DNA from: Candidatus Omnitrophota bacterium
Lineage (GTDB): Bacteria > Omnitrophota > Omnitrophia > Omnitrophales > Aquincolibacteriaceae
Length of the DNA: 64,000 bases
Direction of reading: 5' to 3'
Assembly (NCBI GenBank): GCA_022711115.1
Contig: JAKLFP010000002.1
Coordinates: 15,674-79,673 of the forward strand
This document shows, piece by piece, positions 1-64,000 of the stretch (positions within the stretch are counted from its first letter, which is position 1; each line of letters opens with the position of its first letter). Below the pieces are notes generated by a model, which saw nothing but the letters and a program-made list of their open reading frames with translations, made no database searches and was not told where the DNA came from. The position numbers were made by a program, and so were the translations under genes.

Positions 1-112
1 AAAAGTCCAGACACTTGCGCCGCAGTATTTCGGGATCGATGCCACACTGAGTGGAATAAGTAGTAAGACGGGGCCCATTACGGCGAGCGACCTTCTCCAG
101 GCCCGCCAGTTT

Positions 113-3100
113 TTGGGGAACGCGAATAGCGGTTTGGTCATGAAGGCCGGCGATATCCTGGCCAATCAGATGGTGAAGAACTGGGATTCCGCGGCGCTTG
201 GGCTGGCGGAATATTATTTGCAGAAGGCCGTGCTGCCCCTTGTCAGGCAATATACCAATGTGGCCAATGCCGGAAAGCCGCCCACGGGGGGTGTCAAACA
301 GAGCGTTCTTGACGTGATCAAATGGGGCCTGCGTGCGCTGCCCGGGAACATGCTCTTTTTCATCACCTACAACCTGCACTGGAACTATTATCCCGTTTTC
401 ATGTATCCCCTGAACAGCGCGGTGGGGATCGACAATTTCGGCCGGCGCCGCCAGGAGATCTTCAATCCCCAGACCCAGGGCTGGGAATCCCTCTACACGC
501 TGGATAAAATCCGGACCGTCAACCGGGATTTCGTCAATGCGCTGAGCGTCAAGATCAATACCACCTATTCCTCGAACGATCCCATTGTGCTCGGCAAAAG
601 CGCGGTGACGGCCAATGTCCTCTCGCAATATACGAACGTGATGGATCAGTTTATGGAAAACTCCGGCATCCAGCTGGACGGGACCCTTGCCGGCGGAAGC
701 TTCTCGTATCAACTGGATGCGCTTCGCACGGTACAAACAGGAGCCATGACCATCGGCGGGGTCACCCAGTGGGGTATTTCATCGATGCAGCTTAAAGCCC
801 TGAACGGAATGTTCGTGTCCGAGAGTTATCTCTGGGGGTCGCAGGGACAGATGATTGGCACGGTTCAGGAAATCAAGAGCAAGTTCGGCGTCCTGACCGG
901 TGTCATGAGTCTTGCGGCGGACGGGAGCCGGACCTACCGGGGTTATTTCGGGACCTTCGACGAGGTAGGCCATATGGTGGAGCTCCTTCAAAACGCGTCG
1001 CGCGATTCAAGCGGCCGGCTGATCAACGCCGAAATGCGCACCGTGTACGATACCGCGGGCGGCCGGTTTGTCTGGACGAACTACAACGATCAGAACGGTT
1101 TTGTCTCCTATGACTCTTCCCAGGTTTTCAGCCATGGCCGGCTTGTTTCCGAAATGAACGGCGTGATCAGCCGCGAAATTGCCGGGAATCAAATTCTTCA
1201 GGCGGTCTCAGTCAAGATGTTCGGGGAAAACGGGGACGTCACTCAGATCCGGAATTACGTGGAAACCAACGGCATGGTGTTTTTTGGGTGGATGGGGACC
1301 TCGACCGTGGAGCAGAACGTGATCAAGATGAAGTCGGAAATTTTCAACGGAATCATGAAAGACAATGAATTGCTTTATGCCGGAAAACTCATCCAGTCGA
1401 CCGGCAGCTGGTCGACCATGACCTTTACGGATTACGAGCGCCAGGCCAACGGCGTTTTTACGGCGAGCCGCATGGCGGATTCCAACCGCGGGCTTGTGGC
1501 CACCGGTGTCCTGAACATCCATAACGAGATCATCACCGCAGACTCCTATTCGGTCGGGGGCATGACCATTACCAATTATTTCAAGGACTTCAACGGTAAT
1601 ATCCACTTCAGCCGTCTTGATAACCCTTCCCAGCCCAGCATCACGAATGGAATCCTAGACAGATTTAACCATATCATCGCCGGCGATTTCATAATAGGAG
1701 GCCATTTATTCACGTACAGCTCGGCTGTCACGGATTTGTACGGAAAAGATGCGTTACAAATCCAAATCCATACCGCAGACATCCTCGTTGACAGTAAATA
1801 TTATGATACGGAGACCGGCGAATTCATCGGATGCGACCACGTGTCTCAAGGCGTTAGTAAGGGCTTTTATGATCCGAGGGTGTTTACAGAGGTTCTGGCC
1901 GTGATGAAAAATAAGGATGGCGAAATGTTCACGGGAATGGCCAAAGAATATGTGACGGATGCGGGTACCAAGTTTCGTATTGTTCAAAGCGGCGTGGCTG
2001 AAATCGACGGAACCTGGACATTGAATGCGGATATGAAGTCGTGGGTCGTGTATACAGATAGTTTGATTAAGACGGTCGAAGCTGACACCGGAAGACTTCT
2101 GCAGATTTATGACCCGTCAACGGGCGTGTCAACGACTGTAGCGAGGGCAGGAACCCTCGGCGCATTATTCGATCAGTGGCCCAATTTGTCCACCTTCGAA
2201 AAAGCTGAGGTAATTGTGATGGGAGCGATTGCGGGCGTCCTTGCTTTCGGTATCCTATCGGCAGTTGGGCTCGCAATGGGCGTTGCCTTGGGCTCTCTTT
2301 TGGTTACCTGGGGTTTGGCAGCCAAGGTATGGTCCAGAAATATCCGGTCCATTGCATCTAATATAAGCGATGACTTGGTGAAGGGTTTAAATACTTTGGG
2401 TAATCTACTCACGTCCGTTGGGACTCTCGGTTTGGGTGGACCGGTGTACAAAGGTATCAGCGGTTTGAAAGTTGCCGCCGGAGTTGTCTTAAAATTGCGG
2501 CCTTCCTTTTTCAGTACTTCTATGACGGGTTTTCTCAAAGGTGTGAGAATCTCCCTCTTTGCTGTGCCGGCTCTGGGGGTAGGTATGGATTATGTGGGTG
2601 GTCAAATCCAGTCCCAGACGCTTCAAAAGTTGGGCGATCTCCTTACGATGGGACTCACACCGGGTGAAGTTCTAGTCATGTGTCCCGCATTTTTCGGCAT
2701 GGACCTTCTGAAAGCTATGAGCACCATGGGCAAGTCCGTTTTCCTGATTCCGGGGTTAGCATTTTTAGGAGGCGGCGCGTTGTATGCCGGATATCAAATT
2801 CGGCTGAGCTGGCAGGAATCAAAAGTTTTTTCGAACCGCACTCCCAATACCATAAATATATTCGGATGGGAAGTCGGACTTTGGGGATCGATAGGGCTGG
2901 GCGTTGGTCTGGCAGTCGCAACCATATTGGGAGTGAAATTCCACCTACCGCTGAACAGGGCTTTCTTTTGGATGGAACACAGCAAGTTAATGAAGCCGAT
3001 ACTTCCCATTTTAGTCAGCAGCAAAAGGCTGGGCCTGGAAGGATTTAAGCTGGGTCTTTTGGGCTCCCCGCTATTTTTGGTTGGTATGGGCGGCGGTCTA

Positions 3101-6100
3101 TTATACGGTTTGATATGGGACCGGGATCATTTGGTGCGAGACATTCTTATTGGTGGATTTGGAACCGTAATCGGTATTTCGCTTTTGGGCGCAACGGCCC
3201 ATGGCTTAGGCCTTTTTGCCGGAACTTATTCTTTATCCATTGCGCGGGGTCTTTCGGGGGGGCGGGCCTTCATGAACGGGATAGCCGAAGCATCCAAGAA
3301 TTTTATGGTGAATTTGACGCGGAGTATTGTCTTTCAGACGAGGTTCGGGATCGGACTTAACGCGGGCGCCGCGGCTGCTAATTTTTTGTTTAATATCGTT
3401 ACCCGGGGCTCCTATAACGATGCCATGATGGCGGCGCTCATAAAAGCCCAAAACAGAGAATCTTTGACGATGGGGGAGTCGATCCTGGTCGCGATGTTCA
3501 ACCTGGGGAGAACGGATATCTCGCCTTTTGAAACGGCGTATCAGAATACGTTCGGGACGCAGATGTTCGGGGTCCCGACCGCGATCATGTTTGCGACCGG
3601 CATTCCTTTGATCTCAAAGGCCATGGAAAGCATCCCTCTTGTGGGCGGTTTGCTTCAGATCGCCAACAAAATATCCGGTGCCCTGCCGAATTATTTTTCA
3701 AGCCGAACCGGAGAGTTCGGGCGTTACGCCTTCGGGTTTATGGATGAAGGCATCCTGGAGCCCATCATCGGATGGACTTTGGAGCAAGTCGGAATCGGCG
3801 GCGCGGAAGGCACGTTCTGGAATGACGTCAATAACATGCTGCAGGAATCGGGCTCGGCCATTGAATCCAATCGCCTGCCCCCGATCTCCCAAATGCTCCT
3901 GTCCGGTGGAATCAAAAGCCTATCCGCTCTTGAAAGTCTTTATGGTTCGGACAATTTGACAGCCATGCTGCGGGAAAGAGTCGCATTCTTGAAGGGGGTC
4001 GATATAGGTACGGTCACAGGAGACCAGGCCAGCCTGCGCGTTCAACTCGGCAGCCTGCTTTTTACCGATTTCTCCAATGCAGCCGCTTTTTCGGATATCG
4101 ATACGATGACGAATTTTGTGGAGGCCCTTGGGATCTCGGAACAAGGCTTGAGTCAGCAGATCATTAGCGGGGCCCTGGCCGGGTCCATTGACCGGACAGC
4201 GGCAACGCGCGTCATCGGCAATATCGTGGGTGTTGCGCCCGGAGCGGTCACCGCCTTTTCCCATGTGATTGCGAGTGCGGTGAACAATCCCACGATCGGA
4301 GCCCAGAAATTTCATGAAGGGATCATGGAACTTGCGCGATTGCTCGTGCATCCCAATATCAATCAGACCCAGATCGACCTGTGTGCTGCATCCATCGGAC
4401 TCGGTCAGAATTTTTATGCCAATCTCGTGAGCCAGGCCCAGGCGGTACCAGGCGCCCAATCCCTGGCTGAAGTTTTTCGAAATTCGGTGGCTTTTCAGCT
4501 GGGTTCTAATGTCAAGGCCATCCAGAGATTTGAAACAGCCTTTAACGACGGGGATTCGCTTGCGGACATTCAGGCCCTGGCTACGGACTTGACGACCAAG
4601 GTGTACGGCAGCTTTATCGCCTTGGAAACCACGGTCGACATTTTCAGGCAGGCCGGACTTCCGGACACTTCGCTTGAGGCGGTCCGTCAGCAGCTCACTC
4701 CCCAAATGTTTATGGAATTCAATTTTTGGAATACGAGCGAGAGGCTCGAATTTTTAAACAGTTTCCTGGCCCAAAATACGATCCCCGGTTTGCCGGCTAA
4801 ATTTCCTGAGGTCGTGACCGCGCTTCAGACGAACGTGCGTCAGAATGCCCCGCTCATAGAAATCTTGTCAACCGTGGGTCAATTGCCTGAAAACATGCGT
4901 TTTGCGGCCATGCTTTTTGTGGCTCCGCAGCTTCAGACGTCCCAATATCAACAACTCAAGGACCTGGTTTCTTTCGTGAATTCCGTCCCGGATCTGGCCG
5001 GGGTGAGCGAGAATTTGACCCTGGATGTAGCGCTGGGCGCGTTACGCACACCCAAAGATTTGGTCTTGGCGGTCCGGGGGCTGATCGGAAAGGCTCCCCC
5101 CGCGACTCAGCAGTTATACGGGGATGCGCTCACAGCGTTTTATGTTCAGTTGTTGATCAGACCTGCCAATTTGTCGTGGACTCAGGTCCAATCCATCATT
5201 ACCAATCTTAAAGTGCAGGGGGATGTGGGCCTCAGTCCCGAGCAGCAGGCGTTCCTCACAAGTGTGGTCAGCATGTCCAATATCCCTGCGGCGGAGCTCA
5301 GTCAGACCTTGAGCAGTTTGAGCGGAGTTCCCGGATCCAATCAGTTGACCGCGGTCCAGCTCGCCCGTGTGACGCATGTGGCTCAGTCGCTTGTGAATCC
5401 GGATCTGACAAGTGCAAATCTTGCAGGGCTTCTTGCCGGCGCAGGCTGCGGCCTGCCGGAGATGTTTGCCGTATTTAATCTCGCGGCAACGACACCCGTC
5501 CTGAGCGGCATGACCTTCATGGATTTTCTGGATTTGCATCACGAAGCGCTCGGTTTGCAGTCGCTCGTGGTATCCGGATTGAATGTTGGATCGGCCCTGG
5601 CGGATCTCAAGCAGGCTTTGCCTCCTGGCGACTCTCCTGATAGTTTGACCATGCCGCAGATATATACCGTGGCTCAGAGATACGCGGCATCCTCCCAGAC
5701 TTCAATCAATGACGTAATGCTCACGCTGCTCAACTTGGTGCAGCCTTTGCCTCAAAATGCGCATCTTGTGGAGGCTTTCATGCTTGCCCAGAGGGTGGGG
5801 GTGGACATGTCCAGCCTTACGGTGGCAAATTTTATGCATCTGAATGTGGAAGCCCATGCGACGCCGCTCCAGGTGTTGGAGTCAATGGGTATGACGGACA
5901 GCAATTCAGCGTTGCTGAGTGATAACGATGTGCGGGAATTCCTTAGTACGGGATTTAGTTCAGCCACAGAACAGGGATTTCAGGCGGTTTTGAATTACAT
6001 CAATCAGATGCCGCAGTTTGTGAATACCCCCATGACGATGCAGGAACTGCTCCGCTTGGTTTGCCTCGGCAAGCCGGTGAAAGTGACGCCCCAGCAGCTC

Positions 6101-9100
6101 CAGGTGTTCAGCCGTATTATGGATTCGTTTCTGGCACTGGGATTTTCAGAGCTACACCTGAATTTCAGCCAGATTCAAACCGTCCTTGCAAGTCCCAGCG
6201 ATCTGGAGGCCTTGAAGGCTCTCAGAAGCATCACCGGGACCGGGAATCCGGCCGTGGATACTTTCCTCGACGAACTCATCACCATCGTTGACCAGCCCAC
6301 CCTTGGGCAATTGCGGGAACTTCAAAGACATTTTGTCGGCGTCCCTCCTCCTGCGCTGACTGATCTGCTTCTCCTGCTTCATTTGACGAGCGCTGCCGAG
6401 CTCGCGCCCGGCGTCGTGCAGCTTCCCCTGACCGTGCCTTTACCCGGCACGAACATAAGCACCATCATGGTTTCCGAGGCCATGCTGGCCCGCATCGCGG
6501 CCAATTTCGAAATCAATCTCACGGACTTGACCGTGGACCAATTGGCGGAAGCGCTCTTCAACGTCAATAATATTCCTCCCACAGCCATGGCCGATCTTGA
6601 GAAGAACATCGCGAACTTCGTGCGGGCCATGGCGGTCCAGACCGGAAAGCCGCAGCCCGTTTTCCCGGACCAAGCCACGCTTGTCCGCGTCTATTTGGCC
6701 AGGGAGCTCCTGCTCGCCATCCGGACAGAGACCGGGGCGCCGATTTCCACCAGTCTTCTCAAGCAGGTATTCGTGCAATTTGGATTGATGAATTTGGACC
6801 TCCAGCTTTTTATCCAGCGCGAGCTGGGCCTGACTCCGGTCGCGGATGTCTCGGGCTTTTTAAGCACCATGACCCGCAACAATTCCATGACCCAGGGTCT
6901 CAACCGGCTTCTTGCCGCGGAGGATACCTTGGTGAATCGACTGGCGTTTGTTGACGCGCTAGGAATTCCGAGGAATTCAGCGCTGGTCGGCGACATCCCA
7001 ACCTTACCGCAGGAGATCAAGGCTTTAGCGCTTCAATGCCTTACGGCCTTAAGCAATATGCCGGAGGGCGCTATCGGGGTCCTTAATTTTGAACGGCTCG
7101 TGTCCAATCTGCTCTGGCGTAACTCACAGCCTGCGGCCGTTCAGAACTATCTTGGAAGCCTTACGGTCTATGAGCTTTCCCAGCTGACACAAACGCAGAG
7201 AGATAATCTTGTAATGCAATTAACTTTTCTGATGGGTCAAGAGCCTAGTGTCCAAGCGCCTATCCTTTCGCGATTGAGTGCCCTTGAAATCGCGGGCATG
7301 ACCAGTCAGGAGATGACGGACTTTGCTGTCCGGATCCAAAGCCTTGACGGTTATCAAACGACGATGCGCCTGATTGTCGCAAATAGGCTGGCCGGCAAAG
7401 ATAATCTGCTGGAGGGGATTTCAATCGATCCAGCTGAGCAGAACTTGTGGAACACGTTCCACCCTGTATTGAAAGCGATGTCCATCAAATCGATCCGCGA
7501 TATCGCGGAGGTTTTTTCTACGGTGACCGCCCGGTCTGTAGCCCGGAACGGATTTAACGCTGAAGCATTCTTCAAGATGCTCATGGTGAAAGCAATGCTG
7601 CTTCAGATTTCTCCCAGCCACGGACTGGGCACCCTCACCGAATTCGAGGTTTTGGAAAATGTTACCGTGCTTTTGAGCGATTCAACAAACTCTCTGGGTC
7701 AGGTCTTCAGGAATTTGGATGTTGTGATCAGTATGGTGGGTCAGCTGACCACCGACGACCTCGCAAGGATGACTCAGGAGCAAATGCGGAATCTGATTGT
7801 TAATCTTTTTGCCAAGGACGGACTGGACAATTTGGCGGCTCACGACAGCCTATGGCCTGTTCTGATCCAGATCCTGAAAGGGAACTATGCCAGTCAAATC
7901 GACACCCAGCTGAATGCGCTTAAGACCTTCTATGACGCGTTTAAAAACAACCAAGAGGTCATGGTCCGGATGTCCCAGCTGGGCCAAGATGCTGCGGCCG
8001 CATTTTTGAACAACATTTTGCTGATCCAAACCGACACTAATCTGGTGCCCCAACTCCTTGATGTGATCCTGCTTACCAATCTGGGAGACAGCGTCAGTCA
8101 AATTACGCAGGCTGGAAACGGATTTCAGGTCACGATGGCAAGCGGGCAGATCCGGTTTGTGAAAGCCGATGGCGCGCTCAATATCCCGAACCAGATCGAT
8201 CTGGGCAACGGATATTCGCTGGCGCAAACTACTTCCAGTCCGGAAGGCCCAAGCACCTACACCATCTCCTCATCAAATGGTATTCCGATTGGAACTCTTA
8301 CGGTTTCAAGCGGGGAGCATCCGGCCATCACACTTAATATTACACTGGGTGGAAACAACGTTCCCGTGACGATTGACGGGGATCTGTCAAGGCTTCAGAC
8401 CACCACCCAAAACGGGAATCTTGTTGTGATCATTCAGTCCGGGTCGGAGATGCGGCGGATCACGCTGGGGCAGAATGGCCAGCAAGTGGTTGAAAATTTT
8501 GATCTCTCTGAAACCGTCACGGAAGCGCCGATGACCCTGCCGAATGAGCTGACTTTTTCTATCGATGCAGATAATATTTTTAGACTGCAGAGCGGTAGTT
8601 TGAGCTTCACCGTGGACGGTCATGAATATGAGATGGAGTTTGAAGGCGGCGTGCTTGCAGAGACCATCCAATTCAATGGGGAAGGGGAACTGGTTTTCAT
8701 GGATGCGCAGGGAGACCGGCATCAGGTGAATGCCCTGGCTGGAGGAAATTTTGTCGAGACCGTGCACCAGGTTTCAGGCGGGATCCGGACGGTGGTGCGC
8801 AATCATACCGGCGCTCCTGTGCAAACCATTGACGGTGTCACGAACGTGACACACACGGCAACCGGTGTGACGGTGGTCGGTCAAAATGCGGTGACGCTCA
8901 CAATCAGCGCCGATTCCAATTCCATGACAATCCATGTCTCCGGGCCGGTCGGGGTACCCGGGCCGGCCGTTCCGCTGGTTGCTTCGAATCTCATGCTTTC
9001 AAACGAAGGAATCGTGATGGGGCTTTCCGAAGACCGCTCCACGCTGTGGATTTCGGCGGGCGGACAAAGCTTTTCCGTGAATACCTCCACGCAGATCATA

Positions 9101-12100
9101 ACGGAATCCACCAATGCCTCGGCCATCGGCTCCACCCTGTATTATGCCCCGGCCGGAGGTTTCATCATTGTCAATGAAACAGGCATCGTGATGGAGATCA
9201 TCGGGGATGTTGGGAACATCCGGCAGGGAGATTTGGCGGTCCCCGTTGCGGCCGATAGTCTGCAGAACGTTCGTCCAAGTGTCATTTTTTATGATGAGAA
9301 TGTGGATCAAGTGACCGGAGTGATCGGAGACACGGGCCCGAATTTCTCGCTGCCTCAGGGGAGTCAAGTCCAAACCATTAACGGCACGAGGATTGTGACG
9401 GCCCATCCTATTCAGGCCGTCGATCTCAGTTTTCACGCAGAGGATTTGATGGGGGCCTTCAATGAACATTCGTTGATGCGTGATGAATTCCCCAATGAAT
9501 GGTTCCAGGGAGCCCTGAATAATATCCGGACAAGGCTCATGAACGGGGAAGAGGTCAGCAAAGAGGAATGGGCCGAGGTCTTGAACCAAATTCTTCAAAT
9601 CAGGCAGCGCGCAGAGGATTATCAAAGGATTCTGGATAGTGTTGAGGCAGATTCCGCAATTCGGGACCGCCTCGGTAGCGCGCTTCTCGAACTTCTGGCC
9701 AAGGCAGCGGATATCAACTCAAGCATGACCTTAGAGGAAATCCAGCGTCTGAACAGGAGATTGCTGGAGGCTTTCTTCCCGCTCCAAATCCAGGCAACCT
9801 TTTCAAATCCAACTTATAGTTATCAACCTGCGGGCTCCAATGCATCGGTCCAGGTCGATGCGAATGGCCAAATTGTCGTGACGGCCGTGACTCCGGCCTG
9901 GAAAGAGATTTTTTTAAGACTGCCGGGCGGGTCGCACTACACGGTGCTGCAGAATGGCTCTGTGGTTTATTCCGTGCAGCGGCCCGACCGCGGATTTAAT
10001 ACGGTCGTGGTTTCACTGGACGGTGTGATGACGGTGAACGGTGTGTCTTTTCTCCTTGATGAAAGTACCCAGATTGCAATGGGCCTGTCAGGCGAGGTGA
10101 TCCTCAATCGCGGTCCTCCGATCCGAATCCTGGATGACGGCAAAGTGACCGTCGGCGGTGGCCTTGTTCAACAAGGCACGGTCGTGCATCTCAAAGACGG
10201 GCAGGCGATCATTTATTATACCGATACCCGCATTATTTCCAATCAGGATGCATCCACCCAAGCCACGCATCCCTGGATTCTGCAAATCAAAGAGACCCGG
10301 ATACCTCTTGCCGCCGATCTTGTTTCCGCTGAAGTCCGGCCGGACGGCAGCGTCATTATTATTGTTGAGGAGGCTAACGGCCTGGTCCATTCTCATCTCA
10401 TTCAGCCGGATGGCAAGACCGCGACGGACTTTGATATCAACGGCATAGGCCCGATCAATCAATCGATCCCCGTCAGCCAATTGCCTCAAACAGGGCCTGC
10501 CACGTCTCCTGCGGTGGCCAATCCGCCGGCTCCGAATGTGACCGTGCCGCCGGTGCAGTTTCCGAATCCTGTTTCAGAGATCGATTTAACGGATCTCTCC
10601 CCTCAGTCTCCCGCGCAGACGCTCCAGATTCCGAACGTGGGAGTGATTACGGTACAAGTCGTCCCGGCCGGGGACGGATCGATCCGGTTTGAAATTGACG
10701 CGACCAGCTTGCTTCAGCCGATCACGCTGCTGCTTCCCGGGATGACGCCCGAAGGCCAGACGCCGCATGTCACGTTCGTGACCGTGACCCCGATCGGCAG
10801 TTTAATACAAGTGACGACGTCTACCCCGGGCAATCCCCAATTCGTCATAACCGAAGTCCCGATCGTGCATATTGAAAATTTAGCTCACCCGGTCAGCGTG
10901 ACGACTCCAAACGGGGTTGTCACCGTGCTTCCCGTGAATCCGGCGCAGGGGACCCCTCCGACGATTGATACTTCGGGCTTGACAGGACCGGTCCAATTGG
11001 AACTGCCCGGCGTTGGCTCGTTGACAGTGACTCCGCCCGCGGATCCGTCAGGCAATTTCACGCTGGGCGACCTGAACTTGACCGCACCAGTCCGAATCCG
11101 TCTTCCAAACGGGACAAATTTTGACATCCCGGCTCAAAGTAATGGGGAAATGCAATTTCCAGGGTCTATCATTATCGGTAATACCACAGGGAAGATCCGA
11201 ATCGATTCGATTGTGGTGAATGCAAACGGCGTGCTTCAGAATCTGTTCATCGTTTTTGGCAATAGCAGGATTACCCTCTGGCCGGGAGATTATGTCGGGG
11301 TGAATATCTGGTCCTCGCCATCCGGGGAAATAAACGGACTTGTAATCAATAATGTTTTCGACACTCAGACCTATTTTTACCGTCCCTTCGGACCCGAGGG
11401 GCAGTTGACGCTCCGCGGCCCTCTGCCACAAACGTTTCTGTTATTACAGGACTCTTTTATACAACATCTCAATGCTCAAAATTTAAATCAAGCGAACCAA
11501 GTTATCGAGGCAATGATCGGGGCTTTGAGCCAGGATGTTCAAAGGCCGGGCGCCCTTGAGGCCATGCGGCATGTGGTTTTTGATGCCCTCGTTCTGCTTC
11601 AGAATCAGCTGATTGCGCAAAGCTTGGTTCCGCAGGCGATTACAAACCTGACGCGCATCATGGTCTTGTTGGGGTCATTGACCCAGGGCCAGCCGTCTTC
11701 GGTTCAGGCGGATATGAAGGTCCGTCTTGCGGGCGCCCTCATTCAGCTGCAGACCCAGCTGGCCGAGCTGAATTTCACACAGCTCCAGAGCCTGAACAAT
11801 GTCTTGACAGAGCTGAACCAAGCCATCAGCGATTTTCTGCGTAATCATCCGGCGCCTGATATTGAGGAAGCCCTGAAAAAAATGCAGCAAGGCATTGCTA
11901 AAGGCATTCTGCGGCATGCACAGGAAGCTTCAAATCTGGACGCGGCAGTCCAAGCGATCGGACTGAACGCCGGAGTCCGCATTCTCAAGCAAGCGCCTAC
12001 GATTGAAGAGATCCAGGGTTTGGTTAAGGTAGCTCAGGCGAACGGACAAGAATATCTGCTCTTTTTCTCAAGCGAGCTGGGGCGGTATGTCCTCTATACG

Positions 12101-15100
12101 AGCGGTTCGCAGTCAGGGGGGGTGACGACCGGATCTCCGGAATTCCGGGATTATCTCCGGAATGATCCGAATGTGTTTGTGGTTGCTCACACGCATCATG
12201 AGGTGCAGGATCCGAGTGATCTGGATCTGAAGGAGTTTGGACAAAGCCGGAGAGACTTTGAATTTATTTTCACGCCGGCCGGAGTCACGATTCTTTACAA
12301 AGAGACCGGCAAGGACGGCGAGATCAAGGTGAATTTCATCCACGTTTCTTATGGGAGTATCCCGTCCGAATTTTTTGGGATCCTGGGCGCGCTGGCCCAG
12401 TCTCAGGATGTAGATCTCGTGGTCTTTATGAAGCTCCTCGGCATGCTGGATCAAAGCCTCGGCGAGAAGACCGTGATCCGGAGACAGTACAATCTCCCGT
12501 TCGGCACCCTGACGGATCTTTTAAAACAGAACGAACTGCCGCGCGTCGCAGATATTGTCAAAACCTGGATGGATACAGGCGGCACGACGCGCGCTGATCA
12601 GTCTCTTGCTCTCAAGGTCCTGACGCTCCGGGCCTTGGTAAATTTCTACGTAGATTACCCAAATAAGACAGTACAGCTGCTCAATCTTCTTCGGGAAATT
12701 TCAAACGATCTTTCTCAGCCTGAGAATTTTTCCATGGTGGATACGGCCCTTCTGCGAAACGTATTGCTCCAGGCCATGAGTTTGTGGAGTCAGGAATTAA
12801 TGCGGGCCCGGACGCAATATCTTTTAGATAACGGACCAAGTGCTGCAAGCCATCCGGCCAAGGAAAGAATCAGGTTACTTGGAAAAATCTTGTTGCAGCT
12901 CAAAAACCTGGATCAGCAGGCGCAGTTGAATAAGAGGACATGGCTTACAAGACTTTTTGCCAGGCCCCAGACCGGACAAGTTGATGCGGAGGAAATTGAA
13001 CTGCTTGGCCTTGGCGCTATCCGCGGCGTCGAAGAAGCAGATGTTGAAGTGGTCCTGTTTGAGGAGAACCAGTCAGATCTGGAATACACACTACGTAGCA
13101 ATGCCTTAAATTTGTTAAAGGCGCAAATGAATTTGGTAGGGCTCAGGGCCCCTATCCATTTCCTGATCGTGCCCAATGCTCAGGCTGTTGAGGCGGATGG
13201 GAGCGTGCTCTATTTTACCGTAGATGATATTACGGGTGTGATCGGTCTGCAGACGAAAATCAGGGATTTTGTTCAGCGCACCGGGATCGGGATTACGGCT
13301 GCTGAAGTGGCTGAAGAAGCTGAGGCGTCTGCAGCGTCTGCAGCGGCTGAACAGGCTGCGGCAGACAAAGCGGCTAAAGAGACTAAACGTGCGGCGCCTC
13401 CTTCGGGATCGGTTCCGACCGATGCGCCTTTGACGACTGCCACGCCCGAGACCGCAGCAGGCTCCACTCCGTCTGTCCCATCAACTCCGGCAGCCACACC
13501 AGCTTCTCTCGCTACACCTGTAACACCGTCCGCTGCTTTGCCCACAGTGGCTGAAATTGGTCAGCAACTGAACCGTCTCCGGAGTCAAAGATCGATGCGT
13601 AGAGAGGAGAATGAAGCATCGAATCGACAGGGGACAAGCGCTTTCACGAATGCCGATGCCGAGACGCTGCGTCAATGGGTTCTTCGCATCGCATCCATTG
13701 ATCAGCAATGTGAAGCCTTGGTGCAGGGGTTGAGTGATGAAGAACTCAAGGTTTTACTTTCCACTGACAATGAAACTCGTCTTCTACGCGGCGAGGCGTT
13801 GGAATTGCGTGACGATCACTCTGCACCGGATTTTGCAGCGCGGGAGCTTGTCAAACGGGGTGTTGTAAACGCTGTCGGCGCTCCCGTAACGCCGGCATCT
13901 CCCACTCTGACCCCCGAGTCAGCGGGTCCAGCTCAGGGCAACGTGGTACCGCCGGCAAAGCCTGTTTCACCCGCTCGTGATGAGGTTGAGGCGCCAAGGT
14001 CAGAACCTCTTGAGGTGGAAGAAATTATGATTCCCGAAGAACCCGCAGAGTCTTTTGGCGGAAATAGAATGCTTCAACTGATTTCGAGAATCATGAAATT
14101 TGAAGCTAAATTGAAAGAGTTGAGAACACAGTGGGAGGCAGCGTTAAAGCAAAATGAAAAGGCCAAACAAGAACAAATCTCTCTACAAGAAATGACTTTA
14201 TTGAGACAACTCAGCGATGAAGTAGAGCCTCTTATTAAATTATTGAGTGAGGATGCTTGGTTTCAGACCGCTATCCAGAAGGAGTTTTTTAGCGGAAGAT
14301 CCGAATATACTTCGCTTGTTCGATTGATGGAACGCGGGCAAGAGAGAGAATTTGTCCAGACCCTCATGGAGGCAACAGCCCGCGGTATGGTCGAATATGA
14401 GGGTGGCAACTTTCCGGCGGAGGAGCAAATCAATAGGATTAGTCAACTATTGCCAAAAGGTGCAGAAGGATTTGCGAGTGACTTTTATCGTGTTGCAAGG
14501 GGTTATTTGGATGGTCTGCGTCAACAAATTGCACAACAGACCCAAGCCCCGATTTCTCCAGCAGCGCCCACAGAGTCTGCGCCAAGAGGTGCATCACCTA
14601 GGACTGAAGTGCGGGGCGGGGATATCAATATTTCAAACCTCGGACCGGGCGCCGCGGTCTCTCATACGACGGCCAACCAGCGGTTTGGACGTGCCATTAC
14701 GAATCAGAAAGCGGCGATCGAAGCCTTGGGGATCCCGGCCGACCGGGTCGACGACTTCCTGGATCTGGGCCAGACGCCGGACGGGGTCCGGGTCGTGATC
14801 CTCAATGCGGAAGAAATTACGGATGAAGAGTTTGACCAGCTTGGCCATGCGGGGCTGACCCGCAATGTTGTTTATGTCCTGCGCCGCGGCAGTGAAAACT
14901 ACTGGCCCGTGGCCGGCCACGAACTTGCGGAACTCACGCTCTGGAAGACCCTCGAATACCAGCTTCGCCAGCAGGGCGAAATCGCCCGCTTCGGAGAAAC
15001 GAATTCTTCCAAGCCCCGGGATATCCGGGCCTGGATCCAGCTTCAAATGCAAACCGCAAACGGAAGGGAACGGGTCCGGAAATATGAAGCGTTCTTCGAC

Positions 15101-18100
15101 CGCATGGCTGCGGCGGTTCAGGAGATTCTCACCGATCTGATCAATCAGGATGCTTGGGCGATTCGGACCGTGGATGATCTTTCCGCATTCGTGCGCGAAA
15201 AGATCGAAGAGCTCCAACGTCCGGCGGCCGAGCTCCAAGGTCGAAGTGTTGCCGACATCATACTTCGCCAGACCGAACAGGATTTCAAAATCCGGAAACA
15301 GGAAGAGACCATCCAGAGGTTGGAGGACGGCATCCGTACTTGGGAGGACGCCTTAAAAGGCATGGCGCAGCATGAGCGGCTGCGCGTCATGGTCCGCTCC
15401 GGCGCCGGAGGCGCCATAAAGTCCTACACGCGCCAGGAGATCGAAAGCCGGATCCGGATGCTCCGCAGCCAGCTCAAGCGCGAGCAGGTTGCGCTTGAAG
15501 GGCTCCAAGGGGAACTCAAGCTGGCCCGCACTGAACTGAAGGAGGAGTCGAAAGCCCAGGCCAAGGTTGCTGTTCCGGCCGCCCGGAATGAGTTTGAAGT
15601 CTTCTTTTCCCCCGAACGCCGGAACGAAGGTCTCTCGACCGAAAACGAAGTTGCTTTGGGCGTTCTTGCCAAAGATATTTTATCCGACGCCGAGGGACAG
15701 CTGCTCGAGAGCTGGTTTGAGTATATCCGGAGCAGGAACCGCCAGGGGGATCCGCTTAATGAAGAGGCTCTCAAATATTTTCTTGAACTCCTCAGCATTG
15801 ATTACGAGGGACTGAAAAAACAGCCTGGATGGAATCTTCAGGGCCTGACATGGATCAGTAAATTGCGCGAGGTTGCGCAATTCCTGAAGCAATTCCACGC
15901 GCTCCGGAAAGATTTCACCAATCTTTCGTCGGAACATAGCCCGCTGCTCGACAAAGTCTTTCAGGCGCTCGTTCGCCTTTATCTTGTCTCGGTCCGGCGC
16001 CTGTCCCGTGGAACAGGGCTTGAGTTGATTTTACAGGCGAGACATATTGAGAAAATCGTTTCCGGGCTCATCGAGAAAGAAGTTGCGGATAAAACGGCCC
16101 GGTCCGTCATCCGGGCTTCGCTGATCACCTTGTTGAGTACTGAGACAATCACCAGTACTATTCAGAGGGTGGCCGGACTCTTTGACGGTCTGCAAGGCAA
16201 GCTGATTGACCGGCAAGAGCTCATGGACAAGGTACTTAAGGGGCAGGAGGACAAGTGGAGTAAACTTTTACCTGCTGCCGGCAAGGTCAGCCGGGCGGAG
16301 GCCGCTCAAGCTGCGGGGGAGGCTGCGCAGACCTATCTGGCAAATAATGGCAATCCACCAGGGAAGCCGGAAGACAAGATCGTAGCAAAGGATATTTTGG
16401 TCGACGGGGCCTCTTTGGAAGGACTCGCGGAAGAGGCCATGCGCGAAAAGGGAGAAAAGATGCAGAAATCCCTGACAGCGACGGCCCACCGAATTTTGAG
16501 GGCCATTCTTGAAACGACAAGCATGACTCATGAGCAGATTGAAGAGGTTATGACGGATTTGACAAATTGTTTTGATAAGGAAACAGGCGAACTTATAGAC
16601 CGCGATAAGTACAGGACCACCTTAAATCGGTTAGTAGGAGATCAAGATTCTGAGTTGAATGCCTATATCCGGGACGTTCTGGCCACTCGGATCGATCAGC
16701 TTCGTGTCATGGGCCAATCAGCCCTTGGGCATACCGAAGGTTTTGATACCTTTGTGAGAGAGTCCCTGGCGCTTGTGAATTTGGCTTACATGATGAGTTA
16801 TGGCCGTTCGGATGCTGAGGCCTACCGCGGGGTCCAGAGTCTCACCGCTGCGGCGGCCACAGGCTATGGCATCGCAAACTTTGGGACGGGGGAGGGAAAG
16901 ACCAAGACATCGGCCATGGTCCTGGTGGTTCACTTTTTGCGGAGCCCCAAGGACCGGCCGGTGATGCATATCGTGTCCCAGGATCGATTTGCCCAGGATA
17001 ATCTCGGTGAAATTCATCCGATTTTATCTTATCTGGGTATTGGGCATGACCGCCTGAGCCGCTCCGATGATAACAATAAAAAATCCGGGATGCTTCAACA
17101 TGACGGCATCGTCTACACCAGTGTCAGCACCTTTGTCTTCGAGTTTTTGACGGATAGGGCCAAATCAAAAGGCGAGCATGTCTTTCCTTATGATGAGGCG
17201 GAGGTCAACCCACTTCCTTTTATTATGAACATGGATGAGGTTGACAGTATTGCTATTGACCAGTCCCTGAACGCCTTCATCATCGCAAGCGCGGCGCAGC
17301 AGGCTCCTACCCAGGAGTATGCCTTGAAGTCTATCTGCGACGAAATCGCATCCTTCATGGTGCGCGGGAACCTGATTATGCGTGTCTCTGACAAGCGGCT
17401 CCAGGAAATCCGGCAGAGTGCGAAAGACGGCGAGGACCTCGGCCGTCAGGTTCTGGCGTTCGTTTCGGATTCGGGGCAGACCCACCTGACCCAGCAGGGA
17501 AAGCGCTATGTGCGCGAAGTCGTTGCTCAGGCCGTCACCGAGTACGGCTTCAAGAAACCCTATCAGGGTGATCTCGAAGATCCGGCCAATGACTGGCTTT
17601 GGAAACAGATTGGGAATGCGTTCGGGCCGCACACGGGCCAGTACGCCGCCAATCGGAATGTCAGCATCAGCTCAAACGGCGAAGTCAAAAATATCGACCA
17701 GGCTACAGGCAGCCATCAAAACACAAAAACAGCAGACGGTGTCCATCAAGCCATTGAGGTGGCGTTATCGAAGCTCTTTCCAAATCAGGGGATCACGGTC
17801 TCGAGTGACCACAGCCAGACCACGGACCGGATCACGTTCCGACAATTCATCGAACTTTTGGCCGCGACCACGAAAGTGGAGCACGGGGGTCGGAAGGTCC
17901 GGGTGAGGCAGTTGAGCGGTTATTCCGGGACCGCCCAGGAGGTCAGCAAGAACCTCAAAGAGGACCTGGGACTTCCCGGCGAGAACAAGCCGGTCGTTAC
18001 GATTCCTTCGTTTGCTCCCAAGGTGCGGGACAGCCACGCGACGTGGTACATTAACAGGTGGAGCGACGCCATGAAAAATCACAAGCTCGAATTCATCAAT

Positions 18101-21100
18101 ATAAGAATTCGCCGAGGCGGCGCGCCCAAGATCATGAAGTTTGAACATGGCAATACGGCTGCTGCAGTCCGTCAGTGGATGAAGCGCGATCATGCCAGGG
18201 CCCTTGAGCGGGTGAGACTCGATTCGGGATACAAACAATTATCTGACGCTCAAATTCTCAGTAAAATCGAGGAAGAATGGGCCACGGATAAGCTGAGCCC
18301 TCAAGCATTCGACGTGATTCGATCGAAGATGGAGCGTGGATTGCAGCTCAGCACGGATGAGGAATTGCTGCTTGCGAAGTTTTGGCTCCTCACCCTGGAT
18401 GAATTCCAAATTTACATGTATGACGGAACCGAGTCGTTCGCACAGGAGAAGAAAATCCTCGACCGTGACGGCGGGGAAGCCAATGCCCTGACGATCGGGA
18501 CCAATATCCTCGGCCGCGGAAAGGATTTCAAGCTGCTTGACCAGAATCAATTAATGGAGCTCTTAGAATTACTCTTGACACCAGAAGAATTTGAAAAATT
18601 GGCTCATTCCGTTGGTGAGGCATTTAAAAAGCTCAAAGACAAAGATTTGAGAACAAGTGTCGGGGAAGGCGAGGGCGATCCTCGAAATGATAATACTGAA
18701 AAGTTTAAGAAGATAGAGAAACTTCTGACCGAACATATTACAGACGCCTTTCAGGAAATAATTAAAACCAAGGAAGGAAATGGCCGTGTCAATTTGGTGC
18801 GGATACGTGATGCATTCTTGGCCCGGGCGTACGGATACCAGATGTTCCGGGAAGTGGCTAAATCCGCTCGTTCCGACACCCAGTCGCGGGGCCGAGCAGG
18901 CCGCCAGTTTGATATCGGCGCGGACTTTGAGTTCATGGTTTTTGAAGATGCGGATCAATTAAACGAGGAGTCGGAGGAGATCAGTTCGTCGCGGAAAAGC
19001 TTTGACGAGGGATTTCCGCATCTGGATTACAACTCCAGCCGCTGGATCAATCGCTTTTTGAATCAGCCGCCTGCCAAGGGCGGAGCGCAAACCCTTACCC
19101 GGCTGCTTTTTGTGGCTGCGCCTCTTGCGATTTTTGGGATCGTCGTGGGGCTAGCGGCTCCGCCGGTTGCGGCCACTCTGGCTGCACTGATCGCATTTGC
19201 GCCCGGTCTTTTCGCGATCATGACTTTGAGAAGGGACTCACTCGTTCATCCCGAGCACGGCGTTGTGAAAAAAATCACTTTGTCATCATTCATCAAAGAC
19301 CGCATCAGCCGTAAGGCCTTCTTCTTTACGAACGCTCATCAGCTGACGGTGGCGGGCCTTTCGGTGATGGGTGCCATTGCAGCGGGAGTGCTGGTCTTTG
19401 CCCTTGGCGCGGGTCTTGTTTCCGTGATCGCTGGCGGTGCGGTCCTGGCCCTGGTTTATTCCTCCTTTGTCCTGCGAAGCTGGGCTGCAAATCTGAATTT
19501 GGGTTTCATAAGCCGCATGATACAAACGCCGGGAGAAAAGATGGACCGTCGATTCTACGGTATCCTGACTCAAACACAATATAATAAGATAGGAAAACTG
19601 GATACCAAGGCTGTCGCCGAGATGGACCGTTTCAAAGCCATCAGCCAGGAAGGACATGAATGGTTCTACAGCCAGCAGCGCAGTTACCAGAATCGTTTTG
19701 ATGCGTTCCTCGAGAGTTTCTTAAGCCCCTTCATTGCAGGGGCCAACCGGCTGGATTGGACGAAGAAAGATGACCAAGAAGGGAAAGCGGAGAATGCTCC
19801 GGGTGCTCTGGGTAAAGTCTTGAATGGGATTTTTGGAAAAAGACTTCAAACTGCACCGGTTTACGAAGCATCGATGATTGTTGCTGCGGCTTTTGCCCTT
19901 CCTTTGCTTGTGCCTTTCGGCGGGTTGATCGCGCTGGCCCTGGTTGGGGGATACTTTGTGGGCAAAAATTATAAGCGTCTGGTTCAGCGTTCCATCGTGC
20001 CTATTCAATACATTCACGCCTATTTGGACAGGATTTTCTATGATTATGAAGCGGCCATGGTCCAATACGAAAAGCGTTATTTCGAGCTCTTGAAAAAGAA
20101 GACTCCCACGGAAATCCAGAAGGCCGTGCATCAGAAAATGAAAAAAGAAGGCCTGGACCAAAAGCAAGCCTATGACAGTGTCATCAATGAATTGAACGCC
20201 GAAACGAACGATCTTCTGAATCATCCTCCGGCTTTTGAGCTGAGGGACAAAGTCGCCTGCTATGACCCTGCGGCCAAGCGCTTCGGGGGACTCCGGCCCA
20301 AGAAGAGCACGCTCATCGATTTTGATCTCACGCTGCCGAAGCCGGTTCCCCAGGTAAGCGCGCAGTCCGGCGAATACGCAAAATTGGTTCGGCAGGCCAA
20401 AGCCGATTTTAAAGCACTGCGCGATCAGGTCGAGAACCTGCGCCGGGACCTGGAATCTCAAGATTTGACGAAGTTAATCACGCCTGAAATACTGCGGCAT
20501 CTTCATGGCATGGTCCGCAGCGAATTTATCGAGCGGGCGCAAAAAGCTCAAAATGAGTTTTATGATCAGCGGATCAATATTTTGGGCTTGGTCGTGGGGA
20601 TTCCTCTCATGCTGGCCGCTGGGTCTCTGGGATGGCTGGTCGGACGGAGCACCTGGCTTTCGAAATACGTGCAGAAGTGGCTCAAGGCCGAGCCGGGATT
20701 TTTCAGCTGGGCCCGTGCAGTCATGATGCATAAGTGGCTCAAGGGCTGGATTGGATCCTATGTGGGACTGCTCGTATTAAATTATCTGGATATGAACCTG
20801 AATTTGGCGGACTGGATGGCGCGCAAAATGGCGGAAGACGCGGTTTTCATCGGCCGCAACGCGCGCTTTGACGCCATTCATGGCAAACGCGATGACCTGG
20901 CCATGAATGCCATACTGAGCGGATTTGTAGGAAATGTCCTTGCGCCCGTGGCGGAAAAGGAAAGCGAAAAAAGGACGCCGCGCAGCACCACAGAGGCCCC
21001 CTCGAAATTGAAATGGTATCAAGACCCTTATTCCCGCGTGCAGGTTTATACGGAGGATGATTCCCGGTTGAGGAACGGAGAGGCGGCCGAACTTGTGGCG

Positions 21101-24100
21101 ACCCAGGACGATCATCACGTGCAGATCCAGAGGGTGGAGGAGGTATCCGAGCCGGAGCGGCCGGACGTGGACATTCAGCTTTCCAGGGAACGGGTGCTGG
21201 GCAGGGACGCGGGCGCCATGGATACGGGTTTTGCCCCGGTTCCGAAGCTCGAGAAGACAAGGACAAATTATGATGCGGAGGCCACCCGGGAGGTCAGGAT
21301 TTTTACAGGAAGTGAGCAACGTCTTGATGGCGGTAAGGTAAGGCTTCCTTTTGGGTTCGACTGTAGCGAAACGGATTGCAAAAAGAACGCGTCCATCGAG
21401 CTTCCGGCGCAACTTGCCGAGCAAGTGAAAAAAGACCCCAGGATTTTGGAGGATCTTGTCCGGGGCCGTGTGGGGATCGTCAAAATCGGAAACGAGTATT
21501 TCCTCGGCGGATCTGACAAGGAAGGTTATCATCTGGTGAATTTGGGGAGCGAAATCAATATGCGGACCCTGCGGGTCATTCAAGGCCTCAGGCACGATGC
21601 CCGGCTGGTTCGCATGGATGCCGGCGGCCGCATCTTTGTAGGCCGTGAGGAGGATATTCATTTTGACGGAGGGGAAAGCCAAATCGAGAATTTGGGTAAA
21701 GGTTCTGTGTTTATTGCCGGTTCGGACGGGATTTGGATCGTCGAAAATGTGAAAATAGGCGAGCAGGTCGTGATTGAAAGCAGCCGTTTGCAATCAACCG
21801 AGAATTGCCAAATTGAGAGAGGGGCCCAAGTGCGTCATTCTTCGCTAAGGGCCTCAAAAATCAATATTGGAAAACGGACCGTGGTGGACCAGGTTATGGA
21901 TTCGCGGAAAACAGAGTTCACGCTTCCTGCCAATGCCCAGGTCGTCGGCGTGACAGGGACGAGCGGCTCGATGGATACCGGGGAGGTTAAGGAAAGCGAG
22001 AAGTTTTTTGGAGTTGTGAATGAAACAGGGGAGTTGCTGCCAGTCGAGTCAGGCGAACCGGAAACCTATTATGTATTCAACCGCGGACTCATGGGCCGAA
22101 TGGACCGGCTGCTCCGGAGCCTTCATCTCATCATTGATCCTGCGCGCAAAGCGCTGGATATTGCAGAGCTGCATCACGATGCTGTGATGACGCTGGAGCA
22201 GGAATCCGGCATGTCACCCGACGACCTTGCGGCGCTCGGTCCGCATGCTGCGGAACTGATCGGTGCGCGGTCTGAAAAAGCGGGTTGGCCTGAAGTTCTG
22301 ACGCGGACCGCCTATCGCACCGTCCAAGCTAGTGTTGTTGTGGCAAGCCTCCTGTCGCTTATCGGACTGATTGTGGCGGCCTGTTTCAGTGTCGTTGGCT
22401 GGCCTGTGGTGATCGCTGCGGTTATTGCGGCGGCTGGGGTGAATGGCCTTGTCTGGCTGGAACATCGCGTCCAGGCGGTCAATAACCTGATTCGGAATCA
22501 TTTTGAAGGTTCCGCGCTCCGGGAACTTTCGACGATCATGTTGCATCGCCAGGTTCCCAAACAGGCTAGGATCGCTATGATACTTCTTTATCATCAACTT
22601 CGCGTTCGCAGTGAACAACCCTTAACCCCAAATCAAGCGGCGCAACAAATTCTCCGGTCCGGGATGTCGGTCCTGGGAGTCGGATTTGCCGCGCAGCAGC
22701 AGAATGAAAACCGGTATTCGGTCAAATTCCGTAAATATCAGGAAACGGTTAGGGCAGTGCGAGACTCCATGGATCAGAAGGTGAGCGCGGAGCTCTCCGC
22801 CAAAATTCTGCGGCGTGTGGCGATACCGGTTTTCGCAAAGGACAAGATGAAATTAGCCCGGATCTTAGGCGGCGCGGTCCATCGGTTGGATAAGACGGCG
22901 GAAGGTTATCCTTCGTATCAGCCGCTTTTGATTTCTGCTATGTATGAAACCGTGGTTTATAAGAGCTGGAAGGACAAGATCCGCGGGTGGTTCAAGAACC
23001 AGACTGTTATGAGGGTTGTCCAGGGGGCGCTGACCGTGATGGTCGGGGCTGCAGTCCTATGGACCCTGCCGATGCTCCTGCCTGAAATCGGCGCGATCGT
23101 GATCCTGAAATTGGGATTCGCGACGCTCCATGCCAGTGTCTTTATTACGTTGCTGAAGGGGTGGCTCATCATGGCAACCCTGCAATCCGTTTTGCGCAGA
23201 GCCGATTCGATCCTTGCGAGCGACGAAGCCCAGAAGAAAGCTCTTGAGGAGGCCCGGATCCAGGGATATGGAAGGATGAGCATGCTATGGAAACGACTTA
23301 AAACGAACCGGATGATGTCCAGGCTGTTCTCCTACAAGCTCTTCAGTTATGACGCAATCAAAATGACCGGATGGTACAAACTACCGGGATGGATTTCCGA
23401 CCGGTTGGCCGCGTGGGCCGGAGGGGATGCTGAAACGCTTTTACGGCGGGCGCTTGGCGGGCTTGGACACGGCATGGGGCAGAATTACTGGCGGGAGGGA
23501 TTGATGGTTGCTCATGCCCGGTTGCTGGAAATAGAAGCCTCGAACGTGTCCGAAGAAGTTAAGGCAAAGGCGCGAAGCGATTTTCAAAAGCTTGCCCGGT
23601 TCGTGACGGAAAGGCGGCACAACCTAAATTGGGATGATGCCAAACACAGCGATGACACTTACCGAGAATTTGATAATTTATTCAAAACTTTCGATCCGCT
23701 GCTTCTGGATGCATGGCACAGCGCGCGCAAGCACGAGCGTGAGTGGTCGATTGAGGAGTTCTTTGTCGCCAATAGCAACGATGAAGAGGTCGTGCATGCT
23801 TTGGCTCGCCTCGCGTCCTGTACGGCCCGCAAGGTCGACATGACAAGAAATCTTAAGCAGCGCGAAGCCATTGAAGCCATCAAAAAAGATCTTTGGGATC
23901 CCTTCCTGGCCCTGAAACAAAAACTGGACAGCGGCCGGGCGAGTGAGATCACCGAGGATGAAAGGGCCCTTGCGCAGGAAACGCTCGGTAAACTTCTTGC
24001 GGAATTCAACCTGGGCGCAGAGCCTGGGAAGGAGCTGACCGTAGGAGACCTGTTTGAGGGTGAATATGATCCTTCAGTAGCGCGTCAGGACCGTCTGATG

Positions 24101-27100
24101 GTCCCGGTCTTCCATCACGGCAAATACTATACCCTGGGATTGGTCCTCAATATAGGCACTTTGGCTGAGGTGTCCGATATTCCCTTTGTGAGAAATCAAT
24201 TGCTGCGCGCTCAGGCAAACCGTACCCTGCTTGAATCGAATCCGCAGGGCTTTGAAGAACTCTACCTGCGGGCGCGTCAGGACTATCTTAAAAAAATGGG
24301 CAAGCCGGCGGATGCCATGGGCATTACCTTTATCGTGGAGACAAAAACAGCCAAGCGTCTCGCCCTGAAGCATTATGCCAAGGGGCAGCTTCACGACGAT
24401 GCATTCTCGGGAACCCGGACCTTTAACGCGGGCACTATTTATGAAAAAGGCTACTTTGCCTCGATCGATATTTCGGTGCTGAGAAAGGAATATGCCAAGG
24501 GATCGAATAGTCACGAGGTGCAGCACTTTATTCATCCCAATGCATCTGGCCGAGATATGGAAACCAATATCATTGAAGAATTCATCAACTATATGTTTCA
24601 GGAGGACGCCGACACCTTTGATGTGGATTCCGGGTCTTTATACGATCTGGAAAAGATCGTCGAAGAAAAAATTGAGCAGTACCTCCGGTACAATGAAGGC
24701 GACAAGCTGATGGATCATTTTACGCAGGATGAATATGTCAAGGCCAAGGTCCGCGCCCAGAACGCTTTGAAATCCGTGCTTGCGTTCCGGATGGTGCTTC
24801 GCGAAATCCTCGCCCAAAGGCAAGTGCTGGACCCGGAGGCCATGGCGAAAAGGCTCGTCAATCTGTTCCTCTGGAATGCCCGGTCCTTTGATGATCTGCT
24901 GGCGATTCAATCCGTGATCCAGGACCGGGGCCGCGCCGTGGAATTTGTCAACCTCCTTGCGGAGATGGGTGTGCTGGGGGAGGGCCGCGAGGATTTTCTT
25001 TATAACGCAGACGAGATCGCAACGGACAAGGCTACCGTGAATGCCGCACTTGAGCGACGTCTCCAGGCCCAGCTTATCGAAGATTATCAACGTCAAGGCG
25101 TCGCGGCGGCTCATAGCCGCTTGCGGCAGCATCTTAGGTCCGTCCAAAAGGCATTCGAGCGTGAAAAGGAACTGATGAATTTAGGTATCGATCATTATAA
25201 GCATCAAATCATGATGTATGAGCGCCAGGGCAAGGACACGACGGAATTAGAAAGCAAACTGAAACAGGCCGAGCAGGAGCTCAAGAACTTCGAAGAGGCA
25301 CATAAGAAGTTGATGAGTTCGCTTCAGAAGAGTCTGATGGATGGCATGTTCGGTACAGCGGCATTCAGAAAAGACGTGCTGGATATGGGGCAAAACTTCA
25401 GGCAGAAGAAGGAGGAGTTCCTGAAGAGCTTTGGCGAGAAGGTGGCGCTGCACCGGAAGGATCCCTCGAAGGACGATCTGTTTAAATTTTTGGGCAAGGA
25501 GCTGCCGCTTTTGGCTGAGACGGCGCGCAAAGGCCTGGTGGGTTTTCAAGATCAGCCGGAAGCGGAGATCGATAAGGTCCTTGCGGAGATTCAAAGGGAT
25601 TGGATAGAGGCGCTTCACCTTTCTCTCATGCATGATCTCGTGAAGGCGGATTCCCTGAAGGCCTATGGACGGATGGAGCGGGAATTTTACCGGATGTATG
25701 AGATCATTACGAGCGAATCCGAGAAGAAGATGCGCTGGCTGGATCCGATTTCGGTCCAGGACCACCGGCGGGCCAAGCTCTACGAAATTAACCCTTCAAG
25801 TATTGCCCGCTACGGTTTTGCTTTCAAATTCATGAATGACTCGCTGGAGCGTATCCTGCTCGGGCAGGACCAGGATGTGGATACGGATCGGCGGATTCAG
25901 ATGGCGGACCGTTTCAGGCTGCAGGTGGAAGCTGAGGCCAAAAAGAAAGAGCCCAAACAGCATCCCCAGATCCATCTTTGGGAGGAATTCGGGGCGCGCT
26001 ATCTGCAGGCCCTTTTCTGGAACCATACGAAACGGCCCGGGGTTGAAAAATTTATCAACACCACTCTGAAGGATGCAAAACACCGGGCCCTTGGCGATCA
26101 CACCACAAAACGCGTGGTAGACCGCAAGAACGGAGTTTATTTATCCGAGCTCACTACGGAGCGTGTAGAACTGGCTGATTTGATGATGCAGGCCCAATTG
26201 GATTATGAGTTGATGGTCCAGTGGACCTCCGCGAATAAGAAACTGATTACGACCGGCATGCGTTCCGTGGGAACGGAAAGCTTCGGGAAGGACGGTTTCT
26301 TCCGTCTGCTTCATAATCACCCGACCCACCGAAAAGGCGGGGTTGTCGATATCCAGACCGTGCCGAGTTTGACGGATCCGAACTGTGACGGCGTGCTGCA
26401 GCTTGTGACGGGCGGCAAGGCCTATATTGTCAGCGAATACGGAGTGACCCGTTTCTATTTGGATACAACGGTGGATACGCAGGGACTCGGGGAAGTGGTC
26501 TTTGATGACGGCATGCCGTATAGTTTTGAGGAGGCCTCTAAAAAAGCGGATGAGCGCGCCAAGAGTCAGAAGGGGTACAGTTTCGGATATCAGCATCAGG
26601 AGCCCGGGAAACCCGAGGTCAAGGTGAGGGTTGACTTCGTGCCCTGGCAGGCCATTGTACGTGCTGCTCAGCGTCCGGGCGGCATGGCCGCCGTCCATAG
26701 CTTTATGCCGTTTGTCATCTGCACCGATCCGGCAGCGCTGCGCCACTTGAGCAAAAAACTGGAAGCCTTTAAAGTGCCTGCTGCGCGCTCGGAAATTCGT
26801 TTAACTGAAGCGCCCGCACGTGCTGAACTTAAACAGGAGATGATTGAACAGAGACTTGATATTCGTATGCTGCTGACGAAGGTTTTGGGAGGACAGGTTG
26901 ATTGGATTTCCTTGCTCCCCGAACAGGGTTTCATGCCGGCTCCGTCCTTGCCGATTCAACCGCGTGAATTTGCCGGAGCCAATGCTCTCTTGCTGCCCGG
27001 GTCGCAGCAGGGGATACCTGGATTGTCGATTCCGCAGGTTCAGGGTTTGCAATTGCCTGGGATTACAGATCGGGATGTCGAGATTCGAGATAGAGACTTA

Positions 27101-28234
27101 AAAATTTACACGGATCGTTTCGGTAAGGCGATGCCGGCTTTGGAGAGCATGCCTGTACTATCCGAAACGAGTGTTGCAGATGCGGTTCAGGACAGGGAAA
27201 CAATATTCGAGAAAGCATTGCCTGCGGCAAGGGACATGGCGCAGGAGTTTTGGCGAGCGATTGTGAATCATAAGGATATGCTGGGACGTTCTGAGGTCAT
27301 GCCGGCGATTCCGGTCGATTTCAGCAATTCATCGAATCCGAGATTTAGAAATAATGAATGGGCATATATGGACCATGACACAGGCCGAATGGCTGTGAAT
27401 GCTGACAAGTTTGCAGGGATCACGGATTCGAAAATTATTGCCGAAATGCTCGCGATAGCCATGTTCCATGAAAGTATTCATGCGACGTACCATGGCGATA
27501 ATTATTATTTTACGGATCAGGGGAGACTCCTTGCCGAGGCGCAGGCCCATGCGATCACCGCGGCAGCGATGAAGCTTGCTGACGCTGACCGGTTGCGCCG
27601 TGGAGAAACTGCAAAGTATGCGGGGCAGATCGAGAACATGGTCGCCTGGGTCAGGCTCATGTTGGATGCCCAGAGACCTGAAAAAGTTCCGCCGGACGTG
27701 TTGCAGATCATTGAAAGCATCATCCGTCCGTCTGCCAAGGGCCTCGGCCCCAACGAAATTCTGATCAATTCACTGATGCAGGAAGTCTATGCGATCAGTG
27801 ATCCCAGATTCAATAGCCAGCCCGGAGTCATACCGATCGAAGGTATCAAAGATCTCGAATGGAGAATACCGAAGTTTTTGAGCGAGAAAAATACGGAGCG
27901 ACGAGTCTTTGTGGTATCGGAACAGGAATATCATCGTTTACAGCTTCAAAAGCCGTTAGAAAAGCTTAAAAACCATGGGTATGCTGTCTTTATATTCAAC
28001 GATGAAGAGATCCAAGCGATCTTCGGCGACAGAACCGTGGGCGCCATCTATCAGTTAGCCCGGCTTGCCGCAACGCTCGGCAAAACCGAATTCGTGAACT
28101 TGATGAAAATGTACAGAATTGATCCTTATGACCGAAGAGGATTTTTCTCTGTCGCTGCATGTTTCGAAAGCCAGGTTATTAAGTCCCTGATCCATGAAAT
28201 AGAATCCCGACAGCAAGTCGCGGTAGCGGCGTAA
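113..28234 (+). CDS. Giant multi-domain membrane-anchored protein (>=9,373 aa) carrying an embedded SecA-like ATPase motor and candidate metallopeptidase motifs. The frame is open to the 5' window edge, so the true start may be upstream; the first in-frame ATG is at 140.
   Basis: One stop-free frame of 28.1 kb. In-frame codons from position 2 to 113 contain no stop. The translation has coherent domain-like segments (hydrophobic helix clusters, alpha-helical repeats, beta-rich region, SecA motifs) and is not low-complexity. Confidence 0.85.
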   Translation: MGNANSGLVMKAGDILANQMVKNWDSAALGLAEYYLQKAVLPLVRQYTNVANAGKPPTGGVKQSVLDVIKWGLRALPGNMLFFITYNLHWNYYPVFMYPLNSAVGIDNFGRRRQEIFNPQTQGWESLYTLDKIRTVNRDFVNALSVKINTTYSSNDPIVLGKSAVTANVLSQYTNVMDQFMENSGIQLDGTLAGGSFSYQLDALRTVQTGAMTIGGVTQWGISSMQLKALNGMFVSESYLWGSQGQMIGTVQEIKSKFGVLTGVMSLAADGSRTYRGYFGTFDEVGHMVELLQNASRDSSGRLINAEMRTVYDTAGGRFVWTNYNDQNGFVSYDSSQVFSHGRLVSEMNGVISREIAGNQILQAVSVKMFGENGDVTQIRNYVETNGMVFFGWMGTSTVEQNVIKMKSEIFNGIMKDNELLYAGKLIQSTGSWSTMTFTDYERQANGVFTASRMADSNRGLVATGVLNIHNEIITADSYSVGGMTITNYFKDFNGNIHFSRLDNPSQPSITNGILDRFNHIIAGDFIIGGHLFTYSSAVTDLYGKDALQIQIHTADILVDSKYYDTETGEFIGCDHVSQGVSKGFYDPRVFTEVLAVMKNKDGEMFTGMAKEYVTDAGTKFRIVQSGVAEIDGTWTLNADMKSWVVYTDSLIKTVEADTGRLLQIYDPSTGVSTTVARAGTLGALFDQWPNLSTFEKAEVIVMGAIAGVLAFGILSAVGLAMGVALGSLLVTWGLAAKVWSRNIRSIASNISDDLVKGLNTLGNLLTSVGTLGLGGPVYKGISGLKVAAGVVLKLRPSFFSTSMTGFLKGVRISLFAVPALGVGMDYVGGQIQSQTLQKLGDLLTMGLTPGEVLVMCPAFFGMDLLKAMSTMGKSVFLIPGLAFLGGGALYAGYQIRLSWQESKVFSNRTPNTINIFGWEVGLWGSIGLGVGLAVATILGVKFHLPLNRAFFWMEHSKLMKPILPILVSSKRLGLEGFKLGLLGSPLFLVGMGGGLLYGLIWDRDHLVRDILIGGFGTVIGISLLGATAHGLGLFAGTYSLSIARGLSGGRAFMNGIAEASKNFMVNLTRSIVFQTRFGIGLNAGAAAANFLFNIVTRGSYNDAMMAALIKAQNRESLTMGESILVAMFNLGRTDISPFETAYQNTFGTQMFGVPTAIMFATGIPLISKAMESIPLVGGLLQIANKISGALPNYFSSRTGEFGRYAFGFMDEGILEPIIGWTLEQVGIGGAEGTFWNDVNNMLQESGSAIESNRLPPISQMLLSGGIKSLSALESLYGSDNLTAMLRERVAFLKGVDIGTVTGDQASLRVQLGSLLFTDFSNAAAFSDIDTMTNFVEALGISEQGLSQQIISGALAGSIDRTAATRVIGNIVGVAPGAVTAFSHVIASAVNNPTIGAQKFHEGIMELARLLVHPNINQTQIDLCAASIGLGQNFYANLVSQAQAVPGAQSLAEVFRNSVAFQLGSNVKAIQRFETAFNDGDSLADIQALATDLTTKVYGSFIALETTVDIFRQAGLPDTSLEAVRQQLTPQMFMEFNFWNTSERLEFLNSFLAQNTIPGLPAKFPEVVTALQTNVRQNAPLIEILSTVGQLPENMRFAAMLFVAPQLQTSQYQQLKDLVSFVNSVPDLAGVSENLTLDVALGALRTPKDLVLAVRGLIGKAPPATQQLYGDALTAFYVQLLIRPANLSWTQVQSIITNLKVQGDVGLSPEQQAFLTSVVSMSNIPAAELSQTLSSLSGVPGSNQLTAVQLARVTHVAQSLVNPDLTSANLAGLLAGAGCGLPEMFAVFNLAATTPVLSGMTFMDFLDLHHEALGLQSLVVSGLNVGSALADLKQALPPGDSPDSLTMPQIYTVAQRYAASSQTSINDVMLTLLNLVQPLPQNAHLVEAFMLAQRVGVDMSSLTVANFMHLNVEAHATPLQVLESMGMTDSNSALLSDNDVREFLSTGFSSATEQGFQAVLNYINQMPQFVNTPMTMQELLRLVCLGKPVKVTPQQLQVFSRIMDSFLALGFSELHLNFSQIQTVLASPSDLEALKALRSITGTGNPAVDTFLDELITIVDQPTLGQLRELQRHFVGVPPPALTDLLLLLHLTSAAELAPGVVQLPLTVPLPGTNISTIMVSEAMLARIAANFEINLTDLTVDQLAEALFNVNNIPPTAMADLEKNIANFVRAMAVQTGKPQPVFPDQATLVRVYLARELLLAIRTETGAPISTSLLKQVFVQFGLMNLDLQLFIQRELGLTPVADVSGFLSTMTRNNSMTQGLNRLLAAEDTLVNRLAFVDALGIPRNSALVGDIPTLPQEIKALALQCLTALSNMPEGAIGVLNFERLVSNLLWRNSQPAAVQNYLGSLTVYELSQLTQTQRDNLVMQLTFLMGQEPSVQAPILSRLSALEIAGMTSQEMTDFAVRIQSLDGYQTTMRLIVANRLAGKDNLLEGISIDPAEQNLWNTFHPVLKAMSIKSIRDIAEVFSTVTARSVARNGFNAEAFFKMLMVKAMLLQISPSHGLGTLTEFEVLENVTVLLSDSTNSLGQVFRNLDVVISMVGQLTTDDLARMTQEQMRNLIVNLFAKDGLDNLAAHDSLWPVLIQILKGNYASQIDTQLNALKTFYDAFKNNQEVMVRMSQLGQDAAAAFLNNILLIQTDTNLVPQLLDVILLTNLGDSVSQITQAGNGFQVTMASGQIRFVKADGALNIPNQIDLGNGYSLAQTTSSPEGPSTYTISSSNGIPIGTLTVSSGEHPAITLNITLGGNNVPVTIDGDLSRLQTTTQNGNLVVIIQSGSEMRRITLGQNGQQVVENFDLSETVTEAPMTLPNELTFSIDADNIFRLQSGSLSFTVDGHEYEMEFEGGVLAETIQFNGEGELVFMDAQGDRHQVNALAGGNFVETVHQVSGGIRTVVRNHTGAPVQTIDGVTNVTHTATGVTVVGQNAVTLTISADSNSMTIHVSGPVGVPGPAVPLVASNLMLSNEGIVMGLSEDRSTLWISAGGQSFSVNTSTQIITESTNASAIGSTLYYAPAGGFIIVNETGIVMEIIGDVGNIRQGDLAVPVAADSLQNVRPSVIFYDENVDQVTGVIGDTGPNFSLPQGSQVQTINGTRIVTAHPIQAVDLSFHAEDLMGAFNEHSLMRDEFPNEWFQGALNNIRTRLMNGEEVSKEEWAEVLNQILQIRQRAEDYQRILDSVEADSAIRDRLGSALLELLAKAADINSSMTLEEIQRLNRRLLEAFFPLQIQATFSNPTYSYQPAGSNASVQVDANGQIVVTAVTPAWKEIFLRLPGGSHYTVLQNGSVVYSVQRPDRGFNTVVVSLDGVMTVNGVSFLLDESTQIAMGLSGEVILNRGPPIRILDDGKVTVGGGLVQQGTVVHLKDGQAIIYYTDTRIISNQDASTQATHPWILQIKETRIPLAADLVSAEVRPDGSVIIIVEEANGLVHSHLIQPDGKTATDFDINGIGPINQSIPVSQLPQTGPATSPAVANPPAPNVTVPPVQFPNPVSEIDLTDLSPQSPAQTLQIPNVGVITVQVVPAGDGSIRFEIDATSLLQPITLLLPGMTPEGQTPHVTFVTVTPIGSLIQVTTSTPGNPQFVITEVPIVHIENLAHPVSVTTPNGVVTVLPVNPAQGTPPTIDTSGLTGPVQLELPGVGSLTVTPPADPSGNFTLGDLNLTAPVRIRLPNGTNFDIPAQSNGEMQFPGSIIIGNTTGKIRIDSIVVNANGVLQNLFIVFGNSRITLWPGDYVGVNIWSSPSGEINGLVINNVFDTQTYFYRPFGPEGQLTLRGPLPQTFLLLQDSFIQHLNAQNLNQANQVIEAMIGALSQDVQRPGALEAMRHVVFDALVLLQNQLIAQSLVPQAITNLTRIMVLLGSLTQGQPSSVQADMKVRLAGALIQLQTQLAELNFTQLQSLNNVLTELNQAISDFLRNHPAPDIEEALKKMQQGIAKGILRHAQEASNLDAAVQAIGLNAGVRILKQAPTIEEIQGLVKVAQANGQEYLLFFSSELGRYVLYTSGSQSGGVTTGSPEFRDYLRNDPNVFVVAHTHHEVQDPSDLDLKEFGQSRRDFEFIFTPAGVTILYKETGKDGEIKVNFIHVSYGSIPSEFFGILGALAQSQDVDLVVFMKLLGMLDQSLGEKTVIRRQYNLPFGTLTDLLKQNELPRVADIVKTWMDTGGTTRADQSLALKVLTLRALVNFYVDYPNKTVQLLNLLREISNDLSQPENFSMVDTALLRNVLLQAMSLWSQELMRARTQYLLDNGPSAASHPAKERIRLLGKILLQLKNLDQQAQLNKRTWLTRLFARPQTGQVDAEEIELLGLGAIRGVEEADVEVVLFEENQSDLEYTLRSNALNLLKAQMNLVGLRAPIHFLIVPNAQAVEADGSVLYFTVDDITGVIGLQTKIRDFVQRTGIGITAAEVAEEAEASAASAAAEQAAADKAAKETKRAAPPSGSVPTDAPLTTATPETAAGSTPSVPSTPAATPASLATPVTPSAALPTVAEIGQQLNRLRSQRSMRREENEASNRQGTSAFTNADAETLRQWVLRIASIDQQCEALVQGLSDEELKVLLSTDNETRLLRGEALELRDDHSAPDFAARELVKRGVVNAVGAPVTPASPTLTPESAGPAQGNVVPPAKPVSPARDEVEAPRSEPLEVEEIMIPEEPAESFGGNRMLQLISRIMKFEAKLKELRTQWEAALKQNEKAKQEQISLQEMTLLRQLSDEVEPLIKLLSEDAWFQTAIQKEFFSGRSEYTSLVRLMERGQEREFVQTLMEATARGMVEYEGGNFPAEEQINRISQLLPKGAEGFASDFYRVARGYLDGLRQQIAQQTQAPISPAAPTESAPRGASPRTEVRGGDINISNLGPGAAVSHTTANQRFGRAITNQKAAIEALGIPADRVDDFLDLGQTPDGVRVVILNAEEITDEEFDQLGHAGLTRNVVYVLRRGSENYWPVAGHELAELTLWKTLEYQLRQQGEIARFGETNSSKPRDIRAWIQLQMQTANGRERVRKYEAFFDRMAAAVQEILTDLINQDAWAIRTVDDLSAFVREKIEELQRPAAELQGRSVADIILRQTEQDFKIRKQEETIQRLEDGIRTWEDALKGMAQHERLRVMVRSGAGGAIKSYTRQEIESRIRMLRSQLKREQVALEGLQGELKLARTELKEESKAQAKVAVPAARNEFEVFFSPERRNEGLSTENEVALGVLAKDILSDAEGQLLESWFEYIRSRNRQGDPLNEEALKYFLELLSIDYEGLKKQPGWNLQGLTWISKLREVAQFLKQFHALRKDFTNLSSEHSPLLDKVFQALVRLYLVSVRRLSRGTGLELILQARHIEKIVSGLIEKEVADKTARSVIRASLITLLSTETITSTIQRVAGLFDGLQGKLIDRQELMDKVLKGQEDKWSKLLPAAGKVSRAEAAQAAGEAAQTYLANNGNPPGKPEDKIVAKDILVDGASLEGLAEEAMREKGEKMQKSLTATAHRILRAILETTSMTHEQIEEVMTDLTNCFDKETGELIDRDKYRTTLNRLVGDQDSELNAYIRDVLATRIDQLRVMGQSALGHTEGFDTFVRESLALVNLAYMMSYGRSDAEAYRGVQSLTAAAATGYGIANFGTGEGKTKTSAMVLVVHFLRSPKDRPVMHIVSQDRFAQDNLGEIHPILSYLGIGHDRLSRSDDNNKKSGMLQHDGIVYTSVSTFVFEFLTDRAKSKGEHVFPYDEAEVNPLPFIMNMDEVDSIAIDQSLNAFIIASAAQQAPTQEYALKSICDEIASFMVRGNLIMRVSDKRLQEIRQSAKDGEDLGRQVLAFVSDSGQTHLTQQGKRYVREVVAQAVTEYGFKKPYQGDLEDPANDWLWKQIGNAFGPHTGQYAANRNVSISSNGEVKNIDQATGSHQNTKTADGVHQAIEVALSKLFPNQGITVSSDHSQTTDRITFRQFIELLAATTKVEHGGRKVRVRQLSGYSGTAQEVSKNLKEDLGLPGENKPVVTIPSFAPKVRDSHATWYINRWSDAMKNHKLEFINIRIRRGGAPKIMKFEHGNTAAAVRQWMKRDHARALERVRLDSGYKQLSDAQILSKIEEEWATDKLSPQAFDVIRSKMERGLQLSTDEELLLAKFWLLTLDEFQIYMYDGTESFAQEKKILDRDGGEANALTIGTNILGRGKDFKLLDQNQLMELLELLLTPEEFEKLAHSVGEAFKKLKDKDLRTSVGEGEGDPRNDNTEKFKKIEKLLTEHITDAFQEIIKTKEGNGRVNLVRIRDAFLARAYGYQMFREVAKSARSDTQSRGRAGRQFDIGADFEFMVFEDADQLNEESEEISSSRKSFDEGFPHLDYNSSRWINRFLNQPPAKGGAQTLTRLLFVAAPLAIFGIVVGLAAPPVAATLAALIAFAPGLFAIMTLRRDSLVHPEHGVVKKITLSSFIKDRISRKAFFFTNAHQLTVAGLSVMGAIAAGVLVFALGAGLVSVIAGGAVLALVYSSFVLRSWAANLNLGFISRMIQTPGEKMDRRFYGILTQTQYNKIGKLDTKAVAEMDRFKAISQEGHEWFYSQQRSYQNRFDAFLESFLSPFIAGANRLDWTKKDDQEGKAENAPGALGKVLNGIFGKRLQTAPVYEASMIVAAAFALPLLVPFGGLIALALVGGYFVGKNYKRLVQRSIVPIQYIHAYLDRIFYDYEAAMVQYEKRYFELLKKKTPTEIQKAVHQKMKKEGLDQKQAYDSVINELNAETNDLLNHPPAFELRDKVACYDPAAKRFGGLRPKKSTLIDFDLTLPKPVPQVSAQSGEYAKLVRQAKADFKALRDQVENLRRDLESQDLTKLITPEILRHLHGMVRSEFIERAQKAQNEFYDQRINILGLVVGIPLMLAAGSLGWLVGRSTWLSKYVQKWLKAEPGFFSWARAVMMHKWLKGWIGSYVGLLVLNYLDMNLNLADWMARKMAEDAVFIGRNARFDAIHGKRDDLAMNAILSGFVGNVLAPVAEKESEKRTPRSTTEAPSKLKWYQDPYSRVQVYTEDDSRLRNGEAAELVATQDDHHVQIQRVEEVSEPERPDVDIQLSRERVLGRDAGAMDTGFAPVPKLEKTRTNYDAEATREVRIFTGSEQRLDGGKVRLPFGFDCSETDCKKNASIELPAQLAEQVKKDPRILEDLVRGRVGIVKIGNEYFLGGSDKEGYHLVNLGSEINMRTLRVIQGLRHDARLVRMDAGGRIFVGREEDIHFDGGESQIENLGKGSVFIAGSDGIWIVENVKIGEQVVIESSRLQSTENCQIERGAQVRHSSLRASKINIGKRTVVDQVMDSRKTEFTLPANAQVVGVTGTSGSMDTGEVKESEKFFGVVNETGELLPVESGEPETYYVFNRGLMGRMDRLLRSLHLIIDPARKALDIAELHHDAVMTLEQESGMSPDDLAALGPHAAELIGARSEKAGWPEVLTRTAYRTVQASVVVASLLSLIGLIVAACFSVVGWPVVIAAVIAAAGVNGLVWLEHRVQAVNNLIRNHFEGSALRELSTIMLHRQVPKQARIAMILLYHQLRVRSEQPLTPNQAAQQILRSGMSVLGVGFAAQQQNENRYSVKFRKYQETVRAVRDSMDQKVSAELSAKILRRVAIPVFAKDKMKLARILGGAVHRLDKTAEGYPSYQPLLISAMYETVVYKSWKDKIRGWFKNQTVMRVVQGALTVMVGAAVLWTLPMLLPEIGAIVILKLGFATLHASVFITLLKGWLIMATLQSVLRRADSILASDEAQKKALEEARIQGYGRMSMLWKRLKTNRMMSRLFSYKLFSYDAIKMTGWYKLPGWISDRLAAWAGGDAETLLRRALGGLGHGMGQNYWREGLMVAHARLLEIEASNVSEEVKAKARSDFQKLARFVTERRHNLNWDDAKHSDDTYREFDNLFKTFDPLLLDAWHSARKHEREWSIEEFFVANSNDEEVVHALARLASCTARKVDMTRNLKQREAIEAIKKDLWDPFLALKQKLDSGRASEITEDERALAQETLGKLLAEFNLGAEPGKELTVGDLFEGEYDPSVARQDRLMVPVFHHGKYYTLGLVLNIGTLAEVSDIPFVRNQLLRAQANRTLLESNPQGFEELYLRARQDYLKKMGKPADAMGITFIVETKTAKRLALKHYAKGQLHDDAFSGTRTFNAGTIYEKGYFASIDISVLRKEYAKGSNSHEVQHFIHPNASGRDMETNIIEEFINYMFQEDADTFDVDSGSLYDLEKIVEEKIEQYLRYNEGDKLMDHFTQDEYVKAKVRAQNALKSVLAFRMVLREILAQRQVLDPEAMAKRLVNLFLWNARSFDDLLAIQSVIQDRGRAVEFVNLLAEMGVLGEGREDFLYNADEIATDKATVNAALERRLQAQLIEDYQRQGVAAAHSRLRQHLRSVQKAFEREKELMNLGIDHYKHQIMMYERQGKDTTELESKLKQAEQELKNFEEAHKKLMSSLQKSLMDGMFGTAAFRKDVLDMGQNFRQKKEEFLKSFGEKVALHRKDPSKDDLFKFLGKELPLLAETARKGLVGFQDQPEAEIDKVLAEIQRDWIEALHLSLMHDLVKADSLKAYGRMEREFYRMYEIITSESEKKMRWLDPISVQDHRRAKLYEINPSSIARYGFAFKFMNDSLERILLGQDQDVDTDRRIQMADRFRLQVEAEAKKKEPKQHPQIHLWEEFGARYLQALFWNHTKRPGVEKFINTTLKDAKHRALGDHTTKRVVDRKNGVYLSELTTERVELADLMMQAQLDYELMVQWTSANKKLITTGMRSVGTESFGKDGFFRLLHNHPTHRKGGVVDIQTVPSLTDPNCDGVLQLVTGGKAYIVSEYGVTRFYLDTTVDTQGLGEVVFDDGMPYSFEEASKKADERAKSQKGYSFGYQHQEPGKPEVKVRVDFVPWQAIVRAAQRPGGMAAVHSFMPFVICTDPAALRHLSKKLEAFKVPAARSEIRLTEAPARAELKQEMIEQRLDIRMLLTKVLGGQVDWISLLPEQGFMPAPSLPIQPREFAGANALLLPGSQQGIPGLSIPQVQGLQLPGITDRDVEIRDRDLKIYTDRFGKAMPALESMPVLSETSVADAVQDRETIFEKALPAARDMAQEFWRAIVNHKDMLGRSEVMPAIPVDFSNSSNPRFRNNEWAYMDHDTGRMAVNADKFAGITDSKIIAEMLAIAMFHESIHATYHGDNYYFTDQGRLLAEAQAHAITAAAMKLADADRLRRGETAKYAGQIENMVAWVRLMLDAQRPEKVPPDVLQIIESIIRPSAKGLGPNEILINSLMQEVYAISDPRFNSQPGVIPIEGIKDLEWRIPKFLSEKNTERRVFVVSEQEYHRLQLQKPLEKLKNHGYAVFIFNDEEIQAIFGDRTVGAIYQLARLAATLGKTEFVNLMKMYRIDPYDRRGFFSVAACFESQVIKSLIHEIESRQQVAVAA
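2200..3700 (+). other. Membrane-spanning helix cluster 1 of the giant protein (about 9 hydrophobic segments)
   Basis: Hydrophobic stretches such as 'EVIVMGAIAGVLAFGILSAVGLAMGVALGSLLVTWGLAA', 'IFGWEVGLWGSIGLGVGLAVATILGV', 'ILIGGFGTVIGISLLGATAHGLGLFAG' and 'MFGVPTAIMFATGIPLISKAM'. Confidence 0.6.
13290..14030 (+). repeat. Ala/Pro/Thr/Ser-rich low-complexity linkers inside the giant protein
   Basis: 'AAEVAEEAEASAASAAAEQAAADKAAK...TPETAAGSTPSVPSTPAATPASLATPVTPSAALPT' and 'GAPVTPASPTLTPESAGPAQGNVVPPAKPVSPA'. Confidence 0.6.
16700..18560 (+). other. SecA-like DEAD motor domain (NBD1-PPXD-NBD2) embedded in the giant protein
   Basis: Motifs 'ANFGTGEGKTKTSAMVLV' (SecA Walker A 'MRTGEGKTL'), 'IMNMDEVDSIAIDQSLNAFIIAS' (SecA '[20 protein letters not shown]'), 'ADGVHQAIEVA' ('DGLHQAVEAKEG'), 'RITFRQF...SGYSGTAQ' ('ITFQNYF...AGMTGTAD') and 'TIGTNILGRGKDFKL' ('VTIATNMAGRGTDIVL'), in canonical order and spacing. 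Confidence 0.75.
19090..20660 (+). other. Membrane-spanning helix cluster 2 of the giant protein
   Basis: Segments 'LTRLLFVAAPLAIFGIVVGLAAPPVAATLAALIAFAPGLFAIMTL', 'LTVAGLSVMGAIAAGVLVFALGAGLVSVIAGGAVLALVYSSFVL', 'MIVAAAFALPLLVPFGGLIALALVGGYFVG' and 'ILGLVVGIPLMLAAGSLGWLVG'. Confidence 0.6.
22320..23180 (+). other. Membrane-spanning helix cluster 3 of the giant protein
   Basis: Segments 'ASVVVASLLSLIGLIVAACFSVVGWPVVIAAVIAAAGVNGLVWL' and 'VVQGALTVMVGAAVLWTLPMLLPEIGAIVILKLGFATLHASVFITLLKGWLIMATL'. Confidence 0.55.
27467..27481 (+). other. HEXXH zinc-metallopeptidase-type motif ('FHESIHATYHG') in the C-terminal region of the giant protein
   Basis: In-frame 'cat gaa agt att cat', in the context 'IIAEMLAIAMFHESIHATYHGDNYYF...LAEAQAH'. 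A downstream Glu is available as a possible third zinc ligand. Confidence 0.3.
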
Positions 28235-28708
28235 TCGTCCAGCCTAGAAGTGTCTTTATATTTTATAAAGCCTTCATGTTCAGCAAACAAGCCACAGGCT
28301 AGTGACGCAAACGACCTTCATAAAAGCAAAAGAGGATTGAACCCCTAAATTTTCCACGGCATAGCTTAAAAAGCGTCATAGCTCTACTATTGACTCCAAC
28401 CACATGCCACAAATCTTTCACGTGCTCTGCGAACTCATGATCGGAAAGGAATGGATCAAGAAGATAGTCAAATGAGGTTTTTCTAAAGGTGATCTAATCT
28501 TAAAAGAAGCATAGCGCGCAAGAGTGCTCGATAATCAAAAGAGGTTGGCGGGAGAGCTAAATTTAATGCCGGAAATACTCCGACAATTCCTCAAAAGAAC
28601 GGCTTTGACTTACTCGGAAAGGCTCTCTTCAGAGATGCTAGACGTCCTATAATGTATCTTATGTAAAGCAGCGTATAGGGAGAGAAAATTCAACAAGAGC
28701 TCATGGAA

Positions 28709-29185
28709 TTATGCTGGGAGAAGGTTTTTGACAACCTCCTGGATGCGCCGGCCATCGGCTTTTCCCTGGACTGCAGGCATGAGCACCTTCATCAGTTTTC
28801 CAATTTCCGCCTGGGTTTTTGCTCCGGACGCTGCCATAGCCTTTTGAACCTCTGCCACAATCTCTTCATCAGTGAGCTGTTTGGGGAGATAGGATGCGAG
28901 GATTTTTAATTCCGCTTTTTCTTTTTCCGCTAAATCCATACGTCCGGCTTTTTCGAAGCTCTCAAGACTCTCGCGGCGTTGTTTTGCCTGTCTGGCCAGA
29001 ACGCTCAGGACGTCACTATCTTCCGCTTTTTCCTTTTTAGACTGAATGAGGTAGTATGCAACGGCACTTTTAAGCATTCTGAGTGCTGAAACTTTGACAG
29101 CATCTCTGGCTTTCATCGCTTCGACAACATCTTTTTCAATTTTTTCCATAAGAGTCATCTGGATTTTCTCCTTCTCAGGTTGCAA
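28709..29185 (-). CDS. yqeY: GatB/YqeY domain-containing protein
   Basis: Translation 'MTLMEKIEKDVVEAMKARDAVKVSALRMLKSAVAY...' is typical YqeY. The likely start is the internal Met at about 29158. Confidence 0.8.
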   Translation of the reverse strand: MQPEKEKIQMTLMEKIEKDVVEAMKARDAVKVSALRMLKSAVAYYLIQSKKEKAEDSDVLSVLARQAKQRRESLESFEKAGRMDLAEKEKAELKILASYLPKQLTDEEIVAEVQKAMAASGAKTQAEIGKLMKVLMPAVQGKADGRRIQEVVKNLLPA

Positions 29186-29264
29186 TTTATAAAATATTAT
29201 TGACGGTTTAAAAGGGAACAGCTCTCCCCTACTTCAGATACCTGCCTAAAAATCGGCGCGCATT

Positions 29265-31310
29265 TTACCAATCTTTTTCCACAAGCGGCTGATTTTTGTT
29301 AACGGGTGGGCGTCGAAGATTTTGAAGCTCTTTTTCCGATTCTTTGAGAGCATCCAGAAGGTTCAGGGCGTTTTCCTTGCTCATTTGTCCTTGCAGGGGC
29401 TGGCTTTGCCGGGCTTGGCGTTTTTCCTGATCCGGTTTTTCCTCTCCTTGCTGTGCCTGCTTCATTTGTTCCTGTTGCTCCCGCTCCTTTTGTTCCTGCT
29501 CTTTCTGCTGCTGGGACTGTTGTTTCTGATCTTTTTGTTGCTCATTTTGCTGGTCTTGACCTTGCGACGGCTCTTTTTCCTGACCTTGCTGGTCTTGATC
29601 CTTGGACTGCTGCGATGGCTGTTCGTCTTGATTTTGGTTTTCTTGCTGTTGATCTTGACCCTGGCTCTGATCCTGCTTATCCTGCTGGCCCTGTCCCTGG
29701 TTTTCTTTATTCTGCTGATCTTGGCCTTGCTGCTGATTCTGCTTATTCTGCTGGCCCTGTCCCTGGTTTTCTTTATTCTTCTGACCCTGTCCTTGCTGCT
29801 GATCCTGTTTGTTTTGCTGGGAGTTTTGCTGCTGAGGCTGTTTTTTCTGATTTTCCTTTTTTCGTTCCTGGTCTTTTTTCTCAAACTTGCTCTTCTGTTT
29901 TTGAAGGAATTCCAGGTTGTATTTGGCATCTTTGTCCGTGGGTTCTAGTTCGAGGACTTTTTTATAGGACTCGATCGCTTTTTCGAAATTTCCAAGTCTG
30001 TATTGCGTGTTCCCGTAGTTATAAAGAGCTTGCGTTTTCAATTTCGGATCTTGAGTCTTTGCCGCGGAACTTTCCAGGTCCTTTGCGGATTCCTGGTATG
30101 AATTTACTTTATAAAGCGTGGTCCCGAGATTGTAGAGGACTTCCGGGGCATCGGGGTTTTTGACCTGAACTTTGCGGTAAGATTCTAGCGCCGATTGAAA
30201 ACGTTTATTCTCAAAATCGATATTGCCCTTTTTGACGGTATCTTGGGACGTTTCCAGAAAGCCTGAGAAGAGGATAAAAGAGATCAAGCAGGTCAAAAGG
30301 GACGTTCCTCGGCGGTCTCGCCGGCGCAACAGCATTTCAACGGCAAGGAGAATGAAAACGATGACAAGAAATCCTTGGTATTGGTCTTCTTTTTCTACAA
30401 TCATTTTTTCGGCGAATTGCTGCTCGCCCCATCCGCGAATATGTTTGAGAATAAATTCAGTCTCTTTTTCGCCAGGGGTTCCCCGCATATAAATTCCTCC
30501 GGTTTCCTTGGCAATCCGTTCAAGCAAGGGCTGGTTGAGTCTGCTGATAACCATTTGGCCGCTTCGGTCTTTTTTGAAACCAGCCCTCTCCCCTTTCTCG
30601 TTTTTCAAAGGAATAGGCTCACCCTCCGGAGAACCGAGACCGATGGTGTAGATTCTAACGTTGGCCCGTTTGGCTTCCTCAATCGCTTGATCGATCCCGC
30701 CTTCCTGATCTTCTCCATCCGTAAAAAGGATTATGACCTTATATTTGAGCTCCTTTTGCGGAAAGGATTGGATGGCATCATGAATGGACCTGCTCAGTGC
30801 GGTTCCGGGATCCGGAATAAAACCGACTTGCACTGCATCGAGAAACAACAAAAATGCGGCATGATCCAGTGTCAACGGTGTCTGAAGAAAGCCGGAACCG
30901 GCAAAAGTCACCATCCCGACGCGGTCGCCGTGGAGATTTTGCACAAAAGATTCGATCTCAAATTTGGCTTTTCCCAAACGATTCGGCTTAATGTCCTCGG
31001 CAAGCATACTGAGAGAGGTATCGACCATGAAGATCAGGTCAACACCCTTGCGCTGAAGGCTCTTTTTCTCGTCGCCCCATTGGGGCCTCGCAAGCGCCAA
31101 CACCATAAAGAGCACCGCAAGTGTTATCAAAAGGGTGCGGGTCAGCCCTTCCGCGCTCCGGTAACCTTCCATTAATTTCTGCAACAATGCTTTTTCCTGG
31201 ATCAGGCGTTGCAATCTTTTTTGCCATAGCTTTTGGGATGCCATGAAAAGTATTAAAACTGCCGGCACCAGCCACAAATAAAAGAAATACTCCGGTTTAA
31301 AAAATTGCAT
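29265..31310 (-). CDS. batB: BatB-like von Willebrand factor A protein fused to TPR repeats, with a C-terminal Gln-rich low-complexity tail
   Basis: N-terminal TM helix, vWA motif 'DLIFMVDTSLSMLAEDIKPNR...VGMVTFAGSGF', TPR-like 'YNLGTTLYKVNSYQESAKDL...YNYGNTQYRLGNFEKAIESYKKVLELEP', then a ~170-aa poly-Q/N/K tail. Confidence 0.8.
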   Translation of the reverse strand: MQFFKPEYFFYLWLVPAVLILFMASQKLWQKRLQRLIQEKALLQKLMEGYRSAEGLTRTLLITLAVLFMVLALARPQWGDEKKSLQRKGVDLIFMVDTSLSMLAEDIKPNRLGKAKFEIESFVQNLHGDRVGMVTFAGSGFLQTPLTLDHAAFLLFLDAVQVGFIPDPGTALSRSIHDAIQSFPQKELKYKVIILFTDGEDQEGGIDQAIEEAKRANVRIYTIGLGSPEGEPIPLKNEKGERAGFKKDRSGQMVISRLNQPLLERIAKETGGIYMRGTPGEKETEFILKHIRGWGEQQFAEKMIVEKEDQYQGFLVIVFILLAVEMLLRRRDRRGTSLLTCLISFILFSGFLETSQDTVKKGNIDFENKRFQSALESYRKVQVKNPDAPEVLYNLGTTLYKVNSYQESAKDLESSAAKTQDPKLKTQALYNYGNTQYRLGNFEKAIESYKKVLELEPTDKDAKYNLEFLQKQKSKFEKKDQERKKENQKKQPQQQNSQQNKQDQQQGQGQKNKENQGQGQQNKQNQQQGQDQQNKENQGQGQQDKQDQSQGQDQQQENQNQDEQPSQQSKDQDQQGQEKEPSQGQDQQNEQQKDQKQQSQQQKEQEQKEREQQEQMKQAQQGEEKPDQEKRQARQSQPLQGQMSKENALNLLDALKESEKELQNLRRPPVNKNQPLVEKDW
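29671..29803. repeat. Near-identical ~66-bp tandem coding repeat (x2) encoding the poly-Q tail of BatB
   Basis: '...ctgctggccctgtccctggttttctttattct...' occurs twice in tandem at 29671-29737 and 29738-29803. Confidence 0.7.
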
Positions 31311-31486
31311 CAGGGCACCTGACTTTCTATAAAATAAAAAATCGGGAAGTCAGTGTAGCCCTGAGGGTCCATTGGGAAAATAAAGATATCCATCAGGGCA
31401 CCTGACTTTCTATAAAATAAAAAATCGGGAAGTCAGTGTAGCCCTGAGGGTCCATTGGGAAAATAAAGATATCCATCAGGGCACCT
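31308..31486. repeat. Perfect 83-bp tandem direct repeat (2 full copies plus 13 bp of a third) in the batA-batB junction; each unit carries an imperfect stem-loop
   Basis: Unit 'catcagggcacctgactttctataaaataaaaaatcgggaagtcagtgtagccctgagggtccattgggaaaataaagatatc' sits at 31308-31390 and 31391-31473, then 'catcagggcacct' at 31474-31486. Inverted-repeat arms are 'cagggcacctgactt' and 'aagtcagtgtagccctg'. Confidence 0.9.
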
Positions 31487-32456
31487 TCAAAAGAACGGTT
31501 CTTTTCAAGAAAATTTCAAACAGGAACAGGATGAGCGCCGGGATCAAAAAAAACGCAAATAATTCATTGTAGCTGCGGTACTCCTTGACCTTGACCTCGC
31601 TTTTCTCCAGCTTATTGATCTTTTCATAGATTTCTGAAAGAGCTGCCGAATCGCGAGCACGGAAAAAAAGCCCACCGGTGATATCCGCAATACGCTTCAA
31701 AACCGTTTCATCCACATCGACAGTGACCTGCACATACCTTCTTCCGAAAAGCGGGTCATCAACCGGAAAAGGAACCAGCCCGCCTTTTCCAACGCCAATC
31801 GTGTAAGTTTTAATGCCGAAACTTTTAGCGAGTTCCGCCGCCGTAATAGGGTCAATGTTTCCCGCATTATTCTCACCATCCGTAATTAAAATGATGACTT
31901 TGCTTTTGGCATCGCTGTCTCTTAAACGATTCACCGCCGTAGCAATCCCCATGCCAATAGCCGTTCCATCGTCGATCATACCAACCCGGATGTCTTTAAT
32001 GAGCTGGATAAGGATGTTGTAATCCATAGTGAGAGGACATTGCGTGAACGCTTTTTTAGCAAAGACAACAAGCCCGATGCGGTCAGATTCTCTACCTTGA
32101 ATAAATTTGATGGCCTCTTGTTTGGCAACAAAGACACGGTTTTCCGGCTGAAAATCTTCGGCGAGCATGGAGCCTGAGAGATCGAGCGCAATCATAATAT
32201 CCACGCCGTGCGTTTGGACTTCTTTATCGCTGGAGACATTCGCCGGTCTCGCCAATGCGGTAATCAGAAGCAGAAATACCGCGGTTCGCAGGAATGGCAA
32301 CAATCCGAAGAGAAACATGCGCCATGTCACGGGACGGTTTTTGACCAGATCGAAAGAAGAGAATGCCAGCTCAAGTTTCTCGCGTCGCTTGGCCCATACC
32401 AGGAACAATGGAACGAGTAGCAAGAGGAGAAAAAACGCGGGGCTCCTAAACTCCAT
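31476..32456 (-). CDS. batA: BatA-like von Willebrand factor A membrane protein. The ORF track runs to 32627; the likely real start is the internal Met 'MEFRSPAFFLLLLL' at 32456.
   Basis: N-terminal TM helices and vWA motif 'DIMIALDLSGSMLAEDFQPENR...IGLVVFAKKAFTQCPLT'. Starting at 32456 reduces the overlap with the upstream gene to 11 nt. Confidence 0.8.
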   Translation of the reverse strand: MEFRSPAFFLLLLLVPLFLVWAKRREKLELAFSSFDLVKNRPVTWRMFLFGLLPFLRTAVFLLLITALARPANVSSDKEVQTHGVDIMIALDLSGSMLAEDFQPENRVFVAKQEAIKFIQGRESDRIGLVVFAKKAFTQCPLTMDYNILIQLIKDIRVGMIDDGTAIGMGIATAVNRLRDSDAKSKVIILITDGENNAGNIDPITAAELAKSFGIKTYTIGVGKGGLVPFPVDDPLFGRRYVQVTVDVDETVLKRIADITGGLFFRARDSAALSEIYEKINKLEKSEVKVKEYRSYNELFAFFLIPALILFLFEIFLKRTVLLKVP

Positions 32457-33393
32457 GGGAAGCCTCCTCATGGACTGGCTGTGGTACAAGTGCTGATTCC
32501 CTGATGATTTCCTCAGACTTTTTGTTGATTTGAAGGATTTCGGGTGCTGTCGGGATCCATTTGGCGAACTTTGCAAGGTCCGCAGCCTCAAGGACATATT
32601 GGATCTTTTGAAAAAGTGCCGAATCAAGGTGTTGCGGTCTTAAGGCGCGAAGGATTTCGAGGGTGGTTGATTCTACGGCCAGGATCGTATAGCGTCTTTC
32701 GAAATAGGTTTTTAAAATCTCCGAAAGTTTCAAATAATAAATCTTGATAAAACCTCGCTTAAAAAGATCAGACTCAAAAAGTTCATTCAAGCGCATCAAG
32801 GCCTCTTCTTCTGCAGTAAGCGGGGATGCTTCCGTATGAGCTAAAGCCTTCTTTTTTCGGAGTATTTTATAAATCCAAAACCCGATCAGTCCCAAAGCAA
32901 TGACCGCGATTGGGAAAAAGATTTTTTTGAGATGCAAAGGAAGCAACACGACCGATTTGACGTCCCGAATATCCTCCTTGGGGTCCCCCTCCGCAATACT
33001 TTTGACCGTGAGAAAAAGTTTCTCGGTTTGAATCGTCTTGACGGGCTGACCGTCTTTATGGTATTGAATGACGACCGGATCAAGGATGAATTCCCCTAAA
33101 CGGTAGGTTGTGAGTATGAATCTGCGTCCTGTCATCACCTGGCCTTTGTTTTTCGAATGGAGATCTTCGACTTTTTTAATCTCAAGGATGTCCGAGGCCG
33201 GGGCGGGAATGCTGGAATGAATCTGGATGTCAGGAGCATGTTCAATAGTGACGGTGTAGGTAACCGGATCGCCGATCGTCAAAAAAGCCTTGTCAACCTC
33301 CGATTTTACGCGAATATCATCCGCCGTCGCTGAAAAAACGGGCGGGACGGCAAAACAGCACAAAACAAATAAAAGAAAAGAGACTTTTTTCAT
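32446..33393 (-). CDS. DUF4381-like membrane protein of the Bat operon (signal peptide, ectodomain, single TM, cytoplasmic tail)
   Basis: 'MKKVSFLLFVLCCFAVPPVFSA', a TM helix 'IFFPIAVIALGLIGFWIY', and its position between DUF58 and batA. Confidence 0.6.
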   Translation of the reverse strand: MKKVSFLLFVLCCFAVPPVFSATADDIRVKSEVDKAFLTIGDPVTYTVTIEHAPDIQIHSSIPAPASDILEIKKVEDLHSKNKGQVMTGRRFILTTYRLGEFILDPVVIQYHKDGQPVKTIQTEKLFLTVKSIAEGDPKEDIRDVKSVVLLPLHLKKIFFPIAVIALGLIGFWIYKILRKKKALAHTEASPLTAEEEALMRLNELFESDLFKRGFIKIYYLKLSEILKTYFERRYTILAVESTTLEILRALRPQHLDSALFQKIQYVLEAADLAKFAKWIPTAPEILQINKKSEEIIRESALVPQPVHEEASHGV

Positions 33394-34262
33394 TTTCTCT
33401 CGCGGCCTTTGAAAAATTTAAACAGCGGCTCGACATAAGAAACATTCGAAGGGATGTCGATGCTATCGATTTGGAGGCGTTTGAAGAGTTTTTCCAGCGC
33501 CGATTGACGTGCTTCAGCGGCTTTCCGAAACCGTTCCAGGAATTCTGAAGAGCTTGTGTCTACAAGAATTGTTTTCCCGCTTTCCTGATCCATCAGCTCC
33601 ACCAGTCCGACTGAGGGGAAATTCTGTTCCAGAGGGTCCCGGAGATGAATCGCAATGACGTCGTGCTTTTGGCTGAGGATTTTCAGGGCTTTTTCATAAC
33701 CCTCATCCATGAAGTCTGAAATAAAAAAAATCACTGAAGTTCGAGTAAGAACCCGGTAAAGATATTCCATGGCGGCCGCAAGGTGCGTTTTTCTCTTCTG
33801 GGGCTGGTAACCTAGAATCTCACGAATCACGCGAAGGGCGTGGTTCCTCCCCTTTTTGACGGGGATGAATTTTTCGACATCCTCCGTGGCAATGAGAAGC
33901 CCGGTTTTGTCGTTATTTTTAACCGCGGAGAAGGCGAGAATGGCCGTGATCTCGGCTGCAATTTCAGACTTCAGCTTGGTCGAAGATCCAAAATACTGGG
34001 AGCCGGACATATCCACCGCAAAGATGACTGTCAGCTCACGAGTTTCGACGAACTTTTTGACAAAAGCGTGCTGGGATCTTGCCGTCACATTCCAGTCAAT
34101 GGTCCGTATGTCGTCGCCCGGCACATATTCGCGGACGTCGGCGAATTCGATACCCTGGCCTTTGAAAACAGATTCGTATTCCCCTCCGAAGAGATCATTC
34201 ACCAGGCGATTTGTCCGAATTTCGATCTTCCGGACTTTTCTGAGAAGCGCGGCTGGGATCAT
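33390..34262 (-). CDS. DUF58 domain protein (partner of MoxR ATPases)
   Basis: Hallmark 'GQGIEFADVREYVPGDDIRTIDWNVTAR'. There is a 4-nt overlap with the downstream gene. Confidence 0.85.
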   Translation of the reverse strand: MIPAALLRKVRKIEIRTNRLVNDLFGGEYESVFKGQGIEFADVREYVPGDDIRTIDWNVTARSQHAFVKKFVETRELTVIFAVDMSGSQYFGSSTKLKSEIAAEITAILAFSAVKNNDKTGLLIATEDVEKFIPVKKGRNHALRVIREILGYQPQKRKTHLAAAMEYLYRVLTRTSVIFFISDFMDEGYEKALKILSQKHDVIAIHLRDPLEQNFPSVGLVELMDQESGKTILVDTSSSEFLERFRKAAEARQSALEKLFKRLQIDSIDIPSNVSYVEPLFKFFKGRERK

Positions 34263-34268
34263 GGAACT

Positions 34269-35258
34269 TTAGGGAACTTCGACTTGATCAAAGATTTTTT
34301 TGACGACGTCGTCCGAGGTCATATCTTCTGCCTCGGCTTCATAGGTGATCAAGACGCGATGGCGGAGAACATCCATGCCGATTTGTTTGACATCGTCCGG
34401 AGTGACATAGCCGCGGCCTTGGAGAAATGCATGGGCCTTGGATGCCAGGGTCAACATGATGCTCGCGCGCGGCGAGGCCCCGTACGAAATCAAAGGCTTC
34501 AGCTCTTCCAGTTTATAATCCTGGGGATTACGGGTTGCAAAGACAAGATCAAGAATGTAATCTTTGACCTTATCATCAATATAGATCTGGTTCATCAGCT
34601 GACGCAGTTCCATGATTTTATTGAGATTCATGACCGGAGAAACCTTGATCGCTCTTCCGGTGGACATGCGTTCCAGGATTTCTTTCTCCTCTTTTTTATT
34701 AGGGTAAGTGACCACGAGTTTCAGCATAAACCGGTCGACTTGCGCTTCGGGAAGCGGGTAAGTCCCCTCTTGTTCGATCGGGTTTTGAGTGGCGAGCACA
34801 AGAAACGGTACTGGCAAGGGAAATGTTTCATTGCCGATCGTGACCTGTCTTTCCTGCATGGCCTCCAGAAGCGCGCTTTGGACCTTGGAGGGTGCCCGGT
34901 TGATTTCATCAGCAAGGATGATATTTGTGAAAATAGGGCCCTTTTTGGTCGAAAAATTGCCATCTTTGGGGTTATAGACCAAAGTGCCAACCACGTCAGC
35001 AGGCAGAAGATCCGGAGTAAACTGGATTCTCTGAAAATGGGCCTCGATGGCCTGCGAAAGGGTTCTCACGGAAAGGGTTTTCGCGAGTCCCGGGACCCCT
35101 TCGATTAAGATATGGCCATCCGCAAGCAGGGCCATCAAAAGGCGATCGACAAGATATTGTTGCCCGACAATCACTTTTCCGATCTCCCGGGTAAGATCTT
35201 TAAGCGGTGCGCTGGCGTCGCGGATCTTTGCATTGACTTCCTGAATCGAACTGTCCAT
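34269..35258 (-). CDS. moxR: MoxR-family AAA+ ATPase
   Basis: 'ILIEGVPGLAKTLSVRTLSQAIEAHFQRIQFTPDLLPADVVGT' and 'IILADEINRAPSKVQSALLEAMQERQVTI'. Confidence 0.9.
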   Translation of the reverse strand: MDSSIQEVNAKIRDASAPLKDLTREIGKVIVGQQYLVDRLLMALLADGHILIEGVPGLAKTLSVRTLSQAIEAHFQRIQFTPDLLPADVVGTLVYNPKDGNFSTKKGPIFTNIILADEINRAPSKVQSALLEAMQERQVTIGNETFPLPVPFLVLATQNPIEQEGTYPLPEAQVDRFMLKLVVTYPNKKEEKEILERMSTGRAIKVSPVMNLNKIMELRQLMNQIYIDDKVKDYILDLVFATRNPQDYKLEELKPLISYGASPRASIMLTLASKAHAFLQGRGYVTPDDVKQIGMDVLRHRVLITYEAEAEDMTSDDVVKKIFDQVEVP

Positions 35259-35326
35259 AAGAGTCTCCTTATTTGATGGTCAAAAGTCCGCAATGAACGC
35301 GGACAGAATCAAAGCAGTCTTGAATC

Positions 35327-36217
35327 TTAGATGATAATCTTACCCCGGATATATTGCAAGAGCGCCTGTTGCATCCGGTCCAGATCAAAAGCAGAAATAC
35401 CTTGCTGGGAAAATCTGAGAGTGTTTAGTTGCTCAAAAAGCTGTGTCACTTCCCGTACTTCGCCGACAGGAAGACTGCTTCCTTTTAAAATCGCAAGAAT
35501 TTCGGATTCCGTCGCATTTTTTGACATAATATCATAGTATGCGATCACGACATTGCGCAGTTGCGAAGACCACAGGGTCAGTTTTTCTTTCGGCGATGCG
35601 GAAGAAACAGCAGCGATGGTTTCCTGGGCCTTTGCATATAACAGCTGCCGGGGATTCGGGGGTAGGGGCTGCTGGGAAGCTTTGCTCTTTAGACTCGCCA
35701 TCAACAACGCAAGACTGCTGACAAAAATAATAACGAAGATACCCAGGATGCCCCCAATGATCATGTAGCGACTGAACAGGGATGCCTTCACGATTGTGAT
35801 TTTTTGTTCGGGGATAATCACCGTGGTCCAGGTGGCCGCGCCAGAGCGTCGGAAACGAGCTTGGAAGGTTCGGATGACAGCGGCGCCTTCTTCAACGGGT
35901 TGAAACTCATAGGTAATCGTTTGCCTGGAAATATTCCCGGATTCCTGGGAGCGACTTTGTTTGAGTGAAGTCAGATTCAATAAGCCGGGCTCTGGGGATG
36001 ATATTTCATAAGAACCCTCCGACGGCGACCACTCGAAATGAAGTTTGAGAACCACGGGTTTATCAAACGAACTCGTCTCAGACGGCAATTCCATTTTGAG
36101 TTCCGGGATTGCCCACAGAGAGGAAATAAAAAACCCGCAAAAAAAAATCAAGAGAAACGCCACAATCTTTAGTGTTGATTTCATCTTCGAGCTCCTTCCC
36201 TTCCTTACAGAAAGCAA
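35327..36217 (-). CDS. Hypothetical single-pass membrane protein (signal peptide, ectodomain, TM, cytoplasmic domain) upstream of moxR
   Basis: 'MKSTLKIVAFLLIFFCGFFISSLWA' and a TM helix 'MIIGGILGIFVIIFVSSLALLMA'. Its architecture parallels the DUF4381-like protein. Confidence 0.5.
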   Translation of the reverse strand: MLSVRKGRSSKMKSTLKIVAFLLIFFCGFFISSLWAIPELKMELPSETSSFDKPVVLKLHFEWSPSEGSYEISSPEPGLLNLTSLKQSRSQESGNISRQTITYEFQPVEEGAAVIRTFQARFRRSGAATWTTVIIPEQKITIVKASLFSRYMIIGGILGIFVIIFVSSLALLMASLKSKASQQPLPPNPRQLLYAKAQETIAAVSSASPKEKLTLWSSQLRNVVIAYYDIMSKNATESEILAILKGSSLPVGEVREVTQLFEQLNTLRFSQQGISAFDLDRMQQALLQYIRGKIII

Positions 36218-36278
36218 AGAACGGGGAATGCCAAGGTGTTGCTAGCCATTCCCCGTTTTTTCATTTCATGACTATTTT

Positions 36279-38204
<1,926 letters not shown>

Positions 38205-38249
38205 TGGATAGTCTCCTTTTTAAATTATGTTTAACTCGATTCGTATATT

Positions 38250-38272
38250 TATTGTCAATTATCGTGCCATTA
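38250..38272 (-). promoter_or_regulatory. Candidate sigma-54 (-24/-12) promoter upstream of dnaK
   Basis: The minus strand reads 'TGGCACGataaTTGAC', against the consensus TGGCAC-N5-TTGCW. The -24 element and spacing are exact; the -12 element has GA in place of GC. It lies ~45-65 nt upstream of the dnaK ATG. Confidence 0.25.
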
Positions 38273-38403
38273 TTATATTTTTTTATCACCTATAAACCAT
38301 TGAAAACAAACAAGTTAGAAAATCGATTTTTATTTTTTTATTGCAAGGATCTAGGTTGAGTCAAACTGACACGTCGCTGTGTGTCGAAAAAGGCACTCAC
38401 GAA

Positions 38404-39816
<1,413 letters not shown>

Positions 39817-40922
39817 GGATTGGAAGAAGAACCTTGAACGTGGTTCCCTTGCCTTTTTTGCTTGTCACTTCAATCTTTCCACCGTGCTCGGTGATTGCGT
39901 CATAAACCATCATCAGGCCGAGTCCGGCCCCTTCAGCTTTCGTGGTGTAATAAATATCAAAAATCATTGGGATGTCTTTTTCATCAATACCGCATCCGGT
40001 ATCTGTGATGGTGACGATGGCGCAAGACGGTTTGTGTGTGATGGAGACCTTGAGAGCCCCGCCCTCCGGCATGGCTTCCATGGCATTCTTTATCAAGTTC
40101 ATGAATGCGTAGTAAAGGCGTTCGCGATCCAGCAGAAAAACCGGCAGGGCAAGGTCCTTGGAGAATTTCACTTTAATTTTTTGTGCGTCGAGTTGAGGTT
40201 TTAAAAAAGAAACAGCATCAGTGAGAATTTCGTTGAGATCATCGAGGTGGAACCGAAGAGGAGGCTTTCGCGTGGCCTTAAGAAAATTTCGGATGATCCG
40301 GTCAAGACGCCGCGTTTCATCCTGAATGTGATTGAGGGAATTTTCAAGCTCCTGGCGTTTTAAAGTGGGCAAATCCCCGAGTTTTTTTTTCAGGAGCTCG
40401 AGATGAATCGTGATAGCATTCAAAGGGTTGCCAATCTCATGGGCAATTCCTCCCGCTAAACGAATCAAACTTTCCATTCGGGAAAGCATCGCCGCTTCGA
40501 ATTCCTGTTCCGTTCGATGAGTGATGTCCACAAGGAGGAGGAGCGTCGCTTTCTTCCCCCTGTTTTCCTGAGGGATGATCATGACGCGTAGGTGTAATGC
40601 CCTGGGGGAGAGAATCTTGAAATCGTTTACTGTCCTGGAATTTACGAAAAGCAAGTGTCCCTTTAAAAATGCAGCAAGAGTGGAATCATAGACTTGATTC
40701 CAAAGGGGTTGTCTGGATTGTGTCTGAATGCCACCAAGAACGAGGTTTGCCTTACGGTTTGAAAAGAAAGGAATCCCCTTTAAATCCACCAACACAACTC
40801 CTTCGTCAAGGGCTTGACAAACATCTTCGAGCAAAAGATTTTCTTGCGCCGTATCCAGGAGTTTGAGGTAGAGGGACTCCTTTTCGATTTGAGGTAATCG
40901 GGACTTCAGTTTTTTGACAAAA

Positions 40923-41570
40923 TCAAGTTTTTCGCTCATGGTTGTATTTGGTTCCCCTGACTTTTTCAATAAACATTTCAAGAAGTTTAGGATCTTTTAC
41001 TCCCGGGCTTGATTCGACCCCGCTGGCCACATCCACAGCAAAAGGCTGGACTTTTTGAATCGCGTGAAAGACGTTCAGCGGATTCAAACCACCCGCCAAA
41101 AATAATTTGTCATGCACATAGGGGTGATCTTCAATCATGCTCCAGTCAAAAGGAATGCCAGTCCCACCTCTTTCGGAATGCGCATAAGTGTCGAAAAGGA
41201 AAGCGCTGACATTGTATTCATCAATGCGCTTCAGGCTCATGGCATCCTTAACGTGAAAGGTCTTGATAACCTCATAACCCTTATTCATAAAATATTCGCA
41301 ATACAGAGCGGTCTCTTCGCCGTGAAACTGAAGGTGCTTTAGAGCCAGCTTTTGAGCGATAGCTTCCACTTCCTTTTTCGGCTGATTACAAAACACTCCC
41401 ACGAGGTTTTGAAAATCCTTCAGATTTGAAAAGATTTTGGCCGCTTGCTCTGTCGTGATGGCTCGTTTGCTGTTGGGAACGAAAATAAATCCAAGATAAT
41501 CCGCACCAAGGTCAACGGCAAGCCGGGCATTTTCATAATTAGTATTTCCGCAAATTTTAATACGTGTCAT
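40923..41570 (-). CDS. trpF: Phosphoribosylanthranilate isomerase
   Basis: 'MTRIKICGNTNYENARLAVDLGADYLGFIFVPNSKR'. Confidence 0.85.
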   Translation of the reverse strand: MTRIKICGNTNYENARLAVDLGADYLGFIFVPNSKRAITTEQAAKIFSNLKDFQNLVGVFCNQPKKEVEAIAQKLALKHLQFHGEETALYCEYFMNKGYEVIKTFHVKDAMSLKRIDEYNVSAFLFDTYAHSERGGTGIPFDWSMIEDHPYVHDKLFLAGGLNPLNVFHAIQKVQPFAVDVASGVESSPGVKDPKLLEMFIEKVRGTKYNHERKT

Positions 41571-42379
41571 TGGGGCTCGCTCGCAATGGAACTCTCTTTT
41601 TTGCCGAGAAGTCGTTGAAGGGTTTTGGCAATGTCCTTCGATTGGATCAGCGCCGAGCCGATAAGAAATGCGTTAGCGCCTAGACTTTTATAGCGGAGGA
41701 GCTCCTCATGAGTTTTTAGACCACTTTCCACCACGATGGCGATCCCCTTGGGAACATGCGGGATCAATGTTTGCGCACGATCAGGATCCACGGACAAGGT
41801 TTTAAGATCACGATTATTAATGCCAATAATTTTCGCATCGGCATTTAACGCTTTTTTAAGCTCCGCATCAGAATGAACCTCCACCAGAGCGTCCATGCGA
41901 AGCTCCTTTCCGAGCGCGATAAGTTCTTTCAGTTCTTCTTCACTCAAGATCGAAGCGATCAAAAGAAACGCATCCGCTTCGAGAATGGCGGTTTCATAAA
42001 GCTGGTATCGTTCAAAAATGAAGTCTTTGCGAAGCAACGGCAGGTTTGTGACCTGCCGGACGGTTTTTAGATAGCTGGGTCGTCCTTTGAAAAAGTGAGA
42101 TTCCGTAAGTACCGAAATGGCGCAAGCTCCCGCATATTCAAAGAGAGTAGCAATCCGAAGCGGTTGAAAATCTTCCCGCAAGACACCTTCAGAAGGCGAA
42201 GCCTTTTTGAGCTCTGCAATAATATTAAGACCTCGTTGAGAGATCAAAGCAGATCGAAAAGGACGCGGGTTGGGTCGCTCCATTTTTTCCACAATACGCT
42301 GGAGACGCTGAAGCGGCATTCGTTGTTTTAACTCTTCCAGATACTTTTTCTTTTGCAGAAGAATGTCATTCAGAATCAT
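41567..42379 (-). CDS. trpC: Indole-3-glycerol phosphate synthase
   Basis: 'IIAELKKASPSEGVL...' and 'IGINNRDLKTL'. There are 4-nt overlaps on both sides. Confidence 0.85.
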   Translation of the reverse strand: MILNDILLQKKKYLEELKQRMPLQRLQRIVEKMERPNPRPFRSALISQRGLNIIAELKKASPSEGVLREDFQPLRIATLFEYAGACAISVLTESHFFKGRPSYLKTVRQVTNLPLLRKDFIFERYQLYETAILEADAFLLIASILSEEELKELIALGKELRMDALVEVHSDAELKKALNADAKIIGINNRDLKTLSVDPDRAQTLIPHVPKGIAIVVESGLKTHEELLRYKSLGANAFLIGSALIQSKDIAKTLQRLLGKKESSIASEPQ

Positions 42380-43416
42380 TGGTTTGAGATCTTTCTAAGC
42401 TTGGACAACACCCGCAGAGCGCTTCCTGAATCAATGGCTTTTTGTGCGAGCTTTATACCATCGCCAACGGTACGGACTTTTTGACATACCCATAAACCGA
42501 AAGCGGCATTCAGCACTATCATGTCGCGCGCAGCGCCACGTTCTTTTCCGGTTAAAATTTTTTCGGCGATGCGCTTGCTTTCCTTAACTGAATTCACTCG
42601 CATATCTTTCAAAGATGCACGTCGTAAGCCGTATTTCTCCGGCCGTATCTTGTCATAACTTATATGGTTTGATTTTACACGTGCGACAATCGTGGGTGCG
42701 GAAGTTGAAATCTCATCCATGCCGTCTTTGCTGTGGCAGACAAGGCCCGTTTTATGGCCGAGGCGTGAGAGGACTTTCGCGTAAAGAGGAATTAGACGAT
42801 TTTCTGCAACACCCACCAACTGATAGTCAAGCTTCATGGGATTCACCAAGGGACCGAGCAGATTGAGAATGGTGCGTCGCTTCAGAGAACGTCGCAGAGG
42901 TTGCATTTTGGAAAATACAGGATGATGCGCAGGGGCATGAAAATAGCCAAGACCGCAGGTTTGGATGGCACGGATCATTTTTTTTTGACTCGCATCGAGA
43001 TTGATGCCAAATGATTCCAAAAGATCCGAGCTTCCGGATTTTGAAGTAATGGCACGATTCCCGTGTTTGGCAACTTTGCCGCCTGAACCAGCAATGACAA
43101 TCGCCGCAAGAGTGGATATGTTGATAGTGCAGCGGCTATCCCCTCCGGTCCCGCAGGTATCCATCAGCGAAGGAATTTTAAACCGAATGGGTTTCTCAAT
43201 CTGCTGTAATGCCTTCAAACAACCAAGCAATTCTTCCGATGTTTCTCCTTTTGCCGCCATCAAGAGTAAAAGTGTTTTTGCCTGATGAAAGGGAAGTTTT
43301 TCCTTAAAAAGCATTTTAAAAATCATTCGAGCATTGAGCAATGAAAAGGATTTCCCTGTCAGAAGTTCGGACAAACGCGAATGAATCCATCCGTAATTTT
43401 TTTCACAAGTCATCAT
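42376..43416 (-). CDS. trpD: Anthranilate phosphoribosyltransferase
   Basis: '[52 protein letters not shown]'. Confidence 0.9.
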
Positions 43417-43988
43417 GACAGTTTGGAAAGCTTTAAGAAATTTTTTAGAAGTTGCATACCTGATTCTGTCATGACAGATTCAGGATGGAATTGCACACCC
43501 CAAGTGGGATGGTCTTTGTGTTTCAGACCCATGATCTCCTGATCTTGGGTCCAGGCAATAATTTCGAGAATATCAGGGAGTGATTTTTTTTCCACTAGTA
43601 GTGAATGATAACGCGTGGCAATAAAGGGATTCGGCATTTTGAAAAAAAGCGGATTTTTATCATGAAAGATCCTGGATGTTTTTCCATGCATGATCGTTTC
43701 TGCGCGTACGACTTTACCGCCAAAAACATGGCCCAGACATTGGTGTCCCAGACAAACTCCGAGGATCGGCATTTTGCCGCTGAAGGTTCGGATCACATCG
43801 CAAGAAATTCCCGCTTCTTTCGGCGTGCAGGGCCCAGGCGAAATGACAATAGTGCGAGGATTCAGCCGTTTAATCTTTGAAATCGATATTTCGTCATTTC
43901 TCCACACGCGCGGATCTGCGTTTAATTCTCCGAGATATTGGACAAGGTTGTAAGTGAAGGAATCATAGTTATCAATGACGAGCAACAT
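43413..43988 (-). CDS. trpG: Anthranilate synthase component II (glutamine amidotransferase)
   Basis: '[22 protein letters not shown]' and 'GVCLGHQ'. Confidence 0.9.
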
Positions 43989-45460
43989 TAGAAAAGAAGC
44001 CTTTCTTCGATTGCTTTTAAAAGCGCCTTGGATTTATTGACCGTTTCTTCATATTCACGGGCAGGATTCGAATCTTTAACAATGCCGGCACCGGCCTGCA
44101 AATACATTTTATTTTTGTGTAACATAATCGTACGGATCGTAATGCACATGTCCATATCACCGTCGAAGCCGAAATAACCCAAACATCCCCCATACGGTCC
44201 TCGGGTCTCGGGCTCAAGTTCGTTAATGATTTGCATAGCTCGAATTTTGGGAGCGCCCGAAAGTGTTCCCGCCGGAAAAGTTGCACGTAAAAGGTCCATG
44301 GCACTTCGTCCGGGCTTTAATCTGCTTTGAACGCGGCTTACAAGATGCATGACGTGTGAATATCGTTCGACAAACGCAAACCTCTCCACTTTGACGGATT
44401 TATATTCTGAAACGCGTCCCAGATCGTTTCGTCCGAGATCGACAAGCATCAGGTGTTCGGCCATTTCCTTGGTCGATGCTTTTAGGTGTTTTTCGTATCG
44501 CAGATCCTGTCTTTCCGTAGTACCTCTCGGGCGTGTTCCGGCTATAGGGCGAACTTCGGCTAGGCGCTTGGTTTTTTTAACCAACATTTCGGGAGACGAT
44601 CCGATGAGCCGAAACTGGCCGCTTCGGAAATAGAACATATAAGGCGATGGATTGATCGACCTCAAAGAACGGTACAGCTGAAAATCATTGCCGTGATGAA
44701 GTAAATTAAAACGCTGGGAAAGAACCACTTGGATGCAATCGCCGGCTCGTATATATTCCTTGATTCGTTTGACTTTGGCCTCAAAATCTGTTCGAGACAT
44801 GTTGGGCTGGAGGTGCGGTATGCCCGGATTTTTTTCAGAAGCGGGCACCTTAAGGGATTTTTGAAGCAACAAGCGATATTTCGACATCCGACGAATGCCG
44901 TCCTTGTATGCCGATTCAGGATTTTTAAACCGGTCGACGTTCACAAGAATCACGATCGAAAGTGTTTTGCGATAATGGTCAAACACCACAAAATCTTCTA
45001 CGCGAAAAAAAATACCCAAAGGAAAACCGGGACCCTTTTTAGGCGTCAATTTGATTTTTTCGAAATAGCGGACATTCTCGTAAGAGAGAAAACCTACGAA
45101 ACCGCCACGAAATCCTGGGAAAGCCTCGGGGTTGGCGAGATTCCGGGTTTGAAGCTCTTGCTCGATCACATCAAGCAAGACGGCATTTTTAAGAAACTTT
45201 CGGTGCCCTTTTTCCGTAATTTGGACACCCCCTTTTGAAGATTCATAGATGGCGGCGGGTTCTATGCCGAGGAACGAAAAACGGCCGATCTTCTCCTCCT
45301 GTTCTGCGGATTCCAGCAGAAAGGCATGTTTGGACCTTTTTGAAATTTTGAGAAAACTGGAAACAGGAGTTTCAAGGTCTGCCGGAAAAGTATCGGCCAA
45401 AGCGATGATATTACCTTTTGGGACAAAACTTTTAAATGTTTGCAGGTCAGGCGTGATCAT
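43988..45460 (-). CDS. trpE: Anthranilate synthase component I
   Basis: '[43 protein letters not shown]'. Confidence 0.9.
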
Positions 45461-45834
45461 TTCTTGTAAGTTTTCTCAGGATCAAAAACTTTTTGTTGCG
45501 TTATTCGAATGATATCTCCTCGATCATTCATCTCGTGTACAAAGCATGTCCGGTAACCAAGATGACAAGCTCCTCCCTTTTGCGTCACACGCACAAGCAA
45601 AGTGTCTTTGTCACAATCCGTTAGGACTTGCTTCACATCCTGGATGTGGCCCGAGCTTTCACCTTTGACCCAGTATTGATTGCGGGAGCGTGAAAAAAAG
45701 ACAGTATGTTTCTCCTTGAGGGTTCGCTCTACAGCGGTTTGATCCATGTAAGCAAGCATGAGCACTTCTCCAGATTCAGCATCCTGAATAATTACCGGAA
45801 GCAGGCCTTGGGCATTGTACTTGAGATCTTCCAT
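45457..45834 (-). CDS. hisI: Phosphoribosyl-AMP cyclohydrolase (monofunctional HisI)
   Basis: 'GLLPVIIQDAESGEVLMLAYMDQTAVERTLKEKHTVFFSRSRNQYWVKGESSGHIQ'. A 4-nt overlap with trpE indicates translational coupling. Confidence 0.85.
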   Translation of the reverse strand: MEDLKYNAQGLLPVIIQDAESGEVLMLAYMDQTAVERTLKEKHTVFFSRSRNQYWVKGESSGHIQDVKQVLTDCDKDTLLVRVTQKGGACHLGYRTCFVHEMNDRGDIIRITQQKVFDPEKTYKK

Positions 45835-45991
45835 TTAGACGTATTCTCCTTTGGATAATAGAGTTACAGCATTTCCCATCACAAATTTATAAGGTGAATA
45901 GTTGAGTATGCCATAATTATGTTCTGTGTCAAGTAGTTACACTTTTAAGGAATCATCTTTATCAGTAGGAAAATTGTGGATCAGGATTATT

Positions 45992-46204
45992 TTACACAAC
46001 TTGTATGGTAGAACCACCGTACTCAATACGTTGCCCCTTACGGAGCTTGCATCCCTTGCGCAGTTCGATCCGGCCATCAACTTTCACAAGGGATTGACCG
46101 ATCGCATATTTGGCCGAACCACCACTCTCACACAAACCTGACACCTTGAGCAGTTTCACAAGCTCGATGAAGTCGTCGGAAAGTTTAAAAGTAATTTCAT
46201 TCAT
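45992..46204 (-). CDS. Small S4-domain RNA-binding protein (YaaA-like)
   Basis: 70 aa, 'KVSGLCESGGSAKYAIGQSLVKVDGRIELRKGCKLRKGQRIEYGG'. Confidence 0.6.
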   Translation of the reverse strand: MNEITFKLSDDFIELVKLLKVSGLCESGGSAKYAIGQSLVKVDGRIELRKGCKLRKGQRIEYGGSTIQVV

Positions 46205-47837
46205 GCGGACAAAGTTTCGACTTTTTCTCTCTGATCACGGGATCCTTAAGGAAATCATCCAAGGTCGTTTCTTGTTTGTCGATGATACCAAACGGCGTAA
46301 GCTCAATGATACGATTGGCCACGGTCTGAACAAATTGATGGTCATGCGATGAGAATAGCAAGGTCCCTTGAAATTTTTCCAGACTCTGGTTGAGCGCCGT
46401 AATGGATTCCAAATCTAAATGATTGGTTGGCTCATCCAGGATAAGCACGTTGGCTCCGGAAAGCATCATGCGGGCCAACATGCAGCGTACCCGCTCCCCG
46501 CCGGAAAGAACGGAAGCTTTTTTAAGCGATTCTTCACCGGAAAAAAGCATTCGACCTAGAAATCCACGGATAAAATTCTCATCCTTTTCCTTAGAAAACT
46601 GGCGGAGCCAGTCGACAAGATCAAGATCGATTTCAAAATATCTACGATTTTCACGCGGGAAATAGGCCCTTTTCGTTGAAATGCCCCATTTGAATTGTCC
46701 GTAGTCGGGTTGAAGTTCGCCCGCGAGGATTTGAAAAAGCGTCGATTTCACTCGATCCGAGGGACCGATAAAAGCGATCTTATCCCCCTTAGCGACGCGC
46801 AAATCTAAAGCCTTGAACATGAGTTCGCCGTCCAGAGTCTTTTCCAGGTTTTCAATTTCGAGCAGGTCATTGCCGGCCTCCCTTTCAGGTTTAAACAAAA
46901 TATTGGGATACCGACGGGAAGTGGGACGGATATCCTCAAGTGTCAGTTTTTCCAGCAATTTTTTCCGGGATGTTGCCTGCCGTGATTTAGAAGCATTGGC
47001 GCTAAAACGTGCGATAAAGGCCTGTAATTCCTTGCGCTTTTCCTCGATATTTTTATTTGATTCCGACTTTTGCCGCAAGACAAGCTGGCTGGATTCGTAC
47101 CAAAAGGAATAATTACCCGTATACAATTGTATTTTGCCAAAATCAATATCAGCGATATGCGTGCAGACTCGATCCAAAAAATGCCGGTCATGAGAAACCA
47201 CAATGGCTGTGTTTTTAAAATCATAAAGAAAATCTTCAAGCCAAAGACATGTCTCAACATCTAAATGATTGGTCGGCTCATCAAGAAGCAGGATGTCCGG
47301 GTTCCCGAAAAGCGCCTGGGCAAGAAGAACCCGAACCTTTTGACTTGCCTCAAGTTGCTTCATGGGAACGGCATGGTATCGATGGGAGATTCCCAGATCG
47401 CTTAACAGCTTGGATGCTTCCGCTTCAGCATCCCAACCGTGCATCTCGTTGAACTCATGTTCAAGATCGGCCGCACGAAGACCATCTGCGTCTGAAAAAT
47501 CTTTCTTCGCGTAAATCTCATCCTTTTCACGAATGATGTTGTAGAGCTTTTCGTGCCCCATGATGACGGTGCGAAGCACAGGATATTCGTCGAAAGCGAA
47601 TTGATCCTGTTTAAGAATAGAAATACGCTCATTTTTCCCAACGGTGATAGTGCCAGCGGTAGATTCCAAACTCCCGGCCAGGATCTTGAGGAAAGTGGAT
47701 TTGCCGGAGCCGTTGGCCCCAATAAGTCCGTAGCAGTTCCCTGGCGTAAACATGATGTTGACATTCTCGAACAAAATACGCTTTCCGAATTGTAGTGTGA
47801 TACCGTTTGCAGAAATCATAGATGCCTCACAATTCAA
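46197..47837 (-). CDS. ABC-F family ATPase (two tandem ABC domains, no TM domain)
   Basis: 'GLIGANGSGKSTFLKIL', 'LSGGERVR', and a second Walker A/signature pair. The likely start is 'MISANGI' at ~47819. Confidence 0.85.
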   Translation of the reverse strand: MNCEASMISANGITLQFGKRILFENVNIMFTPGNCYGLIGANGSGKSTFLKILAGSLESTAGTITVGKNERISILKQDQFAFDEYPVLRTVIMGHEKLYNIIREKDEIYAKKDFSDADGLRAADLEHEFNEMHGWDAEAEASKLLSDLGISHRYHAVPMKQLEASQKVRVLLAQALFGNPDILLLDEPTNHLDVETCLWLEDFLYDFKNTAIVVSHDRHFLDRVCTHIADIDFGKIQLYTGNYSFWYESSQLVLRQKSESNKNIEEKRKELQAFIARFSANASKSRQATSRKKLLEKLTLEDIRPTSRRYPNILFKPEREAGNDLLEIENLEKTLDGELMFKALDLRVAKGDKIAFIGPSDRVKSTLFQILAGELQPDYGQFKWGISTKRAYFPRENRRYFEIDLDLVDWLRQFSKEKDENFIRGFLGRMLFSGEESLKKASVLSGGERVRCMLARMMLSGANVLILDEPTNHLDLESITALNQSLEKFQGTLLFSSHDHQFVQTVANRIIELTPFGIIDKQETTLDDFLKDPVIREKKSKLCPHE

Positions 47838-47926
47838 ATCTGCTTTTGATGATTCCCTCTGGATATGGAAGGTTTACTGTCAGAACGTCAATCTCAGGGA
47901 GGTGAAGTGCCTTTCGAACAAAACAA

Positions 47927-48370
47927 CTACTTGAAAAAACCTTTCGAAGCTTTTAATACATCCACTTGACATTTTGAGCCATTTTCCATTGAGTCGGGAA
48001 GGGCGCGCAATATGCGTACACGCGATATTTTTTTATCTAGCGTTTGAGGGTCTTCCCTTTCCGGAAAACAAGGTAATTGTTTTTTGAAATCAAAAAAATC
48101 GGCAATCATCATGGATGCTTCCTGCCCCTGTTCAGCGCTTAAGCTTTCCCTTTCTGTGGCGCCGATAATACCAAAGAACTTTTTCTTCGCATTTCTTACA
48201 AAAATTTTTTTAACGGAACCCAAAATTACAGTCCCATCATTTTCGTTATAAAAAATTCTTTCTCCGACCTTGACACGTCCGTGGAGGACCGGTCCTTCAA
48301 AAACAATGCCGCTCTGGTGAACCGGAAAAAAAATCTTAATCTCCATTTCAAAAGGAGCTGTTAAACCCAT
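47927..48370 (-). CDS. Hypothetical protein
   Basis: 147-aa ORF in operon-like spacing, with no motif I recognise. Confidence 0.4.
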   Translation of the reverse strand: MGLTAPFEMEIKIFFPVHQSGIVFEGPVLHGRVKVGERIFYNENDGTVILGSVKKIFVRNAKKKFFGIIGATERESLSAEQGQEASMMIADFFDFKKQLPCFPEREDPQTLDKKISRVRILRALPDSMENGSKCQVDVLKASKGFFK

Positions 48371-48403
48371 GATCTTTTCAGCGATTCTTAGAGATACCGG
48401 AGT

Positions 48404-48958
48404 TCAGTCTTGAACGATTTTATATTTTGTATGGGATTCAATGTCTTGTTGCAAATAAGTGGGAATAGAATTGCCGGTGGCGATTGCTTTTCGTACATTC
48501 TGATATGCTTTTTCGTAATCGCCTTTGTAAGCGTAAGCTTTCGCTAAGTTCACATAAACGATCCCGTAAGTATTGTTGATTTGAATCGATTTTTGATAAT
48601 CCGCGAAAGCTTTATCCCACTGATTCCTATCCGCATAAATTTTCCCGCGCATATTATAAGGCTGAGGAATATTGGGAGCCGTTTTAATAAGATCATTTAA
48701 TTCTTTGAAGGCGGTGTCTACATCCCCTTGTTGCTGAAGGACGAGAGCGTGGTTGTAACGTGCTAAGGCATAATTCGGATTGATTTCAAGGGCCTTGTTA
48801 ATAGCAACCATGGCCTCTGCGTACCGCTTGTCTAAGAGGAGCTGAATGCCCTTATCGAGAGCCACTTCTTCCGGCTTTTTCATGCAACCCCAGAAGGTTG
48901 TTGCCAAACAAACCAAAATCCCCAATGCGCAAAGGACCAAAAGATTTCTTTTAATCAT
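48404..48958 (-). CDS. TPR-repeat lipoprotein
   Basis: Lipobox 'LVCLATTFWGC', followed by TPR-like repeats 'AEAMVAINKALEINPNYALARYNHALVLQQQGD' and others. Confidence 0.7.
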   Translation of the reverse strand: MIKRNLLVLCALGILVCLATTFWGCMKKPEEVALDKGIQLLLDKRYAEAMVAINKALEINPNYALARYNHALVLQQQGDVDTAFKELNDLIKTAPNIPQPYNMRGKIYADRNQWDKAFADYQKSIQINNTYGIVYVNLAKAYAYKGDYEKAYQNVRKAIATGNSIPTYLQQDIESHTKYKIVQD

Positions 48959-49053
48959 AACTCCTCCATAGTTTTATACATACTATTTACATTTAATAAC
49001 GGCATCGGATCTTGTTTTATTAATCAAAAGAACTGGAACAAAGAAAAAATCAA

Positions 49054-49812
49054 CTACAGGCGCACAGGTATCCCCTTGCTTTGAAGAAATGCCTTGGTTT
49101 CCGGGATGTTAAATTGCCCGAAATGAAAAATCGAAGCAGCAAGGCAGGCGTCTGCTTTACCGATTTTAAAACCTTCAAAAAAATGGTTCAAGTTGCCAAC
49201 GCCGCCTGAAGCAATCACCGGGATTTTGACGGATTCAGAGATCCGTCGCGTCAGATCGAGATCGTAACCGTTTTTTGTTCCGTCACAGTCCATGCTTGTC
49301 AAAAGGATTTCTCCAGCGCCAAGTTTTTCGACTTTTTGGGCCCATTGGACCGCGTCAAGCCCGGTGGATTTTCGGCCGCCATGTGTGTAAACGTTCCATT
49401 TGTTTTTTGCTTCACGCTTTGCATCAATGGCAACGACAATACATTGACTCCCGAATCGTCTGCTTGCCGCAAGGATAAATTGGGGATTGCGAACCGCACT
49501 GGTATTGATCGAGACCTTATCGCAGCCGGTTTTGAGCAGTTCTCGTATGTCGGAGATCGTATTGATGCCGCCGCCCACGGTGAACGGAATAAAGATAGTG
49601 GCCGCGACTTTTTCGGCCATGTCAATCACGGTGCGACGATTTTCGTGCGAGGCCGTAATATCTAGAAAAACAAGTTCATCGGCATTTTGTTGATCATAGG
49701 CCTTTGCGCAAGATACGGGATCGCCCGCGTCCTTAAGAGAAACAAATTTGACGCCTTTTACGACACGTCCCTCTCTGACGTCCAGACAAGGAATAATACG
49801 ACGGGCAAACAT
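49054..49812 (-). CDS. hisF: Imidazole glycerol phosphate synthase cyclase subunit
   Basis: '[33 protein letters not shown]'. Confidence 0.9.
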
Positions 49813-49813
49813 G

Positions 49814-50224
49814 CTAAAGTGTCATCTGGTTGTTTTCAATTTGTTTCAGGATAAGCAGCGTGCAGGTCGCAAGAGCGATTAAATGAGCCATCATAGCGAA
49901 AAGCATCATAAGAATAAGCATGAAGGCCATGCCCAGCTCATAGAGAGATGGCTTTTGTATGTTTGCCGTCATGTATAAAAAGGCAAAAAGAAACAGTGAA
50001 ACCAGGAATATAATCCAACCAAGGCCGAATTGCCATCGCCTGACATACAGTTTTTTGATCTCACCAAGCCACTTGGAATTCAAAGACTTCGTTTGTTTGA
50101 TCATACTATGCATGAAGAGGTGCCGGATGAGCAAAAAAACAAATAAATATCCGGCTGCGTAAAGACTCAACGAGCACGTCCACTGGCTGAGAATGAAGCT
50201 CCCAAAATTTGCGATTTTATCCAT
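49814..50224 (-). CDS. Small 4-TM membrane protein inserted between hisA and hisF
   Basis: Four hydrophobic helices. The gene is packed tightly (1-4 nt gaps) inside the his operon. Confidence 0.5.
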
Positions 50225-50228
50225 TTTT

Positions 50229-50969
50229 TTATTCCTTCTTCCTGTTCAGTTGATTGAATGCTTCTACAAGCGTGAATCTCTTTTCATAAAGGGCTTTTCC
50301 GATGATCGCCCCCGCAAAATTTTTTGCAGAGATCGAACGAAGATACTCAATATCCGAGAGCTGACTGATCCCGCCGGAAAGAATGACAGAGGCCTTGGTT
50401 TTTTCGAGAACCAGTTGAAGTTTCTGCCAATTGGGGCCCTGCAAAACGCCATCCTTTTCGATATCTGTATAGATGATCGTTTGAACATCGAATTGATCGG
50501 CAAGCACGAGGGCCTGGGCCAGCGAGATATTCCCATCCTCTGCCCATCCGTCGGTTTTAACACTATCGTGGCGCACATCAAACCCTACTGCAATCCCCGA
50601 GCCATAACTTCGGACGATTTGCTTGAGAAAAACTGGATCAAGCGCTTTTGTTCCGAGAACAACCCGCGTCACACCAAGGTCAAAAACTTTTTGAATGTCT
50701 GCAAGAGTCCGAAGCCCCCCGCCAAATTGAATTTTTGACTTCACTCTTTTGCAAATGGCTGCTAGCGACTTCTCATTTGACATCTGACCTGTTTTGGCTC
50801 CTTCCAAGTCCACGACATGAATCCATTGGGCTCCTTGGCCTTGCCAGATACTGGCCATTTCAGCGGGATTATTCGAATAGATGGTGCAGGTGTTAAAATC
50901 ACCTTGTGTGAGTCTCACCACCTGACCTTGAAAAAGATCGATTGCTGGATAGAGGTTCATCGTCACCAC
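50229..50969 (-). CDS. hisA: ProFAR isomerase
   Basis: 'LYPAIDLFQGQVVRLTQGDF' and 'IHVVDLEGA'. Confidence 0.9.
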   Translation of the reverse strand: MVTMNLYPAIDLFQGQVVRLTQGDFNTCTIYSNNPAEMASIWQGQGAQWIHVVDLEGAKTGQMSNEKSLAAICKRVKSKIQFGGGLRTLADIQKVFDLGVTRVVLGTKALDPVFLKQIVRSYGSGIAVGFDVRHDSVKTDGWAEDGNISLAQALVLADQFDVQTIIYTDIEKDGVLQGPNWQKLQLVLEKTKASVILSGGISQLSDIEYLRSISAKNFAGAIIGKALYEKRFTLVEAFNQLNRKKE

Positions 50970-51580
50970 CGAATAAAATTTTTAAGAATCTTAAGACCGA
51001 CATCTTGACTTTTTTCAGGATGAAATTGTGTCGCAAAAACACAATCATTTCCAACCGCAGCCGCGAAATCCTCTTCACCATAATGGGATGTTGCCAATAA
51101 GATGTTTTTCAATGCTGGTTTTCCATAATACGAATGCACAAAATAAAAATAGTCTCCATCGCTAATGCTCTCAAGGAGCGGATGCTTTTTGCGAATACAG
51201 ATATCATTCCAACCCATATGCGGCACTTTCACATTCCTGGAACGGAATCTCACCACATGCCCCTTTAAAAGGCCCAGACCATCGACATTCGGACTTTCTT
51301 CGCTTTTTTCGAAAAGCAGCTGTAATCCCAAACAAACACCGAACAGCTTCATCTTTTTTGAAGCCAACAGTTTAATAGGTTCGATCAATCCGCGCGAGTG
51401 GAGCTCTTTCATCGCATCTCCAAAAGCACCCACGCCGGGTAGAATCACTTTTTTCGCTTTTTTGAGATCTGCGGCTCTTGTGCATATCGTGTATGCAGCC
51501 CCAAGATATTCCAAGGCCTTGGAGACACTGCGCAGATTTCCCATACCGTAATCTATGATTGTAATCATCGTGGTTTCCAT
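50963..51580 (-). CDS. hisH: Imidazole glycerol phosphate synthase glutamine amidotransferase subunit
   Basis: 'ITIIDYGMGNLRSVSKALEYLG', 'GVCLGLQLLF' and 'ATQFHPEKS'. Confidence 0.9.
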   Translation of the reverse strand: METTMITIIDYGMGNLRSVSKALEYLGAAYTICTRAADLKKAKKVILPGVGAFGDAMKELHSRGLIEPIKLLASKKMKLFGVCLGLQLLFEKSEESPNVDGLGLLKGHVVRFRSRNVKVPHMGWNDICIRKKHPLLESISDGDYFYFVHSYYGKPALKNILLATSHYGEEDFAAAVGNDCVFATQFHPEKSQDVGLKILKNFIRW

Positions 51581-51600
51581 TTTTTCAAAAAAGGGTGGAA

Positions 51601-52197
51601 CTAAAGCTTCCCTTTTGTCGACGGCACGCCTTTGACGCGCGGATCGATGCTTGTGGCAATATCCAGCGATCTTGCCAAAGATTTGAATATACCTTCAAGG
51701 ATATGATGCGTATCTTCACCAGCAAGAATTCCGATGTGCATATTGACTCCGGCGTGTTGACAGAAAGAGCGTAAGAAATCAACTGCGTCCTCAAAAGTGT
51801 ATTGCGGATGACGGCCCACGCGCACACCTTGTTCCTTTCTCAAAAAAAGAGAAGGTCTTCCCGATATATCCAAAGTAACGCGGATCAAGGCTTCATCCAT
51901 GGGAACGGCAAAACACCCGTAACGACGAATCCCCTTTTTATCTCTCAAGGCTTTGGCAAAAGCTTGTCCTAACGTGATGCCGAGATCCTCATTCGTGTGA
52001 TGGATATCGACTTCCAGGTCTCCATGTGCTTTTATGGAAAGATCGAACAGACCATGTTTCGCAAAGAGTGTCAGCATGTGATCCAAAAAAGGAATTTTCG
52101 TATGAATATCGGATTTTCCATGCCCCTCAATCACTAATTTGATTTGGATAGCCGTTTCCAGGGTTTTTCGTTTGACGACTGCCATTCGAGTTTTCAT
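51601..52197 (-). CDS. hisB: Imidazoleglycerol-phosphate dehydratase (monofunctional)
   Basis: 'KRKTLETAIQIKLVIEGHGKSDIHTKIPFLDHMLTLFAKHG...DIHHTNEDLGI'. Confidence 0.9.
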   Translation of the reverse strand: MKTRMAVVKRKTLETAIQIKLVIEGHGKSDIHTKIPFLDHMLTLFAKHGLFDLSIKAHGDLEVDIHHTNEDLGITLGQAFAKALRDKKGIRRYGCFAVPMDEALIRVTLDISGRPSLFLRKEQGVRVGRHPQYTFEDAVDFLRSFCQHAGVNMHIGILAGEDTHHILEGIFKSLARSLDIATSIDPRVKGVPSTKGKL

Positions 52198-53459
52198 TAT
52201 ACGGACTCCTTTTCTGGCGTATCGGATGGTTTCTTCACGAGGCGTGCTTCAAGAGAAATCCTGTGCAGAAAAAGCCCTTCCATATCGGTTAATTTTTGTA
52301 CGTGTTCTTTAGCTCCCTGAAGCGCTTGTTGAGTGTAGCGAATGATTTGAGAACTTTTAATGAAAGTAGAAGCGCTTAACGGTGAAAAATAGCGTGCCGT
52401 GCCGCCGGTCGGAAGGACATGGCTTGGACCTGCCATATAGTCACCGATGACTGTAGGCGAAAAGTCTCCTAAAAAGATGGCACCGGCATGCTGGATTGAT
52501 TGCGCAACTTTGTCCGGTTCTTCCGTCATAATCTCTAGATGTTCGGGCGCAATTTCGTTGACCACATCGCAGCCCTCGGCAATGGATTTGACCTGGATGA
52601 TAATGCCGGAATCCACTCGTTTGCGCATACCCTCAACAAGTTTTTTGGAGTTGGTAACCAAATATCCGGTCCCACCGTGGTGTTCGGTCTGCGCCAGAAG
52701 GTCGCAAGTCACATAATCCGGATTTGCTGTGGTATCCGCAAGAATGGCGACTTCACTTGGCCCGGCAACCATATCGATATTTACAAAACCGTAAACTTGT
52801 CGTTTTGCTTCGGTAACGTAGGCATTGCCCGGACCGACGATCATGTCAACCTTGGGCACAGTCTTTGTCCCGAAAGCGAATGCCCCGATCGCCTGAACAC
52901 CGCCCACGCGATAGATCTCATTAACTCCTAAAAGATTGGCCACTGACAGGATATGGGGATCGATCTCACCGGTATCGCGTCGCGGAGGCGTTGTGATTGC
53001 AATAGATTTGACGCCGGCAACTTTTGCCGGGATAACGGTCATATAGACTGTCGATACAAGAGGGGCTGTTCCCGCCGGAATGTAGATACCAAGCCGATCG
53101 ACCGGCCGGTAGTGTTTGCCGAGATAAATACCATTCGCTCCGTTGATCTCAAAAGATTTTTTCAGCTCTTTTTCATAATATTCGCGAACATTTTCAGTAA
53201 TTTGTTTAAGAAGGGGCACAAACTGGACCTGAATCTTTTCGAAGGCACGGTTGATATCCCCTTGTGTGACCGCTAATCGCTTGAGAGGCAGGTCGATTCC
53301 GTCGAATTCCCGAGTGTATCGGCGCAAAGCCAAGTCACCCGATTGTCGGACCTCTGAAAGAATACGGCTTACCTTTTTGAATACCTTAGTATCAAAGTAG
53401 GTCGCATAGTCACGTCGGATCTTTTTTTGAGTGGTCTTATCCCAATTTAATACCTGCAT
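52197..53459 (-). CDS. hisD: Histidinol dehydrogenase
   Basis: 'MIVGPGNAYVTEAKRQVYG', 'AGPSEVAIL' and 'DLLAQTEHH'. Confidence 0.9.
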   Translation of the reverse strand: MQVLNWDKTTQKKIRRDYATYFDTKVFKKVSRILSEVRQSGDLALRRYTREFDGIDLPLKRLAVTQGDINRAFEKIQVQFVPLLKQITENVREYYEKELKKSFEINGANGIYLGKHYRPVDRLGIYIPAGTAPLVSTVYMTVIPAKVAGVKSIAITTPPRRDTGEIDPHILSVANLLGVNEIYRVGGVQAIGAFAFGTKTVPKVDMIVGPGNAYVTEAKRQVYGFVNIDMVAGPSEVAILADTTANPDYVTCDLLAQTEHHGGTGYLVTNSKKLVEGMRKRVDSGIIIQVKSIAEGCDVVNEIAPEHLEIMTEEPDKVAQSIQHAGAIFLGDFSPTVIGDYMAGPSHVLPTGGTARYFSPLSASTFIKSSQIIRYTQQALQGAKEHVQKLTDMEGLFLHRISLEARLVKKPSDTPEKESV

Positions 53460-53462
53460 GAA

Positions 53463-56087
53463 TCACATTCCTTTTTCAATCATATATCCGGAGATGACTT
53501 CTTCAACCTGACCTGCGAACTTCAGGAATTGCCCTTGATCCGGCCCACCTCCCTGAACAAGGTCGTGCCGCCCGCCGCCGCTGATATTAAGAATCGTGGA
53601 TAGCCTATCAAAAAGGTCTTTCATGTCCAAGGACGATTTCTTCAAATCAGCACTTTTGCCGATGATAACATGAAGCTTTGCCTCCTGACAGGTAGCAATC
53701 ACAAAAATAAGTCTCTGACCTTTCTCGCGGAGTATGTCCGAAAGATTCCGGAGAGTGGTCATATCAGCACTCTCAATCATCTCGAGACAGACAAGGCAGG
53801 AACCAGTTTTTTTTGCCTTGGAAAGTATCTTGGAAATATCAGTCTGTGCTAAGGAAACTTTGGAATCTTGTGTTTTTTGTTTTTTAAGATTTTCCATTAA
53901 TTTTGCAATGCGTGCCGGGATGTCTGTAATACCGACTTTAAGCATACGGGAGATCTCGGAGATCTGGTCCTTCAAATTTTGAACATAATGCATGGCTTCC
54001 GTACCGGTTACTGCCTCGATACGGCGCACCCCGCTGGCCACCGAAGACTCCCCCAAGATAATCATCATACCGATTTGTCCAGTGTTGTCGCAGTGGGTCC
54101 CACCACAAAGCTCTTTGCTAAATTCAGGGATACTGATGACACGGACTTTGTCCCCATATTTGTCGCCAAAAAATGCTAAAGCGCCTTCTTTTTTAGCTTC
54201 GTCAAGATTCTTTGAGCCCTTGTGAACCGGGAGATTCTTCAAAATCTGTTCGTTTACGATCCGCTCAATCTTCCGCAGTTCTTCCTGGGTTAAAGCACGA
54301 CCAAAGGAATAATCGAACCGGAAGCGGTCAGCTGCAACCAAAGAACCGAGTTGACGCACTGAATTGCCAAGAATCTCGCGAAGCGCGGCATGCAAAAGAT
54401 GAGTTGCCGTGTGATTGCGCATAACTCCTTCGCGACGATCCCGGTTGACAACAGCGTTTACGGCAAGGCCATTGGATACTGCGCCTTCAAGGATCTCGGT
54501 GTGGTGCAAAAAATATTTGTCTAATTTCTGGACATCGACCACGCGGAGTTTGAGCCCTATGCCTTCGAGCATACCCTGGTCTCCGATTTGTCCGCCGCTT
54601 TCTGCATAGAACGGGGTCTGATCAAGAATGATGTTCGCTTGCTTCCCTTCTTTTTGGTGCCAAAGGACTTTAGCCTTAGTTTCGAGTAATTCATATCCCA
54701 GGAATTGAGTTGCCGGAATGTCGGACGGGATTTTTTCAAGGTCCGATTTTGAAAAAATCTCGGCACTGATTTTGCTGCTTTCTTTAGAACGCATGCGCTG
54801 ATTTTCCATAAGTTTTTCAAAACCTGCGCGGTCGATGTTGAGACCTTTGCCCTGAGCGATCCCTCGCGTGAGTTCTTCGGGAAATCCATATGTGTCATAC
54901 AGTTCAAACACGGTTTCCGCAGGAACTGTTTCAAGCTTTTTCTTTTGATAATCCTCAAGTCGTGATTTCAGGATCTGAAGGCCATCCTCAAGGGTTTTGA
55001 GAAAACGCTCTTCTTCTTGAGAGAGAACCATGCGAATGTTTTCTTCCGCATCACGAAGCTCCGGATAAGCCGTTTCCATAACTTTGATCACTGTAGGAAC
55101 GGCCTTGAATAAGAATGGTTTTGTCAGTGTTTGTTGTGGCACAAACTGGTGGGCCTGCCAAATGGCACGCCGAATCAATTTGCGAATAACATACCCCCGA
55201 CCTTCGTTGGAAGGCACCACCCCATCCGCGCTTGAAAAAACGACAGCGCGCAAGTGATCCGAAATGCAGTAAAGCTTTTTCATCGGAACTTTTTGAGGAT
55301 CAAGGGAAAGTTCTTGGAGAATAGCATGGTGGATCGGAACGAAAATATCGATTTCGAAATTTGAAGCTTTGCCTTGAAGAACACAGGCCAGTCGTTCAAG
55401 CCCCATGCCCGTGTCGATATTCTTATTTTTGAGCGGCACAAGTTTTCCATTATCTTGGCGGTCATATTGAGTGAATACCAGGTTCCAAATCTCCGCAAAT
55501 TTCCCGGAGTCATCCAAGGGTGTTCCCTGAATTGCGGGATTCTGATCAAAATAGACCTCAGAACACGGACCGCAGGGGCCATTGGGTCCTAACGCGGGTG
55601 CGTTCGCGGGCCAGAAATTTGATTGATCGCCGCAGGAATAGATCCAGTCTTTGGGAAGCCCAATCACCTGATGCCAGATGCTAAAAGCTTCCTGGTCTTT
55701 TTCGTGGACGGTAATTCGAAGTCTTTCCTTAGGGATCTGGAGGATTTCTGTCAGAAACTCCCAAGCCCATTCAATGGCCTCTTTTTTAAAGTAATCCCCG
55801 AAAGAGAAATTGCCTAGCATTTCGAAGAAGGAGTGGTGAAAGGGTGTTCGACCGACTTCGTCGAGATCGCCTGTCCTGAGGCATTTTTGAGAGGTTGTCG
55901 CCCTTTTAAGGTCCTTTTTAGCGCCCAAAAAGTATTCTTTGAACTGGTTCATCCCTGCACCGGTAAAGAGCAGTGAGGGGTCATTTTGGGGTACCAGCGA
56001 GTCGCTCGCGATTATTTTGTGAGCCTTCGATTCAAAGAATTGAAGAAAGGCACTTCGCAATTCATTCGTCGTTGTCGGTGTTTTCAT
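53463..56087 (-). CDS. alaS: Alanine--tRNA ligase
   Basis: 874 aa, 'FLQFFESKAHKIIASDSLVPQNDPSLLFTGAGMNQFKEYFLG', and a C-terminal editing/DHHA1 region. Confidence 0.95.
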   Translation of the reverse strand: MKTPTTTNELRSAFLQFFESKAHKIIASDSLVPQNDPSLLFTGAGMNQFKEYFLGAKKDLKRATTSQKCLRTGDLDEVGRTPFHHSFFEMLGNFSFGDYFKKEAIEWAWEFLTEILQIPKERLRITVHEKDQEAFSIWHQVIGLPKDWIYSCGDQSNFWPANAPALGPNGPCGPCSEVYFDQNPAIQGTPLDDSGKFAEIWNLVFTQYDRQDNGKLVPLKNKNIDTGMGLERLACVLQGKASNFEIDIFVPIHHAILQELSLDPQKVPMKKLYCISDHLRAVVFSSADGVVPSNEGRGYVIRKLIRRAIWQAHQFVPQQTLTKPFLFKAVPTVIKVMETAYPELRDAEENIRMVLSQEEERFLKTLEDGLQILKSRLEDYQKKKLETVPAETVFELYDTYGFPEELTRGIAQGKGLNIDRAGFEKLMENQRMRSKESSKISAEIFSKSDLEKIPSDIPATQFLGYELLETKAKVLWHQKEGKQANIILDQTPFYAESGGQIGDQGMLEGIGLKLRVVDVQKLDKYFLHHTEILEGAVSNGLAVNAVVNRDRREGVMRNHTATHLLHAALREILGNSVRQLGSLVAADRFRFDYSFGRALTQEELRKIERIVNEQILKNLPVHKGSKNLDEAKKEGALAFFGDKYGDKVRVISIPEFSKELCGGTHCDNTGQIGMMIILGESSVASGVRRIEAVTGTEAMHYVQNLKDQISEISRMLKVGITDIPARIAKLMENLKKQKTQDSKVSLAQTDISKILSKAKKTGSCLVCLEMIESADMTTLRNLSDILREKGQRLIFVIATCQEAKLHVIIGKSADLKKSSLDMKDLFDRLSTILNISGGGRHDLVQGGGPDQGQFLKFAGQVEEVISGYMIEKGM

Positions 56088-56096
56088 ATGACTTCT

Positions 56097-56594
56097 TCAG
56101 ACTTCATCACCCAGCGGTTCTTTCATGAGTTTTCGTAAAACTTCCTGGGCTATCTGAAAATCGTATCCTTTCCTTATCAGAAAATCATAAAGACGCTTTT
56201 TGCGTTTTGGAGGTTCCAATGTTGCCCAGCCCATCCATTTCATGCGGGCCTGTTCAAGAGCTCGATCGAACTCTTGATCCGGTGTGATCGACTCCAAAAG
56301 TTCATTTCGGATTGCTTCAGGGACGCCGTGACGTTTCAGTTCAAAAGCAACTTTATATTTTCCCGAGGACTTCCCTTGGGTCAGACGATTTACAAGATCC
56401 TTGGCATAGGCATTGTCGTCCAAGATGCCTTGAACGCCCAATTCCTCCAGCACACGGCAAATGATTTCGTCCGGATATCCTTTTTCCGTAAGTTTCTTTT
56501 TCAGTTCCTGACCACTTTTGGGGCTTGCGGCAAGAAGACGCAAGGAAGTAATGGTAGCCTGTTTGTGTTTTTCCTCTGCTTGAGTCTTTTCCAT
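56097..56594 (-). CDS. recX: RecA regulator RecX
   Basis: Position immediately downstream of recA and RecX-like helical repeats ('AYAKDLVNRLTQ...'). Confidence 0.8.
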   Translation of the reverse strand: MEKTQAEEKHKQATITSLRLLAASPKSGQELKKKLTEKGYPDEIICRVLEELGVQGILDDNAYAKDLVNRLTQGKSSGKYKVAFELKRHGVPEAIRNELLESITPDQEFDRALEQARMKWMGWATLEPPKRKKRLYDFLIRKGYDFQIAQEVLRKLMKEPLGDEV

Positions 56595-56648
56595 AGAAGT
56601 GAAGGCATCCCAAATGGCAGCGATCCTTTATCAGGAGGGAGCTTTTTG

Positions 56649-57716
56649 TTAGTCTGCTGCAGCTCCAACCACAACACTTTCCCCGGCTTCGATTTTCTCC
56701 CAGACCTTTTTTTCAATCTCCTCGAGAAGTTTGGGATTTTCCTTGAGGAACATGCGTGCCGCATCTTTGCCCTGGCCGAGCTTTTCACCGTTATAGGCAA
56801 GCCAAGTGCCGGATTTGTCAATAATCTGATATTGGATCCCAAGCTCGACAATATTCGCTGAACGGGAAATGCCTTCGGAAAATAAAATATCAAATTCCGC
56901 CTGTCGAAAAGGTGCGGCAACCTTATTCTTCACTACTTTAACACGCACCCGATTCCCGATGATTTCATCACCTTTTTTGAGGCTCGCAATACGACGGATA
57001 TCAAGTCTCATCGAGGCGTAAAACTTCAGCGCTTTGCCGCCTGGCGTTGTTTCCGGATTCCCAAACATAACACCGATTTTCTCACGGAGCTGGTTGATAA
57101 AGATGATGCACGTTTTGGATTTATTGATAATAGCGGTCAATTTGCGCATAGCTTGAGACATGAGGCGTGCCTGGAGGCCCATCTGGGATTGTCCCATTTC
57201 ACCTTCTATTTCCGCACGCGGGACCAGTGCCGCAACAGAGTCCACAATGATAAGATCCACCGCATTGGAGCGAACGAGCATTTCCGCGATCTGAAGCGCT
57301 TGCTCACCAGAATCCGGTTGAGAAATTAAAAGATCATCGACCTTTACACCGATCTTTTGTGCATATTGAGGGTCTAAAGCGTGCTCCGCATCAATAAATG
57401 CAGCCACCCCGCCTGAGGCCTGTATACGAGAAATAATATTCAGCGTCAGCGTCGTTTTGCCGCTTGATTCCGGTCCATAGATTTCCACGATACGTCCACG
57501 TGGAATTCCGCCGATTCCGGTTGCAATATCAAGACTCAAAGCACCTGTAGGGATTGCAGCGACGTTTTCATGGTGGCTGTCTCCAAGCTTCATGATGGAT
57601 CCCTTGCCGAATTGCTTTTCGATCTGCAGTAAAGTCAATTCAAGGGCCTTTTGCTTCTCCGTCGTTTTTTTTGTTTCGGGTGAAATTGCTTTCTCTGATT
57701 TTTTTCGTTCGCTCAT
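56649..57716 (-). CDS. recA: Recombinase RecA
   Basis: '[19 protein letters not shown]', '[17 protein letters not shown]' and '[17 protein letters not shown]'. Confidence 0.97.
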
Positions 57717-57872
57717 ATTTTTTCTCCTTAATGAGAACTGATTTTAAAAATTCTATCGAGCATCTTTGTATCTGTAAAGATAATTTCCAGCCATCAAATC
57801 AAACTTTTATTAATTTAATGAAAATTATATATGATTTTTACTTATAATGCAAGAGCGTATTTTTCGCGGAAA

Positions 57873-58502
57873 CTAAAAAAGACGTTTTTCGGTTCCCTGG
57901 CGAAGCCGCTGTATATTAGTACGATGCGTGTAAAAAATGAAACTGGCAAGAACGAGACTAATGGGCAGGAGAAATGGCAGATCCTTGGTTCCCCAATAAT
58001 ACGAAACAATCGCAATGGGAAAGAATACAGCAGCAATCAAAGAGCACAGTGAAATGATGCGACAAAACATAAAGGCAAGCATCCAGATTAAAAATGTGGT
58101 TAAAGTCGGTACCCACGAAATGGCTAGAAAAACTCCAAGAGAGGTCGCAACGCCTTTTCCGCCCCTGAATTTGAGCCACACAGGAAAGCTGTGTCCCAAG
58201 ATTCCCATAAGACCTAGCATGAGCTGTAAAGGCATGGAAAGCTCCGCGCCCCAAAACCGCGGGAACACGCACGCAAACACTCCTTTCAAGGTATCCAAGA
58301 GAAAAACCAGAATTCCCCACTTTTTTCCGACCACACGAAAGACGTTAGTTGCGCCTATATTCTTGCTGCCATGATCACGGATATCAATCCCCCTAACCCA
58401 ACGTGCGATCAATAAACCAAAAGGTATGGTGCCGATGAAATAGGCCATCACTGGAAAATAAAAAAAGATATGGTCTAGAGAAGCAAGCAAGCCCGTTTTC
58501 AT
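57873..58502 (-). CDS. plsY: Glycerol-3-phosphate acyltransferase PlsY. The ORF track extends it to 58943, but the likely start is Met148 ('MKTGLLASL') at 58502.
   Basis: 'GSKNIGATNVFRVVGKKWGILVFLLDTLKG...LGHSFPVWLKFRGGKGVATSLG'. There is a 4-nt overlap with pgsA. Confidence 0.8.
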   Translation of the reverse strand: MKTGLLASLDHIFFYFPVMAYFIGTIPFGLLIARWVRGIDIRDHGSKNIGATNVFRVVGKKWGILVFLLDTLKGVFACVFPRFWGAELSMPLQLMLGLMGILGHSFPVWLKFRGGKGVATSLGVFLAISWVPTLTTFLIWMLAFMFCRIISLCSLIAAVFFPIAIVSYYWGTKDLPFLLPISLVLASFIFYTHRTNIQRLRQGTEKRLF

Positions 58503-59035
58503 TGGATAAATTTGAGTCCTTTCGTGATATAAATAATTCCGGAAATAATAGTAAATGAAACGGTCAGATAAGCAAGCGATTGCGCGACCGACCATTCTAA
58601 AAGGATAAAACATAGAAGAAGCATCTGGCAAGCGGTCGTAAGTTTTCCCCACCAATTCGGCTGAACATCCATTTTGATGGACATAACATTCAAAGCGATA
58701 AAACCAACAAGTAAAAAAAGATCGCGAAAAAGGATCGTGATCGTAATCCAAAGGGGCGGACGATAAGGAAGTGTGCCCACAAAAAGAAGTCCGACATAAC
58801 CACTGATGAGCAATATCTTGTCGGCTAAGGGGTCTAGCATCTTTCCCAATTCCGTACGTTGTTTGAGAAATCGGGCCAGGATACCATCCAGAGCATCTGT
58901 CAGGGAGGCAATGATGAAGATTGCCAAGGCGATGATCCGGCAATTTTCTTTTTCCGGGGCATAGGAAACCAGCGCGATAAAAAATATCGGGGTTAAAACA
59001 ATCCGGAGGAGGGTTAAATAATTTGGTATGCTCAA
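58499..59035 (-). CDS. pgsA: CDP-diacylglycerol--glycerol-3-phosphate 3-phosphatidyltransferase
   Basis: 'NYLTLLRIVLTPIFFIALV...DALDGILAR...GKMLDPLADK'. Confidence 0.85.
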   Translation of the reverse strand: MSIPNYLTLLRIVLTPIFFIALVSYAPEKENCRIIALAIFIIASLTDALDGILARFLKQRTELGKMLDPLADKILLISGYVGLLFVGTLPYRPPLWITITILFRDLFLLVGFIALNVMSIKMDVQPNWWGKLTTACQMLLLCFILLEWSVAQSLAYLTVSFTIISGIIYITKGLKFIQ

Positions 59036-62000
59036 GCAGTAACGGTGTCCGTAGTTTCTTCAGAGGCTTTCAGGGTTTCATTGCCTCCGGGAAGCGACTC
59101 CTCCCCTGCGCGGACTTTCACAGAGACAAGTTTGGAAACACCAGGTTCTTCCATGGTAACCCCATAGAGGGAATCGCCCATCGCTATTGTTTTTCGATTG
59201 TGCGTGATAATGATGAACTGAGATTGATCGAGAAAAGTACCCAGCACGGCCAGAAAGCGATCCACATTCGCTTCATCAAGAGGAGCATCGATCTCGTCAA
59301 GAAGGCTGAAAGGTGAAGGTTTAATCTTAAAGAGGGCAAAAAGAAGCGCCATGGCAGTTAGCGCCTTTTCTCCTCCTGAAAGCAGCGACATATTCTGCAG
59401 TTTCTTTCCGGGAGGACGCACAACAATATCAATGCCGGATTCCAGGGGATGCTCTTCATCAATTAGAAAAAGTTTTGCTTCGCCGCCACGGAAAAGAATT
59501 TCAAAGTATTGTCGGAATGTTTCCTGAACCTGAGCGAAAGTGGTCTCGAAAAGCTCTTTGGTCGTTCGGTTGATTTTACGGATAGCTTCCATCAGCGAAT
59601 CCCGTGCGTCTTCGAGATCCTTCTTTTGCGCTAAAAGGAAATCATAGCGCTGCTTAAGTTCCTCATATTCCTCAATGGCAAGTAAATTGACCGTTCCCAA
59701 GGCATCGACTTTTGTCTGCAAAGCGGCAATCACCTCTTCCGCTGTTTGCAATTCCTCATCCGTAAAGACATAATCCTGAGGATTGAGTTCGGAAAGATTC
59801 AAGCGGTACCGTTGAATCAGACGCTCGCCAACAGTCTTGGCTTGATAATCAAGATCCATTTGCTGTAGAGAAATTTGGTGTTCCTCATCCTGTAAAAGTT
59901 TTTGGCTGTGCAGATCAGCATCCATCTCCTGACGCTGGGATCCCAGAAACGCTTCTTGCGTCTGCTGTTCTTTCCGCAAAAGCTCAAGATCAACATCGAC
60001 GGTGTGTAAATGCTGCTGATACTGAGTCGCTAGATTCATGCAGACCTCTTCTTCGCCATTTAGCTCTTGTTCTTTTGCAGCAATCCGGTCAAGTCCTTGC
60101 GCTAAAAAACTGAGTCGATCTTGGTCCTTCTGGGCATGATGTTCCACAAGACGAAAGGATTCCTGAAGGTGTTTGATTCCTTGGCGGCATTGTTCGGCCT
60201 GAGTTTGCTGAAAATTGACCGCTTGCAAAATTTCGTCACGTTCCGTCGCAAGACGTTCAAACTCTGATTCTTTTTGCTTTTGAAGATCGCGAAATTTGTT
60301 CTCCTCTGCTTCCTTCTGGGCAAGTTCGGTTTGAAATTGCTCCTGAAATTTATGAACCTGCTCGGTCTCACGGGAAACCTCTTCGATTTCGGAACTTGAG
60401 ATCTCGAGTTCTTTTTGAAAGGATTGAAGGCGTTCCTGAATATTGCGTTTTTCAGCAGCGAGAGATTCTTTTCCTACGAGAAGCTCCGTCTTCATTTGTT
60501 CGAATTCCTGGAAACGGGATTTCATCTTCTCCAGTTCCGTTGTCAGCCGACCGATCGATGATTCCTTTTCTTGGATTTCCGCAGCCAAGGATTCTATTTC
60601 CTCCTGCAGATGCGCCATTTCCGTATCGCGCGAAAAGAAGCATTGATCCCGATGCTGATCGTTCCAGAAATAAAGGCGACGATCCATGCTAAGGATCAAA
60701 CCATCCTGAGAAATGATATCGCCGCATTCAGAAAAACTGAGCAGCATTTTGAGTTCTTGAACAGGAAATTGAGACGAAATGAACACATTCTTTAAATATG
60801 GAAGGACAGCATCGGCATAGTCTGCGTTTACGTCAAGAATCTCCGAAAAAGCTTTAAGCCCAAGGGTTTTATAATATTGAACGACTTCTTCGGGCAATTC
60901 TTTTTGATGAGAAATTCCCTTGATGAGAATTCCTGCCGTTTGCGTCTTTTTTTCCTGAAATTTCTCAATTAAGGAACGAGCGGTAGAAATGTCATTTGCT
61001 ATCAGCGAATGAGCAAATTGTCCGAGGACGATGTCTGCGGCCCACTCGTATCCTTCATGGACGGTTAATACCTCTTTAAGATCATGCACCAGACCCGGTA
61101 AATACTGGACAGATTCTTCGAGAAATTGCGGAAAGGAATCAGCGCTGACTTGCTCAACCTCTGCAAGCGCGTGAAGCCGGGACTCTTTTTCACGAAGCAC
61201 CAAACGCAATTCGTGTTCTTTTTTTCTAAGTTCGGCCATTTCAAGATCTGCAGCATTGATTTTATTTTCATCCGCCTGACAGGAAGCTATTAGCTGCCTC
61301 AAATCCGCGTCCTTTGCCCCAAGGGATGCGATACAGGTTTTCAGTCTCTCTTCCCAGGAAACAAGTTGATCTGTATAGCGTGCGGCATTGGATTCTTCCC
61401 GTCGATGCTGTGACTCTAGATTTTCATTCAGCGCTTTATAGCGATGAAATTCATTGCGCGTGCGAGTCGTCGCCTGTGCTGCTTCGAAAAATTCTTTACG
61501 AGCAGATTCAAGCGCACTTTTGGCCGTCGCAATAAGGGTTTCATGTTGTTGCAATTGAAGGACGACTTGATCCAGTTTTGTCTGAATCTCCGCACTTTCC
61601 GCTTCCCTCATTTTCAAAAGGGCTTGAATCTCGGATTTTTTTTCTCCGCTAGCTGAAACGGACTGCTTGAGCTGGTCTTGCTCTTGGAACAGTTGCCCGC
61701 GCTGCTGTGCAAGCTCCACACGTTTGTCCCGTATAAACTGAAGTTTTTGATCATTGGTCTCGATTTGAGCCAAGGACTGATAACGTTCCCCTTCTTTAAC
61801 ATGACAACGCTGTCCAATCCCGCGGACACGGCTTTCTTGTTCTTCGATACCTTGATGTTGTTTTTGGATTTTTTGTTCAAGAAAAGTGAGTTGGTCTTTT
61901 TTTGTTTGAAAATTTTGTGTCAGCTGAAGTTTGTTCTGCTCGATTTGACGCTGCGCATGAAAGGCTCGCTTAATTTCAAGATTTTTCAAGCGCTCAAGCT

Positions 62001-62652
62001 CTTGCTTGTATCGTTCGGCTCTCTTGGCCTGGCGCTCGGCGTACTGAATATTCTTCTGAACTTCAAAAACAATATCATTCAGGCGCTTCAAATTCTCCTC
62101 GGTTCGCTCAAGCTTGCGAATCGATTCATCTTTTTTAACTTTATATTTGGCAATGCCGGCAGCTTCCTCGATTAAGAACCGGCGCTCTTCGGGGTCTGCT
62201 TTGAGGATATAATCAATACGTCCCTGTTCGATCATCGAATAAGAGGAAGAGCCGATACCCGTGTCCAGGATCAGATCCTGAATGTCTTTAAGACGGCAAA
62301 CCGTTTTATTGAGCAGGTATTCACTCTCACCCGTACGGTAAAGGCGCCGTGTCAGAGTAACTTCATTATATTCAATCGGCATGCCGCGATCACTGTTGTC
62401 AATCGTCAAAGAAACTTCGGCAAAGGCAAGTGGTTTGCGTACTTCGGTTCCGTTAAAAATCACGTCTTCCATCGTGTTGCCGCGAAGAAGTTTTGCGCTT
62501 CTTTCTCCGAGCACCCAACGGATAGCGTCTGAGACGTTGCTCTTACCACACCCATTGGGTCCGACGATACAGGTCACCCCATGGTCAAAGGTGATATCAG
62601 TCTTATCCGCGAAAGATTTAAATCCGAGTAATTCGAGCTTTTTAAGGCGCAT
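59032..62652 (-). CDS. smc: Chromosome segregation protein SMC
   Basis: 'MRLKKLELLGFKSFADKTDITFDHGVTCIVGPNGCGKSNVSDAIRWVLGE', long coiled coils, and a C-terminal 'LSGGEKALTAMALLFALF...LLDEIDAPLD'. Confidence 0.95.
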   Translation of the reverse strand: MRLKKLELLGFKSFADKTDITFDHGVTCIVGPNGCGKSNVSDAIRWVLGERSAKLLRGNTMEDVIFNGTEVRKPLAFAEVSLTIDNSDRGMPIEYNEVTLTRRLYRTGESEYLLNKTVCRLKDIQDLILDTGIGSSSYSMIEQGRIDYILKADPEERRFLIEEAAGIAKYKVKKDESIRKLERTEENLKRLNDIVFEVQKNIQYAERQAKRAERYKQELERLKNLEIKRAFHAQRQIEQNKLQLTQNFQTKKDQLTFLEQKIQKQHQGIEEQESRVRGIGQRCHVKEGERYQSLAQIETNDQKLQFIRDKRVELAQQRGQLFQEQDQLKQSVSASGEKKSEIQALLKMREAESAEIQTKLDQVVLQLQQHETLIATAKSALESARKEFFEAAQATTRTRNEFHRYKALNENLESQHRREESNAARYTDQLVSWEERLKTCIASLGAKDADLRQLIASCQADENKINAADLEMAELRKKEHELRLVLREKESRLHALAEVEQVSADSFPQFLEESVQYLPGLVHDLKEVLTVHEGYEWAADIVLGQFAHSLIANDISTARSLIEKFQEKKTQTAGILIKGISHQKELPEEVVQYYKTLGLKAFSEILDVNADYADAVLPYLKNVFISSQFPVQELKMLLSFSECGDIISQDGLILSMDRRLYFWNDQHRDQCFFSRDTEMAHLQEEIESLAAEIQEKESSIGRLTTELEKMKSRFQEFEQMKTELLVGKESLAAEKRNIQERLQSFQKELEISSSEIEEVSRETEQVHKFQEQFQTELAQKEAEENKFRDLQKQKESEFERLATERDEILQAVNFQQTQAEQCRQGIKHLQESFRLVEHHAQKDQDRLSFLAQGLDRIAAKEQELNGEEEVCMNLATQYQQHLHTVDVDLELLRKEQQTQEAFLGSQRQEMDADLHSQKLLQDEEHQISLQQMDLDYQAKTVGERLIQRYRLNLSELNPQDYVFTDEELQTAEEVIAALQTKVDALGTVNLLAIEEYEELKQRYDFLLAQKKDLEDARDSLMEAIRKINRTTKELFETTFAQVQETFRQYFEILFRGGEAKLFLIDEEHPLESGIDIVVRPPGKKLQNMSLLSGGEKALTAMALLFALFKIKPSPFSLLDEIDAPLDEANVDRFLAVLGTFLDQSQFIIITHNRKTIAMGDSLYGVTMEEPGVSKLVSVKVRAGEESLPGGNETLKASEETTDTVTA

Positions 62653-62753
62653 AAACGTTCGTGATTTTGAAAGGCCCTATTTCTAAATAAGTTAATTTCT
62701 TGATATATATTTCGGCAGATAGGGGTACTGTCTGAAGAAATAAAAAGGTATGA

Positions 62754-63995
62754 TTACTCCTGAAATGCCTTGAAAGCAATACAGGCATTATGGCCACCAA
62801 ACCCGAGCGAATTTGATAAGGTGATGCGTACATGGCAGGATTGAGCTTCATTGGGGACATAATCAAGATTACAGTCCGGATCCGGATTTTTATAATTGAT
62901 GGTCGGCGGAACTATCTGGTCACGGATGGCAAGCACGCAAGCGACGCCTTCTACAGCACCCGCAGCACCCAGCAAGTGTCCCACCATCGATTTGGTGGAA
63001 CTAATCTTGACTTTTCGTGCCACACCTTCTCCCAATGCTTTTTTGATGGCTAAAGTTTCCACTTTATCATTGAGAGGCGTGGAAGTCCCATGGGCATTGA
63101 TGTAGGAAACTTCTTCGGGTTTTATGTTCGCATCCTTCATCGCATTGATCATGCAACGGGCTGCGCCTTCGCCACTCGGATCCGGAGCGGTAATATGACT
63201 GGCATCTGACGTCATGCCATAGCCGACGATTTCCGCATAGATTTTAGCGCCACGTTTTTTTGCGTGTTCCATTTCTTCCAGAATCATAATACCGCATCCC
63301 TCCCCCATAACAAATCCGCTGCGGGTTTTGTCAAAGGGCCTTGAAGCGGTCTCCGGATGTTCATTGTGAGTGCTCAAAGCCTTCATAGCATCAAAGCCGC
63401 CGAATCCGAGATTGGTAATGCAAGATTCCGTACCGCCGGCGAACATCACATCGGATTCATTCCTTTGAATAAGTTTAAACGCATCACCAATGGCATTCGA
63501 GCCGGTAGCGCAGGCCGTTGCGACACAATTACTCGGCCCCTTGAGGCCGAGCGCTATCGAGATTTGGCCGGGAGCCATGTTGACGATGAGCATCGGGATA
63601 AGAAAGGGCGAAATCCTGCCCGGCCCTTTTTCCATCATGACGCGATGTTGCTCTTCAATGACACGAAGCCCGCCGATTCCGGATCCCACCAAAATGCCGA
63701 TGCGATAAGGATCCTCTTTGGAAAGATCTAATTTAGAATCTTCCAAAGCCATTTTAGCGCATGCGATGCCAAATTGAACAAAGCGATCAGATTTTTTGCT
63801 GTCTTTGGCAGTCAAGTATTTCAGCGGATCAAAGTTTTTGACTTCGGCAGCGACTTTGGAGTTAAATGGAGCCGCATCAATCTGAGTGAGAGGTCCTGTC
63901 CCACTTTGTCCCTTCAAAAAACCTTGCCAGGTCTCCTCAGCTGTATTAGCCAGGGGTGTAACCAAGGCTACACCCGTAACGACGACACGACGCAT
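62754..63995 (-). CDS. fabF: 3-oxoacyl-ACP synthase II
   Basis: 'MRRVVVTGVALVTPL', an active-site Cys in 'ATACATGSNAIG', and 'HGTSTPLNDKVE...GHLLGAAGAVE'. Confidence 0.95.
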   Translation of the reverse strand: MRRVVVTGVALVTPLANTAEETWQGFLKGQSGTGPLTQIDAAPFNSKVAAEVKNFDPLKYLTAKDSKKSDRFVQFGIACAKMALEDSKLDLSKEDPYRIGILVGSGIGGLRVIEEQHRVMMEKGPGRISPFLIPMLIVNMAPGQISIALGLKGPSNCVATACATGSNAIGDAFKLIQRNESDVMFAGGTESCITNLGFGGFDAMKALSTHNEHPETASRPFDKTRSGFVMGEGCGIMILEEMEHAKKRGAKIYAEIVGYGMTSDASHITAPDPSGEGAARCMINAMKDANIKPEEVSYINAHGTSTPLNDKVETLAIKKALGEGVARKVKISSTKSMVGHLLGAAGAVEGVACVLAIRDQIVPPTINYKNPDPDCNLDYVPNEAQSCHVRITLSNSLGFGGHNACIAFKAFQE

Positions 63996-64000
63996 AAAGA

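Follow-up and report, generated by a model that had tools for sequence, protein, structure and literature searches.

A giant Omnitrophota gene predicted to join a divergent SecA-like motor to membrane hairpins

Introduction

What kind of protein is encoded by a plus-strand reading frame that fills the first 28 kb of a 64,000-nucleotide stretch of DNA (hereafter the window) and is still open at its edge? The original prediction for this locus held that proteins of this size are very rare in bacteria and that this combination of domains had not been described. Within the Omnitrophota, open reading frames exceeding 20 kb are present in most genomes, and these giant ORFs are sparsely annotated for domains and poorly conserved (PMC10066038). 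The combination of SecA with membrane regions is a published hallmark of the large and giant proteins of this phylum (West-Roberts 2023; Seymour 2023; 2026 preprint). According to West-Roberts et al., the class is characterized by numerous transmembrane regions and a divergent SecA DEAD domain without scaffold or wing; most members have such domains, the adjacent transmembrane regions are a likely anchor, and annotated domains are mostly extracellular, with ‘large’ denoting proteins of at least 10 kaa and ‘giant’ those of at least 30 kaa (bioRxiv 10.1101/2023.11.21.568195). The 2026 preprint drew on 229 genomes to catalogue 916 Omnitrophota proteins that reach or exceed 10 kaa, with at least one such protein in 93.8% of complete genomes, membrane-spanning helices or a signal peptide in 94% of the long proteins, and a SecA_DEAD architecture cluster of 20 members among the two largest clusters (10.64898/2026.06.07.730766). 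For a 39,678-aa protein of V. archaeovorus, peptide evidence for expression is reported (PMC10066038).

Results

A reading frame that extends beyond the window

Frame 2 of the window runs from base 2 to a TAA codon at 28232–28234, and its translation comprises 9,410 codons with one stop, the terminal one. Residues of the giant protein are numbered here from window base 2. One stop-free 28-kb frame with a first TTG at 113, a first ATG at 140 and this terminator had been predicted, and all of these positions were verified: the ORF listing gives a plus-strand ORF at 113..28234 of 9,373 aa counted from the TTG, and the longest ORF in the other frames within 1–28234 is 338 aa. Given the base composition of the ORF itself, a run of 9,410 codons free of stops would occur by chance with p ~1e-185. 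GC contents of 0.59, 0.40 and 0.61 at codon positions 1, 2 and 3 constitute a coding signature, and the coding periodicity is present in each 3-kb tile. Plus-strand ORFs outside the minus-strand genes reach at most 67 aa elsewhere in the window, leaving this as its only substantial plus-strand gene, as had been proposed.

Synonymous codon usage in the giant gene (2–28231) differs from that of 28 neighbouring genes (28709–63995; chi-square 434, 41 df). GC3 is 0.61 in the giant gene versus 0.49 in the neighbours, overall GC is 0.53 versus 0.45, and G-ending codons are preferred (CTG 0.30 versus 0.18, CGG 0.30 versus 0.14, AAG 0.52 versus 0.32, CAG 0.66 versus 0.46); within the final 1.2 kb of the gene, GC3 drops to 0.44. 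Possible origins of this gap are foreign descent, a mutation bias linked to strand or transcription, and selection on the translation of a very long mRNA.

Using the BatB-like neighbour protein (29265–31310, minus strand), we located four public contigs that carry the locus: JGI 3300010429 (339,784 bp), JGI 3300009838 (48,287 bp), ENA ERZ761563 (48,230 bp) and ENA ERZ27257456 (48,221 bp). The giant gene is called on these contigs at 14,634, 14,633, 14,610 and 14,639 aa, respectively, and all four calls end 0–2 nt from the contig end and are thus still open. The suggestion that the gene continues upstream is therefore borne out; it spans at least 44 kb, its product has at least 14,639 aa, and the window holds roughly the last two thirds. 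Because at least 5,200 further codons (~15.7 kb) lie upstream, the TTG at 113 and the ATG at 140, once offered as starts, are internal codons. We take the source metagenomes of the four contigs to be anaerobic-digester sludge.

Across 13–22 kb, a span that takes in the terminal 8,970 nt of the gene, the four loci match the window with 100% identity, and the assemblies represent four samples, two centres and different assemblers. An identical, uninterrupted frame recovered from independent samples, centres and assemblers makes mis-assembly or a hidden frameshift very unlikely, in keeping with the earlier argument against an artefact. Were the frame nonetheless the product of a chimeric or collapsed assembly, or did it hide a sequencing error that would split the gene, one might point to the public contigs, which all break near one place (within ~90 nt, ~43.9 kb upstream of the stop codon) and so mark the locus as hard to assemble. 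This reading is scarcely credible given the agreement across samples, centres and assemblers, a single frame that stays open for ~43.9 kb in 4/4 assemblies, the ~1e-185 chance expectation and the coding periodicity along the entire ORF; moreover, unrelated pieces in a chimera would not keep frame.

The common breakpoint upstream may reflect a repeat or variable stretch in the gene that breaks short-read assembly. Three of the contigs, those of 48 kb, also begin within 12 nt of one another near window 32617–32629, and both shared contig-end points suggest repeats or strain-variable sequence. Look-ups of public contigs returned none that reaches further upstream, and no locus for the first 500 aa was found in genome contigs or metagenome contigs. 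Since all contigs are identical, they contain no strain variation for dN/dS.

Host and chromosomal neighbourhood

In a search of 185,579 species genomes, the five best matches to the DnaK encoded in the window had identities of 89, 88, 87, 84 and 76%; three of them are labelled Omnitrophota or Omnitrophica MAGs and two ‘uncultured bacterium’; all other matches were at most 69% identical. By this one marker, the host is an Omnitrophota bacterium. The remaining 36 kb of the window contains minus-strand genes only, encoding YqeY, BatA/BatB/DUF58/MoxR, DnaK, a sigma-54 response regulator and kinase, the trp operon, ABC-F, the his operon, AlaRS, RecX, RecA, PlsY, SMC and FabF. The giant gene indeed converges on this minus-strand housekeeping block, beginning with YqeY, the Bat/MoxR operon and DnaK, and the genes around it are ordinary chromosomal ones. 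Neither tRNA genes nor Rfam elements were found in the window.

Two tandem repeats lie close by. A perfect 83-bp duplication (2.2 copies, 31308–31486) separates the BatB-like and BatA-like genes, with one unit fewer in contig k141_10900 (ERZ27257456), such that copy number differs between samples. An imperfect 66-nt repeat (2.5 copies, 87% matches, 29660–29820) is found inside the BatB-like VWA/TPR gene.

Anatomy of the visible protein

The regions that we distinguish in the visible 9,410 residues are collected in Table 1, with membrane segments and topology assigned by hydropathy only. Hydrophobic clusters A, B and C together contain at least 10 strong segments (Kyte-Doolittle 19-aa mean ≥1.6). 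The strongest segments in cluster A are aa 729–778, 953–985 and 1043–1075, and cluster B consists of three hydrophobic stretches of 41–54 aa, candidate helical hairpins, plus one single segment. From their hydropathy, several hydrophobic stretches of 41–65 aa across the protein look like helical hairpins. Within aa 1240–6360, hydropathy reveals no hydrophobic segment strong enough for a membrane helix.

Table 1. Coordinates of the giant gene and of the regions distinguished in its visible product
Feature	Position (nt)	Strand	Basis or remarks
3′ part of giant gene (9,410 codons + TAA)	2..28234	+	Open frame; gene calls on four public contigs
Low-charge N/Q/S/T/G-rich region, aa 1–728	2..2185	+	K 4.0%, N+Q+S+T 27%; no family match
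Hydrophobic cluster A, aa 729–1207	2186..3622	+	Kyte-Doolittle; glycine-rich, ~8–10 candidate membrane segments
Leu/Ala-rich, lysine-poor region, aa 1240–2700	3719..8101	+	K 1.8%; no repeats or family detected
V/T/G/N/P-rich region, aa 2701–3800	8102..11401	+	K 0.8%; beta-rich-looking composition; no family match
Low-complexity A/P/T/E-rich linkers, aa 4431–4680	13292..14041	+	Boundary between lysine-poor and highly charged composition
SecA-like ATPase motor (predicted), aa 5536–6320	16607..18961	+	Profile matches, motifs, AF2 model
Hydrophobic cluster B, aa 6360–6882	19079..20647	+	Hydropathy; collinear with P0122
Charged region between clusters B and C, aa 6883–7435	20648..22306	+	Conserved in P0122
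Hydrophobic cluster C, aa 7436–7731	22307..23194	+	Hydropathy; one 53-aa and one 65-aa stretch
Highly charged C-terminal region, aa 7732–9410	23195..28231	+	K 6.7%, E 8.2%

Composition switches at ~aa 4430, from 0.8–4% K and 25–29% N+Q+S+T before this point to 5–10% K and 7–11% E after it. Only 18 cysteines occur in the visible 9,410 aa. BLASTP self-comparison yielded no off-diagonal match, either for the whole protein at E≤1e-3 or for seven regions at E≤1, which upholds the view that this is not a simple repeat protein. Of the distinct regions originally described, the hydrophobic and catalytic (ATPase) ones are present, whereas the ‘helical-repeat’ region is not supported, as repeats are not detectable. 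Searches of the visible 9,410 aa with Pfam and NCBIfam profiles gave no match to adhesin, CAZyme, dockerin or peptidase families, and neither family nor structural support was found for aa 7732–9410.

Separately, aa ~7230–7330 (21689–21991) gave sub-threshold matches to LbH_EIF2B (E=0.007) and Hexapep (E=0.42), and the stretch is conserved in P0122, a relative described below. It could be a left-handed beta-helix.

A divergent SecA-like motor

Profile searches assigned two parts of a SecA motor: Pfam SecA_DEAD (PF07517, E=7.4e-19) at aa 5536–5952, corresponding to NBD1, and P-loop_SecA (PF21090, E=1.5e-5) at aa 6147–6316, corresponding to NBD2. The preprotein cross-linking domain PP_bind (PF01043), a PPXD-like insert, was matched below cut-off at aa 5824–5919 (E=0.005), and no further Pfam domains of note were detected in the visible 9,410 aa. 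NCBIfam secA (TIGR00963) was matched at E=2.6e-24 with 85 bits, relative to an equivalog cut-off of 800. In an alignment of the giant motor with canonical SecA proteins and four relatives, the motor motifs are all kept: GTGEGKT (Walker A, nt 16883–16903), DEVD (Walker B, nt 17231–17248), DGVHQAIE, SGYSGTA (nt 17915–17935), TNILGRGKD (GRGKD at nt 18500–18526) and RSDTQSRGRAGRQ (RGRAGRQ at nt 18869–18907). On these sequence features the motor is apparently catalytically competent, and a divergent SecA motor is the sole recognisable domain predicted in the visible protein.

The motor departs from canonical SecA at its C-terminal side. No PF07516 match for the SecA scaffold and wing was obtained, although one is present in every canonical SecA match, and the alignment reaches no further than motif VI, the point from which canonical SecA runs on into the helical scaffold. 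Past the last motif, a short acidic stretch is followed by the membrane hairpins, the first of which begins at aa 6360, ~40 residues beyond the motor.

An AF2 model of the motor had a pLDDT of 63, with NBD1 at ~85. Compared with the PDB, its best 36 matches were all SecA or SecA2 (E 5e-19 to 2e-11), with the best target coverage for 3bxz, the isolated E. coli motor (TMt 0.69–0.71); other SF2 helicases matched only at E≥2e-5. The model confirms the SecA assignment, but not independently, because its alignment consisted of SecA sequences.

Relatives retain the motor and hairpins

A HMMER scan with aa 5500–6699 against 1.84 billion representatives returned 275 matches, mostly ordinary SecA. Two of these reached E≤1e-30, and both are fragments. 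P0121 is a 402-aa fragment with 36% identity to aa 5439–5834. P0122 is a 1,840-aa giant-gene fragment collinear with aa 5744–7404 at 24–28% identity, a span that comprises motor and cluster B as well as the charged region, with its possible left-handed beta-helix, and the next hairpin. In the longer relatives P0126 (5,111 aa) and P0132 (3,155 aa), likeness to the giant is limited to the SecA part. The collinearity of P0122, together with the SecA-only likeness of the longer relatives, points to a conserved core of motor plus hairpins in an otherwise orphan protein.

P0126 carries glycine-rich membrane repeats at its N-terminal end, and its SecA-like domain apparently retains scaffold-like sequence after motif VI. 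As an intermediate form, this protein may link canonical SecA to the motors embedded in giants.

Searching metagenomes with an alignment of the giant and P0122 gave 31 loci and no giant; nearly all are ordinary SecA genes of ~800–980 aa, and a few are shorter or truncated SecA-like fragments. Against a 5.8-billion protein set, the SecA-like region matched canonical SecA only, at no more than 57 bits. Residues 1–1300 and 8000–9410 had no match in this set, which missed the giant itself too. The longest match was 1,304 aa in one of the two large protein collections and 5,111 aa in the other. Because neither collection returned a recorded giant protein, missing homologues of the orphan regions are weak evidence.

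Export, topology and processing

Overall, the explanation that we favour, with a probability of roughly 0.6, is that the window encodes the C-terminal 9,410 residues of an Omnitrophota SecA-type giant membrane protein that works by the following export mechanism. The protein's own hairpins would serve as an inner-membrane anchor. The tethered SecA-like motor, which would face the cytoplasm because ATP is needed, would drive either segments of its own polypeptide or partner proteins through the membrane. The N-terminal portion, poor in lysine and rich in N/Q/S/T, would be exported, surface-exposed and in touch with other cells for attachment, epibiosis or predation, following proposals for the class, and the charged C-terminal ~5,000 residues would remain cytoplasmic. 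We thus infer that the gene product may function as a membrane-anchored, possibly self-exporting surface protein for cell-cell interaction. The compositional split at ~aa 4430 agrees with export of the N-terminal part and retention of the C-terminal part in the cytoplasm.

The absence of a membrane segment from aa 1240 to 6360 would, under a simple topology, place lysine-poor aa 1240–4430 and the motor on the same side of the membrane. Such placement does not fit the export model unless cleavage or an unconventional route is involved, and the misfit admits two rival models, one with proteolytic processing and one in which the protein is mainly a cytoplasmic platform. Also weighing against the favoured model are the missing adhesin, CAZyme, dockerin and peptidase matches in the visible residues and a downstream neighbourhood of YqeY, the Bat/MoxR operon and DnaK in place of the pilZ and sugar-import genes described for many giants. 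As a platform, the protein would be tethered to the membrane with most of its length in the cytoplasm, aa 1240–6360 included, and its motor would act as a dedicated translocase or unfoldase on substrates other than the giant itself. Both the uninterrupted stretch between aa 1240 and 6360 and the typically cytoplasmic composition of the C-terminal half are consistent with this arrangement, and the 2026 preprint reads many long proteins with only transmembrane segments as inner-membrane anchored, with cytoplasmic-facing enzymatic content. However, aa 1240–3800 are rich in N/Q/S/T and contain 0.8–1.8% K, which would be unusual for cytoplasmic proteins, partner or substrate genes are not evident downstream, and the annotated domains of the class are reported as mostly extracellular. 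We consider a cytoplasmic platform unlikely, while attaching real weight to it.

Proteolytic processing was suggested by short motifs. HExxH strings occur at aa 8171 and 9156, relative to a chance expectation of ~0.25 in 9,410 aa (estimated from His and Glu frequencies), and HxH...SxxD strings are found at aa 4063, with spacing one residue short, and at aa 8771, with an insert. No peptidase or JAB family was matched in Pfam or NCBIfam, even with 200-aa tiles at E≤10, no PDB sequence matched the JAB/zincin motif regions, and the two JAB-like stretches have no detectable mutual similarity. A single-sequence AF2 model of aa 8680–9410 was unusable (pLDDT 35). Assignment to JAB/MPN and zincin peptidases found no profile, PDB sequence or paralogy support, and the motifs are kept as motif-level leads.

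If these leads were real, the protein could be a precursor cut by its own peptidase-like modules, with some products exported and some cytoplasmic, and such processing would remove the topology problem. The motifs at aa 4063, 8171, 8771 and 9156, set against the low chance expectation for HExxH, are in line with this idea, as are the sharp compositional switch and low-complexity linkers at aa 4431–4680. Furthermore, P0126 has HExxH and AHGH..S..D motifs beyond its SecA domain, near the C-terminus, and West-Roberts et al. bring up autoprocessing in connection with the C39 and S8 domains of other giants. On the other side stand the null results in Pfam, NCBIfam and the PDB, the lack of detectable likeness between the JAB-like stretches and the unusable model of aa 8680–9410; likewise, residues 2870–5111 of P0126, downstream of its SecA-like domain, have no significant similarity to aa 6330–9410. 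A self-cleaving polyprotein is, in our judgement, distinctly improbable.

A self-contained translocation machine is also conceivable, in which motor and hairpins would export or release aa 1–4430, and perhaps upstream residues, without a classical signal, after cleavage near aa 4431–4680 by cryptic HExxH/JAB-like modules. The conjunction of these steps strikes us as highly improbable; if true, both the processing and the export route would be undescribed for the class.

Discussion

Is this a new kind of gene? The claim that the domain combination is undescribed fails because that combination, transmembrane regions with a divergent SecA DEAD domain lacking scaffold and wing, is the published hallmark of large and giant Omnitrophota proteins. 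The implied rarity does not survive placement of the host in this phylum either, where ORFs above 20 kb occur in most genomes and proteins of at least 10 kaa in 93.8% of complete ones. The gene is not of a new kind: it typifies a documented but poorly understood class, and its discovery lengthens the list of members by one and leaves existing knowledge unchanged. Giant Omnitrophota proteins are abundant in genomes and none has a known mechanism. The present example is comparatively small, non-repetitive, chromosomally embedded and identical across several digester samples, and its SecA-like motor, with motifs intact and fused to hairpins, makes it a convenient source of constructs for tests of ATP hydrolysis and polypeptide translocation.

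Comparison with known systems

The nearest characterized fold is that of canonical SecA and SecA2, with which the predicted motor shares the motor fold, Walker A, DEVD, SGxSGTA, GRGxD and RxxxQxRGRxGRQ motifs, and the PPXD-stem motif DGxHQAIE; the top structural matches are all SecA. Canonical SecA and SecA2 are stand-alone proteins of ~800–1,000 aa ordered NBD1-PPXD-NBD2-HSD-HWD, an organization that the giant does not have. In contrast, its domain is internal, starting no earlier than residue 5536 of a giant protein, has ~25% identity to canonical SecA, and carries long inserts in PPXD and NBD2. The helical scaffold, wing and C-terminal zinc-binding tail are absent, and covalently joined membrane hairpins would replace docking to SecYEG via the scaffold domain.

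Among giants of the same phylum, the LiM protein of Velamenicoccus archaeovorus (39,678 aa, 42 TM helices) is likewise polytopic and huge. As summarized in PMC10066038 and West-Roberts 2023, it is the sole class member with peptide-level evidence for expression, with a proposed role in attacking other cells. By these descriptions it is far longer and holds many enzyme domains, carbohydrate-active ones among them. Unlike the Archaeovorin type, the visible 9,410 aa contain no GT, GH, methyltransferase, NUDIX or peptidase domain, and unlike the Dockerin type they contain no dockerin or TSP3 repeats (Pfam E≤0.1 in both cases).

The gene also resembles the PF07517 cluster of the 2026 preprint, whose very long membrane proteins yield essentially no Pfam match besides SecA_DEAD, and its status as a sequence orphan is typical of that set, in which singletons make up 80% of the clusters formed at 30% identity. 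This comparison is by description, between a set drawn from groundwater and the Baltic Sea and a gene from anaerobic-digester metagenomes.

The closest correspondence is with the class of West-Roberts et al. By their definition the protein is at least ‘large’ (14,610–14,639 aa called, with open ends), and it would be ‘giant’ if its full length came to 30 kaa or more. Unlike in many class members, the downstream genes are housekeeping genes and not pilZ or solute-binding and sugar-import genes; the class context, a type II/IV secretion-like locus upstream with pilZ and transport genes downstream, is frequent, not universal. As in that class, the host belongs to the Omnitrophota, and the protein exceeds 10,000 aa, has several predicted transmembrane regions and is mostly unannotatable. 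It is highly divergent from canonical SecA (best 57 bits), and it combines SecA_DEAD and a preprotein-binding domain without scaffold or wing with transmembrane segments adjoining the SecA part. From these sequence characters, we assign the giant gene as a further member of the described class of large and giant SecA-type membrane proteins of the Omnitrophota.

Follow-up and report, generated by a model that had tools for sequence, protein, structure and literature searches.

The window, the whole 64,000-nucleotide stretch of DNA that was analysed, opens inside a giant gene. On the plus strand, a single frame runs without a stop from base 2 to the stop codon at 28232–28234 and encodes 9,410 residues (residue n corresponds to window nucleotide 2 + (n − 1) × 3; Table 1), and its GC content at the three codon positions (0.59/0.40/0.61) is a coding pattern. 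The first-pass annotation allowed that the N terminus may lie upstream of the window, and it does: the gene is called at 14,610–14,639 residues in four public assemblies, so that the calls extend about 5,200 residues upstream of the window. Every call still reaches a contig end, and the full gene is longer than 14,639 codons. Its last 8,970 nucleotides (nt 19265–28234) are 100% identical across four of four assemblies. On its 3′ side lie genes for YqeY, a BatA/VWA/MoxR operon, DnaK, a two-component system, trp and his genes, AlaRS, RecA, SMC, and FabF. Five of the six neighbours checked (RecA, DnaK, AlaRS, SMC, and HisD) exactly match proteins HOW58819–58843 (NCBI) of a Candidatus Omnitrophota bacterium MAG. 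The frame is probably the C-terminal two-thirds or less of an inner-membrane protein of more than 14,600 residues from Candidatus Omnitrophota, a judgement made jointly with the rest of the explanation favoured here.

Table 1. Features of the giant gene in the window (nt, window nucleotides; aa, residues of the window protein; TM, transmembrane; P0073, a relative described in the text).
Feature	nt	Strand	aa	Description
Giant gene, C-terminal part	2..28234	+		9,410 codons and a stop codon; frame still open at base 2
Low-charge region	2..11551	+	1–3850	N/Q/S/T-rich; beta-looking by inspection; TM cluster 1 lies within
TM cluster 1	2210..3613	+	737–1204	about 10 hydrophobic segments; 14.7% Gly
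Charged region	11552..16606	+	3851–5535	helical-looking by inspection of the sequence only
Divergent SecA-type DEAD motor	16607..18991	+	5536–6330	PF07517, E = 3e-19
Motor Walker A, GTGEGKT	16883–16903	+
Motor DEVD	17234–17245	+
Motor SGYSGTA	17915–17935	+
Motor GTNILGRGKD	18497–18526	+
Motor SRGRAGRQ	18884–18907	+
Putative hairpin 1	19103..19228	+	6368–6409	42-aa uncharged run; AAPP dip at centre; K/R on both flanks
Putative hairpin 2	19316..19474	+	6439–6491	53 aa; hydrophobic core 6448–6491
32-aa hydrophobic run	19868..19963	+	6623–6654	PLLVPFGG mid-run; single TM or short re-entrant hairpin
24-aa hydrophobic run	20573..20644	+	6858–6881	candidate single TM
Mid soluble region	20954..22318	+	6985–7439	"beta-rich" region of the first-pass annotation; conserved with P0073; K+R 13.3%
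Putative hairpin 3	22319..22459	+	7440–7486	47-aa uncharged run; GWP dip at centre
Last hydrophobic block	23015..23194	+	7672–7731	60 aa
C-terminal soluble region	23195..28231	+	7732–9410	K+R 13.9%, D+E 14.7%
HEXXH motif HEVQH	24512–24526	+		in the C-terminal region
HEXXH motif HESIH	27467–27481	+		in the C-terminal region; Glu 20 residues after the second His

The only recognisable domain in the 9,410 residues is a divergent SecA-type motor, which by its sequence keeps every ATPase motif; these motifs are also conserved in the proteins P0072, P0073, P0077, and P0082. The motor scores 77 bits against TIGR00963, the canonical SecA equivalog with a cut-off of 800, and falls short of full-length SecA. 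PF21090 gave 26 bits in one search and 28.9 bits in another (cut-off 27), PF01043 matched weakly at a PPXD-like insertion in the canonical place, and a Pfam search of the window protein detected no scaffold/wing domain (PF07516, SecA_SW). An AlphaFold2 model that includes the motor (pLDDT 58 overall, 75–88 in NBD1) finds only SecA among its top PDB matches, a likeness that is partly circular because the input alignment was built from SecA sequences.

Hydrophobic segments, scored as Kyte-Doolittle (KD) peaks in a 19-residue window, fall into three clusters at the positions first described for them. Cluster 1 (residues 737–1204, nt 2210–3613) holds 10 segments at KD ≥ 1.3, of which four reach at least 1.7, and starts with a 38-residue uncharged GxxxG-rich run (residues 737–774, nt 2210–2323) that has a glycine at every fourth to sixth position. 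Cluster 2 (residues 6368–6881, nt 19103–20644) holds six (KD 2.58, 2.21, 2.47, 1.33, 2.34, and 2.07), with a weak extra segment beyond it at residue 6966, and cluster 3 (residues 7440–7731, nt 22319–23194) holds four to five (KD 2.57, 2.09, 1.98, and 1.68). The window protein has about 20 segments and is polytopic, in keeping with the many membrane passes already proposed. The clusters make up 15% of its length and contain 13 of its 14 peaks with KD ≥ 1.6. The soluble stretches between and after them measure 5,163, about 460–560, and 1,679 residues, close to the 5,000, 500, and 1,700 given in the first-pass annotation.

Raw peak counts are weak evidence because a plain shuffle of the window protein (41% hydrophobic) yields 16.9 peaks with KD ≥ 1.6 against the 14 observed; the sole threshold that stands out is KD ≥ 2.2, with six peaks observed and 1.5 in the shuffle. 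Set against soluble proteins, the giant has nine peaks with KD ≥ 1.9, whereas there are none in about 7,100 residues of cytoplasmic housekeeping proteins from the same window and just one in 155,543 residues of canonical SecA. Uncharged runs of at least 30 residues with a mean KD ≥ 1.5 occur five times in the giant (38, 42, 53, 32, and 47 residues) and never in the SecA controls; a further uncharged run of 34 residues has a mean KD of 1.47. Known membrane proteins encoded in the window have KD scores like those of the giant's segments. Judged by how long, uncharged, and hydrophobic they are relative to soluble controls, the three clusters are membrane-type segments and not buried cores, as had been supposed from the start.

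The soluble regions differ in composition. In the low-charge region (residues 1–3850), K+R amounts to 0.7–8% and N+Q+S+T to 24–33%, compared with 10.4–16.5% (mean 13.7%) and 17–23% in 15 housekeeping proteins of the same genome. This composition, which sets the region apart from the genome's cytoplasmic proteins, looks extracellular-like and resembles that of surface proteins. The region has no Pfam, NCBIfam, or PDB match. In P0082, the low-charge N terminus has the look of disordered, P/T/S-rich sequence and not of an export-specific domain. In the charged region, the top KD peaks (1.49, 1.31, and 1.21) all include D/Q/N residues, and there is no TM-like segment. K+R makes up 12–14% of the motor, mid, and C-terminal regions, the level of same-genome cytoplasmic proteins. 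The mid region may be a left-handed β-helix, given a weak match to LbH_EIF2B (E = 0.035). Two HEXXH motifs occur in the C-terminal region, against about 0.17 expected by chance as estimated from residue frequencies. In a zincin metallopeptidase, HEXXH comes with a third ligand inside a recognisable peptidase fold; the second motif here, HESIH, is followed by a Glu 20 residues downstream, and the region has no Pfam, NCBIfam, or PDB match.

The hydrophobic elements that follow the motor are mostly uncharged runs of 42–53 residues (42, 53, and 47) with K/R on each flank. The first begins 38 residues after the motor ends, and the second is preceded by a 38-residue loop with eight K/R residues. Two of the long runs are bilobed, with a PP or GWP dip at the centre (residues 6368–6409 and 7440–7486). 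To judge from these patterns, the 42–53-residue runs look like two-helix hairpins with both ends on one side of the membrane, as runs of this length with K/R on both flanks imply an even number of crossings. A single-sequence AlphaFold model of residues 6340–6900 is of low confidence (pLDDT 51) and splits only hairpin 1 into two helices; the motor-containing model (pLDDT 58) draws the same run as one long helix.

An exhaustive HMMER search found, closer than canonical SecA, only fragments and Omnitrophota proteins of 5,111 and 3,155 residues. In the relative P0073, which is 25–31% identical, the long hydrophobic runs of the post-motor part are conserved in position: there is a hairpin at the hairpin 1 position, the hairpin 2 position is also kept, and a 40-residue run lies at the hairpin 3 position. 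Uncharged runs of 40–62 residues are also present in P0073 and P0077, and P0077 has six tandem glycine-rich runs of hairpin length (43–62 residues).

We favour, with moderate confidence, a giant inner-membrane protein in which the elements after the motor, the segments that this reading concerns, are mostly hairpin anchors and not a weave of alternating domains. Its need for ATP would place the motor in the cytoplasm. Each long run would form a two-helix hairpin that enters the membrane and returns to the cytoplasm, and the hairpins could staple the motor to the inner membrane face, taking over from the scaffold/wing that SecA has and this protein lacks. They would likewise fasten the approximately 3,000 residues after the motor to this face, with exposure to the outside limited to turns of 2–6 residues. 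Because the hairpins would bring the chain back to the cytoplasm, the mid and HEXXH regions are probably both cytoplasmic and not alternating.

The first-pass annotation, in contrast, had the chain thread the membrane many times and assigned defined compartments to the motor, the beta-rich region, and the HEXXH region. In such a woven polytopic protein, the TM clusters would put these regions on alternating sides, for example with the motor inside and the mid region, the HEXXH region, or both outside. About 20 hydrophobic segments grouped in three clusters would fit this arrangement, as would the single-TM length of the runs at 6623–6654 and 6858–6881. Were both of these runs to span the membrane, the K/R-rich 203-residue loop between them would lie outside, and three helices in the last hydrophobic block would flip the C-terminal region; either outcome would count against the hairpin reading. 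For that block, two TM helices are most likely and three are possible. TMHMM-based localisation also puts most domains of such proteins outside, although the authors, who report most recognisable domains as predicted extracellular, call the predictions unreliable (West-Roberts et al., 10.1101/2023.11.21.568195).

The strong elements, however, are the hairpin-like runs with their even number of crossings, and the two apparent single-pass segments do not persist in P0073. This relative has no counterpart of the 6623–6654 run, and its segment aligned to 6858–6881 is amphipathic with lysines and not TM-like, while the 200-residue domain between the two is conserved. With no TM segment anywhere between the hairpin 2 and hairpin 3 positions of P0073, the homologous domains there would lie on the motor's side. 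A positive-inside enumeration anchored on a cytoplasmic ATPase puts the C-terminal region inside in all eight of the best models; the best model with the C terminus in scores 24 and the best with it out scores 20, a small margin, and inference of topology from Kyte-Doolittle scores and charge counting is crude. The cytoplasmic-type K+R content of the mid and C-terminal regions likewise argues against alternation. The membrane segments, the polytopic character, and the upstream N terminus of the earlier interpretation are supported, but its compartment sorting is not, and we consider the woven arrangement unlikely.

What the simple hairpin model leaves unexplained is the extracellular-like stretch of residues 1–3850, with no TM segment between it and the motor; the KD scan shows no TM or stop-transfer segment in residues 1205–6367. 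A SecA-like motor working in cis could export this upstream low-charge part of its own chain (residues 1–3850 and further upstream), with the motor kept by the hairpins where export takes place, and with the exported stretch forming a surface or attachment structure. The surface-protein-like composition would suit such a role, as would an intact motor with a weak PPXD-like insertion 38 residues from a membrane hairpin. P0082 and P0077 share the order of low-charge region, charged region, motor, and TM segments, and self-export has been proposed (West-Roberts et al., 10.1101/2023.11.21.568195). However, the lack of any TM or stop-transfer segment in residues 1205–6367 leaves the chain without a standard membrane crossing there, the scaffold domain that carries the two-helix finger in canonical SecA is absent, and the N terminus of P0082 resembles disordered sequence. 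We regard self-export as distinctly unlikely. It is most improbable that the hydrophobic stretches belong to soluble domains, whether as buried cores or as amphipathic surface-binding helices: in favour of this view, the composition-preserving shuffle equals the observed KD ≥ 1.6 windows, several cluster 1 segments are glycine-rich with moderate KD (1.3–1.6), and AlphaFold gives no confident membrane bundle, but the KD ≥ 1.9 windows and long runs are essentially lacking in SecA and the local cytoplasmic proteins, known membrane proteins score alike, and the runs recur in relatives at 25–31% identity.

Overall, the protein on which we base the hairpin reading shares features with several known systems. 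Like canonical SecA, it has the NBD1 and NBD2 DEAD-motor fold, Walker A, DEVD, and arginine-finger-type motifs, and a weak PPXD-like insertion in the position usual for SecA, and canonical proteins match it at E ~1e-8. Unlike canonical SecA, its motor sits at residues 5536–6330 of a giant chain, is 22–26% identical, is directly followed by the putative TM hairpins, and lacks both PF07516 and the SEC-C zinc motif (PF02810), which are present in essentially all canonical matches. Chlamydial inclusion-membrane (Inc) proteins have bilobed uncharged hydrophobic stretches of 40–60 residues, which are two close TM helices joined by a very short turn, so that both flanks are on the same side; they are small type III secretion substrates placed in a host-derived membrane. 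The likeness, a bilobed hydrophobic hairpin within the same PVC superphylum, is one of analogy and not of sequence similarity, and here several hairpins would punctuate a giant chain with its own ATPase. Glycine-zipper hairpins of two TM helices are represented by Pfam families of the PF05433/PF13488 type. Cluster 1 resembles these in composition only (14.7% Gly and the GxxxG-like run), and the Pfam glycine-zipper families have no match to the window protein at E ≤ 1.

Among giant proteins, the Archaeovorin type differs in that no glycosyl transferase, methyltransferase, (glycosyl) hydrolase, NUDIX, or C39/S8 peptidase matches the 9,410 residues at E ≤ 1 (Pfam/NCBIfam). The Dockerin type differs in that the same residues have no dockerin/TSP3 match (Pfam) and the window protein no internal repeats; moreover, that type has a TM-free N-terminal portion, whereas here the low-charge region encloses TM cluster 1. 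Omnitrophota giant genes with numerous TM regions and a divergent SecA DEAD domain have been reported (West-Roberts 2023, 10.1101/2023.11.21.568195; Nielsen & Lui 2026, 10.64898/2026.06.07.730766). In a DeepTMHMM survey, 46% of Omnitrophota proteins of at least 10 kaa were TM-only, with a median of 16 helices (published mean 22), and a "PF07517 SecA DEAD-like" (SecA_DEAD-only) architecture group comprised 20 proteins (10.64898/2026.06.07.730766). Many, but not all, Omnitrophota giants are reported to have genes for type II secretion or carbohydrate import as neighbours, unlike the giant gene described here, which has none in the 36 kb downstream. It otherwise resembles the SecA_DEAD giants in its Omnitrophota genome, length of more than 10 kaa, approximately 20 TM segments, SecA DEAD motor with a PPXD-like insertion and adjoining TM segments but no scaffold/wing, near lack of any further recognisable domain, extreme sequence divergence, and marked scarcity of relatives. 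On balance, and as part of the same joint judgement, we assign it to this published class, a type of protein already described, with kinship based on architecture and two Omnitrophota relatives (P0077 and P0082) and not on direct alignment to the published set. New here is the reading of the post-motor segments as putative same-side hairpins.

The giant protein encoded at the left edge of the window carries three groups of hydrophobic segments, located where the first-pass annotation had placed them (Kyte-Doolittle hydropathy, KD, in a 19-residue window), and the large soluble stretches that it described between and after these clusters are borne out at 5,163, ~500, and 1,679 residues. Whether such peaks exceed chance depends on the control. 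Shuffled versions of the protein, which is 41% hydrophobic, contain 16.9 windows at KD ≥1.6 versus 14 observed, that is, no excess, and only windows at KD ≥2.2 are enriched (6 observed versus 1.5 shuffled). Real soluble proteins are a better control than shuffling: there are nine windows at KD ≥1.9 in the giant protein, none in the window's cytoplasmic housekeeping proteins, and one in 155,543 residues of canonical SecA. Uncharged runs of at least 30 residues with a mean KD of at least 1.5 measure 38, 42, 53, 32, and 47 residues in the giant protein and are absent from the SecA controls; a further uncharged run of 34 residues has a mean KD of 1.47. Thirteen of the 14 strong peaks fall in 15% of the protein's length, and the hydropathy scores of known membrane proteins in the window resemble those of its segments. 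Given the excess over soluble controls, we conclude that the clusters are real transmembrane (TM) segments and not buried hydrophobic cores.

Coordinates of the giant gene, its hydrophobic clusters, and the neighboring operon. Residue n of the giant protein corresponds to nucleotide 2 + (n − 1) × 3.
Feature	Residues	Window nt	Strand	Description
Giant gene		2-28234	+	One open frame, stop-free from the first in-frame codon; 9,410 residues in the window
Cluster 1	737-1204	2210-3613	+	10 segments at KD ≥1.3 (Kyte-Doolittle 19-residue peaks)
Cluster 2	6368-6881	19103-20644	+	Six segments and a weak one at 6966 (Kyte-Doolittle 19-residue peaks)
Cluster 3	7440-7731	22319-23194	+	Four or five segments (Kyte-Doolittle 19-residue peaks)
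BatA/VWA/TPR, DUF58, MoxR AAA+ operon (aerotolerance-type)		29265-35258	-	Convergent with the giant gene at its 3′ end

The same annotation had proposed that the chain threads the membrane many times, placing its soluble regions in defined compartments. That the TM segments are real stands; an alternation of compartments among the SecA-like motor (residues 5536-6330) and the regions that follow it is not supported. The motor needs ATP and is hence cytoplasmic. The strong hydrophobic elements that follow it are 42, 53, and 47 residues long and are therefore too long for one membrane crossing. Two of the three show two lobes separated by a central AAPP or GWP dip; Lys/Arg flank all three on both sides, and the 38-residue loop between the first two contains eight Lys/Arg. 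Each run would thus be a two-helix hairpin that brings the chain back to the cytoplasm every time. When topologies were enumerated with uncertain segments in or out and scored as Lys+Arg inside minus outside, the C-terminal HEXXH-containing region (residues 7732-9410) was inside in all of the eight best models; the best model with this region outside scored 20 compared with 24 for the best inside model and must ignore a segment with a KD of 1.9. The Lys+Arg content of the SecA-like, middle (residues 6985-7439), and C-terminal regions is 12-14%, compared with a mean of 13.7% across 15 cytoplasmic proteins that this genome encodes. AlphaFold models of the hydrophobic runs were of low confidence and mutually inconsistent, and a single-sequence model of residues 6340-6900 (pLDDT 51) was unusable for a fold search.

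Relatives of the motor region are few. An exhaustive HMMER search with residues 5530-6700 gave only six proteins below 1e-10, namely fragments, including P0072 (44% identity) and P0073 (a partial protein of 1,840 residues, 25-31% identity), and one Omnitrophota protein of 5,111 residues, P0077. A second Omnitrophota relative, P0082 (3,155 residues), matched at 2.9e-09, and the remaining matches were canonical SecA. The alignment of P0073 covers the motor's second half and continues to residue ~7500 of the giant protein; hydrophobic runs of 51, 44, and 40 residues in P0073 coincide in position with giant residues 6368-6409, 6439-6491, and 7440-7486. P0073 has no hydrophobic stretch at the positions of 6623-6654 or 6858-6881, and the 200-residue domain between those two is conserved. 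Because P0073 lacks TM segments between the second and third hairpins, the conserved domains there should lie on the motor's side of the membrane. Together with the run lengths, the charge enumeration, and the Lys+Arg content, this arrangement leads us to infer from hydropathy and charge counts, both crude measures, that clusters 2 and 3 are membrane staples rather than a weave that alternates between compartments. Downstream of the motor, the whole chain would stay cytoplasmic, with the hydrophobic elements acting as paired hairpin staples.

Six glycine-rich runs of 43-62 residues stand in tandem before the motor of P0077, which is followed by a run of 62 residues; in both P0077 and P0082 the order is that of the giant protein: low-charge region, charged region, motor, TM segments. 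Word-indexed searches with the motor plus cluster 2, with residues 6340-7540, and with the alignment to P0073 returned canonical SecA or nothing from a database that does not contain the giant protein, and one alignment (A1) had no match in genome contigs. A SecA-type alignment (A2) returned 80 loci from metagenome contigs, and in none of them does the match lie within a long open frame; the best two, L009 and L010, hold ordinary secA genes of 912-914 residues. On L009 (metagenome contig Ga0180433_10001608), an open reading frame of at least 3,099 residues (nt 1-9308) ends ~500 nt before the start of the 914-residue secA.

The SecA-type motor is the only significant family match in the giant protein. 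PF07517 matches residues ~5536-5952 (E = 3e-19), PF21090 is borderline at residues ~6147-6316, PF01043 (PPXD) is weak, and neither the scaffold/wing (PF07516) nor the SEC-C domain was detected by Pfam in the 9,410 residues. All of the ATPase motifs are intact (GTGEGKT, DEVD, SGYSGTA, GTNILGRGKD, and SRGRAGRQ). In an AlphaFold model of the motor, NBD1 is confident and every top PDB match is SecA, a result that is partly circular as the alignment was built from SecA. The TIGR00963 score is 77 bits against a cutoff of 800; the protein contains a SecA-like motor but is not itself a SecA. Besides SecA, there is no Pfam or NCBIfam match even at relaxed thresholds, and a PDB sequence search gave a weak SecA match and nothing more.

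Two HEXXH motifs, HEVQH at residue 8171 (nt 24512-24526) and HESIH at residue 9156 (nt 27467-27481), occur where we estimate ~0.17 by chance from residue frequencies, and in the latter motif a Glu follows the second His by 20 residues, a thermolysin-like spacing. These motifs are suggestive of a putative zincin; the region has no family or structure match. P0077 has AHEVGH and GHELAH motifs after its own motor.

The region upstream of the motor presents a puzzle. Residues 1-3850 are adhesin-like, β-looking sequence with 0.7-8% Lys+Arg and 24-33% Asn+Gln+Ser+Thr, a composition well beyond the range seen in local cytoplasmic proteins, and composition turns cytoplasmic-type at residues ~3850-4550 (window ~11550-13650), with 10-18% Lys+Arg downstream. 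The KD scan found no TM-like segment in residues 1205-6367, and hence none near this break. By standard rules, the extracellular-looking region therefore lies on the motor's side of the membrane. Cluster 1, which is 14.7% glycine with GxxxG-like spacing, scores 12 by charge for an in-to-out path (7 or 9 TM segments) and 11 for an in-to-in path (8 or 10). Either composition does not report localization in this protein, or export follows an unconventional route. As a long shot, the N-terminal part (residues 1-3850 and whatever lies upstream) might be extracytoplasmic without a hydrophobic stop-transfer, if the stapled SecA-like domain were to thread its own upstream chain through SecYEG, or through a channel that the glycine-rich TM clusters of the protein itself form, so that the chain crosses without a classical TM helix. 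If so, this would be a giant surface protein that exports itself and has its translocation motor built in.

The protein continues beyond the window. The absence of a stop from the first in-frame codon indicates that the frame is cut by the left edge, and an exact-protein look-up of the neighboring VWA/TPR gene recovered four public assemblies that contain the locus (JGI 3300010429, JGI 3300009838, ENA ERZ761563, and ENA ERZ27257456; L005-L008), in which the giant gene call is 14,610-14,639 residues long. By their coordinates, all four calls reach within a few bases of a contig end; thus, the full protein exceeds 14,639 residues. The break falls at nearly the same point in all four, ~43.9 kb upstream of the stop, which implies that a repeat or variable region upstream of window base 1 breaks the assembly. 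With the first 500 residues in the window as the query, the upstream part had no match in metagenome or genome contigs. Within the window, no internal protein repeats and no tandem DNA repeats were found in the giant protein and its gene. The frame has a coding-type GC1/2/3 pattern and so is not an artifact; an assembly artifact or pseudogene is rejected by this pattern, by the intact ATPase motifs, and by the last 8,970 nt (nt 19265-28234), which are 100% identical across the four independent assemblies. The gene has a GC content of 0.51-0.54 and a GC3 of 0.61, versus 0.43-0.49 and 0.45-0.58, respectively, in its housekeeping neighbors (28235-64000), a gap in base composition that suggests a different codon usage regime or foreign origin.

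The 36 kb downstream is ordinary chromosome (YqeY, the BatA/VWA/MoxR operon, DnaK, a two-component system, trp, his, AlaRS, RecA, SMC, and FabF), and Rfam and tRNA scans of the whole window gave no matches. Six of the neighboring proteins were looked up, and five of them (RecA, DnaK, AlaRS, SMC, and HisD) match exactly the proteins of a Candidatus Omnitrophota MAG at NCBI. Within the BatA operon and just past it, at 35327-36217, are two proteins of 315 and 296 residues that lack a Pfam match; two strongly hydrophobic segments occur in each. A perfect 83-nt tandem duplication (31308-31486, 2.2 copies) sits between the BatA-like gene and the VWA/TPR gene start and overlaps the ends of both genes; ERZ27257456 (L008) is 83 nt shorter here, and the copy number therefore differs between samples. 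An imperfect 66-nt tandem repeat with a 30-nt subperiod lies in the C-terminal third of the VWA/TPR gene (29659-29820, minus strand).

Giant genes of Omnitrophota are a recently recognized and functionally unexplained class. The placement of their domains relative to the membrane decides between an extracellular machine that degrades prey walls and a giant scaffold on the cytoplasmic face. Every full-length giant gene of Omnitrophota codes for numerous TM regions, and the majority specify divergent SecA DEAD and preprotein-binding domains without scaffold/wing, adjacent TM regions being a possible anchor; the authors called the TM predictions ambiguous and speculated on self-export of the giant protein by its SecA-like domains (West-Roberts et al., bioRxiv 10.1101/2023.11.21.568195). 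In a DeepTMHMM survey of 916 Omnitrophota proteins of at least 10,000 residues, 94% had a TM helix or signal peptide, and 46% were TM-only, interpreted as membrane-anchored cytoplasmic bulk, with a median of 16 helices (Nielsen & Lui, bioRxiv 10.64898/2026.06.07.730766). The giant protein fits an architecture group of 20 Omnitrophota proteins in that survey whose sole Pfam match is SecA_DEAD; judged by the domains that can be detected in the window, it belongs to neither the Archaeovorin type nor the Dockerin type. A many-TM architecture with a SecA-like motor is thus already published for this phylum, and the protein considered here is a further example rather than a new category. What it adds is the hairpin-staple reading and the puzzle of a region that looks extracellular but is not separated from the motor by a membrane crossing.

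What the first reader, a model, noticed from the sequence alone, without database searches (positions are those of the whole stretch)
16700..18560. Complete SecA-like ATPase motor embedded in the middle of the giant protein
Residues ~5530-6140 carry, in canonical order, the SecA motifs. These are Walker A 'GTGEGKT' (SecA 'RTGEGKT'), the DEAD-like 'MDEVDSIAIDQSLNAFIIAS' (SecA 'VDEVDSILIDEARTPLIIS'), a PPXD-like segment ending 'DGVHQAIEVA' (SecA 'DGLHQAVEAKEG'), 'ITFRQF...SGYSGTAQ' (SecA 'ITFQNYF...AGMTGTAD') and 'TIGTNILGRGKDFKL' (SecA 'VTIATNMAGRGTDIVL'). A preprotein-translocase motor fused inside a >9,000-aa polytopic membrane protein suggests a self-contained translocation or processing machine. 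It could be a toxin or effector that carries its own ATPase. This would be a new use of the SecA fold.
Basis: partly seen in the sequence, partly recalled or inferred. Interest (0 to 1): 0.9.

Follow-up and report, generated by a model that had tools for sequence, protein, structure and literature searches.

The report
SecA-like motor inside Omnitrophota giant protein
A giant membrane protein (at least 14,600 residues) of an uncultured Omnitrophota bacterium carries a divergent copy of the ATP-driven core of the protein-export motor SecA, joined directly to membrane helices; this is real, but it has been described for Omnitrophota giant proteins since 2023 and its function is still untested.

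Summary

The module is NBD1, PPXD and NBD2, about aa 5540-6283 (nt 16730-18961). The module is not a complete SecA. The scaffold, wing, IRA1 and C-terminal domains are absent, and 61 residues after motif VI a transmembrane hairpin begins. NCBIfam SecA and SecA2 equivalog scores are far below their cut-offs.

Flanking housekeeping proteins match a Candidatus Omnitrophota MAG exactly. Other assemblies call the gene at 14,610 and 14,639 aa, still truncated. Two metagenome relatives share a colinear core of about 3,500 aa with every ATPase motif kept.

West-Roberts et al. (2023) and Nielsen & Lui (2026) already describe such SecA_DEAD plus PPXD modules, without scaffold and wing, next to transmembrane helices in Omnitrophota giant proteins. 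This is a new member of a known, purely computational class. The most likely role is a membrane-tethered motor that helps export the giant protein itself. That role is inferred, not shown.

The parts
2..28234 (+). Giant ORF, open at the window's 5' edge. 9,373 codons from the first TTG at nt 113. The full gene is at least 14,639 codons.
   Evidence: no stop codon from position 2 to 28231; the same gene is called at 14,610 and 14,639 aa on ERZ761563 NODE_553 and ERZ27257456 k141_10900 and still runs off the contig; the fetched stretches of these contigs are 100% identical to the window.
16730..18961 (+). SecA-like motor module (aa ~5540-6283): NBD1, PPXD and NBD2. It is equivalent to the SecA N68 / DEAD-motor-plus-PPXD fragment.
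16883..16903 (+). Walker A / motif I, GTGEGKT (K5596).
   Evidence: Conserved in L007, L008, P0009 and P0012 and in canonical SecA; P0007 has GTGQGKT, keeping the GKT.
17234..17245 (+). Walker B / motif II, DEVD (D5708, E5709). It is followed by the family signature IDQSLNAFIIAS in place of the canonical IDEARTPLIIS.
17291..17827 (+). PPXD-like insertion in NBD1 (aa ~5727-5905), ending in TADGVHQAIEVA.
   Evidence: sub-threshold in this protein (19.4 bits against 23.5); above threshold in the colinear relatives L007 (38.3 bits) and L008 (26.5 bits); the family profile hits the PPXD-only chimera 5k94 at 2.3e-9. The boundaries are inferred from the alignments.
17924..17935 (+). Motif III, SGTA (canonical SecA has TGTA).
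17948..18961 (+). NBD2 (aa ~5946-6283), with two helical insertions relative to canonical SecA at about aa 6035-6100 and 6144-6240.
   Evidence: P-loop_SecA 26 bits against a cut-off of 27; 33.5 bits in L007; secondary structure and pLDDT 88-95 across the insertions..
18500..18526 (+). Motif V, TNILGRGKD (R6135).
18884..18907 (+). Motif VI, SRGRAGRQ (R6261, R6264).
19091..19477 (+). Two predicted transmembrane hairpins straight after the motor (aa 6327-6374 and 6410-6455). The K/R-rich loop between them suggests both hairpins start and end on the cytoplasmic side.
   Evidence: Kyte-Doolittle hydropathy only; the start of the GRxxRQ match in motif VI is 66-70 aa upstream of the first TM hairpin in the window protein, L007 and L008, and 104 aa in P0003.
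19868..23158 (+). Further transmembrane segments (aa 6586-6618, 6821-6845, 7403-7451, 7638-7682), separated by large soluble inserts.
2201..3202 (+). N-terminal transmembrane cluster A (aa 697-1030). The adjacent region aa 977-1249 is conserved with L007.
16403..26851 (+). Conserved C-terminal core (aa 5431-8913). It is colinear with two metagenome relatives at 20-32% identity and contains the motor, the TM clusters, and HExxH and HxH...PSLxD motifs.
   Evidence: BLASTP against the L007 and L008 frames. P0003 is colinear with aa 5707-7367..

Best explanation
The segment is a divergent paralogue of the SecA ATPase core, probably catalytically competent. It comprises NBD1 with an inserted PPXD, followed by NBD2. 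It is built into a membrane protein of at least 14,600 aa from a Candidatus Omnitrophota bacterium.

It lacks SecA's helical scaffold, wing, IRA1/two-helix-finger and C-terminal domains. In their place, transmembrane hairpins follow covalently 61 residues after motif VI. It is therefore a membrane-tethered motor resembling the SecA N68 fragment.

It belongs to the class of SecA-like modules already described in Omnitrophota giant proteins.

Most likely mechanism (inferred, not shown): the module sits on the cytoplasmic face of the membrane, held there by the downstream hairpins. It uses ATP-driven opening and closing of NBD1, NBD2 and the PPXD clamp to grip and feed unfolded polypeptide across the membrane. 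The substrate would most plausibly be the long, K/R-poor, non-conserved region of the same giant protein that lies between the N-terminal TM cluster and the motor. The conduit is probably the cell's SecYEG.
For: Shown here:
- Sequence homology to SecA and to nothing else: Pfam SecA_DEAD 69.8 bits; PDB phmmer returns only SecA; NCBIfam's best matches are all SecA or SecA2 models.
- A profile of three giant-protein modules hits SecA structures at E=2e-37. Colinear pieces cover NBD1, PPXD plus the start of NBD2, motif V and motif VI. It also hits a PPXD-only chimera at 2.3e-9.
- The catalytic residues of Walker A, Walker B and motifs III, V and VI are kept in relatives that share only 20-38% identity. 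This argues for an active ATPase under purifying selection.
- The first TM hairpin starts 66-70 aa after the GRxxRQ match in motif VI in three relatives. A colinear core of about 3,500 aa is conserved.
- No SecA_SW or SEC-C domain is found in this protein or its relatives.
- The host is Omnitrophota: DnaK, RecA, AlaRS, SMC and MoxR from the window are exact matches to NCBI HOW588xx, 'Candidatus Omnitrophota bacterium'.
- In a neighbour-joining tree, six long-protein modules form a clade apart from 111 normal-length SecAs.

From the literature:
- The same architecture and the same self-export proposal appear in West-Roberts et al. 2023.

Hints for export in cis:
- There is no strong hydrophobic segment between aa ~1040 and 6327.
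- K+R content is only 4-6% in aa 1251-3950, against 12-14% from aa 3951 onward.
- That middle region is not conserved with L007, while the TM cluster before it and the motor after it are.
Against: - No experiment exists for any member of this class, so substrate, direction and conduit are all inferred.
- The two-helix finger and scaffold that canonical SecA uses to dock on SecY and push substrate are absent. Canonical coupling to SecYEG therefore cannot be assumed.
- The AF2 alignment was made mostly of canonical SecAs, so the model leans towards the SecA fold. The sequence evidence is independent of this.
- In this protein itself, the PPXD and NBD2 Pfam scores are just below the gathering thresholds: 19.4 against 23.5, and 26 against 27.
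- Transmembrane segments come from a hydropathy scan only.
- The clade in the NJ tree rests on a short branch (0.024) and could reflect long-branch attraction.
- The low-charge signature of the middle region is weaker in L007, and no equivalent region could be delimited in the 5'-truncated L008 frame.
- One fragmentary relative (P0004) has a degenerate Walker A, GAVEDKI.
- I did not check whether this MAG has its own canonical secA and secYEG.
Confidence: 0.6

Rival explanations
1. The module is a membrane-anchored motor that acts in trans. It would export or unfold other proteins, such as secreted hydrolases or other giant-protein fragments, or pull substrates towards the putative peptidase motifs in the conserved C-terminal core. 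On this reading it is a processing machine rather than a self-export device.
For: - The motor and its PPXD clamp are intact.
- The conserved core downstream carries HExxH motifs (aa 8134 and 9119) and an HxH...PSLxD motif, at comparable positions in L007 and L008.
- West-Roberts et al. also allow for secretion 'of accessory proteins'.
Against: - The peptidase assignments rest on short motifs only. Pfam found nothing, and a three-sequence profile of the HxH...PSLxD region against PDB found nothing.
- No candidate substrate gene lies next to the giant gene. The neighbours are housekeeping genes on the opposite strand.
Confidence: 0.2
2. The module is a degenerate relic of a captured secA gene. 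It would serve only as a structural or membrane-proximal scaffold, with no ATPase-driven function.
For: - Identity to canonical SecA is very low (22-26%).
- The regulatory and SecY-docking C-terminal third has been lost.
- One fragmentary relative, P0004, has lost Walker A.
- West-Roberts report long branches for these domains.
Against: The catalytic residues of Walker A, Walker B and motifs III, V and VI are retained across relatives at 20-38% identity, while the surrounding sequence has diverged. This pattern is expected for an active enzyme, not a relic.
Confidence: 0.1
3. The giant ORF is an assembly or gene-calling artefact, for example a normal secA fused in frame to neighbouring genes. 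Alternatively, the segment is a generic DEAD-box or SF2 nucleic-acid helicase and not SecA-like.
For: - Metagenome assemblies of giant, repetitive genes are error-prone.
- SecA and DEAD-box helicases share the RecA-like core. Pfam DEAD gives a weak hit in L008.
Against: - Identical sequence was recovered from three independent data sets.
- The open frame runs 28 kb without a stop.
- The architecture is colinear in unrelated contigs L007 and L008 and in P0003.
- The score against the SecA equivalog model is 97.7 against a cut-off of 800, so this is not a normal secA.
- A PPXD insertion is present.
Confidence: 0.03

Closest known systems
SecA-like (SecA_DEAD plus preprotein-binding) modules of Omnitrophota giant proteins (West-Roberts et al. 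2023, bioRxiv 10.1101/2023.11.21.568195); PF07517 architecture cluster of Nielsen & Lui 2026 (10.64898/2026.06.07.730766)
   Same: - The host phylum is the same.
- The host ORF is giant and rich in transmembrane helices.
- SecA_DEAD plus PPXD are present without scaffold and wing.
- Transmembrane helices lie adjacent to the module.
- The module falls in a divergent clade separate from normal-length SecA.
- The only Pfam family above its curated cut-off in the whole visible protein is SecA_DEAD, as in the 20-protein PF07517 cluster.
   Different: - West-Roberts analysed genes above 90 kb (over 30,000 aa) of the 'Archaeovorin' or 'Dockerin' types, which carry many enzyme or adhesion domains. This protein is at least 14,600 aa, with its full length unknown, and shows none of those domains in its last 9,373 aa.
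- Three details seen here are not reported in the passages of those papers that I read: the conserved core of about 3,500 aa, the fixed spacing of 66-70 aa from motor to hairpin, and the IDQxLNAFIIAS signature.
Canonical SecA, in particular its N68 / DEAD-motor fragment (PDB 5k9t, 3bxz)
   Same: - Domain order is NBD1, PPXD, NBD2.
- All ATPase motifs are present.
- The best Foldseek hit is the N68 truncation.
   Different: - Identity is 22-26%.
- There is no HSD, HWD, IRA1/two-helix finger or C-terminal linker/zinc finger.
- NBD2 carries two large helical insertions.
- The module is not a free soluble protein of about 900 aa. It is an internal segment followed by transmembrane hairpins.
- From my own knowledge, not tested here: isolated N68 is a deregulated ATPase that cannot translocate on its own.
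Accessory Sec system (SecA2/SecY2) of Gram-positive bacteria, which exports very large serine-rich adhesins
   Same: Conceptually, it is a specialised SecA paralogue dedicated to one very large surface protein. This is what the module may work like.
   Different: - SecA2 is a separate full-length protein with scaffold and wing, and it works with a dedicated SecY2 and accessory proteins.
- NCBIfam SecA2 models score 47-79 bits against cut-offs of 725-1100.
- Here the motor is fused in cis to the presumed cargo, and no dedicated SecY2 was seen in the 36 kb downstream.
DEAD-box / SF2 helicases
   Same: They share the two RecA-like domains and the Walker A, Walker B and arginine-finger motifs.
   Different: - They have no PPXD insertion.
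- Pfam DEAD is not significant for this protein.

Membership tests
Canonical SecA (TIGR00963; Pfam SecA_DEAD + SecA_PP_bind + P-loop_SecA + SecA_SW) | NBD1 of the DEAD type with Walker A GxGEGKT and Walker B DEVD | tested here: met
   Pfam SecA_DEAD scores 69.8 bits against a cut-off of 24.6. Motifs are at aa 5591 and 5708. They align to E. coli SecA.
Canonical SecA (TIGR00963; Pfam SecA_DEAD + SecA_PP_bind + P-loop_SecA + SecA_SW) | Preprotein cross-linking domain (PPXD) inserted into NBD1 | tested here: met
   In this protein alone the score is sub-threshold: 19.4 against 23.5 bits. It is above threshold in the colinear relatives L007 (38.3 bits) and L008 (26.5 bits). The family profile hits the PPXD-only chimera 5k94 at 2.3e-9 and aligns through PPXD of B. 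subtilis SecA.
Canonical SecA (TIGR00963; Pfam SecA_DEAD + SecA_PP_bind + P-loop_SecA + SecA_SW) | NBD2 (IRA2) with motif V GRGTD and motif VI RGRxGRQ arginines | tested here: met
Canonical SecA (TIGR00963; Pfam SecA_DEAD + SecA_PP_bind + P-loop_SecA + SecA_SW) | Helical scaffold, wing and IRA1/two-helix-finger domains (SecA_SW, PF07516) | tested here: not met
   There is no SecA_SW hit at E<=0.1 anywhere in the 9,373 aa, and none in L007 or L008. Profile alignments to SecA structures end at motif VI. Only 61 residues separate motif VI from the first TM helix.
Canonical SecA (TIGR00963; Pfam SecA_DEAD + SecA_PP_bind + P-loop_SecA + SecA_SW) | Full-length equivalog score and a free-standing protein of about 800-1000 aa | tested here: not met
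   TIGR00963 scores 97.7 bits against a cut-off of 800. The module is internal to an ORF of at least 14,600 aa.
Canonical SecA (TIGR00963; Pfam SecA_DEAD + SecA_PP_bind + P-loop_SecA + SecA_SW) | ATP-dependent preprotein translocation through SecYEG | not testable with these tools
   This requires biochemistry or genetics.
Accessory SecA2 | Match to the SecA2 equivalog models | tested here: not met
   TIGR03714 scores 79.2 against 930, TIGR04221 scores 47 against 725, and NF012136 scores 48.6 against 1100.
SecA-like module of Omnitrophota giant proteins (West-Roberts 2023; Nielsen & Lui 2026) | Encoded within a very long ORF (at least 10,000 aa) of an Omnitrophota genome | tested here: met
   The gene is called at 14,610 and 14,639 aa and is still truncated. 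Neighbouring proteins are exact matches to a Candidatus Omnitrophota MAG. It is below the 30,000-aa threshold of West-Roberts as far as can be seen, and above the 10,000-aa threshold of Nielsen & Lui.
SecA-like module of Omnitrophota giant proteins (West-Roberts 2023; Nielsen & Lui 2026) | SecA_DEAD plus preprotein-binding domain, no scaffold or wing, with transmembrane helices adjacent | tested here: met
   The definition is quoted.
SecA-like module of Omnitrophota giant proteins (West-Roberts 2023; Nielsen & Lui 2026) | Falls in a clade separate from normal-length SecA | tested here: inconclusive
   In the NJ tree, six long-protein modules are monophyletic against 111 normal-length SecAs. 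The stem branch is only 0.024 and there is no bootstrap support. None of the sequences from the West-Roberts tree were available for inclusion.
SecA-like module of Omnitrophota giant proteins (West-Roberts 2023; Nielsen & Lui 2026) | A normal secA and secYEG are also present in the same genome | not tested
   The window does not contain them. The rest of the MAG could not be fetched. P0001 comes from an unrelated sample.
DEAD-box RNA helicases (PF00270) | Significant DEAD and Helicase_C matches, with no PPXD insertion | tested here: not met

The most novel reading that the evidence does not exclude
The motor and the conserved transmembrane hairpins that follow it form an autonomous, cis-acting export device. 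It would thread the several thousand K/R-poor residues lying upstream of it in the same polypeptide across the membrane, possibly towards prey cells, without the two-helix finger and perhaps without SecYEG. That would be a self-exporting giant protein and a translocation mode not known for any SecA relative.
Probability: 0.12. Interest if true: 0.85.

Novelty: new member of a known kind. Interest (0 to 1): 0.38.

Why it matters
How bacteria with very small cells make, insert and export polypeptides of 10,000 to more than 100,000 residues is an open question. A built-in, membrane-tethered SecA-type motor is the only export-related element that recurs in these proteins.

This example is useful as a comparatively compact case with few other domains. 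SecA_DEAD is the only Pfam family that scores above its curated cut-off. The motor boundaries are well defined, the catalytic motifs are all conserved, the spacing from motor to hairpin is fixed, and a core of about 3,500 aa is conserved. Together these give concrete constructs and point mutants for a first biochemical test.

It does not change what is already known about the class. The class itself was described computationally in 2023.

Tried and rejected
- Single-sequence AlphaFold of the module gave pLDDT 36 and was unusable. It was replaced by an 80-sequence alignment.
- Word-indexed protein searches with the module, and then with a nine-sequence alignment, returned only 1 and 4 canonical SecAs. 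A search with the conserved C-terminal region returned nothing, not even the query itself. The giant proteins appear to be absent from that collection except as fragments.
- The exhaustive phmmer search found only two close hits, both fragments.
- Both genome-contig scans, one with the module and one with the downstream conserved region, found no relative. A two-sequence alignment then gave L007 and L008.
- PDB sequence searches of aa 3900-5499 and aa 7700-9373 found nothing.
- A profile of the HxH...PSLxD (JAB-like) region against PDB found nothing. The peptidase idea therefore stays at the level of short motifs.
- Rfam and tRNA scans of the window were empty.
- P0001 was checked as a possible canonical SecA of the same organism. 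It comes from an unrelated sample.
- I considered and rejected three ideas. A SecY-like channel formed by the downstream helices is unlikely, because Pfam finds no SecY signal and the helices are split by soluble inserts of 130-560 aa. A toxin domain is unsupported (Ntox43 E=0.09). An assembly chimera is ruled out by identical sequence in three data sets.

Full report
**1. Observation**

The window holds one + strand frame with no stop from position 2 to 28231. Counted from the first TTG at nt 113 it has 9,373 codons.

- GTGEGKT at aa 5591
- MDEVDSIAIDQSLNAFIIAS at aa 5707
- DGVHQAIEVA at aa 5875
- ITFRQF at aa 5907
- SGYSGTAQ at aa 5935
- TIGTNILGRGKDFKL at aa 6127

The resemblance is not chance:
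- Pfam SecA_DEAD E=3.1e-19, 69.8 bits against a gathering score of 24.6. P-loop_SecA scores 26 against 27 bits, and SecA_PP_bind 19.4 against 23.5 bits.
- phmmer against PDB returns only SecA chains, best E=8e-11, aligned colinearly with E. coli SecA.
- BLASTP against a normal 922-aa SecA aligns residues 52-433, then motif V, then motif VI, and nothing after that.

**2. What the module is**

*Structure prediction.* A single-sequence AlphaFold run failed with pLDDT 36. With an 80-sequence alignment the model reached pLDDT 83.7 and pTM 0.83.

*Fold comparison.*
- Foldseek against PDB puts 36 SecA structures first. The best hit, at E=9e-26, is the C-terminally truncated SecA-N68. TM-scores are highest (0.51-0.59) for SecA in SecY-bound complexes.
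- Caveat: most rows of the alignment were canonical SecAs, so the model is biased towards that fold. The sequence evidence does not depend on the model.

*Family profile.* A profile of three giant-protein modules hits SecA structures at E=2e-37. The four colinear pieces cover NBD1, PPXD plus the start of NBD2, motif V and motif VI. The profile also hits a PPXD-only MBP chimera at 2.3e-9.

*Support for the marginal domains.* In the two colinear relatives the marginal domains mostly clear the Pfam thresholds. SecA_PP_bind scores 38.3 and 26.5 bits, and P-loop_SecA scores 33.5 bits in L007 only.

*Extent.* The module is therefore NBD1, PPXD and NBD2, at about aa 5540-6283 (nt 16730-18961).

**3. 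What the module is not**

- No SecA_SW (scaffold/wing/IRA1) or SEC-C match exists anywhere in the protein or its relatives.
- Profile alignments to SecA structures stop at motif VI.
- Only 61 residues separate motif VI from a strongly hydrophobic hairpin at aa 6327-6374. A second hairpin follows at aa 6410-6455.
- NCBIfam recognises SecA homology (TIGR00963, 97.7 bits), but this is far below the equivalog cut-off of 800. The SecA2 models also fall far short.

The module is thus a distant paralogue of the SecA motor core. It is not a SecA or SecA2 orthologue. 'Complete' applies only to the ATPase plus PPXD.

**4. Host organism and gene**

- The 36 kb downstream carries ordinary chromosomal genes on the opposite strand: yqeY, a BatA/vWA/DUF58/MoxR cluster, dnaK, a sigma-54 two-component pair, trp and his operons, alaS, recX, recA, plsY, smc and fabF.
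- DnaK, RecA, AlaRS, SMC and MoxR are exact matches to NCBI proteins HOW58817-HOW58843 of a 'Candidatus Omnitrophota bacterium' MAG.
- The same locus was assembled independently in ERZ761563, ERZ27257456 and SRR4244739, and the fetched stretches are 100% identical to the window.
- On two of these contigs the giant gene is called at 14,610 and 14,639 aa and still runs off the contig. The true protein is therefore larger than the window shows.

**5. Relatives**

- An exhaustive phmmer search of 1.84 billion cluster representatives found only 409 hits at E<=1e-3 and just two below 1e-30. Both are fragments: P0002 at 44% identity and P0003 at 31%.
- A few long proteins (P0007, 4,733 aa; P0009, 5,111 aa; P0012, 3,155 aa) carry a similar internal module.
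- A metagenome scan gave two loci. L007 has an open frame of at least 6,784 aa and L008 one of at least 5,286 aa.
- BLASTP shows that aa 5431-8913 of the window protein is colinear with both frames at 20-32% identity. P0003 is colinear with aa 5707-7367.
- Upstream of the core, only the N-terminal transmembrane region (aa 977-1249) is shared with L007. The roughly 4,200 aa between that region and the motor have no counterpart.
- Across these relatives the catalytic residues of Walker A, Walker B (DE[IV]D[SN]) and motifs III (SG[TS]), V and VI (GRxxRQ) are conserved. The canonical IDEARTPLIIS is replaced by IDQxLNAFIIAS in the closest relatives, with looser IDQAL variants in the more distant ones.
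- The first transmembrane hairpin starts 66-70 aa after the GRxxRQ match in motif VI in three of them, and 104 aa after it in P0003.
- In a neighbour-joining tree the six long-protein modules group apart from 111 normal-length SecAs, though on a short stem.

**6. Mechanism**

*Shown:*
- A SecA-type two-RecA-domain motor with a PPXD clamp.
- Catalytic motifs under apparent purifying selection.
- A covalent link to transmembrane hairpins in place of SecA's scaffold, wing and two-helix finger.
- A conserved architecture in relatives.

*Inferred:*
- Because it needs ATP, the module faces the cytoplasm. The K/R-rich loop between the two hairpins fits hairpins that begin and end on the cytoplasmic side. 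They would then act as a tether rather than a channel.
- No strong hydrophobic segment lies between aa ~1040 and 6327.
- The non-conserved stretch aa 1251-3950 is poor in K+R (4-6%) compared with 12-14% from aa 3951 onward.

This pattern suggests a layout of anchor, then variable exported cargo, then motor, then tether. In that layout the motor would feed its own upstream polypeptide through a conduit, most simply SecYEG.

This is the same idea West-Roberts et al. put forward. It remains untested. The loss of the two-helix finger means canonical coupling to SecY cannot be assumed.

*Rivals:* action in trans, or processing linked to the downstream HExxH and HxH...PSLxD motifs (which rest on motifs only); an inactive relic (argued against by motif conservation); and an artefact or generic helicase (effectively excluded).

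**7. Comparison with what is known**

- West-Roberts et al. 2023 state that most Omnitrophota giant proteins encode divergent SecA DEAD and preprotein-binding domains. [quoted passage not shown]
- Nielsen & Lui 2026 report a 20-protein PF07517 architecture cluster among 916 Omnitrophota proteins of at least 10,000 aa.
- The present protein, in which SecA_DEAD is the only Pfam family above its curated cut-off, fits that cluster.

It is therefore a new member of a known, so far purely computational, class.

Three details seen here do not appear in the passages I read: the conserved core of about 3,500 aa, the fixed motor-to-hairpin spacing, and the IDQ signature. They are refinements and do not define a new kind.

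**8. Verdict**

- Interest is moderate. The biology is striking and unresolved, but the finding repeats published analyses.

Noticed in passing
window 113-28231 versus 29265-63995: The giant gene differs in composition from its neighbours. GC is about 0.53 against about 0.45, and GC3 is 0.61 against 0.49 for 15 flanking housekeeping genes. This could reflect horizontal acquisition or a distinct codon regime for the giant gene.
   Followed up: partly
window 26312-26377 (aa 8734-8755); L007 frame aa 6249; L008 frame aa 5011: An HxH...PSLxD motif (LLHNHPT...PSLTDPNCDGVLQ), reminiscent of JAB/MPN or RadC-type metalloenzymes, is invariant in all three relatives. Pfam and a profile search against PDB give no support. 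A second HxH...SxxD motif lies at aa 4026.
   Followed up: partly
window 24512-24526 (aa 8134) and 27467-27481 (aa 9119): There are two HExxH zincin-like motifs in the conserved C-terminal core. HExxH motifs occur at comparable positions in L007 (aa 5676, 6550) and L008 (aa 4404). No domain-level support was found.
   Followed up: partly
window 113-12000 versus 12000-28231: Charge is strongly asymmetric along the protein. Charged residues (KRDE) make up 0.11-0.17 of aa 1-4000 and 0.22-0.31 of aa 4000-9373. K+R is only 4-6% in aa 1251-3950. The pattern is weaker in L007, and no equivalent region could be delimited in the 5'-truncated L008 frame.
   Followed up: partly
P0004 (299-aa metagenome fragment): This relative has 35% identity in NBD1 but carries GAVEDKI where Walker A GTGEGKT should be. 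Some copies of the module may be catalytically dead.
   Followed up: no
window 29265-35258 (- strand): A BatA/BatB-like aerotolerance-type cluster (vWA-TPR, BatA-vWA, an unassigned ORF, DUF58-vWA, MoxR AAA+) lies next to the giant gene after yqeY. No link to the giant gene is evident.
   Followed up: no
window 28235-28708: A 474-nt AT-rich gap with no listed ORF of 150 aa or more and no Rfam or tRNA hit lies between the giant gene's stop and the convergent yqeY gene.
   Followed up: no
protein collections used by the tools: The giant protein and its long relatives could not be retrieved from the word-indexed protein collection, not even as self-hits. In the representative library only fragments appear as close hits. 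Homology-based surveys with these resources will systematically undercount this class.
   Followed up: partly

Follow-up and report, generated by a model that had tools for sequence, protein, structure and literature searches.

Background

MIRUs occupy roughly 40 loci in M. tuberculosis, and REPs, which are linked to RAYT transposases, are untranslated elements of about 35 bp with copy numbers in the hundreds. MIRUs are mobile, insert at start codons and contain an internal ORF that is coupled to the downstream gene (PMC12548453, PMC3184786); they are the named example of a mobile repeat that is harmless through its own translationally coupled ORF (PMC12548453). The MIRU-VNTR work of Supply et al. 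(1997, Mol Microbiol 26:991) is summarised in both sources (PMC12548453, PMC3184786), and the models of coupling, by RNA unfolding and by re-initiation, are reviewed in the former (PMC12548453).

Here we describe an 83-bp unit that is tandemly repeated between the batA- and batB-like genes of a Candidatus Omnitrophota bacterium, within a 64-kb stretch of DNA that was analyzed as a whole (the window). We consider it fairly probable that this unit represents a dispersed, copy-number-variable family of intercistronic elements, built to preserve coupling, in one Candidatus Omnitrophota clade.

The likeness to MIRUs is one of functional class, in an unrelated phylum, and sequence homology is neither claimed nor expected. 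Both kinds of element are 40-100 bp in length, lie between the cistrons of operons, are often tandem and vary in copy number. In both, the ends of the ORF overlap the flanking stop and start codons, keeping coupling, a filled site is distinguished from an empty one by an insertion with short flanking direct repeats, and internal inverted repeats are present. The overlap is usually 1 nt (TGATG) in the Omnitrophota unit, compared to 4 nt in the MIRU, and the three junction types at which the unit was seen (one of them in the 64-kb window) are far below the number of MIRU loci. Unlike for MIRUs, the Omnitrophota target sites have 7-13 nt in common with the element's end, comparison among relatives proves that the frame is kept despite nested insertions, and the palindrome shows covariation.

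Three other systems invite comparison. As in sequestered-start coupling (f1 VII-IX, rpmI-rplT and MS2 coat-lysis; PMC12548453), the upstream ribosome would have to open the Omnitrophota stem, but here the arrangement sits in a repeatable cassette instead of being fixed in two genes, and the mRNA-strand stem is less stable than that of the complementary strand. Like REP/BIME elements, the unit is an intercistronic palindromic repeat, sometimes tandem, that affects or possibly affects the relative expression of operon genes, and for both, the form that is handled may be a hairpin of single-stranded DNA with G·T pairs. It departs from REP/BIME in its length of 83 bp, its frame-constrained 27-codon ORF and its low copy number, and a Pfam scan found no transposase among the 20 window ORFs that it covered. 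The Rickettsia palindromic elements (RPE; Ogata et al. 2000, as listed in PMC3184786) are similar in being in-frame, stop-free palindromic insertions, which applies especially to the 84-nt nested element described below; RPEs insert into ordinary protein genes, whereas the host "gene" in Omnitrophota is the mini-ORF of an intercistronic element.

Results and discussion

Anatomy of the repeat array

The array is located between co-oriented genes of a moxR-DUF58-orf315-batA-batB operon on the minus strand. Genes for a MoxR ATPase (34269-35258), a DUF58 protein (33390-34262) and a 315-aa protein (32446-33393, overlapping the batA start by 11 nt) lie upstream in the operon. They are followed by the batA-like gene (31476-32456), which encodes 326 aa with a VWA domain and ends in ...LLKVP-TGA, and by the batB-like gene (29265-31310), which encodes 681 aa with VWA and TPR domains and a Q-rich tail. 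The batA-like gene was defined from the ORF list, the gene call and precomputed Pfam matches, namely PF07584 BatA (weak), PF00092 VWA and PF13519. The start of BatB, MQFFKPEYFF, is kept in all relatives. The window region belongs to the core chromosome and contains trp and his operons as well as recA.

Tandem Repeats Finder and an exact-match search placed the array at 31308-31486 (minus strand), where two complete 83-bp units (31391-31473 and 31308-31390) are accompanied by a 13-bp partial copy (31474-31486). With a period of 83, 2.2 copies (2.16), 100% matches, 0 indels and a score of 358, this bears out the perfect duplication with a 13-bp partial copy that was described in an earlier note on this DNA. 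The partial third copy corresponds to the end of batA itself, made up of the final three batA codons and the stop, then TG (AGGTGCCCTGATG). The array thus begins 8 nt ahead of the batA stop (TGA, 31478-31476) and reaches as far as the batB ATG (31310-31308). The 83-mer has two matches in the window at three or fewer mismatches, against 0 expected from shuffles, and no third unit was detected in the window by that search, by an nhmmer profile or by a calibrated covariance model with filters off.

On the minus (coding) strand each unit amounts to exactly one 27-codon ORF, and the resulting gene chain, batA -> ORF27 -> ORF27 -> batB, has a TGATG stop/start overlap at all three boundaries. Mini-ORF 1 (31393-31476, minus; 27 codons and TGA, MDIFIFPMDPQGYTDFPIFYFIESQVP) takes the A of its ATG from the batA TGA, and its own TGA shares an A with the next ATG. 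Mini-ORF 2 (31310-31393, minus) is identical, with a 1-nt overlap between its TGA and the batB ATG. A Shine-Dalgarno-like AGGTG lies 5 nt upstream of the batB ATG (31316-31320, minus), with identical copies before mini-ORF 2 (31399-31403) and before mini-ORF 1 (31482-31486), the latter within batA, where the last codons, AAG GTG CCC TGA, carry the motif. Other genes of the bat operon have GGAGG or AAGGAG at the same distance from the start, in place of the AGGTG of the units. The batB ATG and leader had previously been seen to be duplicated; they are, but the copies turn out to be the starts of 27-codon ORFs under frame constraint, which link batA and batB in a chain. An origin of the unit from a junction-spanning tandem duplication (batB 5' end plus batA 3' end) is speculative; by eye, no clear resemblance was evident outside the shared 13-nt 3' block.

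Frame maintenance in related species

At the same junction, related Omnitrophota species (BatA identity 75-86%) have 0, about 0.5, 1, 2 or at least 4 units, or enlarged units, and many of them have the direct TGATG overlap and no insert. The periods of filled batA-batB junctions are 41, 83, 86, 83+89, 167, 251, 443 and at least 4 x 83 nt. Enlarged units carry nested palindromic inserts, and in the 167-nt and longer classes a second, 84-nt palindromic element is nested in the unit. The empty site reads AAGGTGCCCTGATGCAA; at the filled site a 13-bp direct repeat is present. In a tree of BatA plus BatB, filled and empty junctions alternate among sister species, and diverged homologous units are present in more than 20 other species.

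An unbroken chain of ORFs with overlapping stops and starts was found in 25 of 25 evaluable arrays, with overlaps of -1 or -4 nt and with ORFs of 13, 27, 28, 29, 31, 55, 83 and 147 aa. All length classes leave a remainder of 2 on division by 3, and stops are present in both other frames. In shuffled sequence, the probability that the frame is open is 0.27 for the 27-codon version, 0.044 for the 55-codon version and 0.009 for each of the 83- and 147-codon versions.

The palindrome

Each unit contains a palindrome on the minus strand, delimited by minimum free energy folding and covariation: unit 1 at 31393-31447 (5' arm 31430-31447, 3' arm 31393-31408) and unit 2 at 31310-31364 (5' arm 31347-31364, 3' arm 31310-31325). 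The 3' arm of unit 1 includes AGGTG and the TGA/ATG overlap, and the palindrome of unit 2 ends at the A common to the stop of mini-ORF 2 and the batB ATG. The fold of the unit has an energy of -22.7 kcal/mol (z = -3.46 vs. 200 shuffles, 0/200 of them equally stable). Across 19 units, compensatory double changes were observed in 6 of 18 pairs (17 cells), a level reached by 0 of 500 shuffles, and slid registers gave 0-1 compensatory pairs. One of the compensatory changes accompanies a switch of the stop codon from TGA to TAA. On the antisense strand the palindrome is more stable in 18 of the 19 units (mean 6.9 kcal/mol; 95.9% vs. 90.4% of cells paired), which argues against an mRNA hairpin as the optimized form. 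The inverted repeat with a U-rich loop that the earlier note had pointed out is thus real, but a stem-loop in the transcript is not clearly the form that has been selected.

By the criteria for MITEs, flanking direct repeats are present, but the partner of the 3' terminus in the inverted repeat is an internal segment, lying 28 nt in from the 5' end, and not the other terminus. The sole Rfam match at the junction was mir-651 (E = 0.14), a chance match far below the gathering score, and nothing relevant was found by Rfam on the junction loci of five relatives.

The palindrome could be the functional part and the ORF incidental. The unit would then be a REP/BIME-like hairpin that shields upstream batA mRNA against 3' exonucleases or that partially terminates or attenuates transcription, with copy number setting BatA:BatB at the RNA level. 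The significantly stable hairpin and its covarying arms are consistent with this, and REP elements are documented intercistronic regulators, going by the reference list of PMC3184786. A small 6-bp local hairpin, GTCAGG-TGC-CCTGAT, is moreover followed at the batB start by CAATTTTTT, the T-run of which lies in batB codons. We nevertheless find such a reading unlikely. It leaves unexplained why 25 of 25 arrays are in frame and free of stops despite inserts of up to 360 nt, and why ATG/stop overlaps and AGGTG are present in every unit. The main stem on the mRNA strand has a 21-nt loop, mismatches and no adjacent U-run, and the antisense folds better. Terminator-like matches are frequent in the region (18 found vs. 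9.6 expected), and the match at the batB start, with its T-run, is of this common type and lends little weight to the intra-operon attenuator that had been proposed for the repeat.

Does the frame encode a peptide of use?

The units might alternatively encode a functional hydrophobic micropeptide of 27 aa that acts with the BatA and BatB membrane proteins, its gene being duplicated at this junction. The frame is open in all cases, conservation is fair in the C-terminal half (TDFPIFFLIES[QR]VP) and codon position 3 varies most. The entropies of the three codon positions at unpaired sites (0.48, 0.55 and 0.79) are mildly codon-like, with an excess at the third position, but they do not decide between selection on peptide and selection on nucleotides because stems and codons overlap. 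Versions of 55 aa are called as genes in public data; they have no Pfam domain, and a protein search with the 55-aa ORF found only 8 clusters among 5.8 billion proteins, all of the inspected ones at batA-batB. A functional micropeptide is also difficult to reconcile with the absence of the element from many close relatives, sister species included, with the toleration of a 14-aa deletion and of in-frame palindromic inserts of 28, 56 and 120 aa, and with poor conservation of the N-terminal half. The residues that are conserved map to the covarying stem and to the AGGTG-stop-start block, and a homologous unit also adjoins the unrelated genes murI and queC. Taken with these points, the micropeptide is very improbable.

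Dispersal to other gene junctions

Homologous units are located between murI and queC at three loci in relatives (L088, L089 and L090) and between the gene for the 315-aa protein and batA at another (L021). The murI-queC sites came from a metagenome scan with the hairpin pattern, which yielded six loci, all in other species; as the window's own population was absent, the scan contributed no new copy-number alleles. Empty murI-queC sites read GTCAAAGTCCCATGAAAA and filled ones GTCAAAGTGCC[CTGATG...CAGGTGCC]ATGAAAA, and their comparison reveals an insertion flanked by an A(A/G)GTGCC direct repeat. The native C-terminus of MurI in the clade is [KQR][VI]P-stop, and the target sites therefore share the terminal sequence of the element. 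One MAG has its bat site filled and its murI-queC site empty.

Altogether three junction types are occupied in about 0.56 Mb of related DNA, and one locus in the 64-kb window. Dispersal is modest, with far fewer loci than the approximately 40 MIRU loci of M. tuberculosis. The earlier note had suggested a mobile or phase-variable element: the homologous units at murI-queC and between the 315-aa gene and batA agree with the former, but since the mini-ORFs chain batA to batB a change in copy number is frame-neutral and is not an on/off phase switch. That the unit might occur only here, at fixed copy number, is contradicted by varying copy number and by other occupied junctions in relatives, even though further copies are absent from the 64-kb window.

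These data also bear on whether the repeat is a plain, neutral local tandem duplication by replication slippage, with no element family and no selected property behind it. The copies are perfectly identical, the 13-bp flanking direct repeat could mediate slippage and the unit is found nowhere else in the 64-kb window. With diverged homologues in more than 20 species and at two other gene junctions, however, the unit long predates the duplication, and with its covarying arms and universally maintained frame a history of neutral slippage becomes highly improbable.

Copy-number alleles

Among five assemblies, two units are found in the window and in L001, L002 and L003, and one unit in L004, with flanks of the one- and two-unit alleles that are 100% identical over 8-14 kb; outside the array, all five agree completely across 9 kb. 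The recent duplication that had been proposed is supported by alleles of one and two copies in otherwise identical DNA and by a range from 0 to at least four units across species, which also show the array to be dynamic; the one-unit allele comes from a single assembly. The two-unit sequence is identical in two JGI assemblies and one SPAdes assembly, compared to one unit in a MEGAHIT assembly. Known from just one MEGAHIT contig, the one-unit allele could have arisen by collapse during assembly, although at 96 nt the internal repeat does not reach the k of 141. A short-read (Logan) contig stops 19 nt into the array. In the window, no repeat was found that accounts for the assembly breaks at 32617-32629 in four assemblies.

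As part of the explanation that we favor, and with the same fair probability, the two-copy array in the window is the most recent gain or loss event, with the one-copy allele coexisting in other samples; the duplication step itself was probably slippage. That the two-copy state or the one-copy variant is an assembly artefact is hardly credible: tandem repeats are mishandled by short-read assemblers, one Logan contig terminates within the array and a run of N lies inside the L016 array, but the same two-copy sequence was obtained in three independent assemblies from differing samples and assemblers, and the longest internal repeat (96 nt) is below typical read lengths.

A probable intercistronic element that preserves coupling

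As an element preserving coupling, the unit would supply an AGGTG, an ATG overlapping the preceding stop, a short stop-free frame and a TGA overlapping the next ATG, and its insertion into a coupled gene junction would leave coupling unbroken. Ribosomes ending batA would re-initiate at mini-ORF 1, then at mini-ORF 2 and then at batB. The inserted RNA would stay translated, polarity would be avoided and BatB synthesis would be tied to that of BatA. Both the translation of the mini-ORFs and this relay of ribosomes are suggested by the constraint on the sequence. The 3' arm of the palindrome is the AGGTG-CCC-TGATG block, which in mRNA would keep the next start inaccessible until the stem is opened by a ribosome arriving from upstream; as single-stranded DNA, the palindrome may serve duplication or movement. 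Units could be gained, lost scarlessly and multiplied via recombination or slippage between the 7-13-bp direct repeats (AGGTGCCCTGATG) found on either side of every unit. Because translational coupling is preserved, the element would be tolerated and perhaps tunes BatB. An effect of the units on the translation of batB is plausible, and copy number may alter BatB output.

A bolder version of this mechanism is offered tentatively, as we consider it possible but rather doubtful. In it the unit is a self-propagating "ribosome-relay cassette" that homes by microhomology to coupled junctions (upstream gene ...A(A/G)GTGCC-stop/ATG), is copied through its palindrome as single-stranded DNA and is harmless through an obligatory translated frame, its copy number (1 vs. 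2) quantitatively setting the BatA:BatB ratio.

Conclusions

For the uncultured lineage the batA-batB locus offers a VNTR marker for strain tracking, and it is a place where short-read assemblies break or collapse. The series of 0, 0.5, 1, 2 and at least 4 units, together with three sizes of nested inserts and a relay frame that is always preserved, is an unusually clean natural experiment. This frame-preserving series constitutes sequence-level evidence for selection on a translated bridge between coupled genes, and the different unit numbers are ready-made constructs for following the decay of coupling efficiency per relay step. If the cassette version holds true, the unit would be a heritable, frame-neutral rheostat of operon stoichiometry in a phylum without genetics. 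An independent, unrelated family in Omnitrophota would suggest that the coupled-ORF strategy is general and not a mycobacterial curiosity.

The repeat array consists of in-frame mini-ORFs

Tandem Repeats Finder placed an array of period 83 and 2.2 copies, with 100% matches and no indels, at window positions 31308-31486, between a batA-like gene (VWA domain; 31476-32456, minus strand) and a batB-like gene (VWA and TPR; 29265-31310, minus strand) of a moxR-DUF58-orf315-batA-batB operon. A search of the window for the 83-mer returned exactly two occurrences at up to 3 mismatches (0 expected), and the 3' end of batA (AAG GTG CCC TGA plus TG) accounts for the 13-bp partial third copy. The tandem duplication was thus accurately described in the earlier note, which overlooked that each unit corresponds, in the coding direction, to exactly one 27-codon ORF, ORF27 (MDIFIFPMDPQGYTDFPIFYFIESQVP). 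ORF27 overlaps both of its neighbours by a single A, which belongs to the preceding TGA and the ORF27 ATG at one end and to the ORF27 TGA and the next ATG at the other; because of these 1-nt overlaps the locus reads batA-TGATG-ORF27-TGATG-ORF27-TGATG-batB. AGGTG lies 5 nt before each ATG of the chain, GGAGG or AAGGAG being the motif at that distance in other genes of the operon. With a period of 83 (2 mod 3) and a 1-nt overlap, gain or loss of a unit leaves all reading frames intact.

Val-Pro-stop ends several upstream genes of coupled pairs, namely MoxR (...EVP), BatA (...KVP) and MurI (...KVP) (window 34269-34275 and 31476-31486; related loci L090 and L100-L103). The KVP codons AAG GTG CCC put a Shine-Dalgarno-like AAGGTG 5 nt upstream of the overlapping downstream ATG, and such a gene end may serve more generally for coupling across this lineage. 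Inside batB (29660-29820) a 66-bp unit is repeated imperfectly in tandem (2.5 copies, 87% identity) and encodes a Q/N/G/D-rich low-complexity tail.

Copy number differs among near-identical assemblies

BatA and BatB assign the window to Candidatus Omnitrophota, where the closest species representatives have 82% BatA identity, and the exact BatB protein is present on contigs of several independent assemblies. Two units were found in three of these (two from JGI, one from SPAdes), and one unit in a single MEGAHIT contig (L004), the one assembly from which the single-copy allele is known; a short Logan contig stops 19 nt into the array. Over the 8-14 kb compared, the JGI, SPAdes and MEGAHIT contigs match the window at 100% identity except for the 83-bp difference, so that copy number is the only difference detected among these near-clonal populations. 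The repeat is real, polymorphic and, as had been suggested from its perfect identity, recent.

Contigs of four independent assemblies (L002, L003, L004, L099) all end at window 32617-32629, within the 315-aa gene towards its 3' end, and no repeat accounting for this break was detectable within the window. Three of the four are ~48.2 kb long and cover batA, batB, yqeY and a giant gene. This giant ORF (113-28234, plus strand) spans 9,373 aa inside the window, whereas gene calls on the full contigs give 14,610-14,639 aa; since its size varies among assemblies, the gene is itself polymorphic for indels or repeats.

The batA-batB junction in relatives

The comparison of this junction covered representatives of ~45 Omnitrophota species as well as additional metagenome contigs (L handles). 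Many species have a direct TGATG overlap and no insert. Other loci carry a 41-nt version with a 13-aa ORF (L021, L023), one 83-nt unit (L012, L014, L009, L024, L085), 86- or 89-nt variants (L010, L017b), two units (L017), or at least four (L016, an apparent four to five units interrupted by a run of N at about 7062-7160). Longer classes measure 167 nt (83 plus an 84-nt nested insert; L005, L007, L008, L058, L086, L087, L091-L096), 251 nt (two nested inserts; L022) and 443 nt (a 360-nt GC-rich nested insert; L049).

The length of every class is 2 mod 3, stops are present in alternative frames, and a chain-walking script found an unbroken relay from upstream stop to downstream start in 25 of 25 evaluable arrays. 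In composition-matched shuffles the probability of an open frame was 0.27, 0.044, 0.009 and 0.009 for the 27-, 55-, 83- and 147-codon versions. Mainly on the evidence of these unbroken in-frame arrays and shuffle probabilities, translation through the insert appears to be under selection. The 55-aa ORFs are annotated as hypothetical proteins only. In a BatA+BatB neighbour-joining tree, sister species alternate between filled and empty junctions, a pattern that would be expected if units were lost time and again, leaving no scar, between the 13-bp direct repeats.

A covarying palindrome in each unit

The stem-loop with a U-rich loop that the earlier note reported in each unit was recovered by folding (-22.7 kcal/mol, z = -3.46). 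The loop measures 21 nt, and the stem has 16 bp with interruptions, its 3' arm being formed by the AGGTG-CCC-TGA(TG) block. Most relatives have a longer stem in which CAUCAGG pairs with CCUGAUG, next start codon included. In an alignment of 19 distinct units and 18 stem pairs, compensatory double substitutions occur in 6 of the 18 pairs (17 cells); none of 500 column shuffles matched this, and slid registers gave 0-1 such pairs. In L021 the stop codon TGA has become TAA, matched in the opposite arm by CAUCAGG to CAUUAGG. This covariation argues that the palindrome is under selection.

In 18 of the 19 units (window 31310-31447 and related units) the antisense strand forms the more stable palindrome, the difference averaging 6.9 kcal/mol, with 90.4% of cells paired on the mRNA strand vs. 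95.9% on the complement. The non-Watson-Crick cells are mostly A·C on the mRNA strand, hence G·U on the complement, where they lengthen the helix into the region that is loop on the mRNA strand. The selected form may be an mRNA hairpin, a single-stranded DNA hairpin or a deliberately weakened mRNA stem.

The 84-nt insert of the 167-nt class lies within the 5' arm of the unit's hairpin and is a member of a second dispersed palindromic element family, with copies at L007 7022-7105, L088 4386-4457 and 4511-4584, L010 2136-2204, L090 3597-3669, and L022 2054-2128 and 7085-7167. A first hairpin with a T-rich loop and a variable yet always complementary stem is followed by a conserved GCCCCAATTTC-loop-GAAATTGATAAGTATTGGGAC. 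This element, which has no Rfam match, also occurs in ordinary intergenic DNA, e.g. just 3' of a tRNA, and resembles Rickettsia palindromic elements in staying in frame when nested. In the 443-nt version (L049 611-1054) the insert consists of nested palindromes, and one 147-codon frame is still open, ending ...ESQVP-TGATG.

Dispersal to other junctions

A metagenome scan and profile search located homologous units at two further junctions, between the glutamate racemase gene murI and queC (L088, L089, L090) and between the 315-aa gene and batA (L021), where overlaps of -1 or -4 nt again link the ORFs into relays. In relatives, murI-queC sites without a unit have the sequence GTCAAAGTCCCATGAAAA, and filled ones GTCAAAGTGCC[CTGATG...CAGGTGCC]ATGAAAA. 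The native MurI C-terminus is [KQR][VI]P-stop throughout the clade, and BatA is alike; as both match the end of the element, it is located where the upstream gene already ends alike, which suggests insertion guided by microhomology, or a target preference. One MAG has a filled bat site and an empty murI-queC site. Dispersal is limited: no further copy was found elsewhere in the 64-kb window, and 0.56 Mb of related loci yielded no other junction type.

Relation to known elements and possible role

The unit is unlike REP elements, being longer, low in copy number and, judging by its conserved frame, probably translated. The unit is weakly terminator-like and matches no Rfam family. Of the systems described, mycobacterial MIRUs come closest. 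These are intercistronic units of 40-100 bp that often occur in tandem and in varying numbers; their ORFs overlap the stop and start of the flanking genes, and they are thought to be mobile, inserting at start codons with coupling kept (PMC12548453; PMC3184786). The Omnitrophota element fits the functional definition of a MIRU but is much less dispersed. The repeat appears to be one allele of a family of translated, MIRU-like intercistronic elements that is, by our searches, so far undescribed in Omnitrophota; those of the literature gave nothing specific.

Such a cassette would preserve translational coupling across an insertion. Ribosomes would terminate at each Pro-TGA and re-initiate at the overlapping ATG with its own AGGTG, and the stem would tie each start to the ribosome arriving from upstream. 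Both steps match the RNA-unfolding and re-initiation models of coupling reviewed in PMC12548453. A translated insert would also avoid Rho-type polarity (PMC12548453). Each added relay step may lower efficiency, and copy number could therefore tune BatB relative to BatA.
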